This document shows, in pieces, positions 1 to 39,850 of a stretch of DNA of 39,850 nucleotides. How positions within the stretch are numbered: the stretch's first letter is position 1; every line of letters starts with the position of its first letter. Origin of the DNA: a virus (taxonomy: Duplodnaviria; Heunggongvirae; Uroviricota; Caudoviricetes; Crassvirales); the IMG/VR virus record IMGVR_UViG_3300035498_000265, positions 64,001-103,850 of that record; one strand, given 5' to 3'. The notes beneath the pieces are model-generated. The model saw only the letters and a list, made by a program, of their open reading frames with translations. It made no database searches and was not told the origin of the DNA. Position numbers and translations under genes: made by a program.

Positions 1-1
1 C

Positions 2-67
2 TCAGTCAAGAAGGAATATGAGAGACTTACTGGAGAAGAATACAAAGAAAAGAAATCAGTATTCTAA
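2..67 (+). CDS. 3' end of an unknown plus-strand gene (partial)
   Basis: Frame +2 reads SVKKEYERLTGEEYKEKKSVF then TAA, converging on the terminator at 80-119; too short to assign. Confidence 0.5.
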   Translation, partial: SVKKEYERLTGEEYKEKKSVF

Positions 68-79
68 TATATGGAAAAT

Positions 80-119
80 AAAAAAGGCTAGTGTTTGATT
101 ACACTAGCCTTATTTTTTT
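80..119. terminator. Bidirectional intrinsic terminator
   Basis: AAGGCTAGTGT-ttgatt-ACACTAGCCTT stem (84-94/101-111) with an A-tract on the left and a T-tract on the right, between convergent genes. Confidence 0.85.
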
Positions 120-133
120 ATACATTGTCAGTA

Positions 134-3100
134 TTATTCACAATTCTTCAAGTTATCTATCCAACTATCAATATTGTCTATCTTAGTACTAATTCCCATT
201 CTCTCTAATTCAGAAGTTAGATTCTAAATATCAAAGTTCTTCCACTTTTCATTATTCTGTATCTTACTTTCTATTATATCATATATCTAGTCAGTTAAGT
301 CCATGAACTACTCTTCTGTACTACTAAGAATACCTTCAAGAGTATAAGAACTAGAGCCTATAATTGAGTCTTGTAACTCAAAGTCATTGTGCTATGGAGC
401 TAAGTCCGCAGGAGTTATTATAGGAGCTTCAGTAATAGGTTGTGCTTCCTAAGTTGGGGGTTCCTCCTATTTCTCAGTGACCTCAGGTGCTTCAATAGGA
501 GCTTCAGTAATCTATACTTCAGGAACTTTAGGAGCCTCAGGTTCAGGTTGTAATACCTAATCCTTAGCTTTCTTAGCAGCTTCTTCTGCCCTTATTTTCT
601 CTAGTTCCTATCTATAAGATTGGATTAACTGATTAGCTAATTCCTCAGGAACACCTTCATAAGTACTAGTACTAGTGTTATAAGCTACTGTTATAGGATT
701 AGAGGTTTCAGCTCCAACAATATAGTACCTTCTAATACCTAAACTACCCATTGACTAAGCCTCACCAGTCTAAACTTTATAAGCCCAAGCAACTTGAGTT
801 TTCTCTTCATTAGAAGTAATAGGAGTATTGTCCTCATGTACCCATCTACCTTTCCTATAAGTATAACTATTACCTTGCACATATAGCTTAGTAGGAGTAT
901 AATCCTCTGAACTAGCAGTATAATCAGATTTATTCTCTACTGGGCTCTTCTATTGAGGCTCACTTAATATAGGCTTACCTGTTGAAGCATCAATAGGAGC
1001 TACATAGTATTTACTACCATAAGTACCTAACTTCTAAGAGTCTGTCATAAGAGCACCAGCTTCATCATATCTCTTTATCCAATTAGGGTCAGATAAGCTC
1101 TTCATGTACAAGTTAATCCTAGGATTAAGATTATATATAGCCTATCTAAACTCCTCTAGAGTAAAACCTCCTTGATTAATATCAAACACCTTAATAGGAG
1201 TTTTATTATTATATAGAGTTATAACTGGGTTATTCTCAGTACCATAATTTATAGTTTTACCAGTATCTCCTTTCTTTAAGCTACTAGATAAACACAATAG
1301 TGTACATAACTCACCCATAGCCATCTCCCTAGTATGATAATCAGGGTCTAGCAACTAAGGTATAAGCTTATTATCTATTAAGTTCTTAATAGCACCATCC
1401 TTTATCTCTGACAATAATACTGGGTTAACAAATATAGGGATAACTTCACCATTAGCAGCAGGCACTAATACATAAACCTAACCCCATTTATTAACTCCTT
1501 TTTGCTAAGGTTCATGCATCTTAGTTACAGGGCCAACAGGTAATATATTATTAAATGTTTGACAACAGAAACCTAAGTCAGCATAGCTCATTTGGTTAGC
1601 TACTGTATGAGTCTTATTGTAGTTATCTATTAGCTCTCCTATGGAATGAGGAACAGATTCACCATCTATTGTATTAATAACATGGCCTGAGTTAAAGGTA
1701 GTCATCTATGTGCTCATATCTGGGTCTACATAGAACCTCTCATTAGGGTTATTAGTGAAGTAATCTACTCCATTCTTTTGTAGAGTGTTCCTAGTGGTAG
1801 TTACTAAGCTAGCAGCAGAAGTACCATCCTAAGCTTTAGTATTCCACATATTACCAATTATCAAGTACTGTTTACCACCAGAAGTAATAACACCACCATT
1901 CTCAGGTAAGTGCTGTTTAGCTACTTTATCAGTATATTCTACTACTAAGAATATATTAGAAGCTACCTTAGAGTCTGCACCTTCCTTTTTAACCTTCATT
2001 AGTTGAATAGTAGGATTAGCCTTTAGCACATTGAATAACTCATCATCCACTATAGCCCCTAAGTTAATCCCTTCCTAAGCTAACCATTCATATATAGGGC
2101 CTTCAGTGTAAGGCACTAACTCATGGTCTTCTAGTGCATTAGAATCATATGGGTTAAAGTATAATCCATGTACTTCTTGCTACTGATTAGTAGTTTCCTA
2201 TGGAGCTGGCTTACTATCATCAATTAAGGTATCCTAAGATACAGGAGTTATATTTAATTGTTCAGCAGCCTACTCTGGGGTCATAGTTTCTACCTAGCCA
2301 TCAGAGTCTCTAGTTACACCTGCAGGTAATTCATCTGATTTAACTTCTGTAGTAGGAGGCTCAGGAGTCTCAGTTTCAGAGGGCTCTGGGGTCTATTCCT
2401 AAGGCTCAGGTGTGTCCTTCTTAGGTTCTTCTTTAGGCTCCTCTTTAGCTTCTTCCTTAGTCTCTGCTTGAGGTTCAGCCTAATTAGCTGGGGTCTCAGG
2501 GGCACTAGGTTCATTCTAAGTATCACCTAAATCAATAGCTGGCCCAGTAGTATTCTCCATAGATTCCATGTCTGGCACAGTCTCATTAGATAAATCTTCA
2601 TCAGAGTCCTAAGTAGCTGCAGGAGCTTTACTAGTGTCATCCTATACAGGAGGCGCTTGCTAAGCCTATTGAGCTTGCTACTATTGCTACTACTATTGCT
2701 ATTGTTGAGCCTACTAAGCCTACTGTTGTTGAGTCTATTGTTGGTCTTGCTATTGCTACTGCCTTATTTGCCTCTCAATATCTTTAACAGCTTGACCTAA
2801 CATTCTTTTTCTCCTATACTCAGTATAAGCAGTAGTTGCACTATCAATAGTAGTTACTCTCTAATAGTCCTCTAGGGCTTGTTTAAGAGTAGAATTACCT
2901 GCTAGTTTAACATCATTAGCAAGTCTATCTAATAGTAAGTCTGCAAGACCTTGCCTCTCATTACCTAAGAAATACTCAGGAGCATAGGCTAACTCATTAG
3001 CAATACTATTAGCAACTTCAACCCATAACTGCTAGTCTTTATCCATCATTAGCTCTCTTAGGCTATCTACAGCTTCACTCATCTTACTAAATTGAGTTAC

Positions 3101-6100
3101 TATAGGGCCTAGAGTAGGATGCCTCTAACCAAATTCCTATAACTATTGAGGAGATAATGATACTCCTGCTATAGGGCCTAGGGTATCTACATCCTTAGTA
3201 GCTAAGTCGTCATAGATTAAATCCATCGTATTTTTATAGATAGCTCTATTAATAGCATTTTTCCTAGATGCAGATAAATCAGTAGTAAAATTAAGGAAGT
3301 CCTACGGATTTTCTTGGATAGCATCTAGTGAGTATTTATTGTTGGAGAGCTCATCTTGTAGTTTGGCGAGCTCCTAGATATATGTTTCTCCTTGGGGGCC
3401 TATGTTTTTCTTAAACTCAGCTATTTCCTTCTGCTATTCTGCAGAGTACATAGTTGGGTTATTAATCATATCATCTATCACCCTAGCATCAGTAGACAGA
3501 CCTTCCTAAGCTGATAACAATCTACTATCCTCTATAGCTGAGACACCTCTATTAAGCTCTGATATTTGTCTATCAGTTGCTTTTATAGCCATTCTAGTAT
3601 CAGTAGCATCTTTATTCAACTACTTAATAGCAGCTTCGTCAGTCTCTGTCTCTAGCTTCTCTTGAATAGATTTAAGTTTATCCTATTTAGCTCTCTATTG
3701 TTCTTTAGCAACCCTAATAAGTTCTCTAGCAGAGTCTACATGATTCTATTTATGAGAGTCTTCCATCTCACCATAAGAACCATCCTTCTCAGAGTCTATA
3801 TTTAAGTTAATGTCTTTAGCTAACTATTGAATATCTCTAGATATTCTTTTATTCTTAGCCATTAACTCTGCTCTTTGAACTAATATAGGATAATTCTTCT
3901 CATCTTCAAATGACCTATCTTGTTCTCTTAAACTCTATTCAGCTTCATTATAATCATTAACAAAGTCACTAGTTCTCTTAGCTACAGTTTGAATTTCCTA
4001 CCAAGCCTAATCTCTCTAGGCATCAGTAATAGGAGCTTGTTTATTAGCCTAATTAGTGCTTAAAGCCTATGTTATTAATGTGTTCTTCTCTTCATCAGAC
4101 ACATTGTCATTAGCTATATCTTGTAATTTTTGAATGTTAGCTTGATTAACTTGATTACTAAATTGATGTAGAGGATTACTACTTAGCTATTTCTAGTTCC
4201 ATACTAGTTTCATAGCTAAAACATCCTAGGCATTAGCTGCTGCTGAGAAATCTTGTGAGTTTTGAGATGCTTGGCCATTTACTATAGCTTGGTTAAGTAC
4301 TCCTAGTTCTGATAGTAGTTGCTCTCTTTCATCAATAGCTTTGTTATATTGACTCATCTACTCAGCCTAGGCTTTCATAACCATTCTAGCTTGCTCATAC
4401 TCACCTACTGCACCTGTTACATAGGTATTAAACCACTGTCTAAAACCTCTAGTTTTCTCCATGAATTCACTAGATTTTTCACCAGCTTCTTCCCTAGCTT
4501 TGTTTTCCCTAGCATAGTCCTCTTTCATCTTTTTATAGCCACCTAGTCTAGGAGCAAAGATACCACCAAGAGCACCTATTTCAAATGCGTGAGCAGCCTA
4601 TTCAGTTAAACCTGCATGAACAGCACCTTCAACACCAGAGTGAATAGCATCCATGTACTCACCTATTGCACTACCACCATGCCAAGTATTAGCATAGGCT
4701 TGTGGGTTATACTGTCTTAAGTACTCAGAGTTAAACTCACTTAGACCAAAACCTGCTGCAAAACCAGTAGTTAGTTCATCAGTATAGTTACTCCAACCAC
4801 CAGATACTAGAGCATTCCTAGCTACATTGTAACTACCTATGACTTTAGGATTAACAGTAGTCCACTTCTTAATACCTAGTAAAGATTTACCTTTATTAGT
4901 GAATTTACCTACAGCATCCTGAGTCATCTTACCATAGGTATTAGTTGCTACCTCTGATTGTAATACTTTCTCAGGCGCTTTAAATACTTTAAGTGGTTGT
5001 AAAGCTGCATTCAGCATACCATACTTAAGATACTCACCTGCAAAGCTAGTCATATAAGAGTCTACAGCAGCTCCCTATGCTAGTCTTTCTAAGTCATCTC
5101 CTCTTTGGTCGGCCATCTTTTTTTGCAACTCAGCATACTTAGCCTAATCATATTGCTGTTTGAAATAAGCTCTATATTCTGGAGTATCTACTGTCATACT
5201 AGTTTTACCCTCAGCACTTTTCTTAATACCTAGAGTTTTTCTATATGCTTTCTCAAGCTCCTGATTATATTCATCAGTAGCTGATAACTTCATAAACTCA
5301 TTATTAACATCATCTTGTAGGTATTGTTGAGCTTGCTATTTAGCAGCATTATAAGTCTATTGATAAGCACCATAGGCATAAGATTGAGCTATAGGAGCAG
5401 CAGATAGAGTAGCATCTTTCATACCTCCTAGTGTAGCTTTAGCAGCACCTTTAGATAATAATGCCTTAGCTCCTCCTTTAGATACTAGTGAAGCTAGGGA
5501 CTCATAGGTAGAAGGGCCTCCAGCCAACCACATAGAAGCTGCTTGACCAACTACTTGAGCAGTCATACCTGATATATCTTGTAGAGTCCCTAATGACCAA
5601 AAATCTGGGCCACTCTAACCTGGCTTTAAGACATACATCTCATTACCTGATACACCATTATTAGCTTCAGCCTATTGTTGTTCCTTCTATGACCAAGTGT
5701 TATATTGGTCTACTTTATTAAGATAATCATCCCTTAACCAGAATAAACCACCATTATCAGACAGTGATTTAAACCCTGATTCCTCAGGAGTTTTGCCCTA
5801 TAAATTCTTACCCGTAGATATGACACTAGCTAATTCACCAAAGGCATTAGACTCACCCTCATGACCTGTTAAATCACCTATTATAGAGCTAGTAATATTA
5901 CCTAGTTCTGCTAATCCCCATACACCAAAGCTTAGCATCCTAGGAGCTACATTATCAACAACTGTATGAGCAAAGTTCCATCCAGTTTCCCAGCTTCTTT
6001 TAAAGAATCCTAGGTTATCACTCACAAAAGTTTGCATCTCATTATCTAAGTACTAGTCAGCTTTCTATTTACCAAATAATTGTTCATAAGCTTTATACTT

Positions 6101-6994
6101 AGATAATATTCTTTTCTATTCTTCTGGTTGTAAGTTCTCCTCAAATAGGTCTTTATAAGCTCTATAATAACCAGAGCCTTCATGTTTTTCACCATCTTCA
6201 TCAGTATAGCCAGTAGCTATTTGATTAAAGGCTGAGTATATATCATTAGAATCCTTAGGGCCTAGTTCCTTAGCAGTTATACTCTAAGAAATACTTTCAG
6301 CAGTTTTATCAGCTACAGAGTCATAGTAGTCATCTATTTTCTTTTGTATGCTAGACATAATGTTATTATTCCTAGCTGATAAATACATTCTCCTAGCCTC
6401 TTCTAACCTGTCTTTCTAATATTTCTCAGGGTTCTCTTCTGCCTCTGCTCTACCTACAGCTGTTGACTTATATTTCTTATCTGCCTCTTTATAAAAGTCA
6501 TTGAAGGTTCTCTTACTAAATTTATTAGGGTCTTGGTCTTCATCCATACCAGGAGTCCTCCATAATTGAAGGTCAGTAATAGCACCTCTTAGCCAAGAAG
6601 AGCCCTCTTCATCCCCTTTATTTATATTATTCTTAGAGGCTTTCTATATTTCATCCTAGGTCATATAGCCAGATTTAAATAGCTCATCTGACAACTGAGC
6701 AGCTAATCTAGGATTACTATTATATAACTCAAGGAGGGGAGATGTATCCCCTCCTAATTGATTATTATTATGTAGTTCTAGTAGTTTATTACCTTTTAAA
6801 TAAGCATTAGCATCCTCTTCATCAACATCTGGGTTAAGTCCTAATTGAGCTAACTATTGTTGTCTATATAGAGCTGAAGCCTGAGTTGCTGTATAATTCT
6901 AAGGCAATTGACCACTGGCCTTTGCCTTCATTATAAACTAATATCTTTGTTCTGAGTTTAAACTACTTAGTTTAGGTAAACTTGGTAACTTCAT
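134..6994 (-). CDS. Giant virion cargo/ejection protein, 2286 aa (TAG=Gln)
   Basis: One frame with no TAA/TGA from ATG 6994 (MKLPSLPKLSS) to TAA 134 joins six ORF-track fragments. Contains Gly/Ala-rich amphipathic segments (about 4500-5900), a polyQ tract and Pro/Glu-rich linkers. Position after muzzle and two cargo genes matches crAss-like synteny. Confidence 0.8.
2657..2761 (-). repeat. Polyglutamine low-complexity tract using mixed TAG/CAA/CAG codons
   Basis: 35 in-frame codons: 14 TAG, 13 CAA, 2 CAG, 6 others (4 Ala, Thr, Asp). Confidence 0.9.
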
Positions 6995-6995
6995 A

Positions 6996-8549
6996 TTATT
7001 TATCTTTAAGTACTAACTGCTTCTTCACTGCTTTGTCATCATTCTTACCTACTACTTTACCATCTTTATCATAGTATACATAGTAGTAATTAAAGGCATC
7101 ATGATTAGCGGCTACTTCAGGAACCTCTGAATCAATATAGTGCTGTTCTGCAGTTTCTAGTCTATCATATCCACCAGTAATAGGAGTGGCTTGAGTAATA
7201 TCATCTTTTGATATAAGCTGCTTAGTTCCTGGTACATAACCATAGTTTGGACCCTTAACCATTGGGAATTCAACCCCAATTATTTGACCTAATTTAGTTG
7301 TCTTAGTGCCTGAACCAGTTTTACTCCCAGTAGTAGTTGTGCCTACTTTTGGAGTTGGGTTTTGAATAGTTGCTTTACTAGAGCCTTTACCAGAAGTAGC
7401 AGTAACAGCAGAAGCCGATGCATCTGCAATCTTAGTAGGAGCACTTCTAGTGTAAGTACCACTCATAGCAGGAGTTAATTTTACTTTATCTGGGGTTACT
7501 TTATAACCTGGTTTATCATACCAATAATCTTTACCATCACTGCCAGTGTACTTATATTGTAACTTACCATCCTTAGTCCTAGTAGCTTGGTTAGGAGTTT
7601 CTGTCCAAGTAGTGTATCCATTGCTAAATACTCTAGTACCATCAGGATTAGTGTACAGAGGTTCTTTACCTAAAGCTCTATTCCTATCTTGTTGCTTCCA
7701 TTGAAACTCTTGTTGAGCTATACTTAATTGAGCAGCTTGTCTAGCATCAGCAGCTCTTTGAGCTCTAGTCATATACTCACCATTCTATTGTAATGAAGTC
7801 TAATAGTTATTCAAACCTGCATATAAGCCTTCATTAATAGCTCCCTCAACAGCTGTTCTACCTGCATCATCAAATCTATCTAAGCCTCCTAATTGACCTA
7901 TCATTTGATTCCTAATTTGTGCAAATCTATTAGCAGCTGCTGGATTACCTGCAATAGCCTATTGTAATTCTTGTAGACTACCTATGCCTTTCTTTTGAAT
8001 TACCTCTAGGAACTATGGGCTCATGGAATTCTTAATAATGGGGTCTTCCATTATACTCTGAGCAGTAGCCTAAGCTAATGCTGCTGTTCTACTAGCTATA
8101 TCTTTTCTACTCTCAAACTTATTATTAGCTGTTTGACCATGTAGGAATTTATCTAATGAATTATATCTACCTACTTCAAATATAGCATCAGAACCTGCCT
8201 AATCCCTAAGTGCATTAGCTGCGTTCATAGCTTCACTAGCTTTAGCTATTGGAGTTATATTAGAAGCATACATCCTCTTCATATTAAGGAGTTGTCTTCT
8301 ATTATTAGGGTTCATGCCTGAGCTAAAGTCATCAACTACAGAATTTAGCTAATCAGCATAGCTTTTATACATAGCATAAGCCTCAGGGCTATTCTATCTA
8401 TTAGCTATGTCTTTCCAAGCTTCAGTCTATGATACTAAGTCTGAATAAGCTGTCTCAACCTACTAATAATCTTGCCTATAATCTTCAATAGGCTACATTA
8501 GCTCCTTATAGGTGAATGGGTTAAATTTACTATCTACAATTATATTCAT
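6996..8549 (-). CDS. Virion cargo protein, 517 aa (TAG=Gln)
   Basis: ATG 8549 MNIIVDSKFNPFTYKELMQP to TAA 6996, no TAA/TGA in frame; N-terminus resembles the crAss-like cargo motif (S-K-F-x-P-F-[ST]-Y-x-E-L); abuts neighbours by 1 nt. Confidence 0.75.
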
Positions 8550-8550
8550 A

Positions 8551-11103
8551 TTAGTATGTTAAGCCTTTCTTTACTCTTTTAATTTTACCACCTTTAGCTT
8601 TCTTAGTTCCTGTCCAACCAGGAGCATAGCCCTAATCCAGTAACCATTTTTGCTATTTCCTAGCTACATTCTCACTACCTATATTACCTAATGAAGTAAA
8701 TAGGTTAGACATATTAGTAGCAATAGAGTTATCCCTAGCTAATTTAGCTCTTTGTCTAAGGTCTTCCGCTTGTATAGTACCATTAAGGTAAGCACTAGCT
8801 GCATTAGCTCTAGCTGATTGATTAGCTGCATCTGCCTTAAAGAAACCTTCAGAATTAAACTCATTAGTAGACCTATTGAAATCTTCTACTAATTGTCTTT
8901 GCTTAAGATTATCTTCAGCAGCTCCTCTCCTAAGGATACCTAGTTGATTTAAAGCATTGTTATCAGCAGCTAGAATACCTGCCATAGCTGTACCCCTATT
9001 ACCACCAGCAGTATTCATTATATTTCTCCTAGTAGCACCTGCAGTAGCATTAGCTTGATTAGCAGCATATTCTACATCAAATGGGTTATAGGTTAGATAA
9101 TTACCTACTGGTTTAAATTTAACTGGTTGATATTGACCTGCACCTTTAGCAGCCTCTAACACAGCATTAGCAGCACTCTCATCTGGTTTAGAGAATACAC
9201 TTAAGCCTAATCCAGTTAATGAGCCAGCTATTGGCATATATCTCATCCAGTTATCAAAGTTAGGCATCTACTATGAGTCCTTTAACTTAGTATAAGAACT
9301 AAATTCATCACCATCTGTTGGCTTACCATACTTAGATAAATCTATACCAGCTTCTTGTGCTGCATCTAGGCTATCATATACAGTAAACTCACCGTCAGCA
9401 CTATCTCTAAATCTAGGTTTAAGCTTAGCTGGAGTAGCTCTCTCTGTGTAATAATAATCTGTATAATCAGTATCTTTATCAAAGGAGCTACCTTTTCTCA
9501 CAAACTAATATTTACTTGTCTTACCATCGTACTAGTCTGTTATATCAATTGGGTCTAATGGAGTTCCATTAGCATCTGTTTTACCAGTTAAGAATCTTCT
9601 CTCACCTTTATTCCTAGAGCCTTTATTATTCCTATTCATATACATCTCAAATAGGTCTCTACCATACTTATGAGCATCAGAATAAGCCTAAGAATTACCA
9701 AAGGGAGCATCATACATTAAAGCTTTTCTACCTTTAGTACCAATGAATAAGTCTTCATAAGTGGGAGCAGATTTATTACTAGCATAATAGTTCTTAGCAT
9801 TGTCTTTATTACCCCAATACTCTTTTTGGAAAGCTATAGCCGCAGGGTCTGTGTTAGCCCAATTCATGAAGTCCTCACTGCTATACATAGAGTTATATCT
9901 TCTAGTAGCAGGGTCATACAGTAAGGTGTTACCGTATCTAAAGTTATCCCAGTTACTGAATACATCAGCATTATTTATAGCCTTACTACCTCCTGGATAC
10001 GGATTTACTAGACTACTAGTATGCTCTTCCTCACCACTAAAGAGGTTGCCACCAAAGGCATATTTACTCCTTAACTTAGTTTTTCTAGACATCTCTTGAG
10101 AGTTAGCTAACTCTCCTAATAGAGCATCTAAGCCATTCTAACTTATAGGGTCATTAGGTCTTTCCTCAGATTCCTTAGACATCTATAAAGCAGCATCAGC
10201 ATAAGTTAGAGATTTATCTCCTCTTAATTTATATTTAGTTCTCACTGCTTGAGGTACTTTTAATCTTTTACTAAACACATAATCATTATAAATTACTTCA
10301 CCCTCTTCTACTAGATTAGGGGTGCCCTCTTGGTCTACTCCCATAGGTACACCCTCATAGGGATTAGATTCATGGGAACCACCATTCTAGATGAAGGTTA
10401 TACCAGTATCAAAGTTAGCTCCATGTGTATTTAAGTTACCACCAAAAGCAGTATAGTTAGCTTGAACATCATTAAGCTAATTCTCTGATATATTCTAAAT
10501 AGTATTATCAGCACTTCTTACTGCAAAGCTATTAGCAGCCTTTAGTTGTTGTGCTAACTCCATGTTTTTCTTCTTAGCTTTACCTCCAGAGAACACACCT
10601 CCTTTATAGGCGTTAACTCCAAAGTTCATTGCACTAGGACTTGATAAGGCATCATCATCAAATGAAGTAGCATTACTAGCTGCTAGAGCTGCACTATTTA
10701 AATCAGCCACACCTTTATTAACCCTATTAACTTCTTCCTAGTTGACTTTCATACCAAAGAGCCCATTAACAGCTCCACCAACTAGGTTTAAAGCTCCACT
10801 AGCAAATCCTCCTATTACAGGGATACCACTAACAGAATTACCTACACTCCTAATAGCATTACCAGCTTTAGAATCTAAGCCATTAGATAGGAGATTTCCT
10901 CCTAACTAGCCAACAGCACTAGCAGTTGCTCCCATCATAGAACTAGCTCCCATTGTAGGACTCTGAAAGGCAGTACTAGGACTTCCAATCATATTCTTCA
11001 TATCAGAGAAAGTATTCTGGAATATGTTTCCTCCCTAGTTAAAGTAGTTCTTCCCGACTTTAAGAGGTTTATTATATTTCCTTGTAGATTTTACTTTAGC
11101 CAT
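8551..11103 (-). CDS. Virion cargo protein 1-like, 850 aa (TAG=Gln)
   Basis: ATG 11103 to TAA 8551 joins four fragments. Contains GGSHESNPYEGVPMGVDQEGTPNLVEEGEVIYNDYVFS, which I recognise from crAss-like cargo proteins, a Gly-rich N-terminal hydrophobic region, and a KAKGGKIKRVKKGLTY C-terminus. Confidence 0.8.
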
Positions 11104-11122
11104 ATTGTATTATTTTGATTTA

Positions 11123-11153
11123 CAAAGTTACATAAAGTTTCCGATTTATACAA
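11123..11153 (-). promoter_or_regulatory. Bacteroidota-type sigma promoter for cargo operon
   Basis: Minus strand TTG-N20-TAACTTTG, matching the Bacteroides TTTG-N19-21-TAnnTTTG consensus; ends 19 nt before ATG 11103. Confidence 0.7.
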
Positions 11154-11167
11154 GTATATAAGCATAA

Positions 11168-11203
11168 AATAAATAAAGGTATAAGAAAAATCTTATACCT
11201 TTA
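11168..11203 (-). terminator. Intrinsic terminator after muzzle gene
   Basis: 13-bp perfect stem TAAAGGTATAAGA/TCTTATACCTTTA (11174-11203), 4-nt loop, U-rich tail on the minus strand. Confidence 0.85.
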
Positions 11204-11209
11204 ATAAAT

Positions 11210-14200
11210 TTAAATATAGAATAGAACATCGAGGTCATGTAACTAAATAAAGCCATTGTTACCATTATTATATCTAGGAGCAGAACCCAGTGTAATCTTA
11301 CACCAAGTATTCCTTATTCTATCTCTCCTGTTATGAGCATCTCTAGGAATTTGTATTCTCCACACTCTAAACTTCTTCTTTAGATTAGATGGTAAATTAC
11401 CTTTATTCCTCAGAAGAACCTCACCAGTATCTTGATATTCATTCCACACTCTAACATAGTCAAATGGGGATTCAGAAGATAGAATACTATCTAGTTTATC
11501 TGACCATCTATCCGCCCTAAACTCTATATTAGTGAATATTTTATCAGCAGCTGATAAGTCCTATTGAGATGTCTTACCATTAGATATAAAGGATATATCA
11601 TAACCTTGATATTCACCAAAGAAATAATTATAGCCTCCTTCAAACATCTAATGTAAGTAGTTATTCTTAACACAAAAGAATTTATCTACCACATTAAACA
11701 TAATAGGTACATCAGGATAAGACATAAATGATGTAAACTATCCTAGCTATTCACTATAACAGAGGGACTCATTTACTGTATTTATATATAAGTCATTGTT
11801 ATTCTTATCATAGAATAACCTAACAGTATAATCTTTAGGAGTCCACATTGAAGTAGGCTATTGATTTAACCAAGTTACCATACTTCTTTGTACAGAGACA
11901 TCACTTAAACCCTATCCTCCTATAGCTTGTAGATGTCCTCCTACTGAGTCTATGAAGTATAGAGCATTAGGGGTAGAGCATATAGAGAACTTATTAATAC
12001 AACCAACTCCGTCAGAGATATACCTCTTACCATCTACCTTATAGTTATTAGATATTTCAATAGGCACCCCATCAGATGTAGGTATCTATACTCTAGAGTT
12101 AAATAAAATATTACATATTCCATTATCCTAGAAGCAATAAATATTATCACTCCATACATCTAAGGCTCTTATTTTACCTTTAGAACCATCCATATCATAG
12201 GTAGAAGCTAGAGTCACTGAAGTCCATGGGTCTACATCAGAGCCCTGAGATTTTTCTGTACTCCAAGTTATCTAGTTAGGGAACTCATTTAACTTATAGT
12301 AGTCATCATCTAACATTCTATAGCTAAAGAAGTTATTCTTCTAAGAATAGACTGGGTTCATTAGATTAAAGTTAGTAGGAGACATATTAAGGTTGTTAAG
12401 CTAACCTCTATTTCTATCATACCTACCATCTATATTAATTCTAGTCTCTAGTAAGAATGAGCCTATTTCAACTACTCTATTAGGGTCTTCAGCAGTAAAG
12501 GGGTAAGTTTTTAGACAATCATATCTACTAAACCAAGTATCTCCCCATTCAAATTCTAATGTATTTGAACTATCAAACAAGGACAAAGTTTTACCTGCGG
12601 GCAGCCATACATTAGCTCTAAGTGCATCTGTACTAGTACCACCAAACATAGTCTTAGCATTATAACTCCTACATAATTCCACAACAGGTAAAGTATTAGT
12701 ATAATCACTATCTGAAGTAGAAGGCATTGGTGAACTTAATTCTAATACTACATGTGGAGTAGACTTATACTTAAGTCTCACTGATTCCTTCTTAACAGCT
12801 AAAGCTGGATAGGCATCACCTATATTGCTATTTACTAAGTAGAACTAGGTAACTCCATTCTTAGTCTATCTTTTATATAAGCCCTAATCAGAAGACTCGT
12901 CTGAGTAAGCTGACCAAGTTTTCCACCAACTAGTACTATTAAAGTCAGTAGTAGTATCAGCTCCTACAGAAGAGCCACTGAAAGCAAAGTAACTACCGTC
13001 ACTATCATCAGGTACTAGTAGAGTGTCTATATTACCTTCATAGACATTACCACTGAGTTTTACTATAGAGACTTCATTACTACTAAATAGCTATGGAATA
13101 CTCTTAGAAACAAAGTAATGCTAGACTGGGCTAGTCCATACAGTAGTATCAGCAAATCTCAAATTGGATATAGTCTTCTTACTAAGCACTGCACTCCTAG
13201 TTCCCTAATCAGTAGGTCTATTAATATCATTGTTAAGAGAACCACTAGTTCCCCAAGTGTATACTAGCCACTTATAAGGGCTATACTCATTGCCATAAGC
13301 TCCTAGTTTACCAGTCTTCTTTACTTCATCAACTGCATAGTCATCATAGAATAAACCACTTATAATTCCCTAAGAACTACCACTAGTAAAAGGTTTATGT
13401 ACAAAGCCTGAGCCACCATTACTAATAGGAGGAGTCTCTGTTTGAATATCAATATCACTAGCAGTATAATTTATCCTAGTTTTACCTACTCTACTACATG
13501 TAATACTAGATAAGTCTAAGTTGTGCAAAGACTCATCTAATTCTATATCAGGAGAGTGAAAAGTTAGGAAACTCCAGTCTACTTTAAACTAATTATCACT
13601 CTTATATTGACCCTGTATCTCCACTCCCCTAATAGCCTAGGGATTCCAAGTTAAATCCCTACTAGTATAAGGCAATGACTATCCATTAGCAGAGAATGGA
13701 CTACATACGGTATTAGAGTAAGCAGTAGAGGCTTTAGCATACTCACTTAAACTAGTTACACCATTAATGAAAGGTCTAAAGAACCAAGAAGACTAAGCAT
13801 ATATTGACATGTCATTAAACCTATTTTCCCTAGTATATACAGTAGGATTAACTACTCCCTAGCATATTATAGTCCTATCTTGTATCTCTGGAAATACCAC
13901 AACTGGCCGTACTTTTTTGTACCCAGCTTCTTTTAAACTAGACTTAACAGAACTAGGTAATTCATAAGTCATAATAAACTTATACAGTAATTCCTCATCA
14001 TTGTCATAATAAGGGCCAGCTGCATTGTTATCAGAGTAACCAACTTTATAGTCACCTATCCAAACTGGCTCTGACCATTTACCGTCTTTATACTGAGCTT
14101 GTATACCTAGTCTATAATACTCTCTGTTCTTAAATCCAGCTGCAGTTGTGTTATATAATACACCATTAATAGTTTCCTAAGCATTTAATGCATTATAATA

Positions 14201-15295
14201 CACATAGCCACTAGAAGCTAACTTAGGAACAGATACACCTTTTAGCTTAGAATTAACACTACTTAGACTATCTTTAACATCACTAGTTAAGCCATCTATA
14301 CTACTAATAGCTTGTCTCTTAATCTTAAGATTACCCAAGAATAATGTACCATCTTTAGCACACATACTATCAGCAATGACTTCCTCTCCACCTATATATA
14401 ATAGTGAACTTGGGTCTACTGTATCACCAACTGTACCAGTGTCAGTGAACTTAGCTACTCTATTATTAATAGTACTTAATTCAATATCTTGTACCCTTTT
14501 ACAAGTAGGTATAGCGTCAAGTGAAGTCCTTAGTATACTATATATTCTAAGGTAATCAAAGTGTTTATCTACATTACTTACCTCTATCTCAAATGCATTA
14601 GATACAGTGGCTTCAGGAGAGCCACCCCTATCATTAAATGAAGTATATAATAGAGGAGTAGTATGAAAGATATTAGTCTCTTGACCATACTTATTATAGT
14701 AAGTAAAAGCATATTGAATTACCCCTGGGGGAAACTATCCACCTGAACTAGCTACTCTAGTTACATTGACAGTCTCATCTAACTCTAACTCAGGTACAAA
14801 GTCAAATGAGCCTTCCCAATCATAGGGACTGTGCATTATATTAATAATCCTAGGTTGGTTTAAACCATCAGTCCAATATACCTTTTGGATGTTCTCATTC
14901 TCATAATCTCCTATAGCTTCTATAGGATGTTTAACATCAAACCCTAGTGATTTCTATCCTTCATTAGGGAATAAAGTAGTAACTAATGGGTCTGATTCTG
15001 ACATATCTATCCTTAGGATAGAATCACTATTAGCACCCTAATGAACAAATAATACTAGGTAATTATTTAATACACAGTGACCTATAATAGTTCCTTGTAT
15101 AGAATAAGTACCCCCTAGACTATTCTTCATAGTAAGTTCTTTAGGGCCTCTCTCATTAGTTACAGTCAAGAGGGTTTCTCCCCCTCTTGCTGTAATTCTA
15201 ATGTTATGTGCATCTATTAAATATTCTGGGGTCTACTTAGATACTGCTGCATCCTATTGTAGCCCTATAAATGTATGATTAGAAGATTTTTGCAT
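11210..15295 (-). CDS. Muzzle / tail stabilisation protein, 1361 aa (TAG=Gln)
   Basis: ATG 15295 MQKSSNHTFIGLQQD to TAA 11210, open throughout. Motifs YWTDGLNQPRIIN, YCFQDNGICNILFNSRVQIPTSDGVPIEISNNYKVDG and KKKFRVWRIQIPRD...RDRIRNTW are typical of the crAss-like muzzle. Confidence 0.85.
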
Positions 15296-15300
15296 AATTA

Positions 15301-18147
15301 TTATTCATCTGTAGGAGGTGTAGTTGGTGTTCCACCAGGGGGAGCAGTAACAATAAGAGCACTACTAGCTATTTGAGTAGATGTCCAAGCCTCTGCAGAA
15401 GTAGTAGCCATAGCGAAATAGTCACTAGTCTTAGATGTACCTGAGGGGTTTAGATAAGTTGCTGTAGTACTGTAAGGTTTTAAATAAGTTACACTAGAAG
15501 AGTCTTCAGAGAGTAACTAGTTATTAGCATTCCAACTAACACTATTACCTACTACTACTTTAGAGTTAATAGTAGTTAAGCTACCTTTAATAATCTTTAT
15601 CTAAGTATATATAGAAACACCAGTGCCTGTATAAACCATACCCCCACTACCACTGGAAGAAACACAATATTTAACTTGAGCTACCCTAGAAGTAGATGGT
15701 GTACCATTATATTTAGTACCAGGAGTTGTAGCTATAGCACTATCATCTAATGTAAACTCCCATATACCCTCACTAGTATCAAGCTTAGTTTGAGTTATTA
15801 AAGTTCCAGTATAATACAGCCCTATATAGTCACTCCAATTTAACTCTGTGCCACTACTATCATAGAGTTTAGCAGCTACAGTAGCACCTGTTTGATTACC
15901 ACTATTGTCTACAAAAGTTAAATAAGGAGCAGCTGTTATTTTATGATAGTCAGCAGTACCTTGAACACCCTTGCTCTCTGAGATAGAGCTAGCTACATAT
16001 AGGTCTTCAACAGTAGCTTGTACTCTTTCATAGTGACCAGATGAGCTTCCTGTTACTAGCTTAATCATGCTTAGTAAGTACTAAGAACCACCATAATTAA
16101 TTAGTAATACAGGAGTACCCTCCTCAAGAGTAGAACCATCTATAGGGGTGCCTAAGGATTCCTTATAAGTAGTAAATATTATAGCAGGTGAACCATCATC
16201 ATATAATACCTTTAGACTCTTAGCAGATACATCTCCACTGAAAGTTCCATTAGAAGTCCCAACAAACTCACCTGTAACTTTAACTTCACCAGAGGTAATA
16301 TCAATACCAGCTTTCTATAAAGTATTATTTATATTAGACTATACTTGTATTGAGTATCCTTCAGCAGTCTATAATACTGAAGTTTTAGCTCCTTCTATAG
16401 CACTATCAACAGAAGTAGACCACTAGGCCCCTGTCTTAAAGTTAACACAGAAATTAGGTTTAAATGCAGCTAAGTCATCATAAGGGTCTGATAAAGTACT
16501 ACCGTTCTTATAGTTCTATAAGAATAGCTCATAGTGGTCTGAGTAATCTCCAGTCTCATCTAAACCATCCTGACTAAACATATAATCACCATTAAATACT
16601 GCACTACCAATAAGACCATTAGCTATGATACCTACCTTGGTATATAAAGCTTCAAAGCCCTCAAGCTTAGTCCACCACAGAGGATTATTAGAGGGGGTAG
16701 AAGTAAGAGTGCCTGACCAACTACCCTAACCAGATAAATAGTAGTAGCAGCCATCGTCATATACATATGGAGTTCTAACACCATCATTAGTATAAGATAC
16801 ACCAGGTGTATATAGTCCCATTGGGTATATAATAGGGTTTCTTACATAAACAGTCTCTGTGGTAGTAATACCGTTTAATCCTGTATACCTAGCAGGCTTT
16901 GACCAAGTATCTTCAAAGGTATAAGTTTCATTACCCTCTTTATCTGTGGTAACTAGGTACCTACACTGGGTAAACCATATATAAGGATAATTCTCGGTTA
17001 CACTAGGAGTAGCTTTATACCAATTAGTACCACTAGCAAATAGAGAATTATAATTAACATTGTAAGGTGATGTAGTAGGGTCTGGGGCATCTCCTCTTAT
17101 ACCTTCCTCTGTACCTAGTGTAAAAGCTATACCTATATTAACACCAGCTATACCATCAATACCATTAGAACCTGAAGGCCCTGGTTTACCATCCTAACCC
17201 TATATTCTTTGAGGGCTAGACCACTCACCTATTAACTAATCAGTATTACCATCTATAGTAGCATATATCATAAAGAGTACCCAAAAGTGGTCTTCATTAA
17301 TATACTTAGTAACTAACCTATGGTATTCTGTATTACAAGTTAATAGGTCATCTTCACCTTTATCACAGGTATCATATAAAGTCTTAAAAGCTTTAAAGAC
17401 TTCAACAATTAAAGCCTCCTAAGTAGAATTAGTAGTTAAAAGAACTCCATGTAGTTCATAGAATTTCTTATGTACCTAGGTAAAGGTGCTAGTGGTATCT
17501 AGCTCAGTAAAGTATTTAGTGTTATCTACATCTATGTTATTAGCACTAGAGAATGTTACTAGATACTTATCAAATACTTTACCTATGTTAGATTGCACCA
17601 CAGAGTAATCCTCTACATCAGCTTTACTCCAATCAACATACCACCCTTCTGGGTATCTATCTAATTTCTATTCTGAGCCTAGTGTTAAAGCATACTATGA
17701 TGCTCTCCTATATCTATACTCAGTATAGTTACCATTTTTACCATCCTCACCATCCTAGCCATTCTCACCATCTTTACCATCATTACCTGAGGAGCCTGTA
17801 TTTCCTGTAGCACCCTTCATACTTAATACCTCTCCCTAAGACATAACCATATTAGTCTCATACTTAATCTTTAGTACACATTGATACCAATCCTAAGTAG
17901 AGGTATTAGGTACATCATACCACTTTTTACCATCAATTTCACCATTAAATGGTAAAGCTGGCATCTCTTTAGGTAAAGTAGATTCCTTAAAAGGCTTAGC
18001 GGGGAAGCTATCCTCAGAACCTCTACAAAAGATTGTAGTAGTATATTCATAACTACTATTATCTTCTGTCTAGGTATGTCTTAGATAGTACTCAACAGCA
18101 GCATCAACTTGCTCACCACTGTATATACTTGAGTATTCACTTTCCAT
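15301..18147 (-). CDS. Tail fibre-like protein with collagen-like repeats, 948 aa (TAG=Gln)
   Basis: ATG 18147 MESEYSSIYSGEQVDAAV to TAA 15301. About ten G-X-Y triplets (GATGNTGSSGNDGKDGENGQDGEDGKNG, 17730-17815), a second short G-X-Y run near 17150-17195, IGSAVFNGDYMFSQDG motif, Ser/Thr-rich C-terminus. Confidence 0.75.
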
Positions 18148-18442
18148 ATTTCTTCTTTACTTTAAGTTTCATAGTACCATCTTCAAGCATATATAAACCT
18201 TCAATAACTTTATAGTATAAACCATCTGGTCCAAATACAAATACATCAAGAGCTATAGGATGACTAAACCTAAACACAAATGGGTTAAACTTCTCAGTTA
18301 ATCTAGAGACTTCCATTAATAAAGGATTATCACTATCTTCTATTATAGAATCTCTTGAAGTATTATTTGATATAATATTAATCTCAGGTATTATATAGCT
18401 TTTATTCCTTTTTCTATCGTAGCTTATAAAGTAATTATCCAT
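18137..18442 (-). CDS. Hypothetical tail-associated protein, 101 aa
   Basis: ATG 18442 overlaps upstream TAA (TAATG); ends in TGA overlapping the fibre start. The ORF-track start at 18472 lies inside the upstream gene. Confidence 0.65.
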   Translation of the reverse strand: MDNYFISYDRKRNKSYIIPEINIISNNTSRDSIIEDSDNPLLMEVSRLTEKFNPFVFRFSHPIALDVFVFGPDGLYYKVIEGLYMLEDGTMKLKVKKKYGK

Positions 18443-18810
18443 TATTCCATTATTGCTATACCTGAAGAGCATCTAGCTATTTCTAGCCTCTAAGGTAGAT
18501 TATCATGCTAGGGTATTGTAGCCTATATCTCTACCATTAATACTCCTGGGACTAAATCACTAGTATCTACAGTAAAGGCAAACATATTAGCATATTCTGG
18601 GGTCTCAGTCTCATCCCAAGCTTTATATAAGTCATTTGTTACCTCATGCTCAGTCTTAGTCCTAGCATTAATTATGTAATAGACTACTTTTACAGCCTTA
18701 TCACCAACTAACTCAGTAAAGGTGTATTTACCATCAACAGGAGGAAACTTAATTCCAAGAACTAAAGTACTGCCTTTATAAGCTATATCATCATTAATAG
18801 GTCTAACCAT
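18442..18810 (-). CDS. Hypothetical beta-rich tail/fibre adaptor-like protein, 122 aa (TAG=Gln)
   Basis: ORF-track fragment extended through three TAG codons to TAA 18442 (ends RLEIARCSSGIAIME). Confidence 0.65.
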
Positions 18811-18812
18811 AA

Positions 18813-19517
18813 TTACTGTAATCTAATTCTTTCCATACTACCATTAGTTATAAATCCCCTACTATGCTCATTAACTCTAGGTATTAGAGTATTGAATGCA
18901 TTAGTTATTGACTGCATCTCATCAACAGAAGGTTTAACTAAGTCTGTCTGAGCCTAACCTACTGCAAAAGCATATTGCTACTGAGTATTACTTAATACAG
19001 TCTAACTAATCTTATTTAAATCAAATAACACAGTAAAGCATTTATTCTTTATATATAACTCCAAAGCCCTAATAAAAGGACTATTATCAAGTACTAGAGG
19101 ATAGCCCTCATCATCTACTGGGATAGCTCTATAAGCAATCTCAATCTATCCTTCTTTAATAGAAGTAAAGATTACATTCCCCTAAATCTTATAAGTAAGG
19201 TCTCTACTAGGGGATTCCTAGTTACTCATATGAAAGCTATCAGAAGTATATCTAAAGGCTACCTAATGATGCTCTCCACATTTATCCTTAATGAGCCTAA
19301 CCTATATCATCTAATGATAATCACATGGTAATTTAGCTCTATGGTTATCTAACTCAATAATAGCAGTCTTCTCTTCAAAGATATTAGGCATACCAATAAT
19401 CCTAATAAACTCTACTGTATAGGCTACTGCTCTTTCTAGAGTTAATCCATATTCCTTAAGTAAGGGATGGTCTAAGCAATCATCTAGGATTGTTTTTATT
19501 GAAATATAACCAGCCAT
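18813..19517 (-). CDS. Tail ring (tubular) protein, 234 aa (TAG=Gln)
   Basis: MAGYISIKTILDDCLDHPLL...AKLPCDY...IEIAYRAIPVDDEGYPLVLDN...QQQYAFAVGQAQ; crAss-like ring protein pattern and synteny. Confidence 0.8.
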
Positions 19518-20041
19518 TATAATTTAAATGCGTCTAATTTTTTATCCTTTATATTCTTCTTTAAATTCTTTTTTAACTCTCTGTTTACATCAAACTAAAG
19601 GAAGGACTTGTTTTTATAATTTGCTTTCCCTCTGTTGTAGTAAACTTTGAAGATTTCCTTCTCCTCCATTTTAATGAGTGTTCTATTCTTATAGGCTTCC
19701 TCATCTTCTGACCACAGTTTTAATGTTTTATCCCAATCAATAGGAAGGTTAGTTATAACTTTATTTCCCTATAATAGTATCTTAGCATCATACTTTCTTA
19801 TCTCTAGCCTACCCATAGAACATGGTAAGGTTATATCATTGCCTTGGGATAGTAATTCTGCTAGGTAATTATTAACTGTCCTTATAATACTATAGAACTA
19901 ATGTTCTGGTATAGGTTTACCTATGTTAAACCACTTGTTCTTCCTTATTGCTTTATAGCAATCATACACTCCAAAGGAGTTATTCACTTTATGCTTTCTT
20001 GGGCCACTGACCTTTAAAACTCTCTTCCTAAATTCATCCAT
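19517..20041 (-). CDS. IHF/HU-like DNA-binding protein, 174 aa (TAG=Gln; absent from ORF track)
   Basis: MDEFRKRVLKVSGPRKHKVNNSFGVYDCYK...GNDITLPCSMGRLEIRK...NLPIDWDKTLKLW; basic; overlaps both neighbours via TAATG; sits where crAss-like IHF-like genes lie between ring genes. Confidence 0.75.
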
Positions 20042-20763
20042 TATTCTATTTGCTTTTGAAGCTGAGATTTAAGATTCTATCTTAAGAAAGAAGCTAATTC
20101 AGATAAATCATCAGAAGCATTATTCTCAGAATCTTTAGGTTTATAGATAGACCCACTTAATATCTTTACAGTTAAGTCTATTAGAGATTGCACTAGTCCA
20201 GCTTCTAATGGGAAAGTCTTATCTAGTAATTCGCATGAACTATCATCACTCTCACATTGTAACTCAGCTGCTCCCTCAGTATCCTCAAAGATACCAGTCA
20301 TCTTAACTTTCTCTAGATATAGGAATTGAGGGTTACTAGATTTAAAATATAAATACTAGTCAGGCCCTATTGATGCATAGATTATATTCTATAACCATCT
20401 ATTATGACCAACATATCTCATCCTTTCTCTAGACACAAAAGTAATTTCTCCCTAATAGAAATCTATTGGATAGACTCTAGTTCCACCAACAGATATAGTA
20501 CTAGGCACTTTCTATTTTGACCTTAGATAAGTGCCACCTTCACAAGGTTCACCTGAAATAGCAGGAACCTCTATTAAGTCTAAACATATAGTCTAATAGT
20601 TGCTCTCTGGTATTTCCCTTTTTATGCTTGAATAAGTCTACTTAAGTATAGCTGCTCTTACCTTAGATAATAGGAATACAACATGCTCTTCAGTGTAGTA
20701 ATTATCATCTGAAGCTCCCTTAAGTAAATCTAATACAGTATATACTAGTTCCCTATAAGTCAT
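20041..20763 (-). CDS. Tail ring protein, 240 aa (TAG=Gln)
   Basis: MTYRELVYTVLDLLKGASDDNYYTEEHVVFLL...NYQTICLDL...KVKMTGIFED...FPLEAGLVQSLI; crAss-like ring pattern. Confidence 0.8.
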
Positions 20764-20788
20764 ATGTGTATAAATTAAAAATCTTGCA

Positions 20789-20819
20789 CAAAGATAAGTA
20801 AAATTTATCAATTATGCAA
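20789..20819 (-). promoter_or_regulatory. Bacteroidota-type sigma promoter
   Basis: Minus strand TTG-N20-TATCTTTG, 25 nt upstream of ATG 20763. Confidence 0.7.
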
Positions 20820-20843
20820 GATTATAACTATTTTTATTGTATG

Positions 20844-21083
20844 TTAAACACAAGCTTCTTTACAACTAGTATATGGGATTAAACAGTTACTTCCCCATAG
20901 ACAGTTGACAGCTTTACTAACTATTAATTGTTCATCCTAGTCTAAGTCAAACTCCTATAGAATCTCTTGTATATATAAGAATGCTAGTAAGTATTCTACA
21001 TAGCCATACTTAACATAACCAGCCTAAGATAACCTATTAAAGTACCTTTGTAAAGCCTAATAGGATTGATTAGTTAAGTCCAT
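20844..21083 (-). CDS. Small conserved virion protein, probable tail hub B-like, 79 aa (TAG=Gln)
   Basis: MDLTNQSYQALQRYFNRLSQAGYVKY...NCLWGSNCLIPY; Cys-containing; name assigned by synteny. Confidence 0.6.
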
Positions 21084-21594
21084 AACAGCCGCACTTACTA
21101 GTATTAGTTTCATTAGTATAAGTCTTATTAAGCATCTTCCAATACTTAATAGCATCAAGATAATTACAAGTTTCTATAGCTAAGTCTAGGGCTTTTTGCC
21201 TAAGTATAAAGTCTATAAAATCTTTAGGTAAAGTACAAGAGTCACCTAACCTGGTTAGATAATTAAGACCTTTCTTAGCTAAGAATTTCCTATTATATAC
21301 TACTCCTACCTTATTTACATCCTAGCCACATGGTGTTTCAGGAGAAGGATTACCTAGTAATATAGGAGTTATAAACAGCAGCTCATTCTTAGCCTAGGGT
21401 AAATAAACTTCTAGTATAAGATTAGTTGTTTCTTCCTAAGTTACTTCATGATAAGGAGTACTAGTACCATAAGTATCAGGTGTGTCTATCCTAACTCCTT
21501 GTATAGTAACATCAGAGAAATATGACTTATCTTCTACCTAGACATCTATGTATAGATAATCTTCTTCTATATTAAGTTTATTGTACTTTATCAT
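21070..21594 (-). CDS. Probable tail hub A-like protein, 174 aa (TAG=Gln)
   Basis: MIKYNKLNIEEDYLYIDVQV...ETPCGQD...DFIDFILRQKALDLAIETCNY...KCGCYGLN; overlaps next gene by 14 nt; name assigned by synteny. Confidence 0.6.
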
Positions 21595-21600
21595 AGTATA

Positions 21601-21632
21601 TAAAAAATAAAAGGGAGGTTTTAACCTCCCTT
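21601..21632 (-). terminator. Intrinsic terminator after auxiliary capsid gene
   Basis: AAGGGAGGTT-tt-AACCTCCCTT inverted repeat followed on the minus strand by TTATTTTTT. Confidence 0.85.
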
Positions 21633-21635
21633 AGA

Positions 21636-22637
21636 TTATTTAACTTCTTGAACTGTTAATCCAGAAACAGATTCCAATTTAGTTACTAGAGAAGTCATAA
21701 CAGCAGACTCTGCTACAATAGTTAAGTCCTTCTCAGACTTTTGTGGATTTTCACCAGCTCCTTCATAGTAGTAGTGAATATCTAGTGAATCATATTCCTT
21801 AGATTCATCAACCAGGTAAGTAGTTGGAACTACAACAGGCCAACCTACATTCCTATAAATATCACCTCTTTCACCCATGCAGAAGTACTCAAGGTCTGCG
21901 ATTTTCTTACCATCACCAATTACAGCATATTCTTCTGTATCTACTTTACCAGTAGCCTCATTGATATTACCCCAAATAACTTCATCACCTTCATAGGTAA
22001 CAGTTGTTGGAACTATATCAAAGTATACAGGAACTTGTGCTTTAATACCTCTAGTCCAATCCTGCTCAAGCTCCTCAATGATTACACCAGTAGCTTCATC
22101 AGCAAGGTCTGATTCCTTAGTAAGAGGAGTGACTTCAGTATCACCAATCTTAAATCTTAGAAGAGCAACAGGTTCTCTACTAAAGTTCTTAGCTAGAGAG
22201 ATAGCCAATCTCTTATAGAAAGTAGAAGCAGTCATACCAGATACAGCGTGAACCATACCATATTTGATGTAAGAGTCTTCATCAGACATACCTGCAAATT
22301 GATGGATAATAATTCTTAGGATATAATCTTGTCCAGGAATTAGTTCACCACCATTAACTTCTGAGTTAAGAGTTACTGTGCCTCTTTGAAGACTAGTAGC
22401 TAGCTTACCAGCAGGAGTCTTTTTAATGCAAACTACTTTATTAATATCAATAAGGTCTGACCTAGTTCTGCCACCAGCTCCTTGATACTCAAAATATAGA
22501 TGCTGCTTTTTAGTATCAGCTGAAGGAAGAATAGCACCTACAGTAGTTTCTTTCATTCTTTTAGTTGTAGCATCAGCAGTACCTAGTGCCTTTGCAACAT
22601 AAAGGTGTCTTACTTGATTTGTGGAAAAATTTCCCAT
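21636..22637 (-). CDS. Auxiliary capsid (decoration) protein, 333 aa
   Basis: Intact ORF MGNFSTNQVRHLYVA...IADLEYFCMGERGDIYRNVGWP; no TAG; followed by a terminator, as expected for a high-copy protein. Confidence 0.75.
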   Translation of the reverse strand: MGNFSTNQVRHLYVAKALGTADATTKRMKETTVGAILPSADTKKQHLYFEYQGAGGRTRSDLIDINKVVCIKKTPAGKLATSLQRGTVTLNSEVNGGELIPGQDYILRIIIHQFAGMSDEDSYIKYGMVHAVSGMTASTFYKRLAISLAKNFSREPVALLRFKIGDTEVTPLTKESDLADEATGVIIEELEQDWTRGIKAQVPVYFDIVPTTVTYEGDEVIWGNINEATGKVDTEEYAVIGDGKKIADLEYFCMGERGDIYRNVGWPVVVPTTYLVDESKEYDSLDIHYYYEGAGENPQKSEKDLTIVAESAVMTSLVTKLESVSGLTVQEVK

Positions 22638-22667
22638 TTTTTATTACGGTTTAATTAAACAATAATT

Positions 22668-23372
22668 TTATTTACCTGCAGCTTTACTCTTGATAGCTAA
22701 CTCAACTGCCATCTCAAGTATAACTCTATGTATTGCAGGATTTAATTTACATTCACTTTTGTTACTTTGATTATCTATAGATAGATTATCAGGTAAATCT
22801 ATTAGTATTATAGGACTAGGTTTAGATACATATCTAACCTAGTACTAGTCTATATTATACTTAGAAATAATCTCTACTATATTATCATCAATATCTAATC
22901 TTAGTGCTCTCCTTTTATTAGAATTCTTAAAGGGGTTTCTATTTATCCTAAAGTACTCATCCTAAGTTACTGGGACTACTAAGATAGTGTTACCATTATA
23001 GCAACCTGCACTTTCATCATCTAGATGAACCTATTCATAGGTTATAAATAACAGGTCATCAGGTAACTTAAAGAAAGAAGAATTAGAGCTTAATTTAGTG
23101 TCCTCTAAATCTTGTTTATCAGTTATAATAGAAGTCTTAACTAAGTTATTTAAATACTTTCTAAGCTCCTCTGTTTTCTCAAAGGAATCCCCTAGTAATT
23201 TACCATTGTATAAAGAGATAACTATACTCTCCTAAGCCTTTGTTAGAAATAGTGATTTCTCATATTCATCTAACACTATATCAGCTCTAGAATGAGTGTC
23301 ACCAAACTCTGACACATTATTATAACTATTTAGAAGAGTATCAAATTCACTGCTAAATTCTTCTATTGTCAT
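22668..23372 (-). CDS. Tail ring protein, 234 aa (TAG=Gln; absent from ORF track)
   Basis: MTIEEFSSEFDTLLNSY...LDEYEKSLFLTKAQ...PVTQDEY...NPFK...YVSKPSPIIL...ECKLNPAIHRVILEMAVELA; clear paralogue of the upstream gene. Confidence 0.8.
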
Positions 23373-23374
23373 AA

Positions 23375-24346
23375 TTATTTACTAGCTGTTTGTACTGCTC
23401 CTACACTTGTTTGACTAGATTGTCCTAGTGCTACTTGACTTTGTAAGTCACCTGTGTAAGCAGCTTTAGCAAGTTCAACTGCCCTTTGTAATATTTCCTA
23501 ATGTAGTATTGGGTCAAGCTCACAAGTCTATTCTTCATTACTACCATCAAGAGTTACATCATCAAATGTAATAAGTCTTATTGCTCTAGGCCTTTTTACA
23601 TATCTAACAATGTAAGCCTCAATCTCATCATTAGGGCCAATAACAAGTTCTACTTTCTTTACAGGAGTAGTAACACTGCTATCATCAGTTGCACTATTGT
23701 CAAGTATTCTCCAAGCTTGGAATTTAAGAGGTCTCTTGTATGGTTTACTCATTAGTCTTGAGTACTCAGTGTAGTTAATAGGAACTACTGTTAATCTAGT
23801 CTCAGTACCACTTCTATTAACAACAACATACTCATTAACAAACATTAGGATGCTAGAGTCTAGAATGATTGACCTAGTATTATCTCTATAGTCAAAGAAT
23901 GAGTCTAAGAAGGGGCTAGCTATATTCTTAGTAGACTAGCCAATGACACTTCTTCCTGGGGTAATATTAATGTAATTAGTATCAATTAAATCATACTGCT
24001 CACTAGTTATATTATTACCCTGTGCTTTAAGTATAGCTGCTAGAGTACTCATGTCTCTAATTTTCTCAGTTACTTCAACTGTAGTATCTGAGCTACCTAT
24101 ACCAAAGGCAAGTGCTTCATACTTGACACTCCTCATAATCATTGAGAAGTCAATCTGTCTTTTCTCATTACCATCGAAACCCTCTTGAGTTTTATTAAGC
24201 CTAGGGTTAAAGTAGGCTTTAACTATCTCATCCTGAGCTTTAGTTAAGAATACTGATTTCTCATACTCATCAAGCCCTGGAGCTTGATTACTTGTGATGT
24301 TATTATATAGAACATCAAATTCATTACTAAACTCTAAATTGGTCAT
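23375..24346 (-). CDS. Tail ring protein, 323 aa (TAG=Gln)
   Basis: MTNLEFSNEFDVLYNNITSNQAPGLDEYEKSVFLTKAQDEIVK...KPYKRPLKFQAWR...CELDPILHQEILQRAVELAKAAY; ATG 24346 preferred over the TTG at 24367. Confidence 0.8.
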
Positions 24347-24381
24347 GTTGAAGTTATTATTACTCAAAGAGTAAATTAGTA

Positions 24382-25365
24382 TTATTTCAATTTAGCTTCA
24401 AGAGCAAACTTAATATCTTGATGCTTAGGTAAGTTAAGGTACTTAGCAGCAACATTCAAAGTAGGCTCTTCATTGGCCTCACATAGAGGAGTGTTATCAC
24501 TTCTTAGATATAAGAATGTACCTCTCTTAGATATGAGGTTAGCTTCTATAGCTTTCTTAATTAGAACTTTAGTCTGTAGGAGAGGGTCAGTAATTATTCT
24601 CAAGAACAACTTACTATCTCCTTGGATAAGTTCATTTGCTTTAGTCTGTAAGAATGCAAGACTTACATTAGGAGCAGTTGGTCTACCATCAATAGATTCT
24701 ACAATAACTCTAAGAGTATCAATATCATCTTCAACTTTACCAAACTCTTTATAGCACATCATAGTAGCACTCATGTTCTTTTGAGCAACCTTAGTCTCTT
24801 CACCCTCAGTAATAAGCACATATTCATAACTAGCTTTTGGTGTATCTTGGAGTGCTTGTAGGGATGGTGCTATGTAGTCTTTATTCTTTAGTAATATCTT
24901 ATATTTAATGTAATCTTCTGGTATAGATAAATCTAGTATAGTATCTTGTTTTAAGAGCCTTACTCTAGAAATACCTTTATCATTGCTGTCATCCCAGAAG
25001 TTATCTGTCTTTCTATGTACACTAAGAGCATTATATTCTAGTTGCATTATTTCCTCAAGGAAAGCTTTTTCACTATTAGTTAATACATTAGCAAAAGCTC
25101 CTGAGCTTAGTTTAGGAACTGTATAAGTCCTACTAGCATTTTCTGCCATACCTCCAAAAAGCACATGTCTTGGGTCTCTGATTAAGTTAGTAGCTCTATT
25201 AATATGCCTAACTATAACTTTCTCATTCCTAAGACAATTAACTATTGGTTCCCTTAGTGAAGATACCCTGGGCTCAGTATACTCAGTTACTGCTGCCTTA
25301 ATAGGGATTTCTTGTAGTGTTGGTTCTTCTAAATCCAACTAAATCTCTTCCTGTTTCTTTGCCAT
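24382..25365 (-). CDS. Conserved crAss-like protein downstream of MCP, 327 aa (single TAG at codon 9)
   Basis: ORF-track fragment extends via one TAG to ATG 25365 (MAKKQEEIQLDL); function not recognisable. Confidence 0.75.
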
Positions 25366-25377
25366 ATTCTCCTTATT

Positions 25378-25421
25378 TAAAAATAAAAGAGGAGATGGAG
25401 TGGTTTAACACACCATCTCCT
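25378..25421 (-). terminator. Intrinsic terminator after MCP
   Basis: AGGAGATGG-a-GTG/CAC-a-CCATCTCCT stem with one mismatch, then a U-rich tail on the minus strand. Confidence 0.75.
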
Positions 25422-25439
25422 TTATTTAGCTTTTATAAA

Positions 25440-26942
25440 TTAGCCTTGTAGTATATTGGGGATAAGTGATAATGTTCTAGTTGGGTCAAGAACACAAACA
25501 CCAAATTGAGCCATCTTATGGATTACTGCAGAATCTTCATCATAAGACATATTCATGTTATTGATTTGTCCTGTGAATGGATTCCTTAGACCCCACTCAT
25601 AACCCCTAAGCTCAGGTTGTCCTTTGATTCCACATTTAAAGATATTAGGTTGGTCCATTGTACCAATATCCATAATATCATACCTATATGAGAAGGCAGG
25701 GCCACCATTAGGATGTTGAATCTTATTTCTTACAGGGTCATCGTAGTATGGGTCAACATCAATCTTAACTCTAACACCATTAGGAGCTTTAAACTCTACA
25801 AATTGGAAACCAGCTGATAGAGCATTGCTATGTAGATTAGATTGAGTCTTTTCTACAATACCAAGGTTATCTCCATTAAGAGTAAATTGTGTCCAACCTG
25901 ATACAGTGTTAAGTACAGCTTTATGGAATTGAATAGCTCCTCTTTCACCAGTCTTAATTACAAAGTATCTGTCACCCATTCCAAGCTTAGCAGCAGAAAG
26001 CTCATAAAGAGCATCTTCAATAAGCTTCAAGCTGAATGTGTTGTAATACATTGTATTAGCAACTTCCATTTGCTCAAATAGACCAGCGCCAGTCTTAATC
26101 ACTGAACCTGATTTACCAATGTTAGTGTATTCACCATTAGCATTTCTATTGCTTCTACCAAATGCAAGAGCGTTGTTCTTATACTCAGAGAATTGCTGCT
26201 CAACTTCCCAGTCAACGTGGTGCATCCATCTGTTTACAACAGTCTTCTTGCCCATCTTATCAATAACAGGAATACCACAAGCAATCTTCTTGTTAAGCAT
26301 TGAACCTGTTACCTTATGTTGAATTCTGATAGTTGACCACTCATTTCTCACTTGTACAGGAGAGCTGTATCTAATATCACCAACTTTCCTAGAAAGTTCT
26401 TTTTCTACAAAAGCAGCCTCAATAGAGAATCTTTCACCTGCTAGCAATCTTTCAGCAGGGCAACCAGCAGTGTTACCTCCAGCAAGCTCTACTTTATATA
26501 CAGCGTTAGTGCCTTCCATTCTTGGGTCTCCAAGAATTCTAAATTGATAAAGCTCGTTAAGATTACCTACAATGAACTCACCATCAGCAAACCAATCCTC
26601 AGGAAATACAAGATAGAAAGGAGCAGTGCCTGCACCAACCATGCCACTATCTTTAGTAACAGGAGTCATATTTTCATCCCTAGCCTCTAGTAGAGGAATA
26701 TTTCTCCTTGAACTACCAACTACTTCCCAGTAATATTCACTGTCATCATCAAATTCCTTAGTAGGGAATTGACTTAGGAAAGTATCAAGAGTCTTACCAA
26801 AGTGTGCTGCTAGTAGTTGCACCATAAGGTTAGTAGCTTTCTGAGGAGCAAGTCCAAAGATAGCACCAAGGTGATTTTCCTTTGTTAATCCTTTCCAGCT
26901 AGAAAAGGATTGTGTTTGAAATTTACCTAGCGTTCCAGCCAT
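25440..26942 (-). CDS. Major capsid protein, crAss-like, 500 aa
   Basis: Intact ORF MAGTLGKFQTQSFSSWKGLTKENHLGAIF...YYDDPVRNKIQHPNGG...GLRNPFTG; recognisable crAss-like MCP; no TAG; TAA stop. Confidence 0.9.
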   Translation of the reverse strand: MAGTLGKFQTQSFSSWKGLTKENHLGAIFGLAPQKATNLMVQLLAAHFGKTLDTFLSQFPTKEFDDDSEYYWEVVGSSRRNIPLLEARDENMTPVTKDSGMVGAGTAPFYLVFPEDWFADGEFIVGNLNELYQFRILGDPRMEGTNAVYKVELAGGNTAGCPAERLLAGERFSIEAAFVEKELSRKVGDIRYSSPVQVRNEWSTIRIQHKVTGSMLNKKIACGIPVIDKMGKKTVVNRWMHHVDWEVEQQFSEYKNNALAFGRSNRNANGEYTNIGKSGSVIKTGAGLFEQMEVANTMYYNTFSLKLIEDALYELSAAKLGMGDRYFVIKTGERGAIQFHKAVLNTVSGWTQFTLNGDNLGIVEKTQSNLHSNALSAGFQFVEFKAPNGVRVKIDVDPYYDDPVRNKIQHPNGGPAFSYRYDIMDIGTMDQPNIFKCGIKGQPELRGYEWGLRNPFTGQINNMNMSYDEDSAVIHKMAQFGVCVLDPTRTLSLIPNILQG

Positions 26943-26972
26943 AAGTTTTTATTAATTTACAAGTTATTTTAA

Positions 26973-28112
26973 TTATATGTCAATAGAGTATTCTTTAAAC
27001 CATGATTCAGGGTCACTAGCTCCATTGGCAAATCTCAGATTACCATCTGAGGTTCTCACAGTGCCATTTAACTTAGATTCAAGTTCCCTCATTCCCTTAT
27101 TAACTTCCTTTCTAACTTTACCTTTAACTAGATTATCTAAATTAGTAAAGCCATCAGTCATAGTAAATAAGAACCCTACATATTTAAGGAAATCAGTACC
27201 ATGTTCTCTCTCATACTTTTGAACAGCGGTCATTGGGTCTCCAGTCTCAGGGTCTTTGAATGTGGGCTTAGCAATGTTGTCATAAATTCTTTGCCTAGTT
27301 TTTTTATCAACTTCTATCTCACCAAATACCTTTTTATCACTTAGGATAGAAGTCTTAAGAGCTTCTGCTTGTTGCTTCCTTTCTTTCCTAGTAGCAGCTT
27401 CTTGTTCCTTAGCCTCATTAAGCAATGAGTCATATTGGTCTTTAAAGAATTCTTTGTTACTAGTTAAAGCTTCTTTAGCATCCTCTAGGTCAGTACCACC
27501 TTTTATAGATTTCTGTACTTCTCTAGAAGCTCTTTCTTTGCTATATCCCCTGTTTACAAAATCTTGATATATTAGATTCTTTCTTAGTGTTTCCCCTTTC
27601 TCAGTTTCATCTTCAATGCTCTCCTCAGTAATACTATCTAGATAAGCGATAGTATCCTCATATCTCTTAACATCTGAAGGCTCTACTCCAGCATTAAGAG
27701 CATCATCAATCCTCTTTTGCTTTTCATCTAGACCTGCTTGAATTTGTTTTTCAATGAGGTCTCTGAAATCTTCTGGGGTTTCTACACTAGAAATAGTATC
27801 ATCATCAAGGTCTGGGAAGATACCTTCCTCTGTCAAGGCTTTGGCAATGGAAGAGTAGAAGTTGGGAGAAGTACTGCCTTTATCAGGGTCAGTATCTTCC
27901 TTATCCTTATTTTCTTCACTACCTACGCTCTCTGGTTCTTCTTCCTCAAATAATGATTCAGGGTCTACCTCAGTAGTTTTATTTTCTTTATTTTCTTTAC
28001 CTTCTTTAGGCTTTTCCTCTTTTTTCTCAGGTTGAGGTTCCTGTGTTTCATCTGCAAATAGGAAGTCTGCTTCCTCTGCAGTAAAGATGTTGTCTAATGA
28101 TAATTCTGCCAT
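26973..28112 (-). CDS. Acidic scaffold-like protein upstream of MCP, 379 aa
   Basis: Very acidic N-terminal linker, helical/coiled-coil core; directly upstream of MCP; no TAG. Confidence 0.7.
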   Translation of the reverse strand: MAELSLDNIFTAEEADFLFADETQEPQPEKKEEKPKEGKENKENKTTEVDPESLFEEEEPESVGSEENKDKEDTDPDKGSTSPNFYSSIAKALTEEGIFPDLDDDTISSVETPEDFRDLIEKQIQAGLDEKQKRIDDALNAGVEPSDVKRYEDTIAYLDSITEESIEDETEKGETLRKNLIYQDFVNRGYSKERASREVQKSIKGGTDLEDAKEALTSNKEFFKDQYDSLLNEAKEQEAATRKERKQQAEALKTSILSDKKVFGEIEVDKKTRQRIYDNIAKPTFKDPETGDPMTAVQKYEREHGTDFLKYVGFLFTMTDGFTNLDNLVKGKVRKEVNKGMRELESKLNGTVRTSDGNLRFANGASDPESWFKEYSIDI

Positions 28113-28139
28113 AGTACTTCTTTATGTTAAACTTCGATG

Positions 28140-28170
28140 CAAAGGTAATAAGAATCCATAAAATACACAA
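28140..28170 (-). promoter_or_regulatory. Bacteroidota-type sigma promoter for capsid operon
   Basis: Minus strand TTG-N20-TACCTTTG, 27 nt upstream of ATG 28112. Confidence 0.7.
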
Positions 28171-28213
28171 GACTGTAAATGAATTTATATGGTCTAGCTT
28201 AGTAAATTTATAT

Positions 28214-28244
28214 AAAATAAAAGGGGAATAGAACCCTATTCCCC
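28214..28244 (-). terminator. Intrinsic terminator closing the 28250-30840 operon
   Basis: GGGGAATAG-aacc-CTATTCCCC 9-bp stem followed by TTTTATTTT on the minus strand. Confidence 0.85.
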
Positions 28245-28249
28245 GTTGA

Positions 28250-28651
28250 TTATAATTCTACTATTGAGCATAGTGCTTCCTCTAATATCTACTAAGCTAA
28301 ATCACCACTAAAGTGAGCAGCTTCTTCAGAGTAAGGATTAATGCCCAATGCCTCTTGTATATGAACTTCTAGGTGATGTCTTTCATGCTCAAAAGTGTTA
28401 ATAAACTCACCTATGCTAGAAGCTTTATGTATAACTAGTATAGACTCTTTCTATTCATAGTTAGAGTAAGCAAAGCCAGTATCTAACCAAGCTCTGTGTA
28501 GATTTAAACTTATATTATCATAAGTTTCTTCACTACAGTGAACCTTCTTTAGCCACTCTAGAATCTCACAAATCTCAGAGTCACTTACAGTATAATAGAT
28601 AGAGATATGCCAATCATACTTAGGTATACTAAGTTTCTATTTAATTCCCAT
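28250..28651 (-). CDS. Putative zincin-like metallopeptidase, 133 aa (TAG=Gln; absent from ORF track)
   Basis: MGIKQKLSIPKYDWHISIYY...INTFEHERHHLEVHI...NPYSEEAAH; HExxH (HERHH, 28373-28387) with a downstream Glu. Confidence 0.55.
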
Positions 28652-28653
28652 AA

Positions 28654-28869
28654 TTAATATCTCTCCTTAAGTTTCTCTATCTTCTATTCAAAGCCCTCTT
28701 TATAATGATGAACCTTAGATTTTTCATCAAAGCCTTCAGCTTCTTTCATAGCTTTCCTAAAGCCATGTTCATAACCCTCTTTGAAAGCCTTTTCTAAGAT
28801 GTGGTCATAGTCTTCTTTACCCTAGCTTCTTTCATCTAGTTCATCCATAACATGATATATCTTTGCCAT
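28654..28869 (-). CDS. Small charged hypothetical protein, 71 aa (TAG=Gln)
   Basis: MAKIYHVMDELDERSQGKEDYDHILEKAFKEGYEHGFRKAM...; fills the gap between neighbours. Confidence 0.6.
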
Positions 28870-28878
28870 AGTTGTCTT

Positions 28879-29385
28879 TCATTTACCGCTTTCATCTTTA
28901 AGTTTTAACTAAGTCATTAAGTCCTTCATTAAATCTGACATACTAGACATCTATTGTTTAAGTGTATCTATCTCTTGTTTCTATTGCTTCTATTCAGCAA
29001 ACTCTGGGTTTAGTCTTTGTAATAATTCTTCACAGTCTTGTACAATCTTATTATGATAGCCAACGCTATTTATTATACTTAGACTCTTCTGTCTTAGTGA
29101 GTCAACCTCTGCATTCATAGCTTCCCTACTAGTTGTAATAACCATATTACCATTAACACCCTAATCAGCTACATCTAAATTAGCTGGCAACTTCTATAAA
29201 GTTATATTAGAGTCATTAACTTTAACAGTAACATCTACTACTAATTCCTATGGCTACATGAAGTTAGCAACTGGGAATTTAGGTACAGGCTAACTTACAT
29301 TTAGCACTGTCCCTATCTCTACATAAGGAGTAGAATCTTTATGAAGAATATATATCTAACTATTAGTTCTTAAATTTGAAAACAT
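28879..29385 (-). CDS. Hypothetical protein with C-terminal coiled coil, 168 aa (TAG=Gln)
   Basis: MFSNLRTNSQIYILHKD...LPANLDVAD...SREAMNAEV...LLQRLNPEFAEQKQQKQEIDTLK; TGA stop. Confidence 0.7.
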
Positions 29386-29396
29386 ACTATTAATAA

Positions 29397-29897
29397 TTAA
29401 GAGTTTGTAGATTCATCAGTAGTACTAGTATCCTTAGGTTTTGAACTACTAGCTACAGTAGTAGCATTAGTAAACTCCATAAACCTAACTACACCAGTAC
29501 ACTTATTTATATAAGCTAATCTCTAAGTATTACCTACTACATTGCTACCAGTTACATTTGTATTCTAGCTATCTACTATATTTAGCTTAGTAGTGCCTGA
29601 TGTATTAGTAGTACTAGTAACTGTTGAATTAAATGCTCCTGTAGGAACAACTAATGTTACTGGTAAAGACTCTCCACCACTAGGAACATCATCATGTATA
29701 GTTAATAGTATTAGAGACTCTGATGGTAGTCTACTGTATAAGCAAGGATTAATGCCATAATCTACAGTAGTACTAGTTAAGGCAACTGCATTTGTGGACA
29801 GTTTAAATATACCTCCTACATCTACTCTTGGTAAATCCCCTTGAGTAGATATAGGAAGATTAGGTGCCCACCAATAAGGATTTAATGTTCCAAACAT
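29397..29897 (-). CDS. Hypothetical protein, 166 aa (TAG=Gln)
   Basis: ORF-track fragment extended through two TAG codons to TAA 29397. Confidence 0.65.
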
Positions 29898-29916
29898 AGC
29901 ACCATCAATTTAAAGT

Positions 29917-30840
29917 TTAACATCCACAAGTACTATAAGTACTTAAAGCACTAACACCTAAGTTAAGTGGCTGACTATATGAAACTGGAAGTAAGTTAGA
30001 CATAGCGGGAATATAAGGTATTGACACTGTTGAAGGCTGCTTACATTCAATAGAGGCTAGTCTACTACTTAAGTCCGTCAATGCATTGTTAACAGGAATC
30101 AATGACTGTGCTTGGTAAGCCTAAATAGCTGCAGTCTAATGCTCATTAGATAATTGTGAAACTAATGCAGAGTTCTTCTCTCTAAGAGCATCAATCTTAT
30201 CATATAGTCCCTGAGTAGTTATAGCATCAAGCTTAGCTAAGATAGCTTGGTTATTGCAATTCATAGTATTAGTTAAAGTACTAGTTTGATTGCTCGTAGC
30301 TATCTAGTTCTCATAGCCTTGAGTTGTTATACTATTTTGAATAGCACAGCAGCTTTGAGCTAATTGGTTTCCAATCTAGCAGTTGCCTGATTGAATAGCA
30401 TTAATTATCTATTGACCACTCATACCTACCTAGTTGCCTACACCTTGAATAGCTGATTGTGTTTGGCAAATAGCATTTTGTAGAGCACTTACATCACATC
30501 CTAGAGTTGTAGCTAATTGATTAACAGCAGTACCATTACCATTAATAGCTTGTAGTAATACTTCTCTACCAAAGTCATTGTTTAGTTGATTAGGAATACC
30601 ATCAGCTCTGTTATTACCAAAGAGGCCATTACCACCTTGACCTCCCCATAGCCAGAACATAATAATTACCCAAATCCACCAGAAGCCCCCGCCTCCCCAA
30701 CAATCTTGGTTCTTAGAAGCATTAGTTAGCATAGCCATCAAATTAGGGTCAATCCCTCTGTTATTCATAAGGCTAGCAATCAATGCAGATGAGTCAAAGT
30801 TACTCCTTTCATTAGTGTCAAAAACATAAGTTTTTTCCAT
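29917..30840 (-). CDS. Conserved gut-phage membrane-anchored coiled-coil protein, 307 aa (TAG=Gln)
   Basis: MEKTYVF...GGGGFWWIWVIIMFWLWGG (TM-like)...QSCCAIQNSITTQGYENQIAT...STCGC; joins two fragments. Confidence 0.75.
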
Positions 30841-30895
30841 AGTTAAATTTAGATTAAGTTAATTTTAAACACATATTATTTGTAAGCTTACTCTA

Positions 30896-30903
30896 CAAAG
30901 GTA
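30896..30903 (-). promoter_or_regulatory. Probable Bacteroidota -7 promoter box
   Basis: TACCTTTG on the minus strand 55 nt upstream of ATG 30840; the -33 element is imperfect (ATG instead of TTG at N20). Confidence 0.5.
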
Positions 30904-30940
30904 ATAACAATAACTCATAAAACATAATAGTGCTAATATA

Positions 30941-30980
30941 AAAAAGAAAACACCTCTAAAGCCTTGACTTTAAAGGTGTT
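30941..30980 (-). terminator. Intrinsic terminator after endolysin
   Basis: Minus strand AACACCTTTAAAG-tcaagg-CTTTAGAGGTGTT (13 bp, one G-U) then TTCTTTTT. Confidence 0.8.
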
Positions 30981-31008
30981 ATAAATTCATTAGGTTAGCA
31001 ATGTCTTA

Positions 31009-31608
31009 TCAAATAGATTTATATTCACTAGTAGCATCAAATGAAGGACAAGCTTTATTAGCATAGTCCTTATGGCTGTGGATAGTAGCCTTAGGATACT
31101 TAGCTTTTAATTGCTTAAGTAGATTTAATAGAGAAGTCTTCTATGCATCTGTTCTAGTATCCTTAGGAGTAGTTCCATTAGAGGCACATCCCCCTATATA
31201 GCAAACTCCTATAGAGTTAGAGTTATGCCCAGTGCAATGAGCTCCTATCTTAGACTCATCCCTACCTGCATTTATAGAACCATCCCTATATATAACCCAG
31301 TGATAGCCTATATCAGCAAAGCCTCTAGCTAAATGCCACTATCTTATTTGAGCTACTGTGTAATCTTTACCTTCTGGTGTAGCTGAGCAGTGAACTATTA
31401 TCTCAGTTATATTCCTACTATTAGTTACTCCTAGCTTAGCCCAAGTAGCCTAACCAACTATGCCATCAGCAGTTAAGCCATTAGCTTTCTAGAATGCTTT
31501 AACAGCCTCTTCAGTTATATCACCAAATATACCATCTGCTATTAAATTTAGCTTCTACTAGAGAGTTTTAACTTCAGCTCCCTTACTTCCTTTCTTTAGT
31601 GTTGTCAT
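31009..31608 (-). CDS. Endolysin: N-acetylmuramoyl-L-alanine amidase (Amidase_2, T7-lysozyme-like) with N-terminal peptidoglycan-binding domain, 199 aa (TAG=Gln; absent from ORF track)
   Basis: LKKGSKGAEVKTLQQKL...DGIFG...AVKAFQ...DGIVG (PG_binding_1), IIVHCSAT, DIGYHWVI, GAHCTGHN..SIGVCYIGG, HSHKDYANKACPSFD. Confidence 0.9.
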
Positions 31609-31900
31609 ACTTATAGTCTCTTATAAATTTATCTAGGTCTTTCTTACTCCAAGATAACTCTTTAAATCCAGCTGTATGAGTTCCTTTAGGTAATCTACCA
31701 GACCTAATATAATTATCAAAAGTAGCTCTACTAACATTTAAGTACCTGTGTGCCTAGTACTTACTTAATCTCTATTCCTTATCTGTGAGCTACCTTATTT
31801 TATCTATTATCTCAAACTCTTCCTACTCAGTTAAATTAGAATTACCTGAGTCTATGTTACTAACTACTTTTAACAGTAGTTCCCTTATGGTATTTATCAT
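31583..31900 (-). CDS. Small HTH (excisionase-like) DNA-binding protein, 105 aa (TAG=Gln)
   Basis: LSKYQAHRYLNVSRATFDNYIRSGRLPKG is a classic HTH_17/Xis-type pattern. Confidence 0.7.
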
Positions 31901-32261
31901 ATAGATATATTATTATAAATAAGAAAATACCAGTAACTATAGACTATATCATTAAATATCCTAAGTCACTTACTGGTATTCCTATATAAGTGTCTATTAT
32001 ATTAAGTGCCCATATTAATACAATATAATGTAAAGGCATCCTATGATAAGCACAGAACTTAAATACATAGGATGAAAGGTACAAAAATAGGATAGGAAGT
32101 AATGATACCCCACCTATATAACTCAGAATAATTAAATCTATATCAAAGTAAGATAATACTGTATTTAAAAAGAAAATCCCAGCCAAGATGACTGGGATTA
32201 TTTTAAGTACATATAATTCTACTTTATAAAGATATTTACTTAAGCTTTCCGCCGCAGCCAT
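31857..32261 (-). CDS. Multi-pass membrane protein (holin candidate), 134 aa (TAG=Gln)
   Basis: About four hydrophobic segments, basic C-terminus, inside the lysis cluster. Confidence 0.6.
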
Positions 32262-32319
32262 ATCTTCTCTTCTTTTTAGTCAACCCAGCTTTAGGGGTTA
32301 CAGGCTTTGCTCTTCCCAT
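32236..32319 (-). CDS. 27-aa basic peptide MGRAKPVTPKAGLTKKKRRYGCGGKLK
   Basis: ATG to TAA filling the gap between two genes; strongly basic; short, so coding status is uncertain. Confidence 0.45.
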   Translation of the reverse strand: MGRAKPVTPKAGLTKKKRRYGCGGKLK

Positions 32320-32339
32320 AATGATTAAGTTTTTATAAG

Positions 32340-32537
32340 TTACTTATTATTAGACTAATCAGATTCACTAGGTCTCATATAATCAACTGAAACTAGGTAA
32401 GGCTCCCACTTACCATTTTTGAACCTATGTATAACCTTGATGTCACCAGTCTTTGTATCTTTATCTACCCATAGAACATCTGTTCTAGTAGGAGCTAAAT
32501 GAGATTCATATAAATTATTGAGGATTAACTTTTTCAT
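32340..32537 (-). CDS. Hypothetical protein, 65 aa (TAG=Gln)
   Basis: ORF-track fragment plus QSNNK to TAA 32340. Confidence 0.6.
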
Positions 32538-32904
32538 CTCCCGTCATATTTAATGTTGAATAATCTTTATTCCTTATCTGACAGCTTAAATCTGTACAGA
32601 TAGTAGTAGTAATTTTAAGTACTTGGTCTTTCAAGGTATCTATTTCTCTCTTCAGTTGTTTGTTTTCTTGCATGAGTTCTTCCATGGACTATCTTAAGTG
32701 TTCATTGTCCTCGAGAGCTTTATTCAACCTAGCTGTGGTATCATCACTAAGTTTCTCATAAAACTCTAGAGACTTCTACATGTTCTCTATAAGATTTCCA
32801 TCAACCTCACTATTATATTTCTTCCTAGCAAAAACCCAACTAGTCCATCCACTTATAATAGAAGTGATTACTCCTACTCCTCCCGTAATAAGTATCTCTG
32901 TCAT
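32515..32904 (-). CDS. N-terminal TM plus coiled-coil protein (holin or inner-membrane spanin candidate), 129 aa (TAG=Gln; absent from ORF track)
   Basis: MTEILITGGVGVITSIISGWTSWVFARKK then heptad-rich region and TICTDLSC. Confidence 0.65.
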
Positions 32905-32934
32905 AATATATTAGTGTTAAGAATTATCTGTTCT

Positions 32935-33057
32935 ACCAAGGATGGCTCTTGGTTAGAGTTGAGGAGGCTAGCATTAGCATTAACATTACTGTAACTCATA
33001 CTGAAGTTGCTAACTCCATTGTTACAATAGTTATAGTCACTACTAATGAGCTTATTT
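32935..33057 (-). other. Non-coding TR-like orphan sequence
   Basis: AAC/AAT-rich register (SSDYNYCNNGVSNFSMSYSNVNANASLL), same 10-nt 5' leader AAATAAGCTC as the real TR, 3' hairpin ACCAAG-agccatc-CTTGGT; no ATG-initiated ORF. Confidence 0.45.
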
Positions 33058-33070
33058 AAGTTTAACTCAG

Positions 33071-33469
33071 TTAGTTATTCTATTTGGTTTTTACCTTTTT
33101 ATATATCTCATAAGCTACTAGTACTAGTGATATACCACCTAGATACATCAATAGTTTCTAGTACCATCTAAGCTTATTAACTTCCTATGTTATAGTAGTT
33201 TTAACCTCAATAGGGACTTCTATAGAGTCAGTCTTTACAACGGTGTCTGTCCTATTTAGATATTTATAAATGTACTTATATTTATATTGATAAACAGTAT
33301 CACCTGATATATATCTATCAATACTATCATGTACAAATATACTATCTCTATACAGTTGATTAATATATTCAATTCTTACAGTCTCAACTGGAACCTCTTT
33401 CTCAATAGTCCTAGTTGATGTACATGATACACATATAAGTAGTAATATTGCTATCAATAGTTTTCTCAT
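33071..33469 (-). CDS. Lipoprotein with C-terminal TM helix (spanin candidate), 132 aa (TAG=Gln)
   Basis: Signal peptide II lipobox LLLICVS|C16; read-through of two TAGs adds LLMYLGGISLVLVAYEIY and a basic tail. Confidence 0.7.
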
Positions 33470-33475
33470 ATCTAC

Positions 33476-33961
33476 TTATTTTAGTAACTCTGAATACTCT
33501 TCCCAGTTGACAGCATCCTTAGCTTCCCAACCCTTAGACAGAGTCTCATTAATAAACACTAGAGCTTTAAAGTAAAAATCTTTAAGGTCATCTAGGCTTT
33601 CAAATTTATAATAAACAGGGTTATCAGTAGTACCTAGTTTAAATGTAGGCAATGTTTCACCATTGCTTTGAACAGCTATATCATAAGCTGCTTTATAATT
33701 AAACTGATTCTCCATAGATAACCATACTGGGATTTCTTTCCAAGTAAATCCTGTTAGTATCTCTTTGTCAATCTCTGCATTAAACCAGCTCAATATTACT
33801 TCTTTTATCTCAGCTAGACTTGGCTTATGTTCAAAGTTCTCTGATAAATAAGATGAATTACCTTCCTCATCAGTTTCCTTATTCCAAGTTATCATCCATA
33901 TATCTCTGATATAATTTGTACATTGTACTGGGTCTGCAACTCCATGTATCTTTATTGCCAT
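33476..33961 (-). CDS. Hypothetical protein (DUF4376-like), 161 aa
   Basis: Intact ORF with GFTWKEIPVWLSMENQFNYKAAYD motif; start overlaps the RT stop. Family name recalled, not searched. Confidence 0.6.
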   Translation of the reverse strand: MAIKIHGVADPVQCTNYIRDIWMITWNKETDEEGNSSYLSENFEHKPSLAEIKEVILSWFNAEIDKEILTGFTWKEIPVWLSMENQFNYKAAYDIAVQSNGETLPTFKLGTTDNPVYYKFESLDDLKDFYFKALVFINETLSKGWEAKDAVNWEEYSELLK

Positions 33962-34932
33962 TTTATAAATGTATTAAATAAATTATGCCCATTGCAGTGA
34001 AGACAATAACCTTTAATAGAAGCTATAATCTCCTACCTTCTTCTCTTGCTCTTAAGATAAGATAATTTAACTTGAGCTTTCTTCTTGATTCTTTTTCTAA
34101 CTCTAGAGTAAGCACCATTGAAAGTAACAAAGCCTAGGTAGTCTAGACCTACATTAAGTGGAGATACTCTGTAATTGCTCTTGATTGTCAACTTACTATC
34201 TTTTAGTAAGTCCTTTACTATATTATGAATCTACCATAGATACTCTTTAGTTGGGCCTAATATTACAACATCATCACAATATCTATAGTAGAATTTAATT
34301 CTATATTTACATTTAAGAGGCATATCTAATAACCACCCTAAGAATAAATTACCAAACACCTAAGAAGCTCTTAAACCTATACTGAGACCCTTATCTAACA
34401 TATCAACGAAGTTATCTAGTATAGGTAATAAAGTCTTATCTTTAATATATCTCCTAATACATACCTTCATTAACTCATGGTCAATGTTATGATAGTATTT
34501 ATTAATATCTATCTTGTAGAAGTATTTAGCTTCTTCTGGATGGTTTCTTATGTCTCTCTATATAATAGACTTCAAGTACATTGTGCCTCTGCCTTTAATA
34601 CTTGAAGCTGTTGTGTATATCATTCTCTTTACTAATAAATCATCAAGTATAGTCATTATAGCATTTACTGCTATTCTGTCCCTATAGTTGATGATTTGAA
34701 TTTCCCTCTCTTTAGCACCCTCTTTAATAATCCTAGTATCATAAGTGCCAAGTCTAAAACTACCAGTCTATATAGCCTCAATAGTTTCTTTAATTACTTG
34801 GTCTTTATTGCTCATTATAAAATGAGCTTGCCTAGTCTTCTTTCTCTTAGTACCCCTGAGTACTACTTTAATACTTCTTTCAATGTTTTCAGGAGTACAA
34901 ATCAATTTGATTAAGTCATTATACCTATGCAT
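33952..34932 (-). CDS. DGR reverse transcriptase, 326 aa (five in-frame TAG; absent from ORF track)
   Basis: KEREI...YRDRI, SIKGRG, YFYKIDINKYYHNIDH, GLSIGLRASQ, YYRYCDD (34270-34281), GLDYLGF; adjacent to TR. Confidence 0.92.
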
Positions 34933-34980
34933 AAGGCCTCCTCTAATTTATGTGAATCTTGGTTATTAATTACTGTATTA

Positions 34981-35148
34981 TCTGGAAATTCTCTTACAGC
35001 TGCCTTGTTCACTATTAGCTACTAGAGGTTTCTGTAGATTTAACTTTTTTAGTTTTCCTATTATCAATGATAATAGCTTTTACTATGGCTCGTACCTCCT
35101 ATACCTATTAAAGTAATAGGTATAGTGTCTAATAGAGAAATTTCCAGA
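34981..35148 (-). ncRNA. Structured spacer between TR and RT (putative DGR RNA 3' domain)
   Basis: Hairpins at 35099-35125 (12 bp, 3-nt loop) and 35058-35076, enclosed by a 14-bp inverted repeat with one bulge (34981-34994 / 35134-35148). Confidence 0.55.
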
Positions 35149-35153
35149 GATTA

Positions 35154-35258
35154 TAACTGAGAGCCGTTGTTAGTGTTAGAATAACTAACTGAGTTATTAG
35201 CATTCAAGTAGAAAACTCTACTGTTCGCATTAGCGTTGTTGTTAGACTGCTTAAGAGC
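35154..35258 (-). repeat. DGR template repeat (TR)
   Basis: 105 bp, ungapped alignment to 35530-35634; 21 mismatches, all where TR has A on the coding strand; AAC/AAT-rich. Confidence 0.95.
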
Positions 35259-35394
35259 TTATTTTTTAAATAATTTCTTTTAAGTAGGTTTCAGCAACAG
35301 TAGCCATTTTCACTGAAAAACATAATGTTCTCCCGTTGTTGAGCTGAGGTACTATACCCAGTACTAAGCCAGATGCCTGACCTAATACTGGGTA

Positions 35395-35426
35395 CAAAGG
35401 TAAGAAAAATTTTTGAATTATGCAAA
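35395..35426 (-). promoter_or_regulatory. Consensus Bacteroidota promoter driving TR and RT
   Basis: Minus strand TTTG-N20-TACCTTTG, a full consensus match, between the target stop codon and TR. Confidence 0.75.
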
Positions 35427-35454
35427 TATATAAGTAATTTATTTATACTTTATA

Positions 35455-38400
35455 TTAATTTTCTCTTATTTCTGTGAGATTCAGGTAGAAATCTATGTCT
35501 GATGTTTCTACTATATTACCCCTGAAAATCAACCGAGAGCCGTAGTTAGTGCTAGAATAACCAACCGAGTTATCAGCATTCAAGCAGAAAACCCCACCGG
35601 ACGCACCAGCGAAGTTGGAAGACCGCCTAAGAGCCCTTGTAGAAGCCCAAGTGCTTCTTAAGGTAGTATCAGAACTTTGATAGTCACAGTAGCCTTTAAC
35701 AGTACCACCACCAGAGGTACTACAACTACAAATATCACAATACTTACCATGGACAACAGCCTGGGGATAATTACCTGATGGGCCTACAAAGTAGACTCTT
35801 CTAGTAGATAAGTCTGGTTGAGTTATTCTCAGCTTACCACAGTTAGCAGAAGTCTCATTAGCCATAAATACTCTATCCATCCACTCTCCGGCATTACCCT
35901 GAATGTTCTCAAGACCTAGGAATACAGGAACTTCTATATTAGTGTAAGAGATTACACCACTTGAAGAAGTTACTGGGATAGAGGCATTAGCCCAAGTTTC
36001 AGCAGTAGCTATACTTGTTGGTATAGTAGTATCAGTCATACCATATTGTCTTGAAGCACCTAACTTTCTACCAGTAGTAGATGAGCCAGCACCTAAAACA
36101 TTTTGAGAGTTCCTTCTACCATACTTAGCAGTAAACAACATAGCTATTAGCTTATCAGCTTCATAGTCTACTAGTTGTAAACCTCTTGAGTAAGCAGCCT
36201 CACTAAGACTGTGCTAGAACCAGTCACCTTTAACATTAATATCAGCTACATCTTTACCTAGAGTTCCTACAGCAGCTGTCTTAGTTCCATTGAAAGAAGT
36301 ATAAACAGTTAATGAGTCATCTGAAGAAAGCTCAGAAGCAGCTATACAAACAGGCTCTGAATAAACCCAATCAGGCTCCATATCAGCAATCCAGTCCTTA
36401 GCATTCTCTGCAGTCATCTCTTCACCACTATTAAACTTACTTCCTTTATGTAGTACAATGTCACAAGGGTCAGCTGTAATAGAACCTGATACATATTTAG
36501 GAACACCTATGTAGAACCACTTAGCTCCTGAGGGAACAGTTACAATAGCAGGCATACCATTATAAGCATATACACTTGATGATACATAGAACTCACCTAC
36601 ATTTTGTACAGTACCTTCAGTATTAGAAATAATCAAGCCATTAGCACCAGTGAATACACAGCAAGTTTGACCTACTGATAGTGGGTATCTAACCTTCTTA
36701 TAACCTTCAACATTTACCCTAACAATATCATAGCTACTATTAGAAGTAGAAGGAATCCTATCATCAATATAGTTAGCAGCATTAGTAAAGCTGATAACCC
36801 TACTTTCTTTATATAAGCCTTCAGCATCAGCATCTAAATCTATGGGAGAGGCTTTTAAGTCAGCTATTGTTAGAACTCTAGTCTCACTAGAAGTACTAGG
36901 CCTAGTTTCTTGTGAACTAAAACAAGTATATTTCCTACTTAGAGATACACTAGTTGGGCTAAGATAGTTAATACCTTTATACCAGAAACCTGGGAATTTA
37001 ACATAAACTTCACCATAACCACTAGATTGTAGACCAGATAGATTGGCTTCTCTTCTAGTTAAGGAAGAGCCATATCCTGTAGAGAAGTATCTACTATCAG
37101 TGTCTTCTAGCTGAATAACGTACATTGTACCACTCTTATCCCTGGCATTTAAATAAGCTTTATCAGTAGCCTTAGGATTAGTTTCAATCTAAACAGATTT
37201 ACCTTTAGTAACTACTTTACCTAGAACTCTATGGACTTTACTTAAGATGTTAGCAATATGACCAGAAGGTACATATCTAGTTGAGTTTCTAGCACCAGTG
37301 TTATTATCAAAGTTAGTGATATTGCCTTTAACTACAGTACCAGTTACATCTGAGAATCCTGATTCATCTGTAATAGATTCATCTGACTCTATGATTGTGT
37401 ACTCAGGTTGCTTAATAGTTAGACTAGTAAACTTGCTACTATACTCTTTAACTATGTCATCATCAGTGTAAGTGGGAAGTTGTAAAGTACCTACTAATTG
37501 AGCACCAGTAGTAACCTAGTTGCCATCCTCATCAAGACCATAGTAGTCTGTGAATTGGTCTAGCCAAGTAATACTATCTTCTCTGTCAATGCCAGTTATT
37601 CTCAAATACTTAGTTGCTGCATTGCTTGATTTAAGCTTCTCAAATAAGCTCTCCCAATTAATATTAGGACAATCATTAACAAGAAGTTCACTTAATTGTG
37701 ACCAATCTTGAGCAGTTAAAGTATCTGAGTCTGAGTTATTATATTGAAGTAAATTTAGATTAGATAGATATAATCCCTTAGGAGTTCCTAAGATTAGGTT
37801 CTCAATAGGGGCACCTGCAGCTAATCTAACTGAACTAATACTAGTACCTGATACATTTAAGTATTTAAGTTTACTAGCTTTATTCAAACCTGAGAGCCCA
37901 GTGAATGTAGAATTAGATAAATCTACATAGTTAATAAGAGGACAGTCAGTAATATAAATATTACCACTACCATTACTTCCCAGATTAGAAGCTACTAACT
38001 TCTATAGGTTAGTTAAACCATTAACATTAATAGTATCCCCAGTAGTAGCTTTCCAAGAACCTTCAGAATCAATATATAATTCCTTAATTCTAGAAGCACC
38101 TAATACATTAGCAGGGTTATTAGCAGCATTACCTGTAATCTCCATACTTACTGTATAGTTGTTAGTGCTGTCAGCTCTCTAGTGGTCTCTTATGCCTGTG
38201 TTAGAAGTTTTCCAAGCAAAGTAGTAAGGAATACTAGATACTATAGTTACTTTATTAGTTAAAGCTGCATCACCTACATAGATGAAGGCATCTTGTTCAT
38301 AGTTACCAGCTTGGTACTTAGAGTCAAGCAAGTTAAATCTGTTCTCTAGAGTATATGTCCTATGAGCTTCCCTAGAACCCTGTGCAGTACTAATAAAGTT

Positions 38401-39849
38401 AGTGCTAATATCTGAAGGATACCCTGTCTCAGTTAAAGGGGTAATATATTTATATTTTTGTGAGTAGTTATACTGCCTTTGACTCCAGTTATTTACATAC
38501 TGACCATTAAAGATTTCTTTGAAGTAATCTGCACTGAATTTACCAGAGCTTCTCATTAACTTACATACACTAGATAAGTTAATAGCAGTCTTAGTATCTA
38601 CTACACTGTCAATAACTCTTTGAGTTGAGAAGTTAGCTCTAATTAAGTACCATAACCAGCTATCATGACCTTGTAGAGCATATTGACCTACACCATAGTC
38701 ATAAGTAGTTCTATCAGTTAGGTAATCATAAGCTAAGTAACAGTCATTCCTCTCACCTAATACTGTATCACCATCATAGTACTAGAACATCCAGTGAGTA
38801 CCATCCATAGTGTACATCATCATATTCTTAGCTCTTTGGTCAACAGCTAATAGATAGTCTGTCCACAGATACCAAGCGCAAACACTACTTAGGTTAAAGT
38901 AATCCTAGACATTGTTAATAAAGTATTCACAAGTCCAGTCAAGAGCTTCAAAGTCCTCAGACTTCATTGAGTTAAGGTCATAAGCTTTCTTACCATTAGC
39001 AGTAGCTACTTCCTTAGCACAAGTACCAATGAAGTTAAATACTCTCTTCAATTGTGTTGGTACATAAGCATATTGCTCAAACCCAGATGTAGTAGCTAAG
39101 CTATCAATACCATAATCAGCAGCTTGGTCAGTTACATCTGCAGGGGCTCTTACTTCTAGTTGATTTGAGAAAGCATCACTAGGATAAGTACTAGCTTCAT
39201 CAATGGCATCCCTTGTAGTAAATTTAATATGGAATAAGTCAAGGTCGGCGTTGTTATCAAGGAATTCAACACATATTGGTTGATAACTACCATCTTTATT
39301 ATAAGTACCATCTGCATCGTACTTATAGGCACCATCAAAACCAAAGACTTCACCTGAGCTAGATTTATCATTGTTAAAGTTATACTGACCCATGTATTGA
39401 AGATTAACATAGTTGCTATCTTCAAGAGTGTCAGTATAATCAGGGTTAACAACAGAGTCTGCAGCAAATACATCAATAGGAAATCCCTCAATAGCTACTC
39501 TAGTCTTAATATCATTAACACTAGTTTTATACTCTCTAGTCTGAGCTGGGTTCCTCAGTGACTCTACATTCTTAGTAAGTTCATTGAATACCATAGCACC
39601 AGCTGTGTTATGAGTCATTGAAGAGTCCACATAGTCAACCTTAAGACAGCAAATAGGAACCTCAACAGCATTCTAGCTCATAGCATACTTGAAGTTGTCT
39701 TTAACTTCACCACCAACTATGAATGAGCCTGCAGCAGGTTTTTCACTCTTAGTCTTTTTATTGAAGTTAATTCTATAGTTTTTCCTAGGTCTCTTAGTAG
39801 AAGTAGTACCCTGGATTCTTATAGCAGCTTCAGTGTGAGTAAAGTTAAA
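35455..39849 (-). CDS. Giant DGR target / putative receptor-binding protein (partial, >1460 aa): CotH-kinase-like, LRR-like and C-terminal C-type lectin domains (TAG=Gln)
   Basis: Five fragments in one frame separated only by TAG (8 in the window); open at the window edge. RIQGTTSTKRPRKNY, GQYNFNNDK, DQRAKNMM...YYDGDT; LxxLxL periodicity at about 37650-38100; GNAGEW and VR at the C-terminus. Confidence 0.8.
35530..35634 (-). repeat. DGR variable repeat (VR)
   Basis: Encodes ALRRSSNFAGASGGVFCLNADNSVGYSSTNYGSRL, a C-type-lectin-fold VR signature, 25 codons from the end of the gene. Confidence 0.95.
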
Positions 39850-39850
39850 T

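What the first reader, a model, noticed from the sequence alone, without database searches (positions are those of the whole stretch)
134..39849. Region-wide amber recoding: TAG read as glutamine
Seen: ORF fragments line up in single frames broken only by TAG; with TAA/TGA as the only stops, genes tile the minus strand with few-nt gaps or TAATG/ATGA-type overlaps; no gene ends in TAG; whole genes (RT, endolysin, IHF-like, a ring protein) are missing from the standard-code track. Known: TAG-to-Gln (table 15) occurs in late genes of several crAss-like lineages. Inference: a CUA-anticodon suppressor tRNA is encoded elsewhere, since none is in this window.
Basis: partly seen in the sequence, partly recalled or inferred. 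Interest (0 to 1): 0.7.

Follow-up and report, generated by a model that had tools for sequence, protein, structure and literature searches.

The report
TAG-to-glutamine recoding in crAss-like phage
The virion and lysis genes of this crAss-like gut phage use the stop codon TAG as a glutamine codon, read by a suppressor tRNA that the phage encodes elsewhere in its genome; this habit is well documented in such phages, so the find is sound but ordinary.

Summary
Confirmed. The window is the last 39.85 kb of a complete 103.7-kb circular crAss-like phage genome (Steigviridae-like; major capsid protein 75% identical to crAss001). Reading TAG as sense raises ORF cover from 34% to 95%; TGA-sense and TAA-sense give 34% and 45%. 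This yields 30 tightly tiled minus-strand genes with 252 in-frame TAGs in 25 genes. All end in TAA or TGA.

Glutamine is the decoded residue. In conserved alignment columns, 19 of 28 TAG sites are Q. TAG sits at the signature Gln of the retroelement reverse transcriptase and at two Gln of the T7-lysozyme fold. CAA/CAG plus TAG roughly restores the Gln content of unrecoded orthologues.

The predicted suppressor exists: a Gln-derived tRNA(CUA) at genome 13242-13330 (minus strand), outside the window. No release factor or GlnRS gene was found. The replication block fits the standard code.

TAG-to-Gln recoding of late genes in this phage group is published (Yutin 2021, Borges 2021/22, Peters 2022). 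This is a new member of a known kind.

The tRNA carries an extra arm whose 7-nt loop shows a normal Gln anticodon (UUG). This scan has already reported that design on this genome and on many others. I re-tested it: all eight long-form suppressors from a scan that did not specify the arm sequence keep YUG-A there.

The parts
134..6994 (-). 2286-aa gene at the position of crAss001 gp47 (RNA-polymerase-associated cargo protein). It has 89 in-frame TAG.
   Evidence: 26 intact homologues at 37-50% identity. TAG sites have a Q majority at 30/76, and 10 of 14 TAG sites in conserved columns are Q.
6996..8549 (-). 517-aa cargo protein C2 (gp46-like), 12 TAG
   Evidence: crAss001 44520-45299, 25% identity; Q opposite 6 of 10 TAG; PMC10172136
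8551..11103 (-). 850-aa cargo protein C1 (gp45-like), 15 TAG
11210..15295 (-). 1361-aa gp44 homologue (annotated 'stabilization protein' in crAss001; I take it to be the muzzle protein), 30 TAG
   Evidence: phrog_28748, 1e-86; 39% to crAss001 gp44
15301..18147 (-). 948-aa collagen-like tail fibre protein, 20 TAG
18137..18472 (-). 111-aa ORF, TAG-free
18442..18810 (-). 122-aa ORF, 3 TAG
18813..19517 (-). Tail barrel ring protein R1 (gp43-like), 234 aa. It has 9 TAG against 5 CAA/CAG.
   Evidence: PMC10172136. Sites 112, 180 and 188 are Q in 47-56 of 57 relatives.
19517..20041 (-). HU/IHF-like protein (gp42-like), 174 aa, 3 TAG
   Evidence: 53% identity
20041..20811 (-). Ring protein R2 (gp40-like), 256 aa, 7 TAG
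   Evidence: Sites 58 and 73 are Q in 60-61 of 62 relatives. The C-terminal extension is shared with a subclade.
21070..21594 (-). Tail hub protein A (gp38-like), 174 aa, 4 TAG
21636..22637 (-). Capsid auxiliary protein (gp36-like), 333 aa, TAG-free
   Evidence: PMC10172136
22668..23372 (-). Ring protein R3 (gp35-like), 234 aa, 5 TAG
23375..24367 (-). Ring protein R4/R5 (gp34-like), 330 aa, 3 TAG
24382..25365 (-). gp33-like protein, 327 aa, 1 TAG (codon 9)
   Evidence: 55% identity
25440..26942 (-). Major capsid protein (gp32-like), 500 aa, TAG-free
   Evidence: phrog_11589, 5e-110; 75% identity to crAss001
26973..28112 (-). gp31-like protein, 379 aa, TAG-free
   Evidence: 53% identity
28250..28651 (-). 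133-aa ORF, 4 TAG
28654..28869 (-). 71-aa ORF, 2 TAG
28879..29385 (-). 168-aa protein of phrog_28898, 10 TAG. This is the highest TAG density in the window.
   Evidence: 1e-54. 9 of 10 TAG sites are Q in both relatives aligned.
29397..29897 (-). 166-aa ORF, 2 TAG
29917..30840 (-). 307-aa protein of phrog_16490, 6 TAG
   Evidence: all 5 aligned TAG sites are Q
31009..31608 (-). Endolysin: peptidoglycan-binding domain plus T7-lysozyme-type amidase, 199 aa. It has 6 TAG against 2 CAA/CAG.
   Evidence: phrog_822, 4e-61. TAG90 and TAG156 align with Q of T7 lysozyme (1lba/1aro).
31857..32261 (-). 134-aa ORF, 2 TAG
32340..32537 (-). 65-aa ORF, 1 TAG
32515..32904 (-). Holin / lysis-regulatory protein (gp28-like), 129 aa, 2 TAG
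   Evidence: 51% identity
33071..33469 (-). 132-aa ORF, 3 TAG
33476..33961 (-). 161-aa protein of phrog_19239, TAG-free
33952..34932 (-). DGR-type reverse transcriptase, 326 aa, 5 TAG
   Evidence: phrog_1423, 6e-78. TAG125, TAG191 (the Q of the IGxxxSQ motif) and TAG300 align with Q of Bordetella bRT (8ub7).
35455..39681 (-). 1408-aa tail-type protein (phrog_14959), 8 TAG. The frame stays open to the window end.

Best explanation
This is block-wise genetic-code-15-type recoding in a crAss-like (Steigviridae-like) phage.

Shown:
- In the late (virion, cargo, lysis, retroelement) genes, TAG is a sense codon that stands for glutamine.
- TAG makes up 45% of all Gln codons in the 25 recoded genes of the window.
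- TAA and TGA remain the only stops.
- The phage encodes its own tRNA with anticodon CUA, derived from tRNA-Gln, in the tRNA array about 26 kb away on the circular genome.
- It encodes no release factor and no GlnRS.

Inferred:
- The host GlnRS charges this tRNA, which then competes with host RF1 at UAG.
- The replication block can be read by the naive host ribosome.
- The late genes become translatable only once the suppressor has accumulated, so recoding acts as a timing lock on virion and lysis proteins.
- The most abundant capsid proteins avoid TAG because suppression is slower or leakier than normal decoding.
For: Sense reading: ORF cover rises from 33.8% to 95.1% only when TAG is read through. 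There are 252 in-frame TAGs and no in-frame TAA or TGA over 12,535 codons. Stops coincide with those of unrecoded orthologues.

Glutamine:
(a) In 80 related IMG/VR loci, most of them unrecoded, codons opposite TAG are CAA 17.2% and CAG 10.6%; the next is GAT at 7.3%. CAA is two mutations away from TAG, so this is not mutational proximity.
(b) The best-fitting residue by likelihood is Q (-2.91), then S (-3.38).
(c) In columns at least 80% conserved, 9 of 14 TAG sites are Q against a 3.1% background. In the gp47-like protein it is 10 of 14 against 5.4%. P = 5e-11 and 2e-10.
(d) Against cultured, standard-code crAss001, Q is opposite 23 of 73 TAGs.
(e) Solved-structure anchors: RT TAG125, TAG191 and TAG300 align with Q in Bordetella bRT, and TAG191 is the signature SQ. 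Amidase TAG90 and TAG156 align with Q in T7 lysozyme.
(f) Gln budget: recoded genes have 2.07% CAA/CAG plus 1.71% TAG, against 3.16% Q in unrecoded orthologues. TAG-free genes match their orthologues.

Machinery: tRNA(CUA) at genome c13242-13330, Rfam tRNA 59.7 bits. Its acceptor stem, D arm and 3' end match phage tRNA-Gln(UUG). A 73-nt CUA tRNA lies at the same place in the tRNA array (between tRNA-Leu(UAG) and tRNA-Thr(UGU)) of a recoded relative. No other suppressor tRNA was found. No RF-1 domain or GlnRS/GluRS domain was found in the genome.

Two domains: the plus-strand block at 21.4-52 kb is 93% coding under table 11, with 37 of 40 stops TAA or TGA.

TAG avoidance in capsid genes: 0 of 47 Gln codons are TAG there against 252 of 563 elsewhere, P = 8e-13.

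Precedent: PMC7886860, 10.1101/2021.08.26.457843, and PMC9523058 (metaproteomic proof in other crAss-like phages).
Against: There is no protein-level evidence for this genome, so Gln is inferred from homology only.

In the structural genes, TAG sites are less often Q in relatives than CAA/CAG sites are (21% against 58% of sites). Many TAGs therefore sit at variable positions. A minority of conserved columns show another residue (R, F, D, L, S, E, A).

The suppressor tRNA has an unusual 17-nt extra arm of type-II appearance, and its charging has not been tested. Its minimum-energy fold is not a cloverleaf.

The timing-lock role and the reason for TAG-free capsid genes are inference. In four recoded relatives the capsid gene does contain TAG.
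Confidence: 0.93

Rival explanations
1. TAG is a sense codon but stands for another amino acid. Ser, Leu or Tyr are the candidates, because the suppressor tRNA has a long, type-II-like variable arm of the kind that SerRS, LeuRS and bacterial TyrRS recognise.
For: The tRNA is 89 nt with a stem-loop in the variable region. Ser is the second-best residue by likelihood and second opposite TAG in crAss001, at 9 of 73.
Against: Q outnumbers every other residue several-fold in all tests. It occupies functionally fixed Gln positions, and the Gln budget closes. Acceptor stem, D arm and discriminator match tRNA-Gln, not the phage's own tRNA-Leu, -Ser or -Tyr. The extra arm has a 7-nt loop, unlike the 3-5-nt loops I recall for Leu and Ser variable arms (from memory).
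Confidence: 0.03
2. TAG is ambiguous. It is read as Gln only part of the time and still terminates part of the time. Truncated products or true TAG-ended genes would then be part of the phage's programme rather than a clean reassignment.
For: No phage RF2 and no evident means of removing RF1 were found. Three early ORFs end in TAG, with back-up TAA/TGA 4-11 codons downstream. The most abundant capsid genes avoid TAG, as expected if read-through is incomplete.
Against: A 2286-codon gene with 89 TAGs could not be completed unless read-through per site were very high. No window gene has its orthologue-supported end at a TAG.
Confidence: 0.25
3. The TAGs are damage: pseudogenes of a decaying or defective phage, or assembly or sequencing error. 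They would not be a code change.
For: None beyond the bare presence of in-frame stops.
Against: Only one of the three stop codons occurs in frame, 252 times, and never TAA or TGA. The genome is complete with terminal repeats. Several related lineages show the same pattern. A matching suppressor tRNA is present.
Confidence: 0.005

Closest known systems
TAG-to-Gln (NCBI table 15 type) late-gene recoding in crAss-like phages of the Beta/Steigviridae, Delta and Zeta groups (Yutin et al. 2021, PMC7886860; Borges et al., 10.1101/2021.08.26.457843; Peters et al. 2022, PMC9523058)
   Same: In-frame TAG is confined mainly to the structural and lysis block. The replication block is standard-code compatible. 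The suppressor tRNA(CUA) is phage-encoded. Recoded and unrecoded genomes are close relatives. The tail tube/ring, amidase and unknown-function families prefer TAG over CAA/CAG, as reported there.
   Different: Nothing essential differs. Local details: capsid, auxiliary capsid and gp31-like genes are wholly TAG-free, the phage has no canonical tRNA-Gln of its own, and the suppressor is the long, extra-arm form.
Bacteroides phage crAss001 (Kehishuvirus primarius, MH675552), cultured, with a solved virion structure (PMC10172136)
   Same: Same gene order from gp28 to gp47. MCP is 75% identical, ring proteins 43-62%, muzzle protein 39%.
   Different: crAss001 uses the standard code, ends about 15% of its ORFs in TAG and carries tRNA-Gln(UUG) but no CUA tRNA. 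This genome also has a DGR reverse transcriptase, a different endolysin and a collagen-like fibre gene.
E. coli supE-type amber suppressor, tRNA-Gln with anticodon CUA
   Same: Both are Gln tRNAs whose anticodon became CUA by a G36-to-A change. U35 and the acceptor-stem determinants are retained. Amber suppressors tend to be glutaminylated (PMC9976931).
   Different: Here the suppressor is a phage gene that serves hundreds of essential sense codons. It also carries an added stem-loop that shows a UUG triplet.
Short (71-74 nt) phage suppressor tRNA(CUA), as in the recoded relative G005 and 57 of 65 matches of a scan that did not specify the arm sequence
   Same: Same D arm, same anticodon loop CUCUAAA, and the same position in the tRNA array.
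   Different: The tRNA of this genome has 16-17 extra nucleotides between the anticodon arm and the T arm.

Membership tests
Code-15-type (TAG to Gln) recoded phage genome | In-frame TAG, and only TAG, interrupts conserved genes. Coding density is restored when TAG is read as sense. | tested here: met
   Cover rises from 33.8% to 95.1%. TGA-sense and TAA-sense controls give 34.3% and 44.8%. 252 TAG, 0 TAA and 0 TGA in frame.
Code-15-type (TAG to Gln) recoded phage genome | Homologues from standard-code genomes carry Gln at the TAG positions. | tested here: met
   19 of 28 conserved columns are Q. 23 of 73 are Q against crAss001. 5 of 7 are Q against solved structures, including the RT SQ motif. 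The best-fitting residue by likelihood is Q.
Code-15-type (TAG to Gln) recoded phage genome | TAA and TGA are kept as stops; TAG is not used as a gene end in the recoded block. | tested here: met
   27 TAA and 3 TGA stops. Stops lie at the same aligned position as in unrecoded orthologues, some of which use TAG there. 0 of 30 against 20 of 125 TAG stops, P = 0.014.
Code-15-type (TAG to Gln) recoded phage genome | A tRNA with anticodon CUA is available, usually phage-encoded. | tested here: met
   Genome c13242-13330, found by ARAGORN and by the Rfam tRNA model at 59.7 bits. It lies outside the window; none lies inside.
Code-15-type (TAG to Gln) recoded phage genome | Two-domain layout: early/replication genes are standard-code compatible, late genes are recoded. 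| tested here: met
   The plus-strand block at 21.4-52 kb is 93% coding under table 11.
Code-15-type (TAG to Gln) recoded phage genome | Gln is actually inserted at UAG in the protein. | not testable with these tools
   This needs proteomics. It was shown for other crAss-like phages in PMC9523058.
Crassvirales, Steigviridae-like | crAss-type major capsid protein and a conserved virion gene order. | tested here: met
   MCP is 75-81% identical to crAss001, cr85_1 and cr106_1. 15 window genes hit crAss001, from gp28 to gp46, and lie in the same order. No phylogeny was built, so family and genus rank are not assigned.
tRNA-Gln-derived suppressor | U1-A72, a Gln-type D arm and discriminator, and an anticodon one change from CUG. 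| tested here: met
   Alignment with phage tRNA-Gln(UUG) of G005, crAss001 and cr85_1. Identity rules are taken from PMC9976931. Charging itself was not tested.

The most novel reading that the evidence does not exclude
The extra arm of the suppressor tRNA (outside this window, at genome c13242-13330) is a functional 'spare glutamine anticodon'. It is a 3-4-bp stem with a 7-nt loop, CUUUGAA, that mimics the anticodon loop of tRNA-Gln(UUG). It would let the host GlnRS, which depends strongly on anticodon recognition, charge a tRNA whose real anticodon is CUA. That would address the question, which Borges et al. left open, of how phage suppressors get charged without a phage synthetase. Evidence here: a viral-contig scan that did not specify the arm sequence returned 65 Gln-like CUA tRNAs. 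Eight were long forms, and all eight keep Y-U-G-A at the loop centre while flanking loop positions, the stem and the rest of the tRNA vary. One stem pair covaries, G-C in 6 and U-A in 3. This scan has already reported the same design on this genome and on many others, so it is not new to the scan. I found no description of it in the paper library.
Probability: 0.35. Interest if true: 0.8.

Novelty: new member of a known kind. Interest (0 to 1): 0.3.

Why it matters
For annotation: under table 11 two thirds of this window looks non-coding, and the RT, endolysin, ring proteins, muzzle protein and cargo proteins vanish. Any gene call on this genome must use TAG = Gln for the late block.

For biology: this is one more well-resolved case of a phage that switches the code of its host mid-infection. 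Unrecoded relatives at about 80% capsid identity show how fast the switch evolves. Two details may repay experiments. First, the most abundant capsid proteins strictly avoid TAG while ring, amidase and cargo genes prefer it. Second, the suppressor tRNA has an extra arm that bears a Gln anticodon.

Tried and rejected
- The search for related loci with the gp46-like protein found no relatives; it is too divergent for the pattern search.
- tblastn of the 2286-aa protein against crAss001 gave no hit at 1e-4. Homologues came from the protein database instead.
- A strict pattern for the suppressor found only two short forms. Three of four viral matches to the arm-specific pattern were not tRNAs.
- The arm-specific scans are biased towards CUUUGAA. 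They were not used for the claim that YUG is conserved, which rests on the unspecific scan.
- I asked whether TAG245 of the gp40-like gene is a former stop that is now read through. It is not: the C-terminal extension is shared with a subclade that has R, Q or N there.
- I asked whether the 17-nt insert was copied from another phage tRNA or from elsewhere in the genome. No second copy exists.
- No RF-1 domain or GlnRS/GluRS catalytic domain was found in the genome.
- No further RNA families were found in the remaining 54 kb.
- The minimum-energy fold of the tRNA did not give a cloverleaf and was not significant, z = -1.56. That says little for a tRNA.
- The difference in TAG-stop use between the early block and relatives is not significant: 3 of 40 against 20 of 125, P = 0.29.
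- Whether long-form suppressors go with loss of the phage's canonical tRNA-Gln could not be judged, because the loci were too short.
Full report
WHAT THE WINDOW IS. The window is bases 64001-103850 of a single 103,850-base record. The ends of that record repeat over 127 bases, and it is classed as complete with direct terminal repeats. The true genome is therefore a circle, or a circularly permuted molecule, of about 103.7 kb. G+C is 32-38% with a steady negative GC skew. The major capsid protein (window 25440-26942) is 75% identical to that of the cultured Bacteroides phage crAss001 (Crassvirales, Steigviridae). It is 80.5% identical to uncultured phage cr85_1. Fifteen window genes hit crAss001 genes from gp28 to gp46 and lie in the same order. 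Names are taken from the crAss001 virion structure paper (PMC10172136).

Under table 11 the window has 28 ORFs of 80 aa or more, and most of it looks empty. With TAG read through there are long, abutting minus-strand frames, the largest of 2286 codons with 89 TAGs.

ORFs of at least 100 aa cover 33.8% of the window under table 11 and 95.1% with TAG as sense. Opening TGA instead gives 34.3%, and opening TAA gives 44.8%.

A non-overlapping gene set has these properties:
- 30 genes, all on the minus strand, with 12,535 codons and 94.6% coding.
- 252 in-frame TAGs in 25 genes.
- 27 TAA and 3 TGA stops.
- Many junctions of the TAATATG, TAATG or TAATTATG kind.

The coding frame has no TAA or TGA at all, while the other two frames of the same DNA have 542 and 1,814.

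They are whole and recognisable under the recoded reading. The window contains no tRNA.

WHICH AMINO ACID. I masked every TAG as X before aligning, so that the test would not be biased. Six lines of evidence agree on glutamine.

(1) Eighty related loci were fetched around the capsid gene. Most carry almost no in-frame TAG, at most 0.07 per 100 codons. The codons opposite this phage's TAGs are CAA (17.2%) and CAG (10.6%); the next is GAT at 7.3%. CAA is two substitutions from TAG, so this is not a neighbour effect.

(2) I used the substitution pattern of each real amino acid in the same alignments as a model. The TAG columns fit Gln best (mean log-likelihood -2.91), and Ser is next at -3.38.

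(3) In columns where at least 80% of relatives agree, 9 of 14 TAG sites are Gln, against 3.1% Gln among all such columns. For the 2286-aa protein, aligned to 26 intact homologues of 37-50% identity, the count is 10 of 14 against 5.4%. P = 5e-11 and 2e-10.

(4) Against crAss001, whose code is standard, Gln lies opposite 23 of 73 TAGs.

(5) Distant homologues with solved structures give anchors:
- In the reverse transcriptase, TAG125, TAG191 and TAG300 align with Gln of the Bordetella retroelement RT (8ub7). TAG191 is the Gln of its IGxxxSQ signature. The other two TAGs face Lys and Ala.
- In the amidase domain, TAG90 (IRQWH) and TAG156 align with Gln of T7 lysozyme.

(6) The glutamine budget closes. 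Recoded genes have 2.07% CAA/CAG plus 1.71% TAG, where their unrecoded orthologues have 3.16% Gln. TAG-free genes have the same CAA/CAG content as their orthologues.

One qualification. In the structural genes, TAG sites are less often Gln in relatives than CAA/CAG sites are (21% against 58% of sites). In the 2286-aa protein the two are alike (39% against 44%). Many TAGs thus sit at variable positions, as if new Gln codons were accepted there. The slight Gln excess fits this.

STOPS. For more than ten genes the TAA/TGA stop lies at the same aligned position as the stop of unrecoded orthologues. Some of those orthologues use TAG at that spot, for instance 11 orthologues of ring protein R1 and 17 of the gp33-like gene.

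crAss001 and cr85_1 end 13 of 84 and 7 of 41 ORFs in TAG. The window ends 0 of 30 in TAG, P = 0.014.

A suspected read-through of an old stop in the gp40-like gene turned out to be a genuine alternative C-terminus shared with a subclade.

EXTENT AND PATTERN. Recoding is not limited to the window. The minus-strand block continues round the circle through portal and terminase-sized genes, to about genome position 2.6-11.5 kb. The plus-strand genes at 52-64 kb also contain TAG.

The plus-strand block at 21.4-52 kb is 93% coding under table 11. Its stops are 24 TAA, 13 TGA and 3 TAG, and each TAG is followed by a back-up stop within 4-11 codons.

Within the window, five genes are TAG-free: the capsid protein, the capsid auxiliary protein, the gp31-like protein and two small genes. 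Together they have 0 TAG among 47 Gln codons, against 252 of 563 in the other genes, P = 8e-13. The first two are the most numerous virion proteins, with nine copies each per asymmetric unit (PMC10172136). My inference is that suppression costs speed or yield. This is not universal: four recoded relatives have TAG in the capsid gene.

Ring protein R1, the amidase and the phrog_28898 protein use TAG for 62-75% of their Gln codons. Borges et al. report TAG preference in tail-tube, amidase and unknown-function families; I have this only as summarised in 10.64898/2026.08.21.746148.

THE MACHINERY. ARAGORN finds 21 tRNAs and a tmRNA in the genome, including one with anticodon CUA at 13242-13330 on the minus strand. 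Rfam's tRNA model scores it at 59.7 bits. No other suppressor turned up, either at a relaxed ARAGORN threshold or in an Rfam scan of the rest of the genome.

Its acceptor stem (U1-A72), D arm and 3' end match the tRNA-Gln(UUG) of crAss001, cr85_1 and a recoded relative. Its anticodon loop, CUCUAAA, is one change from a CUG loop. The complete recoded relative G005 has a 73-nt CUA tRNA at the same place in the array, between tRNA-Leu(UAG) and tRNA-Thr(UGU).

This genome has no canonical tRNA-Gln, no RF-1-domain protein and no GlnRS/GluRS catalytic domain. Charging by the host GlnRS and competition with host RF1 are therefore inferred. The inference agrees with the known tendency of CUA tRNAs to be glutaminylated through U35 and the 1-72 and 3-70 pairs (PMC9976931).

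THE EXTRA ARM. The tRNA is 89 nt because of 16-17 added bases between the anticodon arm and the T arm. These form a short stem with a 7-nt loop. I had noted the long arm on my own.

I tested it as follows. A scan of viral contigs for Gln-like CUA tRNAs that left the variable region unspecified returned 65 matches. Eight are long forms. Their loops are CUUUGAA, CUCUGAA, CCCUGAA, UGCUGAG and CUCUGAC. The centre is always UUG or CUG, the two Gln anticodons, followed by A. Loop flanks, stems and acceptor stems differ.

On ten distinct long forms, 96% of cells in the five-helix structure pair. All seven acceptor-stem pairs covary. The extra-arm stem has two invariant C-G pairs and one pair that switches between G-C (6 sequences) and U-A (3 sequences). 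Independent metagenome assemblies carry near-identical copies, so the insert is not an assembly error.

The same design has been reported by this scan on many other genomes. I found no paper that describes it.

Whether it really guides GlnRS is untested. A side arm cannot easily reach the anticodon-binding domain in the usual L-shaped complex, so I give that reading about one chance in three. The short-form suppressors show that the arm is not required for recoding.

COMPARISON WITH WHAT IS KNOWN. [quoted passage not shown] Recoding was mostly in late genes, switches occurred over short evolutionary distances, and suppressor tRNAs were common in Beta and Zeta (PMC7886860). Borges et al. proposed the timing model and noted that how the suppressors are charged is unknown. 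Peters et al. showed Gln at TAG by metaproteomics in two crAss-like phages (PMC9523058). This window shows every defining feature that can be tested by sequence. It is a new member of a known kind. It is valuable for correct annotation but not surprising.

NOT DONE. No proteomics is available. No phylogeny was built.

Noticed in passing
window 34995-35127 (-): A match to the Rfam RT-3 RNA motif (RF03068; 42.8 bits, gathering score 40.5) lies directly upstream of the reverse transcriptase gene, inside the 522-nt gap before the 1408-aa tail-type gene. This is consistent with a diversity-generating retroelement cassette.
   Followed up: no
genome 21057-21392 (+), locus L085:1558-1895: Phage-encoded tmRNA (Rfam RF00023, 73.7 bits, E = 1e-27; ARAGORN tag peptide ADTYTTAYDMAA). 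Speculation: in a phage that suppresses UAG, it could clear ribosomes that run off host messages ending in UAG.
   Followed up: partly
genome about 13331-13400 (-), upstream of the suppressor tRNA: TTTG-N20-TATCTTTG lies 19 nt before the tRNA 5' end. As I recall it, this fits the Bacteroides housekeeping promoter consensus (TTTG / TAnnTTTG). It would mean the host RNA polymerase transcribes the suppressor. The timing is unknown.
   Followed up: no
window 134-6994 (-): The gp47-position protein is unusually Gln-rich: 4.6% CAA/CAG plus 3.9% TAG gives 8.5%. It has no detectable BLAST similarity to crAss001 gp47, although it sits in the same place.
   Followed up: partly
loci L077, L066, L001, L072, L069, L073, L070, L002, L071, L004: Ten of 80 relatives at 77-94% capsid identity are TAG-recoded to very different degrees (0.5-2.0 TAG per 100 aligned codons). 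The other 70 are not. The complete relative G005 (L069) has TAG in only a few genes and still keeps tRNA-Gln(UUG). These look like different stages of the same switch.
   Followed up: partly
locus L100:11175-11265 (+): A 91-nt tRNA with anticodon CCA (Trp), but with a type-II-like D arm and a long variable arm, in a roughly 178-kb phage contig that also carries a short CUA suppressor.
   Followed up: no
window 20812-21069 and 31609-31856: These two gaps of about 250 nt in the gene tiling are overlapped by alternative TAG-containing ORFs (20844-21245 with 8 TAG; 31583-31900 with 4 TAG). The gene calls here are uncertain.
   Followed up: no

Follow-up and report, generated by a model that had tools for sequence, protein, structure and literature searches.

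A probable second DGR template repeat with a remote target in a crAss-like phage genome

The locus and its DGR genes

The window (the whole stretch of DNA that was analysed, 39,850 nucleotides) makes up the final 39.85 kb of a virus record that is complete, spans 103,850 bp and has direct terminal repeats. By its DNA and protein matches the phage belongs with the crAss-like phages, and comparison of open reading frames in the window indicates that TAG must be read as Gln for the long ones to be obtained. Along the minus strand lie, in order, a gene for a 1408-aa target protein (target-1), a first template repeat (TR1), a reverse transcriptase (RT) gene, a 161-aa gene, a 132-aa gene, the intergenic stretch 32905-33070 and a holin-like gene.

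The target-1 gene (35455-39681, minus strand) carries VR1 (35530..35634, minus strand) at its 3' end, and VR1 differs from TR1 (35154..35258, minus strand) at adenines only: all 70 non-adenine positions are identical, and 21 of 35 adenines are changed. Between the target-1 stop codon and TR1 (35340-35400 of the window, minus strand), a stem, TACCCAGTA / TACTGGGTA, was noted that encloses a large loop and is conserved, being kept in the relative L005; lying downstream of VR1, it may act as a terminator or as a structure related to homing.

The RT gene (33952..34932, minus strand; 326 aa with TAG read as Gln at five in-frame codons) matches RVT_1 (E 4.8e-14) and phrog_1423 (E 6e-78), and its product carries IGLRASQ, an instance of the (I/L)GxxxSQ motif of DGR enzymes, the Q of which is encoded by TAG. 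It is the single RT gene of the genome. No match to an Avd-type accessory gene (PF05635) was found in the genome at E<=1; Avd is missing from most of the DGRs that Zeta crAss-like phages carry (PMC12386605), and thus it is not a defining feature of phage DGRs in this group.

Overlapping the RT stop codon is the gene of an acidic 161-aa protein (33476-33961, minus strand) with a weak match to DUF4376 and a match to phrog_19239, which follows the RT in every relative, including G003, whose RT is only 30% identical, and which may serve in tail-fibre assembly or be an accessory protein linked to the DGR. Next comes the 132-aa gene (33071..33469, minus strand), which encodes a lipoprotein-type signal and a C-terminal membrane helix and has homologues at the same position in all relatives. 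The intergenic stretch that follows (32905-33070, minus strand) holds a candidate second DGR template repeat, TR2 (32961..33053, minus strand; 93 nt, 30 adenines), and beyond it lies a 129-aa gene (32515..32904, minus strand), the homologues of which in cultured crAss-like (crAss001-type) phages are annotated as "lysis regulatory protein/holin". TR2 is therefore placed inside a lysis cassette, with the lipoprotein-signal and membrane-helix gene on one side and a holin/Rz-like coiled-coil gene on the other; a Crass_capsid gene is close by in the relatives. Over 32700-33500, an interval that spans TR2 and its immediate upstream neighbour, no terminator-like site was detected, and neither an intrinsic terminator nor an excess of sigma-70-like promoters was found around TR2. 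The earlier note had correctly seen a template-repeat-like element here, on the minus strand, in an interval that also takes in a hairpin at 32935-32953.

The TR2/VR2 pair and its flanks

The genome-wide search for an adenine-mismatch partner proposed in the earlier note was carried out by sliding the element along both strands of the genome and counting matches at its adenines and at its other bases separately. One partner was found, at C1:23004-23094 (plus strand), with 63 of 63 non-adenine positions and 10 of 28 adenines matching; the best unrelated place matched at 33 of 63. Refinement of the ends gave a 93-nt pair, TR2 and VR2 (C1:23002-23094, equivalent to L001 6003-6095, plus strand), in which all 63 non-adenine positions are identical and 12 of 30 adenines are matched. 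The remaining 18 adenines are changed in VR2 (16 A>G, one A>C and one A>T). TR1, used as a control in the same scan, found only VR1. VR2 lies on the opposite strand from TR2, ~41 kb before the start of the window and ~74 kb from TR2 on the linear map, or ~30 kb across the terminal repeat, so the earlier finding that the window contains no matching VR was right: the partner lies outside it. The differences between TR2 and VR2 are confined to adenines, VR2 is in frame in a coding target, and the codons of the template are designed in a way that avoids stops. TR2 and VR2 thus show the defining signature of a DGR, and the element is a template repeat with a partner rather than an orphan.

In the frame of the target gene, TR2 has seven AAY and eight AGY codons, in which the adenines occupy the first two codon positions, and mutation of an adenine could create a stop at one codon only, the first (AAG). 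Twenty-two codons are recodable, and ~1e17 proteins are reachable from the template; VR2 differs from it non-synonymously at 17 codons and silently at one. The Asn/Ser register on which the earlier description as lectin-VR-like was based is therefore real; the lectin label itself, which may still apply, finds no support in the fold searches described below.

Direct alignment of TR2 with TR1 gives a score of 24, which is at the 98th percentile and is equalled or exceeded by 115 of 5186 genome windows; in view of such weak homology to TR1/VR1, the idea that TR2 is a recent copy of TR1 was rejected. Both TR2 and VR2 end in GCCTCCTC and then diverge, and no internal IMH/IMH* difference was seen. 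A scan of IMG/VR with an exact 35-mer of TR2 gave no match.

Several elements flank TR2. The 10-mer AAATAAGCTC, reported previously as a shared 5' leader, does straddle the 5' edge of TR2 (33048..33057, minus strand) and recurs at the 5' edge of TR1 (35255-35264); it has four copies in the 104-kb genome, counting both strands, falls in a different reading frame in each target, and is only loosely kept in relatives. The occurrence of AAATAAGCTC at both templates is real and weakly conserved. On the transcribed (minus) strand, TR2 is directly preceded by an exact 20-nt reverse complement of the TR1 core (33063..33082, plus strand), which overlaps the stop codon of the upstream gene and for which a rough estimate of chance occurrence is ~1e-4. 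This antisense leader is complementary to the phage's own TR1, with lineage-specific changes, in each of the relatives G002, L003, L005, L007 and L009, and is absent from G003, which has a different RT.

On the other side, starting 8 nt after TR2, is a hairpin of 6 bp with arms ACCAAG/CTTGGT and a 7-nt loop (32935..32953, minus strand), two of the six pairs of which show compensatory changes across five sequences; G003 has an 8-bp hairpin at the equivalent place. The motif GAACAGA, which follows the hairpin (32927..32933, minus strand) and is kept in relatives, has a loose counterpart, ACAGAAACC, in the spacer of TR1. Of the flank words common to both templates it alone survived comparison, and it is no more than a tentative lead. 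The heptamer GAGCCAT had also been proposed to link the two templates, and copies do lie within the loop of the hairpin (32942-32948) and within the spacer of TR1 (35085-35091). Its 13 copies in the genome are about the chance expectation, and the two flanks in relatives do not share it, so a functional link through this word was rejected.

The target-2 protein

VR2 occupies codons 136-166 of a 205-aa open reading frame, target-2 (L001 5598-6215, plus strand), which adjoins an ATPase gene and lies ~4.3 kb upstream of a helicase gene, in a replication-type block outside the virion block. Target-2 has no in-frame TAG and the RT gene has five; thus, the enzyme depends on TAG suppression, and its second target is in a part of the genome that is not recoded. 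The protein belongs to phrog_11581 (unknown function), and no Pfam family was assigned to it at E<=0.1. At least 659 homologues were found in metagenomes, many on contigs of ~100 kb, and in the alignment of the family a block, LVGG...GLLCCKS, is hypervariable exactly over VR2 with nearly invariant flanks. No variants of the exact target-2 protein are on record, as it is the sole sequence in its 90% cluster. GenBank phages gave no DNA match to the target-2 gene; by tblastn, the cultured crAss-like phages in GenBank match the N-terminal half of target-2 only.

An AlphaFold (AF2) model from 120 sequences (pLDDT 83) places VR2 on beta strands before two C-terminal helices, the region being a predicted beta-hairpin. 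Foldseek matched the model to no PDB entry at E<=0.001, and searching PDB sequences with a target-2 profile was likewise negative; in a VIA-align comparison with 48,161 representatives the best Z was 3.8 and none of the rows was a lectin. Matches by fold or family were to uncharacterised viral proteins, plus one weak row for 'SMI1/KNR4', which was discounted as an identification.

Layout and decay of the template in relatives

Homologues of the RT at 70-82% identity lie in neighbourhoods with the gene order seen here, in which the TR2 slot is again a gap between genes. Two complete, RT-bearing genomes, G002 and G003, were found via IMG/VR records that carry a homologue of target-2, and both have the same layout: TR1, RT, two genes, TR2, and a remote VR2 in the orthologous gene. 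In G002 (104,359 bp; RT 77% identical), the TR2 element is 0.9 kb downstream of the RT, and comparison with the VR of its own target-2 shows no non-adenine mismatches and ~19 changed adenines over ~104 nt; this VR2 is ~75 kb from TR2 on the other strand. G003 (104,352 bp) has an RT that is only 30% identical and the same flanking genes; its TR2 occupies the equivalent slot, its VR2 lies in the orthologue at a distance of 27.5 kb, and once more no non-adenine position is mismatched. Allowing for the points of linearisation, the spacing of TR2 and VR2 is alike in all three genomes, at ~28-30 kb by the short way round. The clade of G002 includes nine proteins from other assemblies that are 92-98% identical outside VR2, in which 7-12 of the 25 adenine-templated codons differ versus 0-1 of the 11 other codons. 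This variation, as read from assembled sequences, is evidence at the population level for use of a TR2 of this kind.

In other relatives the template is decaying or lost. Two contigs, L003 and L004, share 95% identity with G002 across 8.5 kb, and the spectrum of their substitutions tracks base composition. Their TR2 differs from that of G002 at 12 sites, 11 of which are adenines in G002, nine of them changed to G; all but one of the changes are in the 3' half, and the flanking sequences carry 1 difference in 92 sites and 2 in 95. The TR2s set side by side are L003 7882-7985 and L043 8792-8895. From this pattern it looks as if the L003/L004 template either received mutagenised cDNA or was converted from VR2, and the A-specific erosion of L003 TR2 hints that the template is poorly protected. 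In L005, the RT and TR1/VR1 are intact and TR2 is truncated and G-rich; in L008, TR2 is absent. Erosion, truncation or loss of TR2 in L003/L004, L005 and L008 implies that it is an unstable and dispensable add-on to the DGR.

The target-2 family itself extends beyond RT-bearing phages. The RT is absent from seven of ten other tested IMG/VR genomes with a target-2 homologue, PF00078 is absent from five further genomes with such homologues, and bajarodcaudo virus 1, the closest relative in GenBank, leaves no gap where TR2 would sit. Thus, the family is widespread without a DGR, and a template has been aimed at it in some lineages only. A scan of IMG/VR with RT peptide patterns gave no match. Five complete or near-complete crAss-like genomes (L011, which is G001; L021, which is G005; L026; L031 and L034) encode full-length target-2 homologues with VR-like blocks rich in Cys, Tyr, Gly and Ser and have no RT; these blocks may be the frozen products of a lost DGR.

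Interpretation and comparison with known systems

TR2 is very probably a functional, or very recently functional, second template of the phage's single DGR, with a remote target; this reading is drawn from the sequence of the pair and its conservation. As there is no candidate for a second RT in the genome, the same enzyme is inferred to copy TR2, and one RT appears to diversify two unrelated proteins, each from a template of its own that is unlike the other. TR2 would be transcribed together with the late minus-strand genes (the RT, the two small genes, TR2 and the holin-like gene), and the single RT would copy the TR2 RNA into cDNA, misreading adenines. That information from TR2 has replaced the 93-nt VR2 in the 205-aa gene is visible as an outcome in the sequence. 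TR1 would serve to diversify the 1408-aa tail-type target and TR2 the small protein. The antisense TR1 leader on the 5' side of TR2, and the hairpin and GAACAGA on its 3' side, are likely RNA elements that would bound or recruit reverse transcription on TR2. Among the readings offered in the earlier note, it is thus the first, in which the same RT serves a second template with a remote target, that is supported, by the perfect pair, the single RT and the recurrence of the arrangement in two complete genomes; a decoy RNA is not needed to explain the element.

The rival that survives best is that TR2 and VR2 are a frozen relic, made by past retrohoming, with TR2 no longer used in this phage. The decay or loss of TR2 in relatives that retain an intact RT and TR1/VR1, the absence on record of population variants of the exact target-2 protein, and the lack of an RT in seven of the ten other IMG/VR genomes tested are all consistent with a relic, and TR2 could be newly dead in this genome. 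Nevertheless a relic is unlikely here, as there are no mismatches among 63 non-adenine positions even though close relatives differ by ~5% genome-wide, the RT and TR1/VR1 are intact, the template retains 30 adenines and an essentially stop-free design, and in the G002 clade the orthologous pair can be shown to vary. The relic of an earlier DGR that had been suggested for this element is a better description of the eroded and truncated templates of L003/L004 and L005.

It is considerably less probable that the element is a pseudogene fragment or small open reading frame, that is, a duplicated C-terminal piece of the target gene and no RNA template. In the target's frame the TR2 region runs for 57 codons without a stop, up to a TGA that overlaps the ATG of the next gene, but an open frame is to be expected of any template of a coding VR, and there is no ATG, GTG or TTG start at the 5' end of this one, the first being an ATG 30 codons before the stop. 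The differences from VR2 are at adenines only, unlike the ordinary divergence of a duplicate, and the flanks are conserved as non-coding, RNA-like elements. A chance likeness of an AT-rich intergenic stretch to a template repeat, to which the common TR1 alignment score and the chance frequency of GAGCCAT might have pointed, is refuted by the match at every non-adenine base to a single remote site, against a maximum of 33 of 63 elsewhere, and by recurrence of the pairing in two other genomes.

To the reading of TR2 as a second template may be added a more speculative proposal, which is possible but rather doubtful: that target-2 is a new display scaffold for DGRs, neither a C-type lectin nor an Ig fold, which acts within the cell and is expressed early or in the middle of infection, and the hypervariable beta-hairpin of which binds a changing host factor such as a component of host defence. 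On this proposal one RT with two templates would diversify both adsorption and an intracellular interaction, and an RNA duplex formed by the antisense TR1 leader in front of TR2 would couple or bound the use of the two templates.

If TR2 acts as a second template, a conserved and dedicated repeat in abundant gut phages would aim hypermutation at a small protein outside the virion block, and the phrog_11581-type target family would gain a testable role as a ligand binder. It also becomes a question how two templates so unlike each other are recognised by one RT in the absence of Avd. The TR2s of relatives provide natural examples of template decay by adenine-specific change.

DGRs with several template repeats and DGRs with non-adjacent targets have both been published already; no paper was found in the literature on a dedicated second template for the target-2 family in crAss-like phages. 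Surveys confined to the neighbourhood of the RT overlook remote targets, as Roux et al. (2021, PMC8144416) state of their own large metagenome survey. The DGR of Bordetella phage BPP-1 (Mtd/TR/Avd/bRT) resembles this one in the adenine-specific transfer from TR to VR, in the GC-richer 3' end of the repeat and in the structured RNA that flanks the template. By contrast, BPP-1 has a single TR, its VR is adjacent and falls at the extreme C-terminus of a C-type lectin fold, Avd is required, and IMH/IMH* lie inside the repeat, whereas no internal IMH/IMH* difference was seen here.

Targets tens of kb from the RT in the same genome, possibly on the other strand, are known from phage DGRs (Wu et al. 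2018, PMC5758913), but those targets are further matches to the TR of the cassette, whereas here the remote target has a dedicated and dissimilar template. Two templates in one cassette are found in the DGR of Stenotrophomonas sp. SKA14, which has two TRs and six VRs (PMC6642488); that DGR, unlike the one described here, is on a bacterial chromosome, and its tandem DUF1566 (lectin-type) targets adjoin the cassette (PMC6642488). The Zeta crAss-like phages Lera and ct1yV3 have DGRs with three TR-VR pairs (PMC12386605), and are similar to the present phage in being crAss-like, in the amber recoding of some RT genes, and in having more than one TR-VR pair per RT (PMC12386605). Their extra pairs, however, have non-adenine substitutions, 3 and 10 in number, and were considered to be probably inactive (PMC12386605), whereas TR2 and VR2 agree perfectly at non-adenine positions. 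Avd is present in the Lera and ct1yV3 DGRs (PMC12386605), but none was found here. Furthermore, the targets described for Lera and ct1yV3 are tail-fibre proteins with C-type lectin domains (PMC12386605), whereas TR2 is paired with the gene of a small replication-block protein of unknown fold, tens of kb away.

Follow-up and report, generated by a model that had tools for sequence, protein, structure and literature searches.

A 20-nt stretch antisense to a DGR template in the leader of a second template repeat of a crAss-like phage

How does a crAss-like gut phage come to carry, beside a lysis gene, a short and perfect antisense copy of part of the template repeat of its own DGR, and might such a copy take part in the work of the retroelement? 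The locus that raises this question lies in a window of 39,850 nucleotides, the whole stretch of DNA analysed here, which takes up bases 64001-103850 of a virus record; the record is 103,850 bp long and has direct repeats of 127 nt at its termini. In its lysis gene the phage is similar to crAss001-type Bacteroides phages. The genes appear broken up when translated with the standard code; a reading of TAG as glutamine lets them cover the minus strand one after another, and all features of the locus are read on this strand, referred to here as gene sense. The order in gene sense is TR1, the RT-3 spacer, the reverse transcriptase (RT) gene, a DUF4376-like gene, a spanin-like gene, a non-coding stretch of 166 nt and a holin/Rz-like gene (Table 1).

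Table 1. Coordinates of the features discussed; positions are those of the window unless a sequence name is given (G000, the whole virus record)
Feature	Position	Strand	Comment
Target gene 1	35455..39681	-	1408-aa tail-fibre-like protein, TAG=Gln reading
VR1	35531..35634	-	3' end of target gene 1
Bacteroides-type promoter-like motif TTTG...TAnnTTTG	~35394-35430		just upstream of the 35164-35377 stretch
RNA-library contig match, TR1 and its leader	35164..35377	-	0 differences
TR1	35155..35258	-	104 nt; direct repeat with VR1, 81% identity
Partner segment inside TR1	35177..35196	-	encodes N-S-V-S-Y-S of the template frame
Spacer RNA between TR1 and RT	34995..35127	-	member of Rfam RT-3 (RF03068)
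DGR reverse transcriptase	33952..34932	-	326 aa, five in-frame TAG codons
DUF4376-like protein	33476..33961	-	161 aa; beside RT in hankyphage-like phages too
Unimolecular-spanin-like ORF	33071..33469	-	132 aa; N-terminal lipobox, C-terminal TM segment
TR2 leader element (20 nt)	33063..33082	-	plus strand TAACTCAGTTAGTTATTCTA; gene sense TAGAATAACTAACTGAGTTA
TR2	32961..33053	-	93 nt; mismatches to VR2 all at TR2 adenines
Hairpin just 3' of TR2	32936..32952	-	CCAAG...CTTGG; read from sequences
VR2	G000:C1:23002-23094	+	outside the window, in a 205-aa standard-code ORF (G000 22597-23214, P0124)

The surroundings of TR1 are those of a DGR. TR1 and VR1 differ at 20 positions, every one of which (20/20) is a TR1 adenine, and the adenines altered in the VRs amount to 20 of 34 for TR1 and 18 of 30 for TR2. 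A DGR-type reverse transcriptase stands beside this template: the encoded protein matches Pfam RVT_1 at 4.8e-14 and PHROG 1423 at 6e-78, and it is about 44% identical to the reverse transcriptases of hankyphage DGRs. In one relative, contigs that are 99.6-99.8% identical differ at 16-28 positions, 10-19 of which fall in VR1, and this concentration of the differences of near-identical contigs indicates that the DGR is active in this clade. The C-terminal 314 aa of target gene 1 gave no Pfam hit. The gap of 196 nt between the stop of the target gene and TR1 holds no Avd-size ORF, and the four neighbours scanned (RT, the DUF4376 protein, the spanin-like ORF and the holin-like ORF) showed no match to the Avd family; Avd is not universal among DGRs. 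The lipoprotein signal together with the C-terminal TM segment makes the 132-aa ORF a plausible unimolecular spanin. As a separate observation, hankyphage-like phages of about 40 kb (IMG/VR loci L029-L107) have the same pair of RT followed by DUF4376, with about 44% identity in RT and about 50% in DUF4376, and the DGR module is therefore common to crAss-like and hankyphage-like phages.

Only the first of the two templates has a recognisable spacer RNA. The RT-3 motif (RF03068) is a structured RNA found upstream of reverse transcriptase genes, and the spacer between TR1 and RT belongs to this family, scoring 42.8 bits against the covariance model (gathering score 40.5, E 4e-8); the 20-nt site falls outside this motif. 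In eight relatives scanned for it, a single RT-3 match per genome came up, in the interval from TR1 to RT; seven of the eight score 44-51 bits and so reach the gathering score, and L110 scores 29.8 bits. After TR2 no RT-3 match was obtained, in the window up to E = 1 (32400-35700 scanned) nor in the eight relatives. The sequence right after TR1 (TCTGGAAATTTCTCT, ~35120-35150, minus strand) is complementary to a stretch right before the RT start (AGAGAATTTCCAGA, 34960-34975), a pairing that resembles a closing helix around the RT-3 spacer and has similar counterparts in L109 and L113. Among the contigs of a gut metatranscriptome library, a single one matches the 3.3 kb compared; it covers TR1 and its leader and no other part, a weak hint at the RNA level. 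The promoter-like motif just upstream of this stretch has a 76% similar copy at 20788-20846. The 3' ends of the two templates are alike (GG-Y-TCTCA in TR1, RG-Y-CTCCTCA in TR2), a likeness that would suit one priming apparatus.

What, then, is the element next to the 20-nt site? The first-pass annotation had described it as a TR-like orphan with the site just upstream. The position is right and the orphan status is not, for the element has a remote VR. Scanning the whole genome with the 166-nt non-coding stretch, its adenines ignored, left one site without mismatch at non-A positions. The two segments have 18 mismatches in 93 nt, 18/18 of them at the adenines of the non-coding stretch, which is identified as TR2 because every mismatch to VR2 falls there. 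Judged by sequence, TR2 is a genuine, working-type second template repeat, and its VR2 lies about 74 kb away. The ORF that bears VR2 gave no Pfam hit. It sits in the early-gene arm of the genome, and among phages such a DGR target is unusual. Downstream of the 20-mer, 9 nt separate its end from the first base common to TR2 and VR2, and the 20-mer is therefore part of the TR2 leader; any model of the site must take in TR2 because the 20-mer is its 5' leader.

The relatives also keep the hairpin just 3' of TR2, with stems that differ: beside CCAAG/CTTGG of the window there are CCAAAG/CTTTGG, CTTCTG/CAGAAG and CTTTCAAG/CTTGAAAG, as read from the group of close relatives called REL here and from L113 and L109. 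In L012 just the 3' half of this hairpin is left. The heptamer GAGCCAT, common to the hairpin loop and the TR1 spacer, was considered as a shared signal and rejected, being not conserved in the relatives.

The central observation of the first-pass annotation holds in its details. The plus strand of the site is the exact reverse complement of TR1 positions 63-82. It follows the template and not the VR, whose copy of this segment (35553-35572) has G in place of two TR adenines and no other difference, and it overlaps the last sense codons (Q130-N-N) and the TAA stop of the spanin-like ORF in the TAG=Gln reading. The number of such repeats expected by chance, the check proposed along with that observation, places the match beyond chance in Markov shuffles, in the repeat ranking of the whole genome and against 84 other DGR loci. 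When the window was shuffled 150 times with a Markov chain, 2-3 of the shuffles (about 2%) had an inverted repeat of at least 20 nt anywhere; with one arm required to lie in the 104-nt TR, we infer a chance of about 1e-4. With the 127-nt terminal repeat set aside, no other exact repeat of either orientation in the 103,850-bp genome is as long, and the next in length measure 19 and 18 nt. For comparison, 84 unrelated DGR loci were searched for inverted exact matches of the TR to the surrounding 5-10 kb, and the longest were of 8-12 nt.

It could be argued that two constrained sequences, a TR1 segment coding for N-S-V-S and a stop-rich gene end, have come to match by accident, given that the sites of the window and of the REL group have stops in all three frames (TAACTAACTGA) and that chance repeats of 16-17 nt exist in the genome, for example a partial copy at G000 18497. 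The shuffle, genome-repeat and 84-locus statistics all speak against such an accident, as do the relatives: L114-L116 have lost the three-frame stop and kept the complementarity with a compensating change, and the site is found only together with this DGR. A chance match is accordingly extremely improbable. The same three lineages led us to reject the site as a three-frame stop signal, since their stops are gone and their complementarity is kept. A hairpin within the 20-mer (AATAACT/AGTTATT) was likewise discarded, being lost in relatives. An exact scan of IMG/VR for the 20-mer returned 0 loci.

Relatives were taken to be contigs with close homologues of the DUF4376 protein and RT. A single-protein RT search of IMG/VR gave no relatives, an alignment-based DUF4376 search gave one close locus (L028) together with many hankyphage-like loci without the feature, and a scan of JGI metagenomes gave three close loci only. 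In DGR-bearing relatives TR1, RT-3, RT, DUF4376 and spanin follow in the same order, and most of these genomes have the leader and TR2 at the same intergenic position. Site and TR2 are present in the window and in L016-L026, L028, L109, L111 and L114-L116; they are absent from L012/13, L014/15, L110, L112 and the bajarodcaudo virus. In this set the two occur only in genomes with a present or recent DGR of this kind. L110 and L112 have more distant DGRs. L012/13 lack RT, TR1 and the body of TR2, and the core of the site has decayed there, with flanks that are still recognisable in L012. A TR2-like element without any site is found in L113, and the site is therefore not indispensable, unless the TR2 of L113 is dead.

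Decay of the retroelement can be followed in several of these genomes. One common deletion in L014, L015 and L016 has removed TR1 and RT residues 1 to ~280, with VR1 and a C-terminal remnant of RT kept, and the three are fossil DGRs; L016 still has site and TR2, and L014/15 are without both. At the TR2 position of L109 (4872-5050) an adenine-poor, VR-like version of the element is found, and TR2 may here have been overwritten or inactivated. In the Logan contig L108 a G run replaces the TR2 body at 4856-4900, with A-to-G changes leading in; this is probably a two-colour sequencing artefact, and L108 was left out of the analysis.

Does the complementarity persist when the sequences change? Relatives with an intact site have an antisense match of 12-22 nt to their own TR1 at the same place. 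It measures 18 nt in the REL group against 20 in the window. L116 has 16 nt, one U-G-compatible mismatch and then 5 nt, with a distal arm of 12 nt; L115 has 11+5+6 nt with two bulges; L114 has 5+12 nt and a distal arm of 14 nt. In L109 the site is matched to its own TR1 at 17/20 positions, and in L028 a 4-nt deletion within the site has left 13 nt complementary. For most lineages, local alignment shows the match to be the core of an imperfect antisense copy, 45-60 nt long, of TR1 ~42-104. On the leader side this extended copy begins in the last spanin codons and continues up to TR2, and it takes in the 3' end of TR1; in most relatives those spanin codons form a distal arm of complementarity to the TR1 3' end. 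In the window the 20-nt core alone remains of it.

Four alignment columns have changed on both sides, in the site as well as in TR1. The first is a T to G change in CAGT(T/G)AG of L114-116, where GTT becomes GTG (a synonymous Val codon in TR1) and the site changes from A to C; the second is T to C in A(T/C)AAC of L109. The third concerns A/T after GTT, in which the window differs from the REL group and L114, and the fourth G/T at position -4, in which the REL group differs from L115/116. Pairing of sites with the TR1 of their own lineage beats permuted pairing (P = 0.016 for nine lineages, 0.036 for six groups and 0.008 for five groups), a modest support that comes from about five independent TR1 lineages. 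The alignment within the own group scores highest in three of the five TR1 groups, namely the window, REL and L114-116. Among five REL-type lineages the site varies at 0/18 positions, against 21-27% of the positions in the adjoining spanin codons, spacer and TR2. Mismatches in the helices comprise two that are wobble-compatible and about six others, without G-U enrichment, a ratio that does not discriminate between RNA pairing and DNA homology.

These results give a divided answer to the covariation check that came with the original proposal. Across lineages the site tends to track its own TR1; L111 is discordant. A diverged template with an unchanged site, named there as the combination that would refute antisense control, occurs in this one relative, which pairs a diverged TR1 with a REL-type site and has 12 nt complementary left. 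The conserved position and the tracking of the own TR1 nevertheless make a functional antisense relation to TR1 plausible.

The extended antisense copy invites another explanation, in which the 3' 60% of TR1 was duplicated in inverted orientation beside TR2 and the product is functionless, its similarity being due to occasional gene conversion between the inverted copies and to short divergence times. Such a relic is the main rival of the reading that we prefer; we regard it as rather unlikely, though it accounts for a good deal. Over its 45-60 nt the inverted repeat is imperfect and contains indels, unlike a clean helix; its mismatches are without wobble bias, and L111 and L113 manage without a good match. 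TR1 is near-invariant in the REL group (69/69), and conversion from TR1 could therefore account for the 0/18 of the site. Less easily explained in this way is the perfect 20-nt island of the window, which lies between flanks without homology and would be a poor substrate for conversion. Nor does the distal arm look like a duplicate: it falls in spanin codons for L-R-T that are homologous in the DGR-less L012, and because L012 has other synonymous codons for these residues the arm looks evolved, not duplicated. Moreover, loss of the DGR in L012 was followed by decay of the site between flanks that are still recognisable, and the site is better conserved than the adjoining TR2 and spanin sequence.

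The agreement of the site with TR at the two variable positions had also led the first-pass annotation to consider an inverted, unmutated scar of cDNA insertion. That origin is highly improbable. All six adenines of the 20-mer (6/6), and six in the 18-mer of the relatives, are unchanged, which leaves no signature of adenine mutagenesis; the region runs into pre-existing spanin codons, which are homologous in the DGR-less L012; and lineage-specific re-matching would require repeated insertions at one spot. As an inverted VR-like target of TR1 cDNA the site was rejected too, since it is without adenine-specific differences and without an IMH-like 3' end.

An element acting at the level of DNA seems quite unlikely, be it a pair of inverted repeats that flip the 2.1-kb segment of RT, DUF4376 and spanin or a near-palindromic protein-binding site. 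The repeats do bracket a discrete 2.1-kb module, and the core of both copies holds a 5+1+5 near-palindrome (TAACT-N-AGTTA). Inversion, however, would split TR1 and turn RT, the spacer and the spanin gene against the direction of transcription; all contigs of the window's own phage and of every relative have a single orientation, a comparison in which a rare inversion would escape notice, and no recombinase gene lies beside the segment. A palindrome by itself leaves the asymmetric matches of 16-22 nt, and the covariation outside it, unexplained.

The reading that we prefer, and hold tentatively, is that the TR2 leader and TR1 form an RNA duplex which couples or gates the use of the two templates. 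By its conservation, the 20-mer is apparently the best-kept core of the 5' leader of TR2. The leader would act as RNA, either within a read-through transcript that contains TR1, the RT-3 spacer, RT, DUF4376, spanin, leader and TR2 or in trans, and would pair with TR1 RNA. Such a duplex could tie the spacer-less TR2 to the TR1/RT-3/RT particle, could set the 5' limit of TR2 cDNA, and could mask TR1 while TR2 is in use, the masked part including the 3' initiation end in most lineages. The masking suggested in the first-pass annotation is contained in this reading, with TR2 placed at the centre. As an outcome, one reverse transcriptase would serve, or choose between, two targets. A more specific proposal, which appears doubtful to us, has one RT and one RT-3 serving two templates, with the antisense leader either recruiting TR2 or switching TR1 off; this template selector by RNA duplex would split mutagenesis between the tail fibre and a small early-region protein.

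Calculations with RNAduplex are consistent with a TR1 partner. For the TR2 leader of every site-bearing lineage, TR1 gives the strongest pairing (-27 to -55 kcal/mol), and the other regions tried (TR2 downstream and the RT-3 spacer) reach -10 to -31.5 kcal/mol; the extension of the window's helix to -52.7 kcal/mol, which RNAduplex obtains through scattered added pairs, is not credited. With regard to a common transcript, the first-pass annotation had seen no terminator between TR and the site. One terminator-like hairpin is present in the RT gene (34150-34130), and it is weak and no more than shuffles give. Several observations weigh against the preferred duplex: L111 is discordant, L113 has a TR2-like element without site, L028 has 13 nt only, the mismatches show no wobble bias, and gene conversion from a highly conserved TR1 would also keep the site invariant.

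To our knowledge, neither the use of several templates by a single DGR reverse transcriptase nor, beyond the Bordetella model, the licensing of template RNA has been explained. The locus offers a compact, sequence-defined candidate in this respect, a 20-nt leader partnered with another template. If the duplex is functional, RNA-RNA pairing can set template choice in a retroelement, which would explain how a remote early-region target about 74 kb off is served and would provide a way to multiplex or gate templates in DGR-based mutagenesis tools. If the site is a relic of gene conversion, it documents the origin of a second template beside the lysis gene in crAss-like phages.

Several known systems resemble parts of this arrangement. 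DGRs with more than one template have been described in the Zeta crAss-like phage Lera and ct1yV3, with three TR-VR pairs (PMC12386605), and in Stenotrophomonas sp. SKA14, with two TRs (PMC6642488). They share with our phage one RT, several TRs and targets in different genes, and they differ in that TR2 here stands behind two unrelated genes and without a spacer RNA; term searches of the two articles found no leader antisense to another TR. Full-text literature searches likewise brought up no account of such a relation between the leader of one TR and a second TR. An inverted repeat that belongs to a DGR is known from target recognition, in which a hairpin/cruciform downstream of VR is used (Guo et al. 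2011, PMC3240598). There a GC-rich stem-loop, local to the 3' end of VR, acts on the target DNA (PMC3240598), whereas the site described here belongs to a long-range complement, spanning 2.1 kb, with one arm in a TR and the other in the leader of a different TR.

The closest comparison is with the 'cPRT Stop' duplex of the Bordetella phage BPP-1 DGR, in which avd 369-379 is paired with Sp 59-70 (Handa et al., bioRxiv 10.1101/2023.10.23.563531). In that system a segment just upstream of TR enters a duplex that is essential for cis-primed cDNA synthesis and also stops synthesis, and stop-type duplexes with a mean of 13 bp are predicted in 207 of 278 DGRs (10.1101/2023.10.23.563531). The partners differ: in BPP-1 the second strand belongs to the spacer that follows the same TR, whereas the best partner found here with RNAduplex is inside TR1, 2.1 kb upstream, and not in a spacer that follows TR2. 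The phage site is furthermore without an identified stem-loop or A-minor adenosines, and its locus has no evident Avd gene. The two arrangements are alike in a short duplex (about 11-13 bp in BPP-1, predicted in the crAss-like phage), one strand of which lies a few nucleotides upstream of a template; with its distance of 9 nt from TR2, the crAss-like leader takes the same position relative to the template that follows it, and the length of its match is similar or greater.

Follow-up and report, generated by a model that had tools for sequence, protein, structure and literature searches.

Five in-frame TAG codons in the reverse transcriptase of an active DGR are probably ordinary glutamine codons of a crAss001-like gut phage

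A reverse transcriptase (RT) gene that is interrupted five times by TAG, once even at the glutamine of its signature motif, raises the question whether such a gene is switched by its stop codons, is decaying, or is simply written in the code of its phage. We consider it most probable, at roughly 85%, that it is the RT of a complete and currently active diversity-generating retroelement (DGR) in a crAss001-like gut phage which reads TAG as Gln, and that its five TAGs are Gln codons like any others, which arose by drift.

The window, that is the whole stretch of 39,850 nt analysed here, forms the end of a contig of 103,850 bp. The two ends of this contig overlap by 127 bp and, therefore, the genome is circular. 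Among its products are the signature virion proteins of crAss-like phages (Crass_capsid, E 5e-216; crAss_AuxCP, the crAss001 auxiliary capsid protein, E 2.5e-121; crAss_MUZ, the muzzle protein, 1074 bits), and the capsid protein is 75–80% identical to the capsid proteins of crAss001 and cr85_1. Judged by these proteins, the phage is a crAss001-like (Steigviridae-type) gut phage with a genome of 104 kb. TAG is distributed in blocks along this genome. It accounts for 300 out of 714 Gln codons (42%) in the minus-strand virion (late) block; the replication block on the plus strand, at about 23–52 kb, is almost TAG-free. Such late-gene recoding in gut phages with code 15 (TAG to Gln) was reportedly described by Borges and colleagues in 2022. 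About 20 tRNAs are encoded in the genome, including an 89 nt tRNA(CTA) whose acceptor stem begins with U1-A72. A phage-encoded release factor and a Gln- or Glu-tRNA synthetase were also looked for and none was found. Within the late block, TAG is entirely absent from the genes for the major capsid protein (window 25440–26942; 0 of 21 Gln codons, p = 1.6e-5), the auxiliary capsid protein (window 21636–22637; 0 of 10, p = 0.007) and a neighbouring protein of 379 aa (window 26973–28112; 0 of 13, p = 0.001). The pattern suggests that the late genes expressed most strongly avoid TAG.

The RT gene is the only one in the whole genome with a match to the Pfam family RVT_1 (E 4.8e-14). Translating the minus strand from 34932 to 33952 bears out what the initial annotation had read from the letters: there are five TAGs in frame (low coordinates 34768, 34558, 34360, 34231 and 34033), the first of them truncates the standard-code product at codon 55, and the Gln of the GxxxSQ motif is written TCT-TAG. 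The latter two codons are numbers 190 and 191 within GLSIGLRAS-Q-VFGN, so that the DGR-type motif reads SIGLRASQ if Q191 is translated from TAG; the catalytic motif YCDD follows at codons 218–221. Neither TAA nor TGA occurs in this frame before the terminal TAA, there is no frameshift, and the five TAGs are the only internal stops. Read in the standard code, the product of 54 residues would end upstream of all RT motifs. At the G+C content of the window of about 34%, a frame of 327 codons free of TAA and TGA has, as a rough estimate, a chance probability near 1e-8. The best relative with a solved structure is bRT of phage BPP-1 (PDB 8ub7, E 2e-20, residues 3–320), and the nearest named phage RTs are those of the hankyphage DGRs, with about 44% identity; a search of the GenBank phage collection found no RT above 60% identity. 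All features discussed here are compiled in Table 1.

Table 1. Elements of the DGR and associated features. Positions refer to the window unless given as genome positions.
Feature	Position	Strand	Remarks
161-aa ORF	33476..33961	-	TAG-free; overlaps RT stop by 10 nt (ATGGCAATAA); phrog_19239, weak DUF4376
DGR reverse transcriptase	33952..34932	-	326 codons; TAG at codons 55, 125, 191, 234, 300
RT-3 RNA (RF03068)	34995..35127	-	Rfam full-length match; conserved GAGCC loop; between TR1 and RT start
TR1 template repeat	35155..35258	-	104-nt core; homology about 2 nt longer on either side
18-bp imperfect hairpin	35355..35394	-	Predicted 5' end of TR1 transcript; inverted repeat I11
Bacteroidetes-type promoter motif TTGCATA-N-TTACCTTTG	35395..35425	-	TTG-N20-TAccTTTG; upstream of TR1
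VR1 variable repeat	35531..35634	-	Ends 76 nt upstream of target stop
DGR target, 3' part (1464 codons)	35455..39850	-	Full protein: 2231-aa tail protein, 20 TAGs
TR2	32961..33053	-	Partner VR2 at genome 23002-23094
VR2	genome 23002-23094 (L008 1703-1795), outside window	+	About 30 kb from TR2 round the circle
Antisense copy of part of TR1 (35177-35196)	33063..33082	+	Perfect over 20 nt; inverted repeat I2
Suppressor tRNA(CTA)	genome c[13242,13330] (L009 543-631)	-	ARAGORN: 21-nt variable region
Promoter-like motif copy	genome 13350-13380 (L009)		20 nt upstream of suppressor tRNA; same type as at TR1-RT

On the minus strand the elements follow each other in the order target 3' end with VR1, promoter motif, leader hairpin, TR1, RT-3 RNA, RT and an ORF of 161 aa. 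All 20 mismatches between TR1 and VR1 in 104 nt are at adenines of the template (hypergeometric p about 1e-12), and mismatches restricted to A were found in six relatives as well. About ten TR1 adenines are G in the VR of all seven lineages (for instance AAG CAG to AGG CGG, AGA to GGG and CAG to CGG); either these sites are under strong selection in the VR or the RT is biased towards A-to-G. Among the always-G sites are the TR codons AAG and AGA, from which TAG or TGA could arise by mutation. In all lineages the homology between TR and VR ends with GGCTCTC(A/G)GTT, and a GC-rich, BPP-1-like IMH could not be defined there. The RT-3 RNA scores 42.8 bits, above the gathering score of 40.5 (E 3.6e-8 to 6e-7), and the promoter motif upstream of TR1 is conserved in one relative (L010). 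An E. coli-type sigma-70 promoter was considered too and rejected, with 19 sites compared to 31 in shuffled sequences and the best site inside TR1. The target gene is split at the point where the contig was linearised: it begins on the minus strand at genome position 2427, with its 5' part beyond the point where the circle closes, and its ORF within the window appears as 1408 aa. The homologues in the relatives measure 2222–2288 aa. Pfam gave no match for the VR region of either DGR target. Avd (PF05635), which is not universal among DGRs, had no match genome-wide, with a positive result in a control genome, and neither the 161-aa nor a 132-aa ORF near the RT is similar to it. The 161-aa ORF is syntenic in every relative; its translation may be coupled to that of the RT, or it may stand in for Avd as an accessory factor. 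With its templates, RNA, RT and targets at hand, the DGR is by all appearances complete.

From these motifs, a course of events can be proposed. Host RNA polymerase would start at the Bacteroidetes-type promoter and transcribe the leader hairpin, TR1, the RT-3 RNA and the RT mRNA. The tRNA(CTA) of the phage would then insert Gln at the five TAGs, a decoding taken from the comparison with relatives, and full-length RT would result. By analogy with BPP-1, this enzyme is assumed to copy TR1 and TR2 with adenine-specific errors, and the cDNA to take the place of VR1, at the tip of a tail protein of 2231 aa, and of VR2, within a protein of 205 aa; the outcome is visible in the repeats, and the steps leading to it are assumed. 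The TAGs themselves would have arisen by drift from CAG or CAA within a module where TAG is neutral. Because of them RT is indeed synthesized only where the suppressor tRNA is available, but there is no sign of selection for them as a switch for the timing or dosage of retrohoming.

The initial annotation had gone further and regarded the RT as adapted to the phage code, so that diversification of the receptor would be tied to late infection by the change of code. In such a case the TAGs would be a selected gate, permitting RT synthesis and retrohoming only after the suppressor tRNA has accumulated, in order to confine them to late infection or to limit the dose of RT. The position of TAG55 upstream of all catalytic motifs agrees with this idea, as does the promoter in front of TR1, which the initial annotation had called host-type and which we could indeed recognize as a motif of the Bacteroidetes type, in a genome recoded block by block. 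Furthermore, the avoidance of TAG in the highly expressed capsid genes makes a reduced yield probable wherever it is used, and the Gln of the SQ motif is TAG also in one of the relatives (L004).

Several findings speak against such a gate, however. When the genome was scanned for the Bacteroidetes motif TTG-N19-21-TAnnTTTG, ten intergenic and correctly oriented promoter-like motifs were found, with the consensus TTGcATA-N-cTTAnCTTTG. Copies of it precede the suppressor tRNA, tRNA arrays, the gene for the virion RNA polymerase and late operons including the capsid operon, and none of the ten lies inside the TAG-free replication block. Since tRNA(CTA) and TR1-RT share the same promoter class, there is no reason in the sequence why the RT mRNA should precede the tRNA. 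The RT gene is, moreover, already located within the late virion module, and its TAG share (5 of 10 Gln codons) corresponds to the mean of 42% in this module (p = 0.75). Thus, whether TAG is found at any given Gln, including the signature Gln, is roughly a coin toss.

The relatives lead to the same result. Close relatives of the RT (57–82% identical) were obtained from metagenome assemblies, and six syntenic loci were compared, three of them TAG-recoded (L001, L004, L005) and three in the standard code (L002, L006, L007; some genes of the latter two end in TAG). The positions of TAG turn over completely between close relatives: the RT of L001, 82% identical, has four TAGs and none of them at the five positions occupied here, and the RT of L005 has one only. 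The three standard-code sisters keep the same layout of target, promoter, TR and RT, with mismatches between TR and VR at A only, and their cassettes contain no TAG at all. What stands of the proposed adaptation is that full-length RT needs the decoding of TAG; retrohoming requires the code switch in this trivial sense, and just as trivially the cassette would be expected to fail in a standard-code genome. Neither a dedicated adaptation nor a timing device of its own is supported, given a TAG share equal to the module mean, positions not shared with L001, the promoter type at the suppressor tRNA and the place of the RT in the late module. We therefore regard a selected gate as unlikely. The evidence points to TAGs in the RT which follow the code of the genome through neutral CAR-to-TAG turnover, and not to a control specific for the DGR.

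A related possibility concerns the amount of enzyme. Because the capsid proteins avoid TAG, its decoding may have a cost, and five TAGs could consequently lower the yield of RT; that they might keep the RT scarce in this way is a doubtful proposition, of about the same standing as the gate or slightly better. One may speculate further that the five TAGs act together with the 10-nt overlap with the 161-aa ORF as a translational throttle. The RT would then be scarce and appear after the tRNA, retrohoming would hit individual copies of the replicated genome, and the same RT would also diversify the 205-aa target, which is not a tail protein. We think of this as a tentative idea with rather modest prospects. 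If it were true, the phage would vary something besides its receptor-binding tip.

As to whether the gene is functional, sequences from other samples are informative. Contigs of the same phage were found by looking up the exact RT protein and the 54-aa fragment, which is all that gene callers using code 11 record of this RT. A search with the RT in viral contigs found no same-species contig, nor did exact TR1 patterns in viral and metagenome contigs. The whole RT gene is identical base for base in three contigs from other samples (L013, L014, L017), and its first approximately 95 codons including TAG55 are present in two more (L015, L016). Since the same sequence recurs in contigs from other samples, the TAGs are not assembly errors. 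One of these contigs, L016, with 1221 bp from a different JGI sample, corresponds to window positions 35870 to 34650 and differs from them by 20 substitutions only, which all fall within 73 nt of VR1, 18 of them where the TR has adenine; no change is seen in the RT-3 RNA, in TR1 and its promoter, or in RT codons 1–94 including TAG55. From the zero differences outside VR1 we infer that all five TAGs are older than the divergence of VR1, with L016 spanning codons 1–94 of the RT. The second pair behaves in a similar way: between contig L021 and the genome there are 4 differences in 2990 nt, and each of these falls on a TR2-adenine position of VR2. Furthermore, the assemblies L019, L021 and L022 break inside target gene 2 (at genome positions of about 22628, 23028 and 23009, two of them within VR2), breaks of the kind that a heterogeneous VR2 in these samples would bring about. 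Contig pairs of standard-code relatives with identical RTs (L002/L003, L010/L012) have identical VRs too and are uninformative on activity.

There is one RT in the genome and the VRs differ between samples; therefore the gene interrupted by TAGs must have made active enzyme very recently. Evidently, so far as such sequence comparisons can tell, the DGR is currently active and its RT functional in nature. The dN/dS of the RT compared to its relatives, including the recoded L001, is 0.04–0.16 with dS saturated, by which measure the gene is under purifying selection. A decaying pseudogene with true nonsense mutations, in which the TR/VR pattern records past activity, could be suspected from the standard code, as it cuts the gene into six pieces and leaves the callers with the fragment of 54 aa. 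Yet every interruption is a TAG and none a TAA, a TGA or a frameshift, the TAGs align with Gln, and both VR1 and VR2 differ at TR adenines between samples while their flanks are identical. Together with the dN/dS values this makes the non-functional relic, which the initial annotation had named as a possible counter-argument, very improbable.

The translation of TAG itself can be read from orthologous positions. In fourteen orthologous genes, Q is found opposite the TAGs of the window at 71 of 118 residues in the standard-code relatives L002, L006 and L007, compared to a background of 3.8%; the next most frequent residues are E and then K. For the RT, an alignment with the RTs of standard-code DGRs had been recommended in the initial annotation, and it places the Gln codons CAA or CAG of the standard-code relatives opposite TAG125, TAG191 and TAG300. 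Each of these three is also opposite Gln in the alignment to the Bordetella phage bRT (8ub7), where Q191 meets the SQ motif. The Gln of this motif is invariant in an alignment of 26 sequences, including standard-code RTs of Parabacteroides and Phocaeicola. L004 has independent TAGs at positions 125 and 191 and at the invariant Q79. On the strength of these alignments TAG is decoded as Gln in this phage, and the encoded RT has an unbroken SQ motif. Long extra arms are typical of bacterial Tyr, Ser and Leu tRNAs, and the class II-like variable region of 21 nt drawn by ARAGORN might for this reason suggest that TAG is read as one of these residues, but with Q at 60% of the aligned residues against 8 of 118 for Y, S and L together, with TAG at the invariant SQ Gln both here and in L004, and with an extra arm whose 4-bp stem and CUUUGAA loop mimic the anticodon loop of the Gln UUG tRNA, such a reading is next to inconceivable.

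The element is not restricted to the receptor. Between TR2 and VR2, all 18 mismatches in 93 nt are at adenines of the template, and the positions other than A are shared to 100%. VR2 corresponds to codons 136–166 of the 205-aa protein P0123 (phrog_11581), whose TAG-free gene comes first in the non-recoded block and has the tmRNA and an AAA ATPase as neighbours. Thus, the view of the initial annotation that it is the receptor which becomes diversified is too narrow, as this second pair targets a small protein outside the recoded genes. The P0123 family has 659 database matches, and when 40 of its members are aligned, hypervariability is seen exactly in the VR2 segment, between conserved flanks. 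A model from the single sequence was poor (pLDDT 41); an alignment-based model reached a pLDDT of 76 and, compared to the PDB, gave no match with Foldseek (best E 1.0) or VIA-align (best Z 4.3). TR2 exists in L004 and L007 as well and is partly deleted in L001. Directly upstream of TR2, at the end of the gene for the 132-aa protein, lies the antisense copy of 20 nt from TR1 (Table 1). A shorter antisense copy, ACTAACTGAGTT, is found at the same place in L001, with one mismatch, and in L004. The 20-nt copy could pair with the TR1 RNA. With hundreds of members in crAss-like phages, the family of the second target of about 205 aa is the part most worth further work.

Recoded DGR RTs have been published already (Lou et al.; PMC12386605; bioRxiv 10.1101/2023.08.07.552389). 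Lou et al. (bioRxiv 10.1101/2023.08.07.552389) described three TAG-recoded phages from the human gut, I57_PsAC1, I79_PsAC1 and I123_PsAC1. In these, as here, an RT with multiple TAGs adjoins a recoded tail-protein target with the VR near its 3' end; their VR changes over time, and VR1 in our case differs between samples. What differs is the phage and the sequence of its RT, the comparison at codon level with standard-code sister phages and the second TR/VR pair with its remote, TAG-free target. The Zeta phages are likewise crAss-like, target a tail fibre, have an RT with the GxxxSQ motif and mostly lack Avd, but their genomes measure 155–190 kb compared to 104 kb here, and the capsid protein here is of the Steigviridae type. 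With the DGR of BPP-1 (bRT-Avd, TR and Mtd; 8ub7) the element shares the SQ and YxDD motifs, the A-specific mutagenesis from TR to VR and a receptor-binding protein mutagenised at its C-terminus. The code of BPP-1 is the standard one, whereas this DGR is TAG-recoded, has the order target-TR-RT and an RNA of the RT-3 type instead of the spacer region of BPP-1, and no Avd was found.

Late-gene recoding with code 15 is known from crAss-like and other gut phages (Yutin et al. 2021, PMC7886860; theta-ribozyme paper, PMC10879173), with TAG-free early genes, TAG-rich late genes and an encoded tRNA(CTA), and a regulation of late genes by recoding has been proposed for them. There is no difference in principle from the phage studied here, except that the capsid proteins in its late block are TAG-free. 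Yutin et al. 2021 (PMC7886860) do not mention DGRs. New in detail are the crAss001-like lineage with a recoded DGR, its comparison side by side with sisters in the standard code, and a second, remote target.

Summarizing, this phage provides a natural demonstration that a DGR RT with five TAGs, one of them at the signature Gln, is functional. As gene calling with the standard code hides such RTs, surveys of DGRs in gut viromes will undercount them. Finally, the comparison of recoded and standard-code sister phages counsels caution wherever recoding in a single gene is interpreted as regulation.
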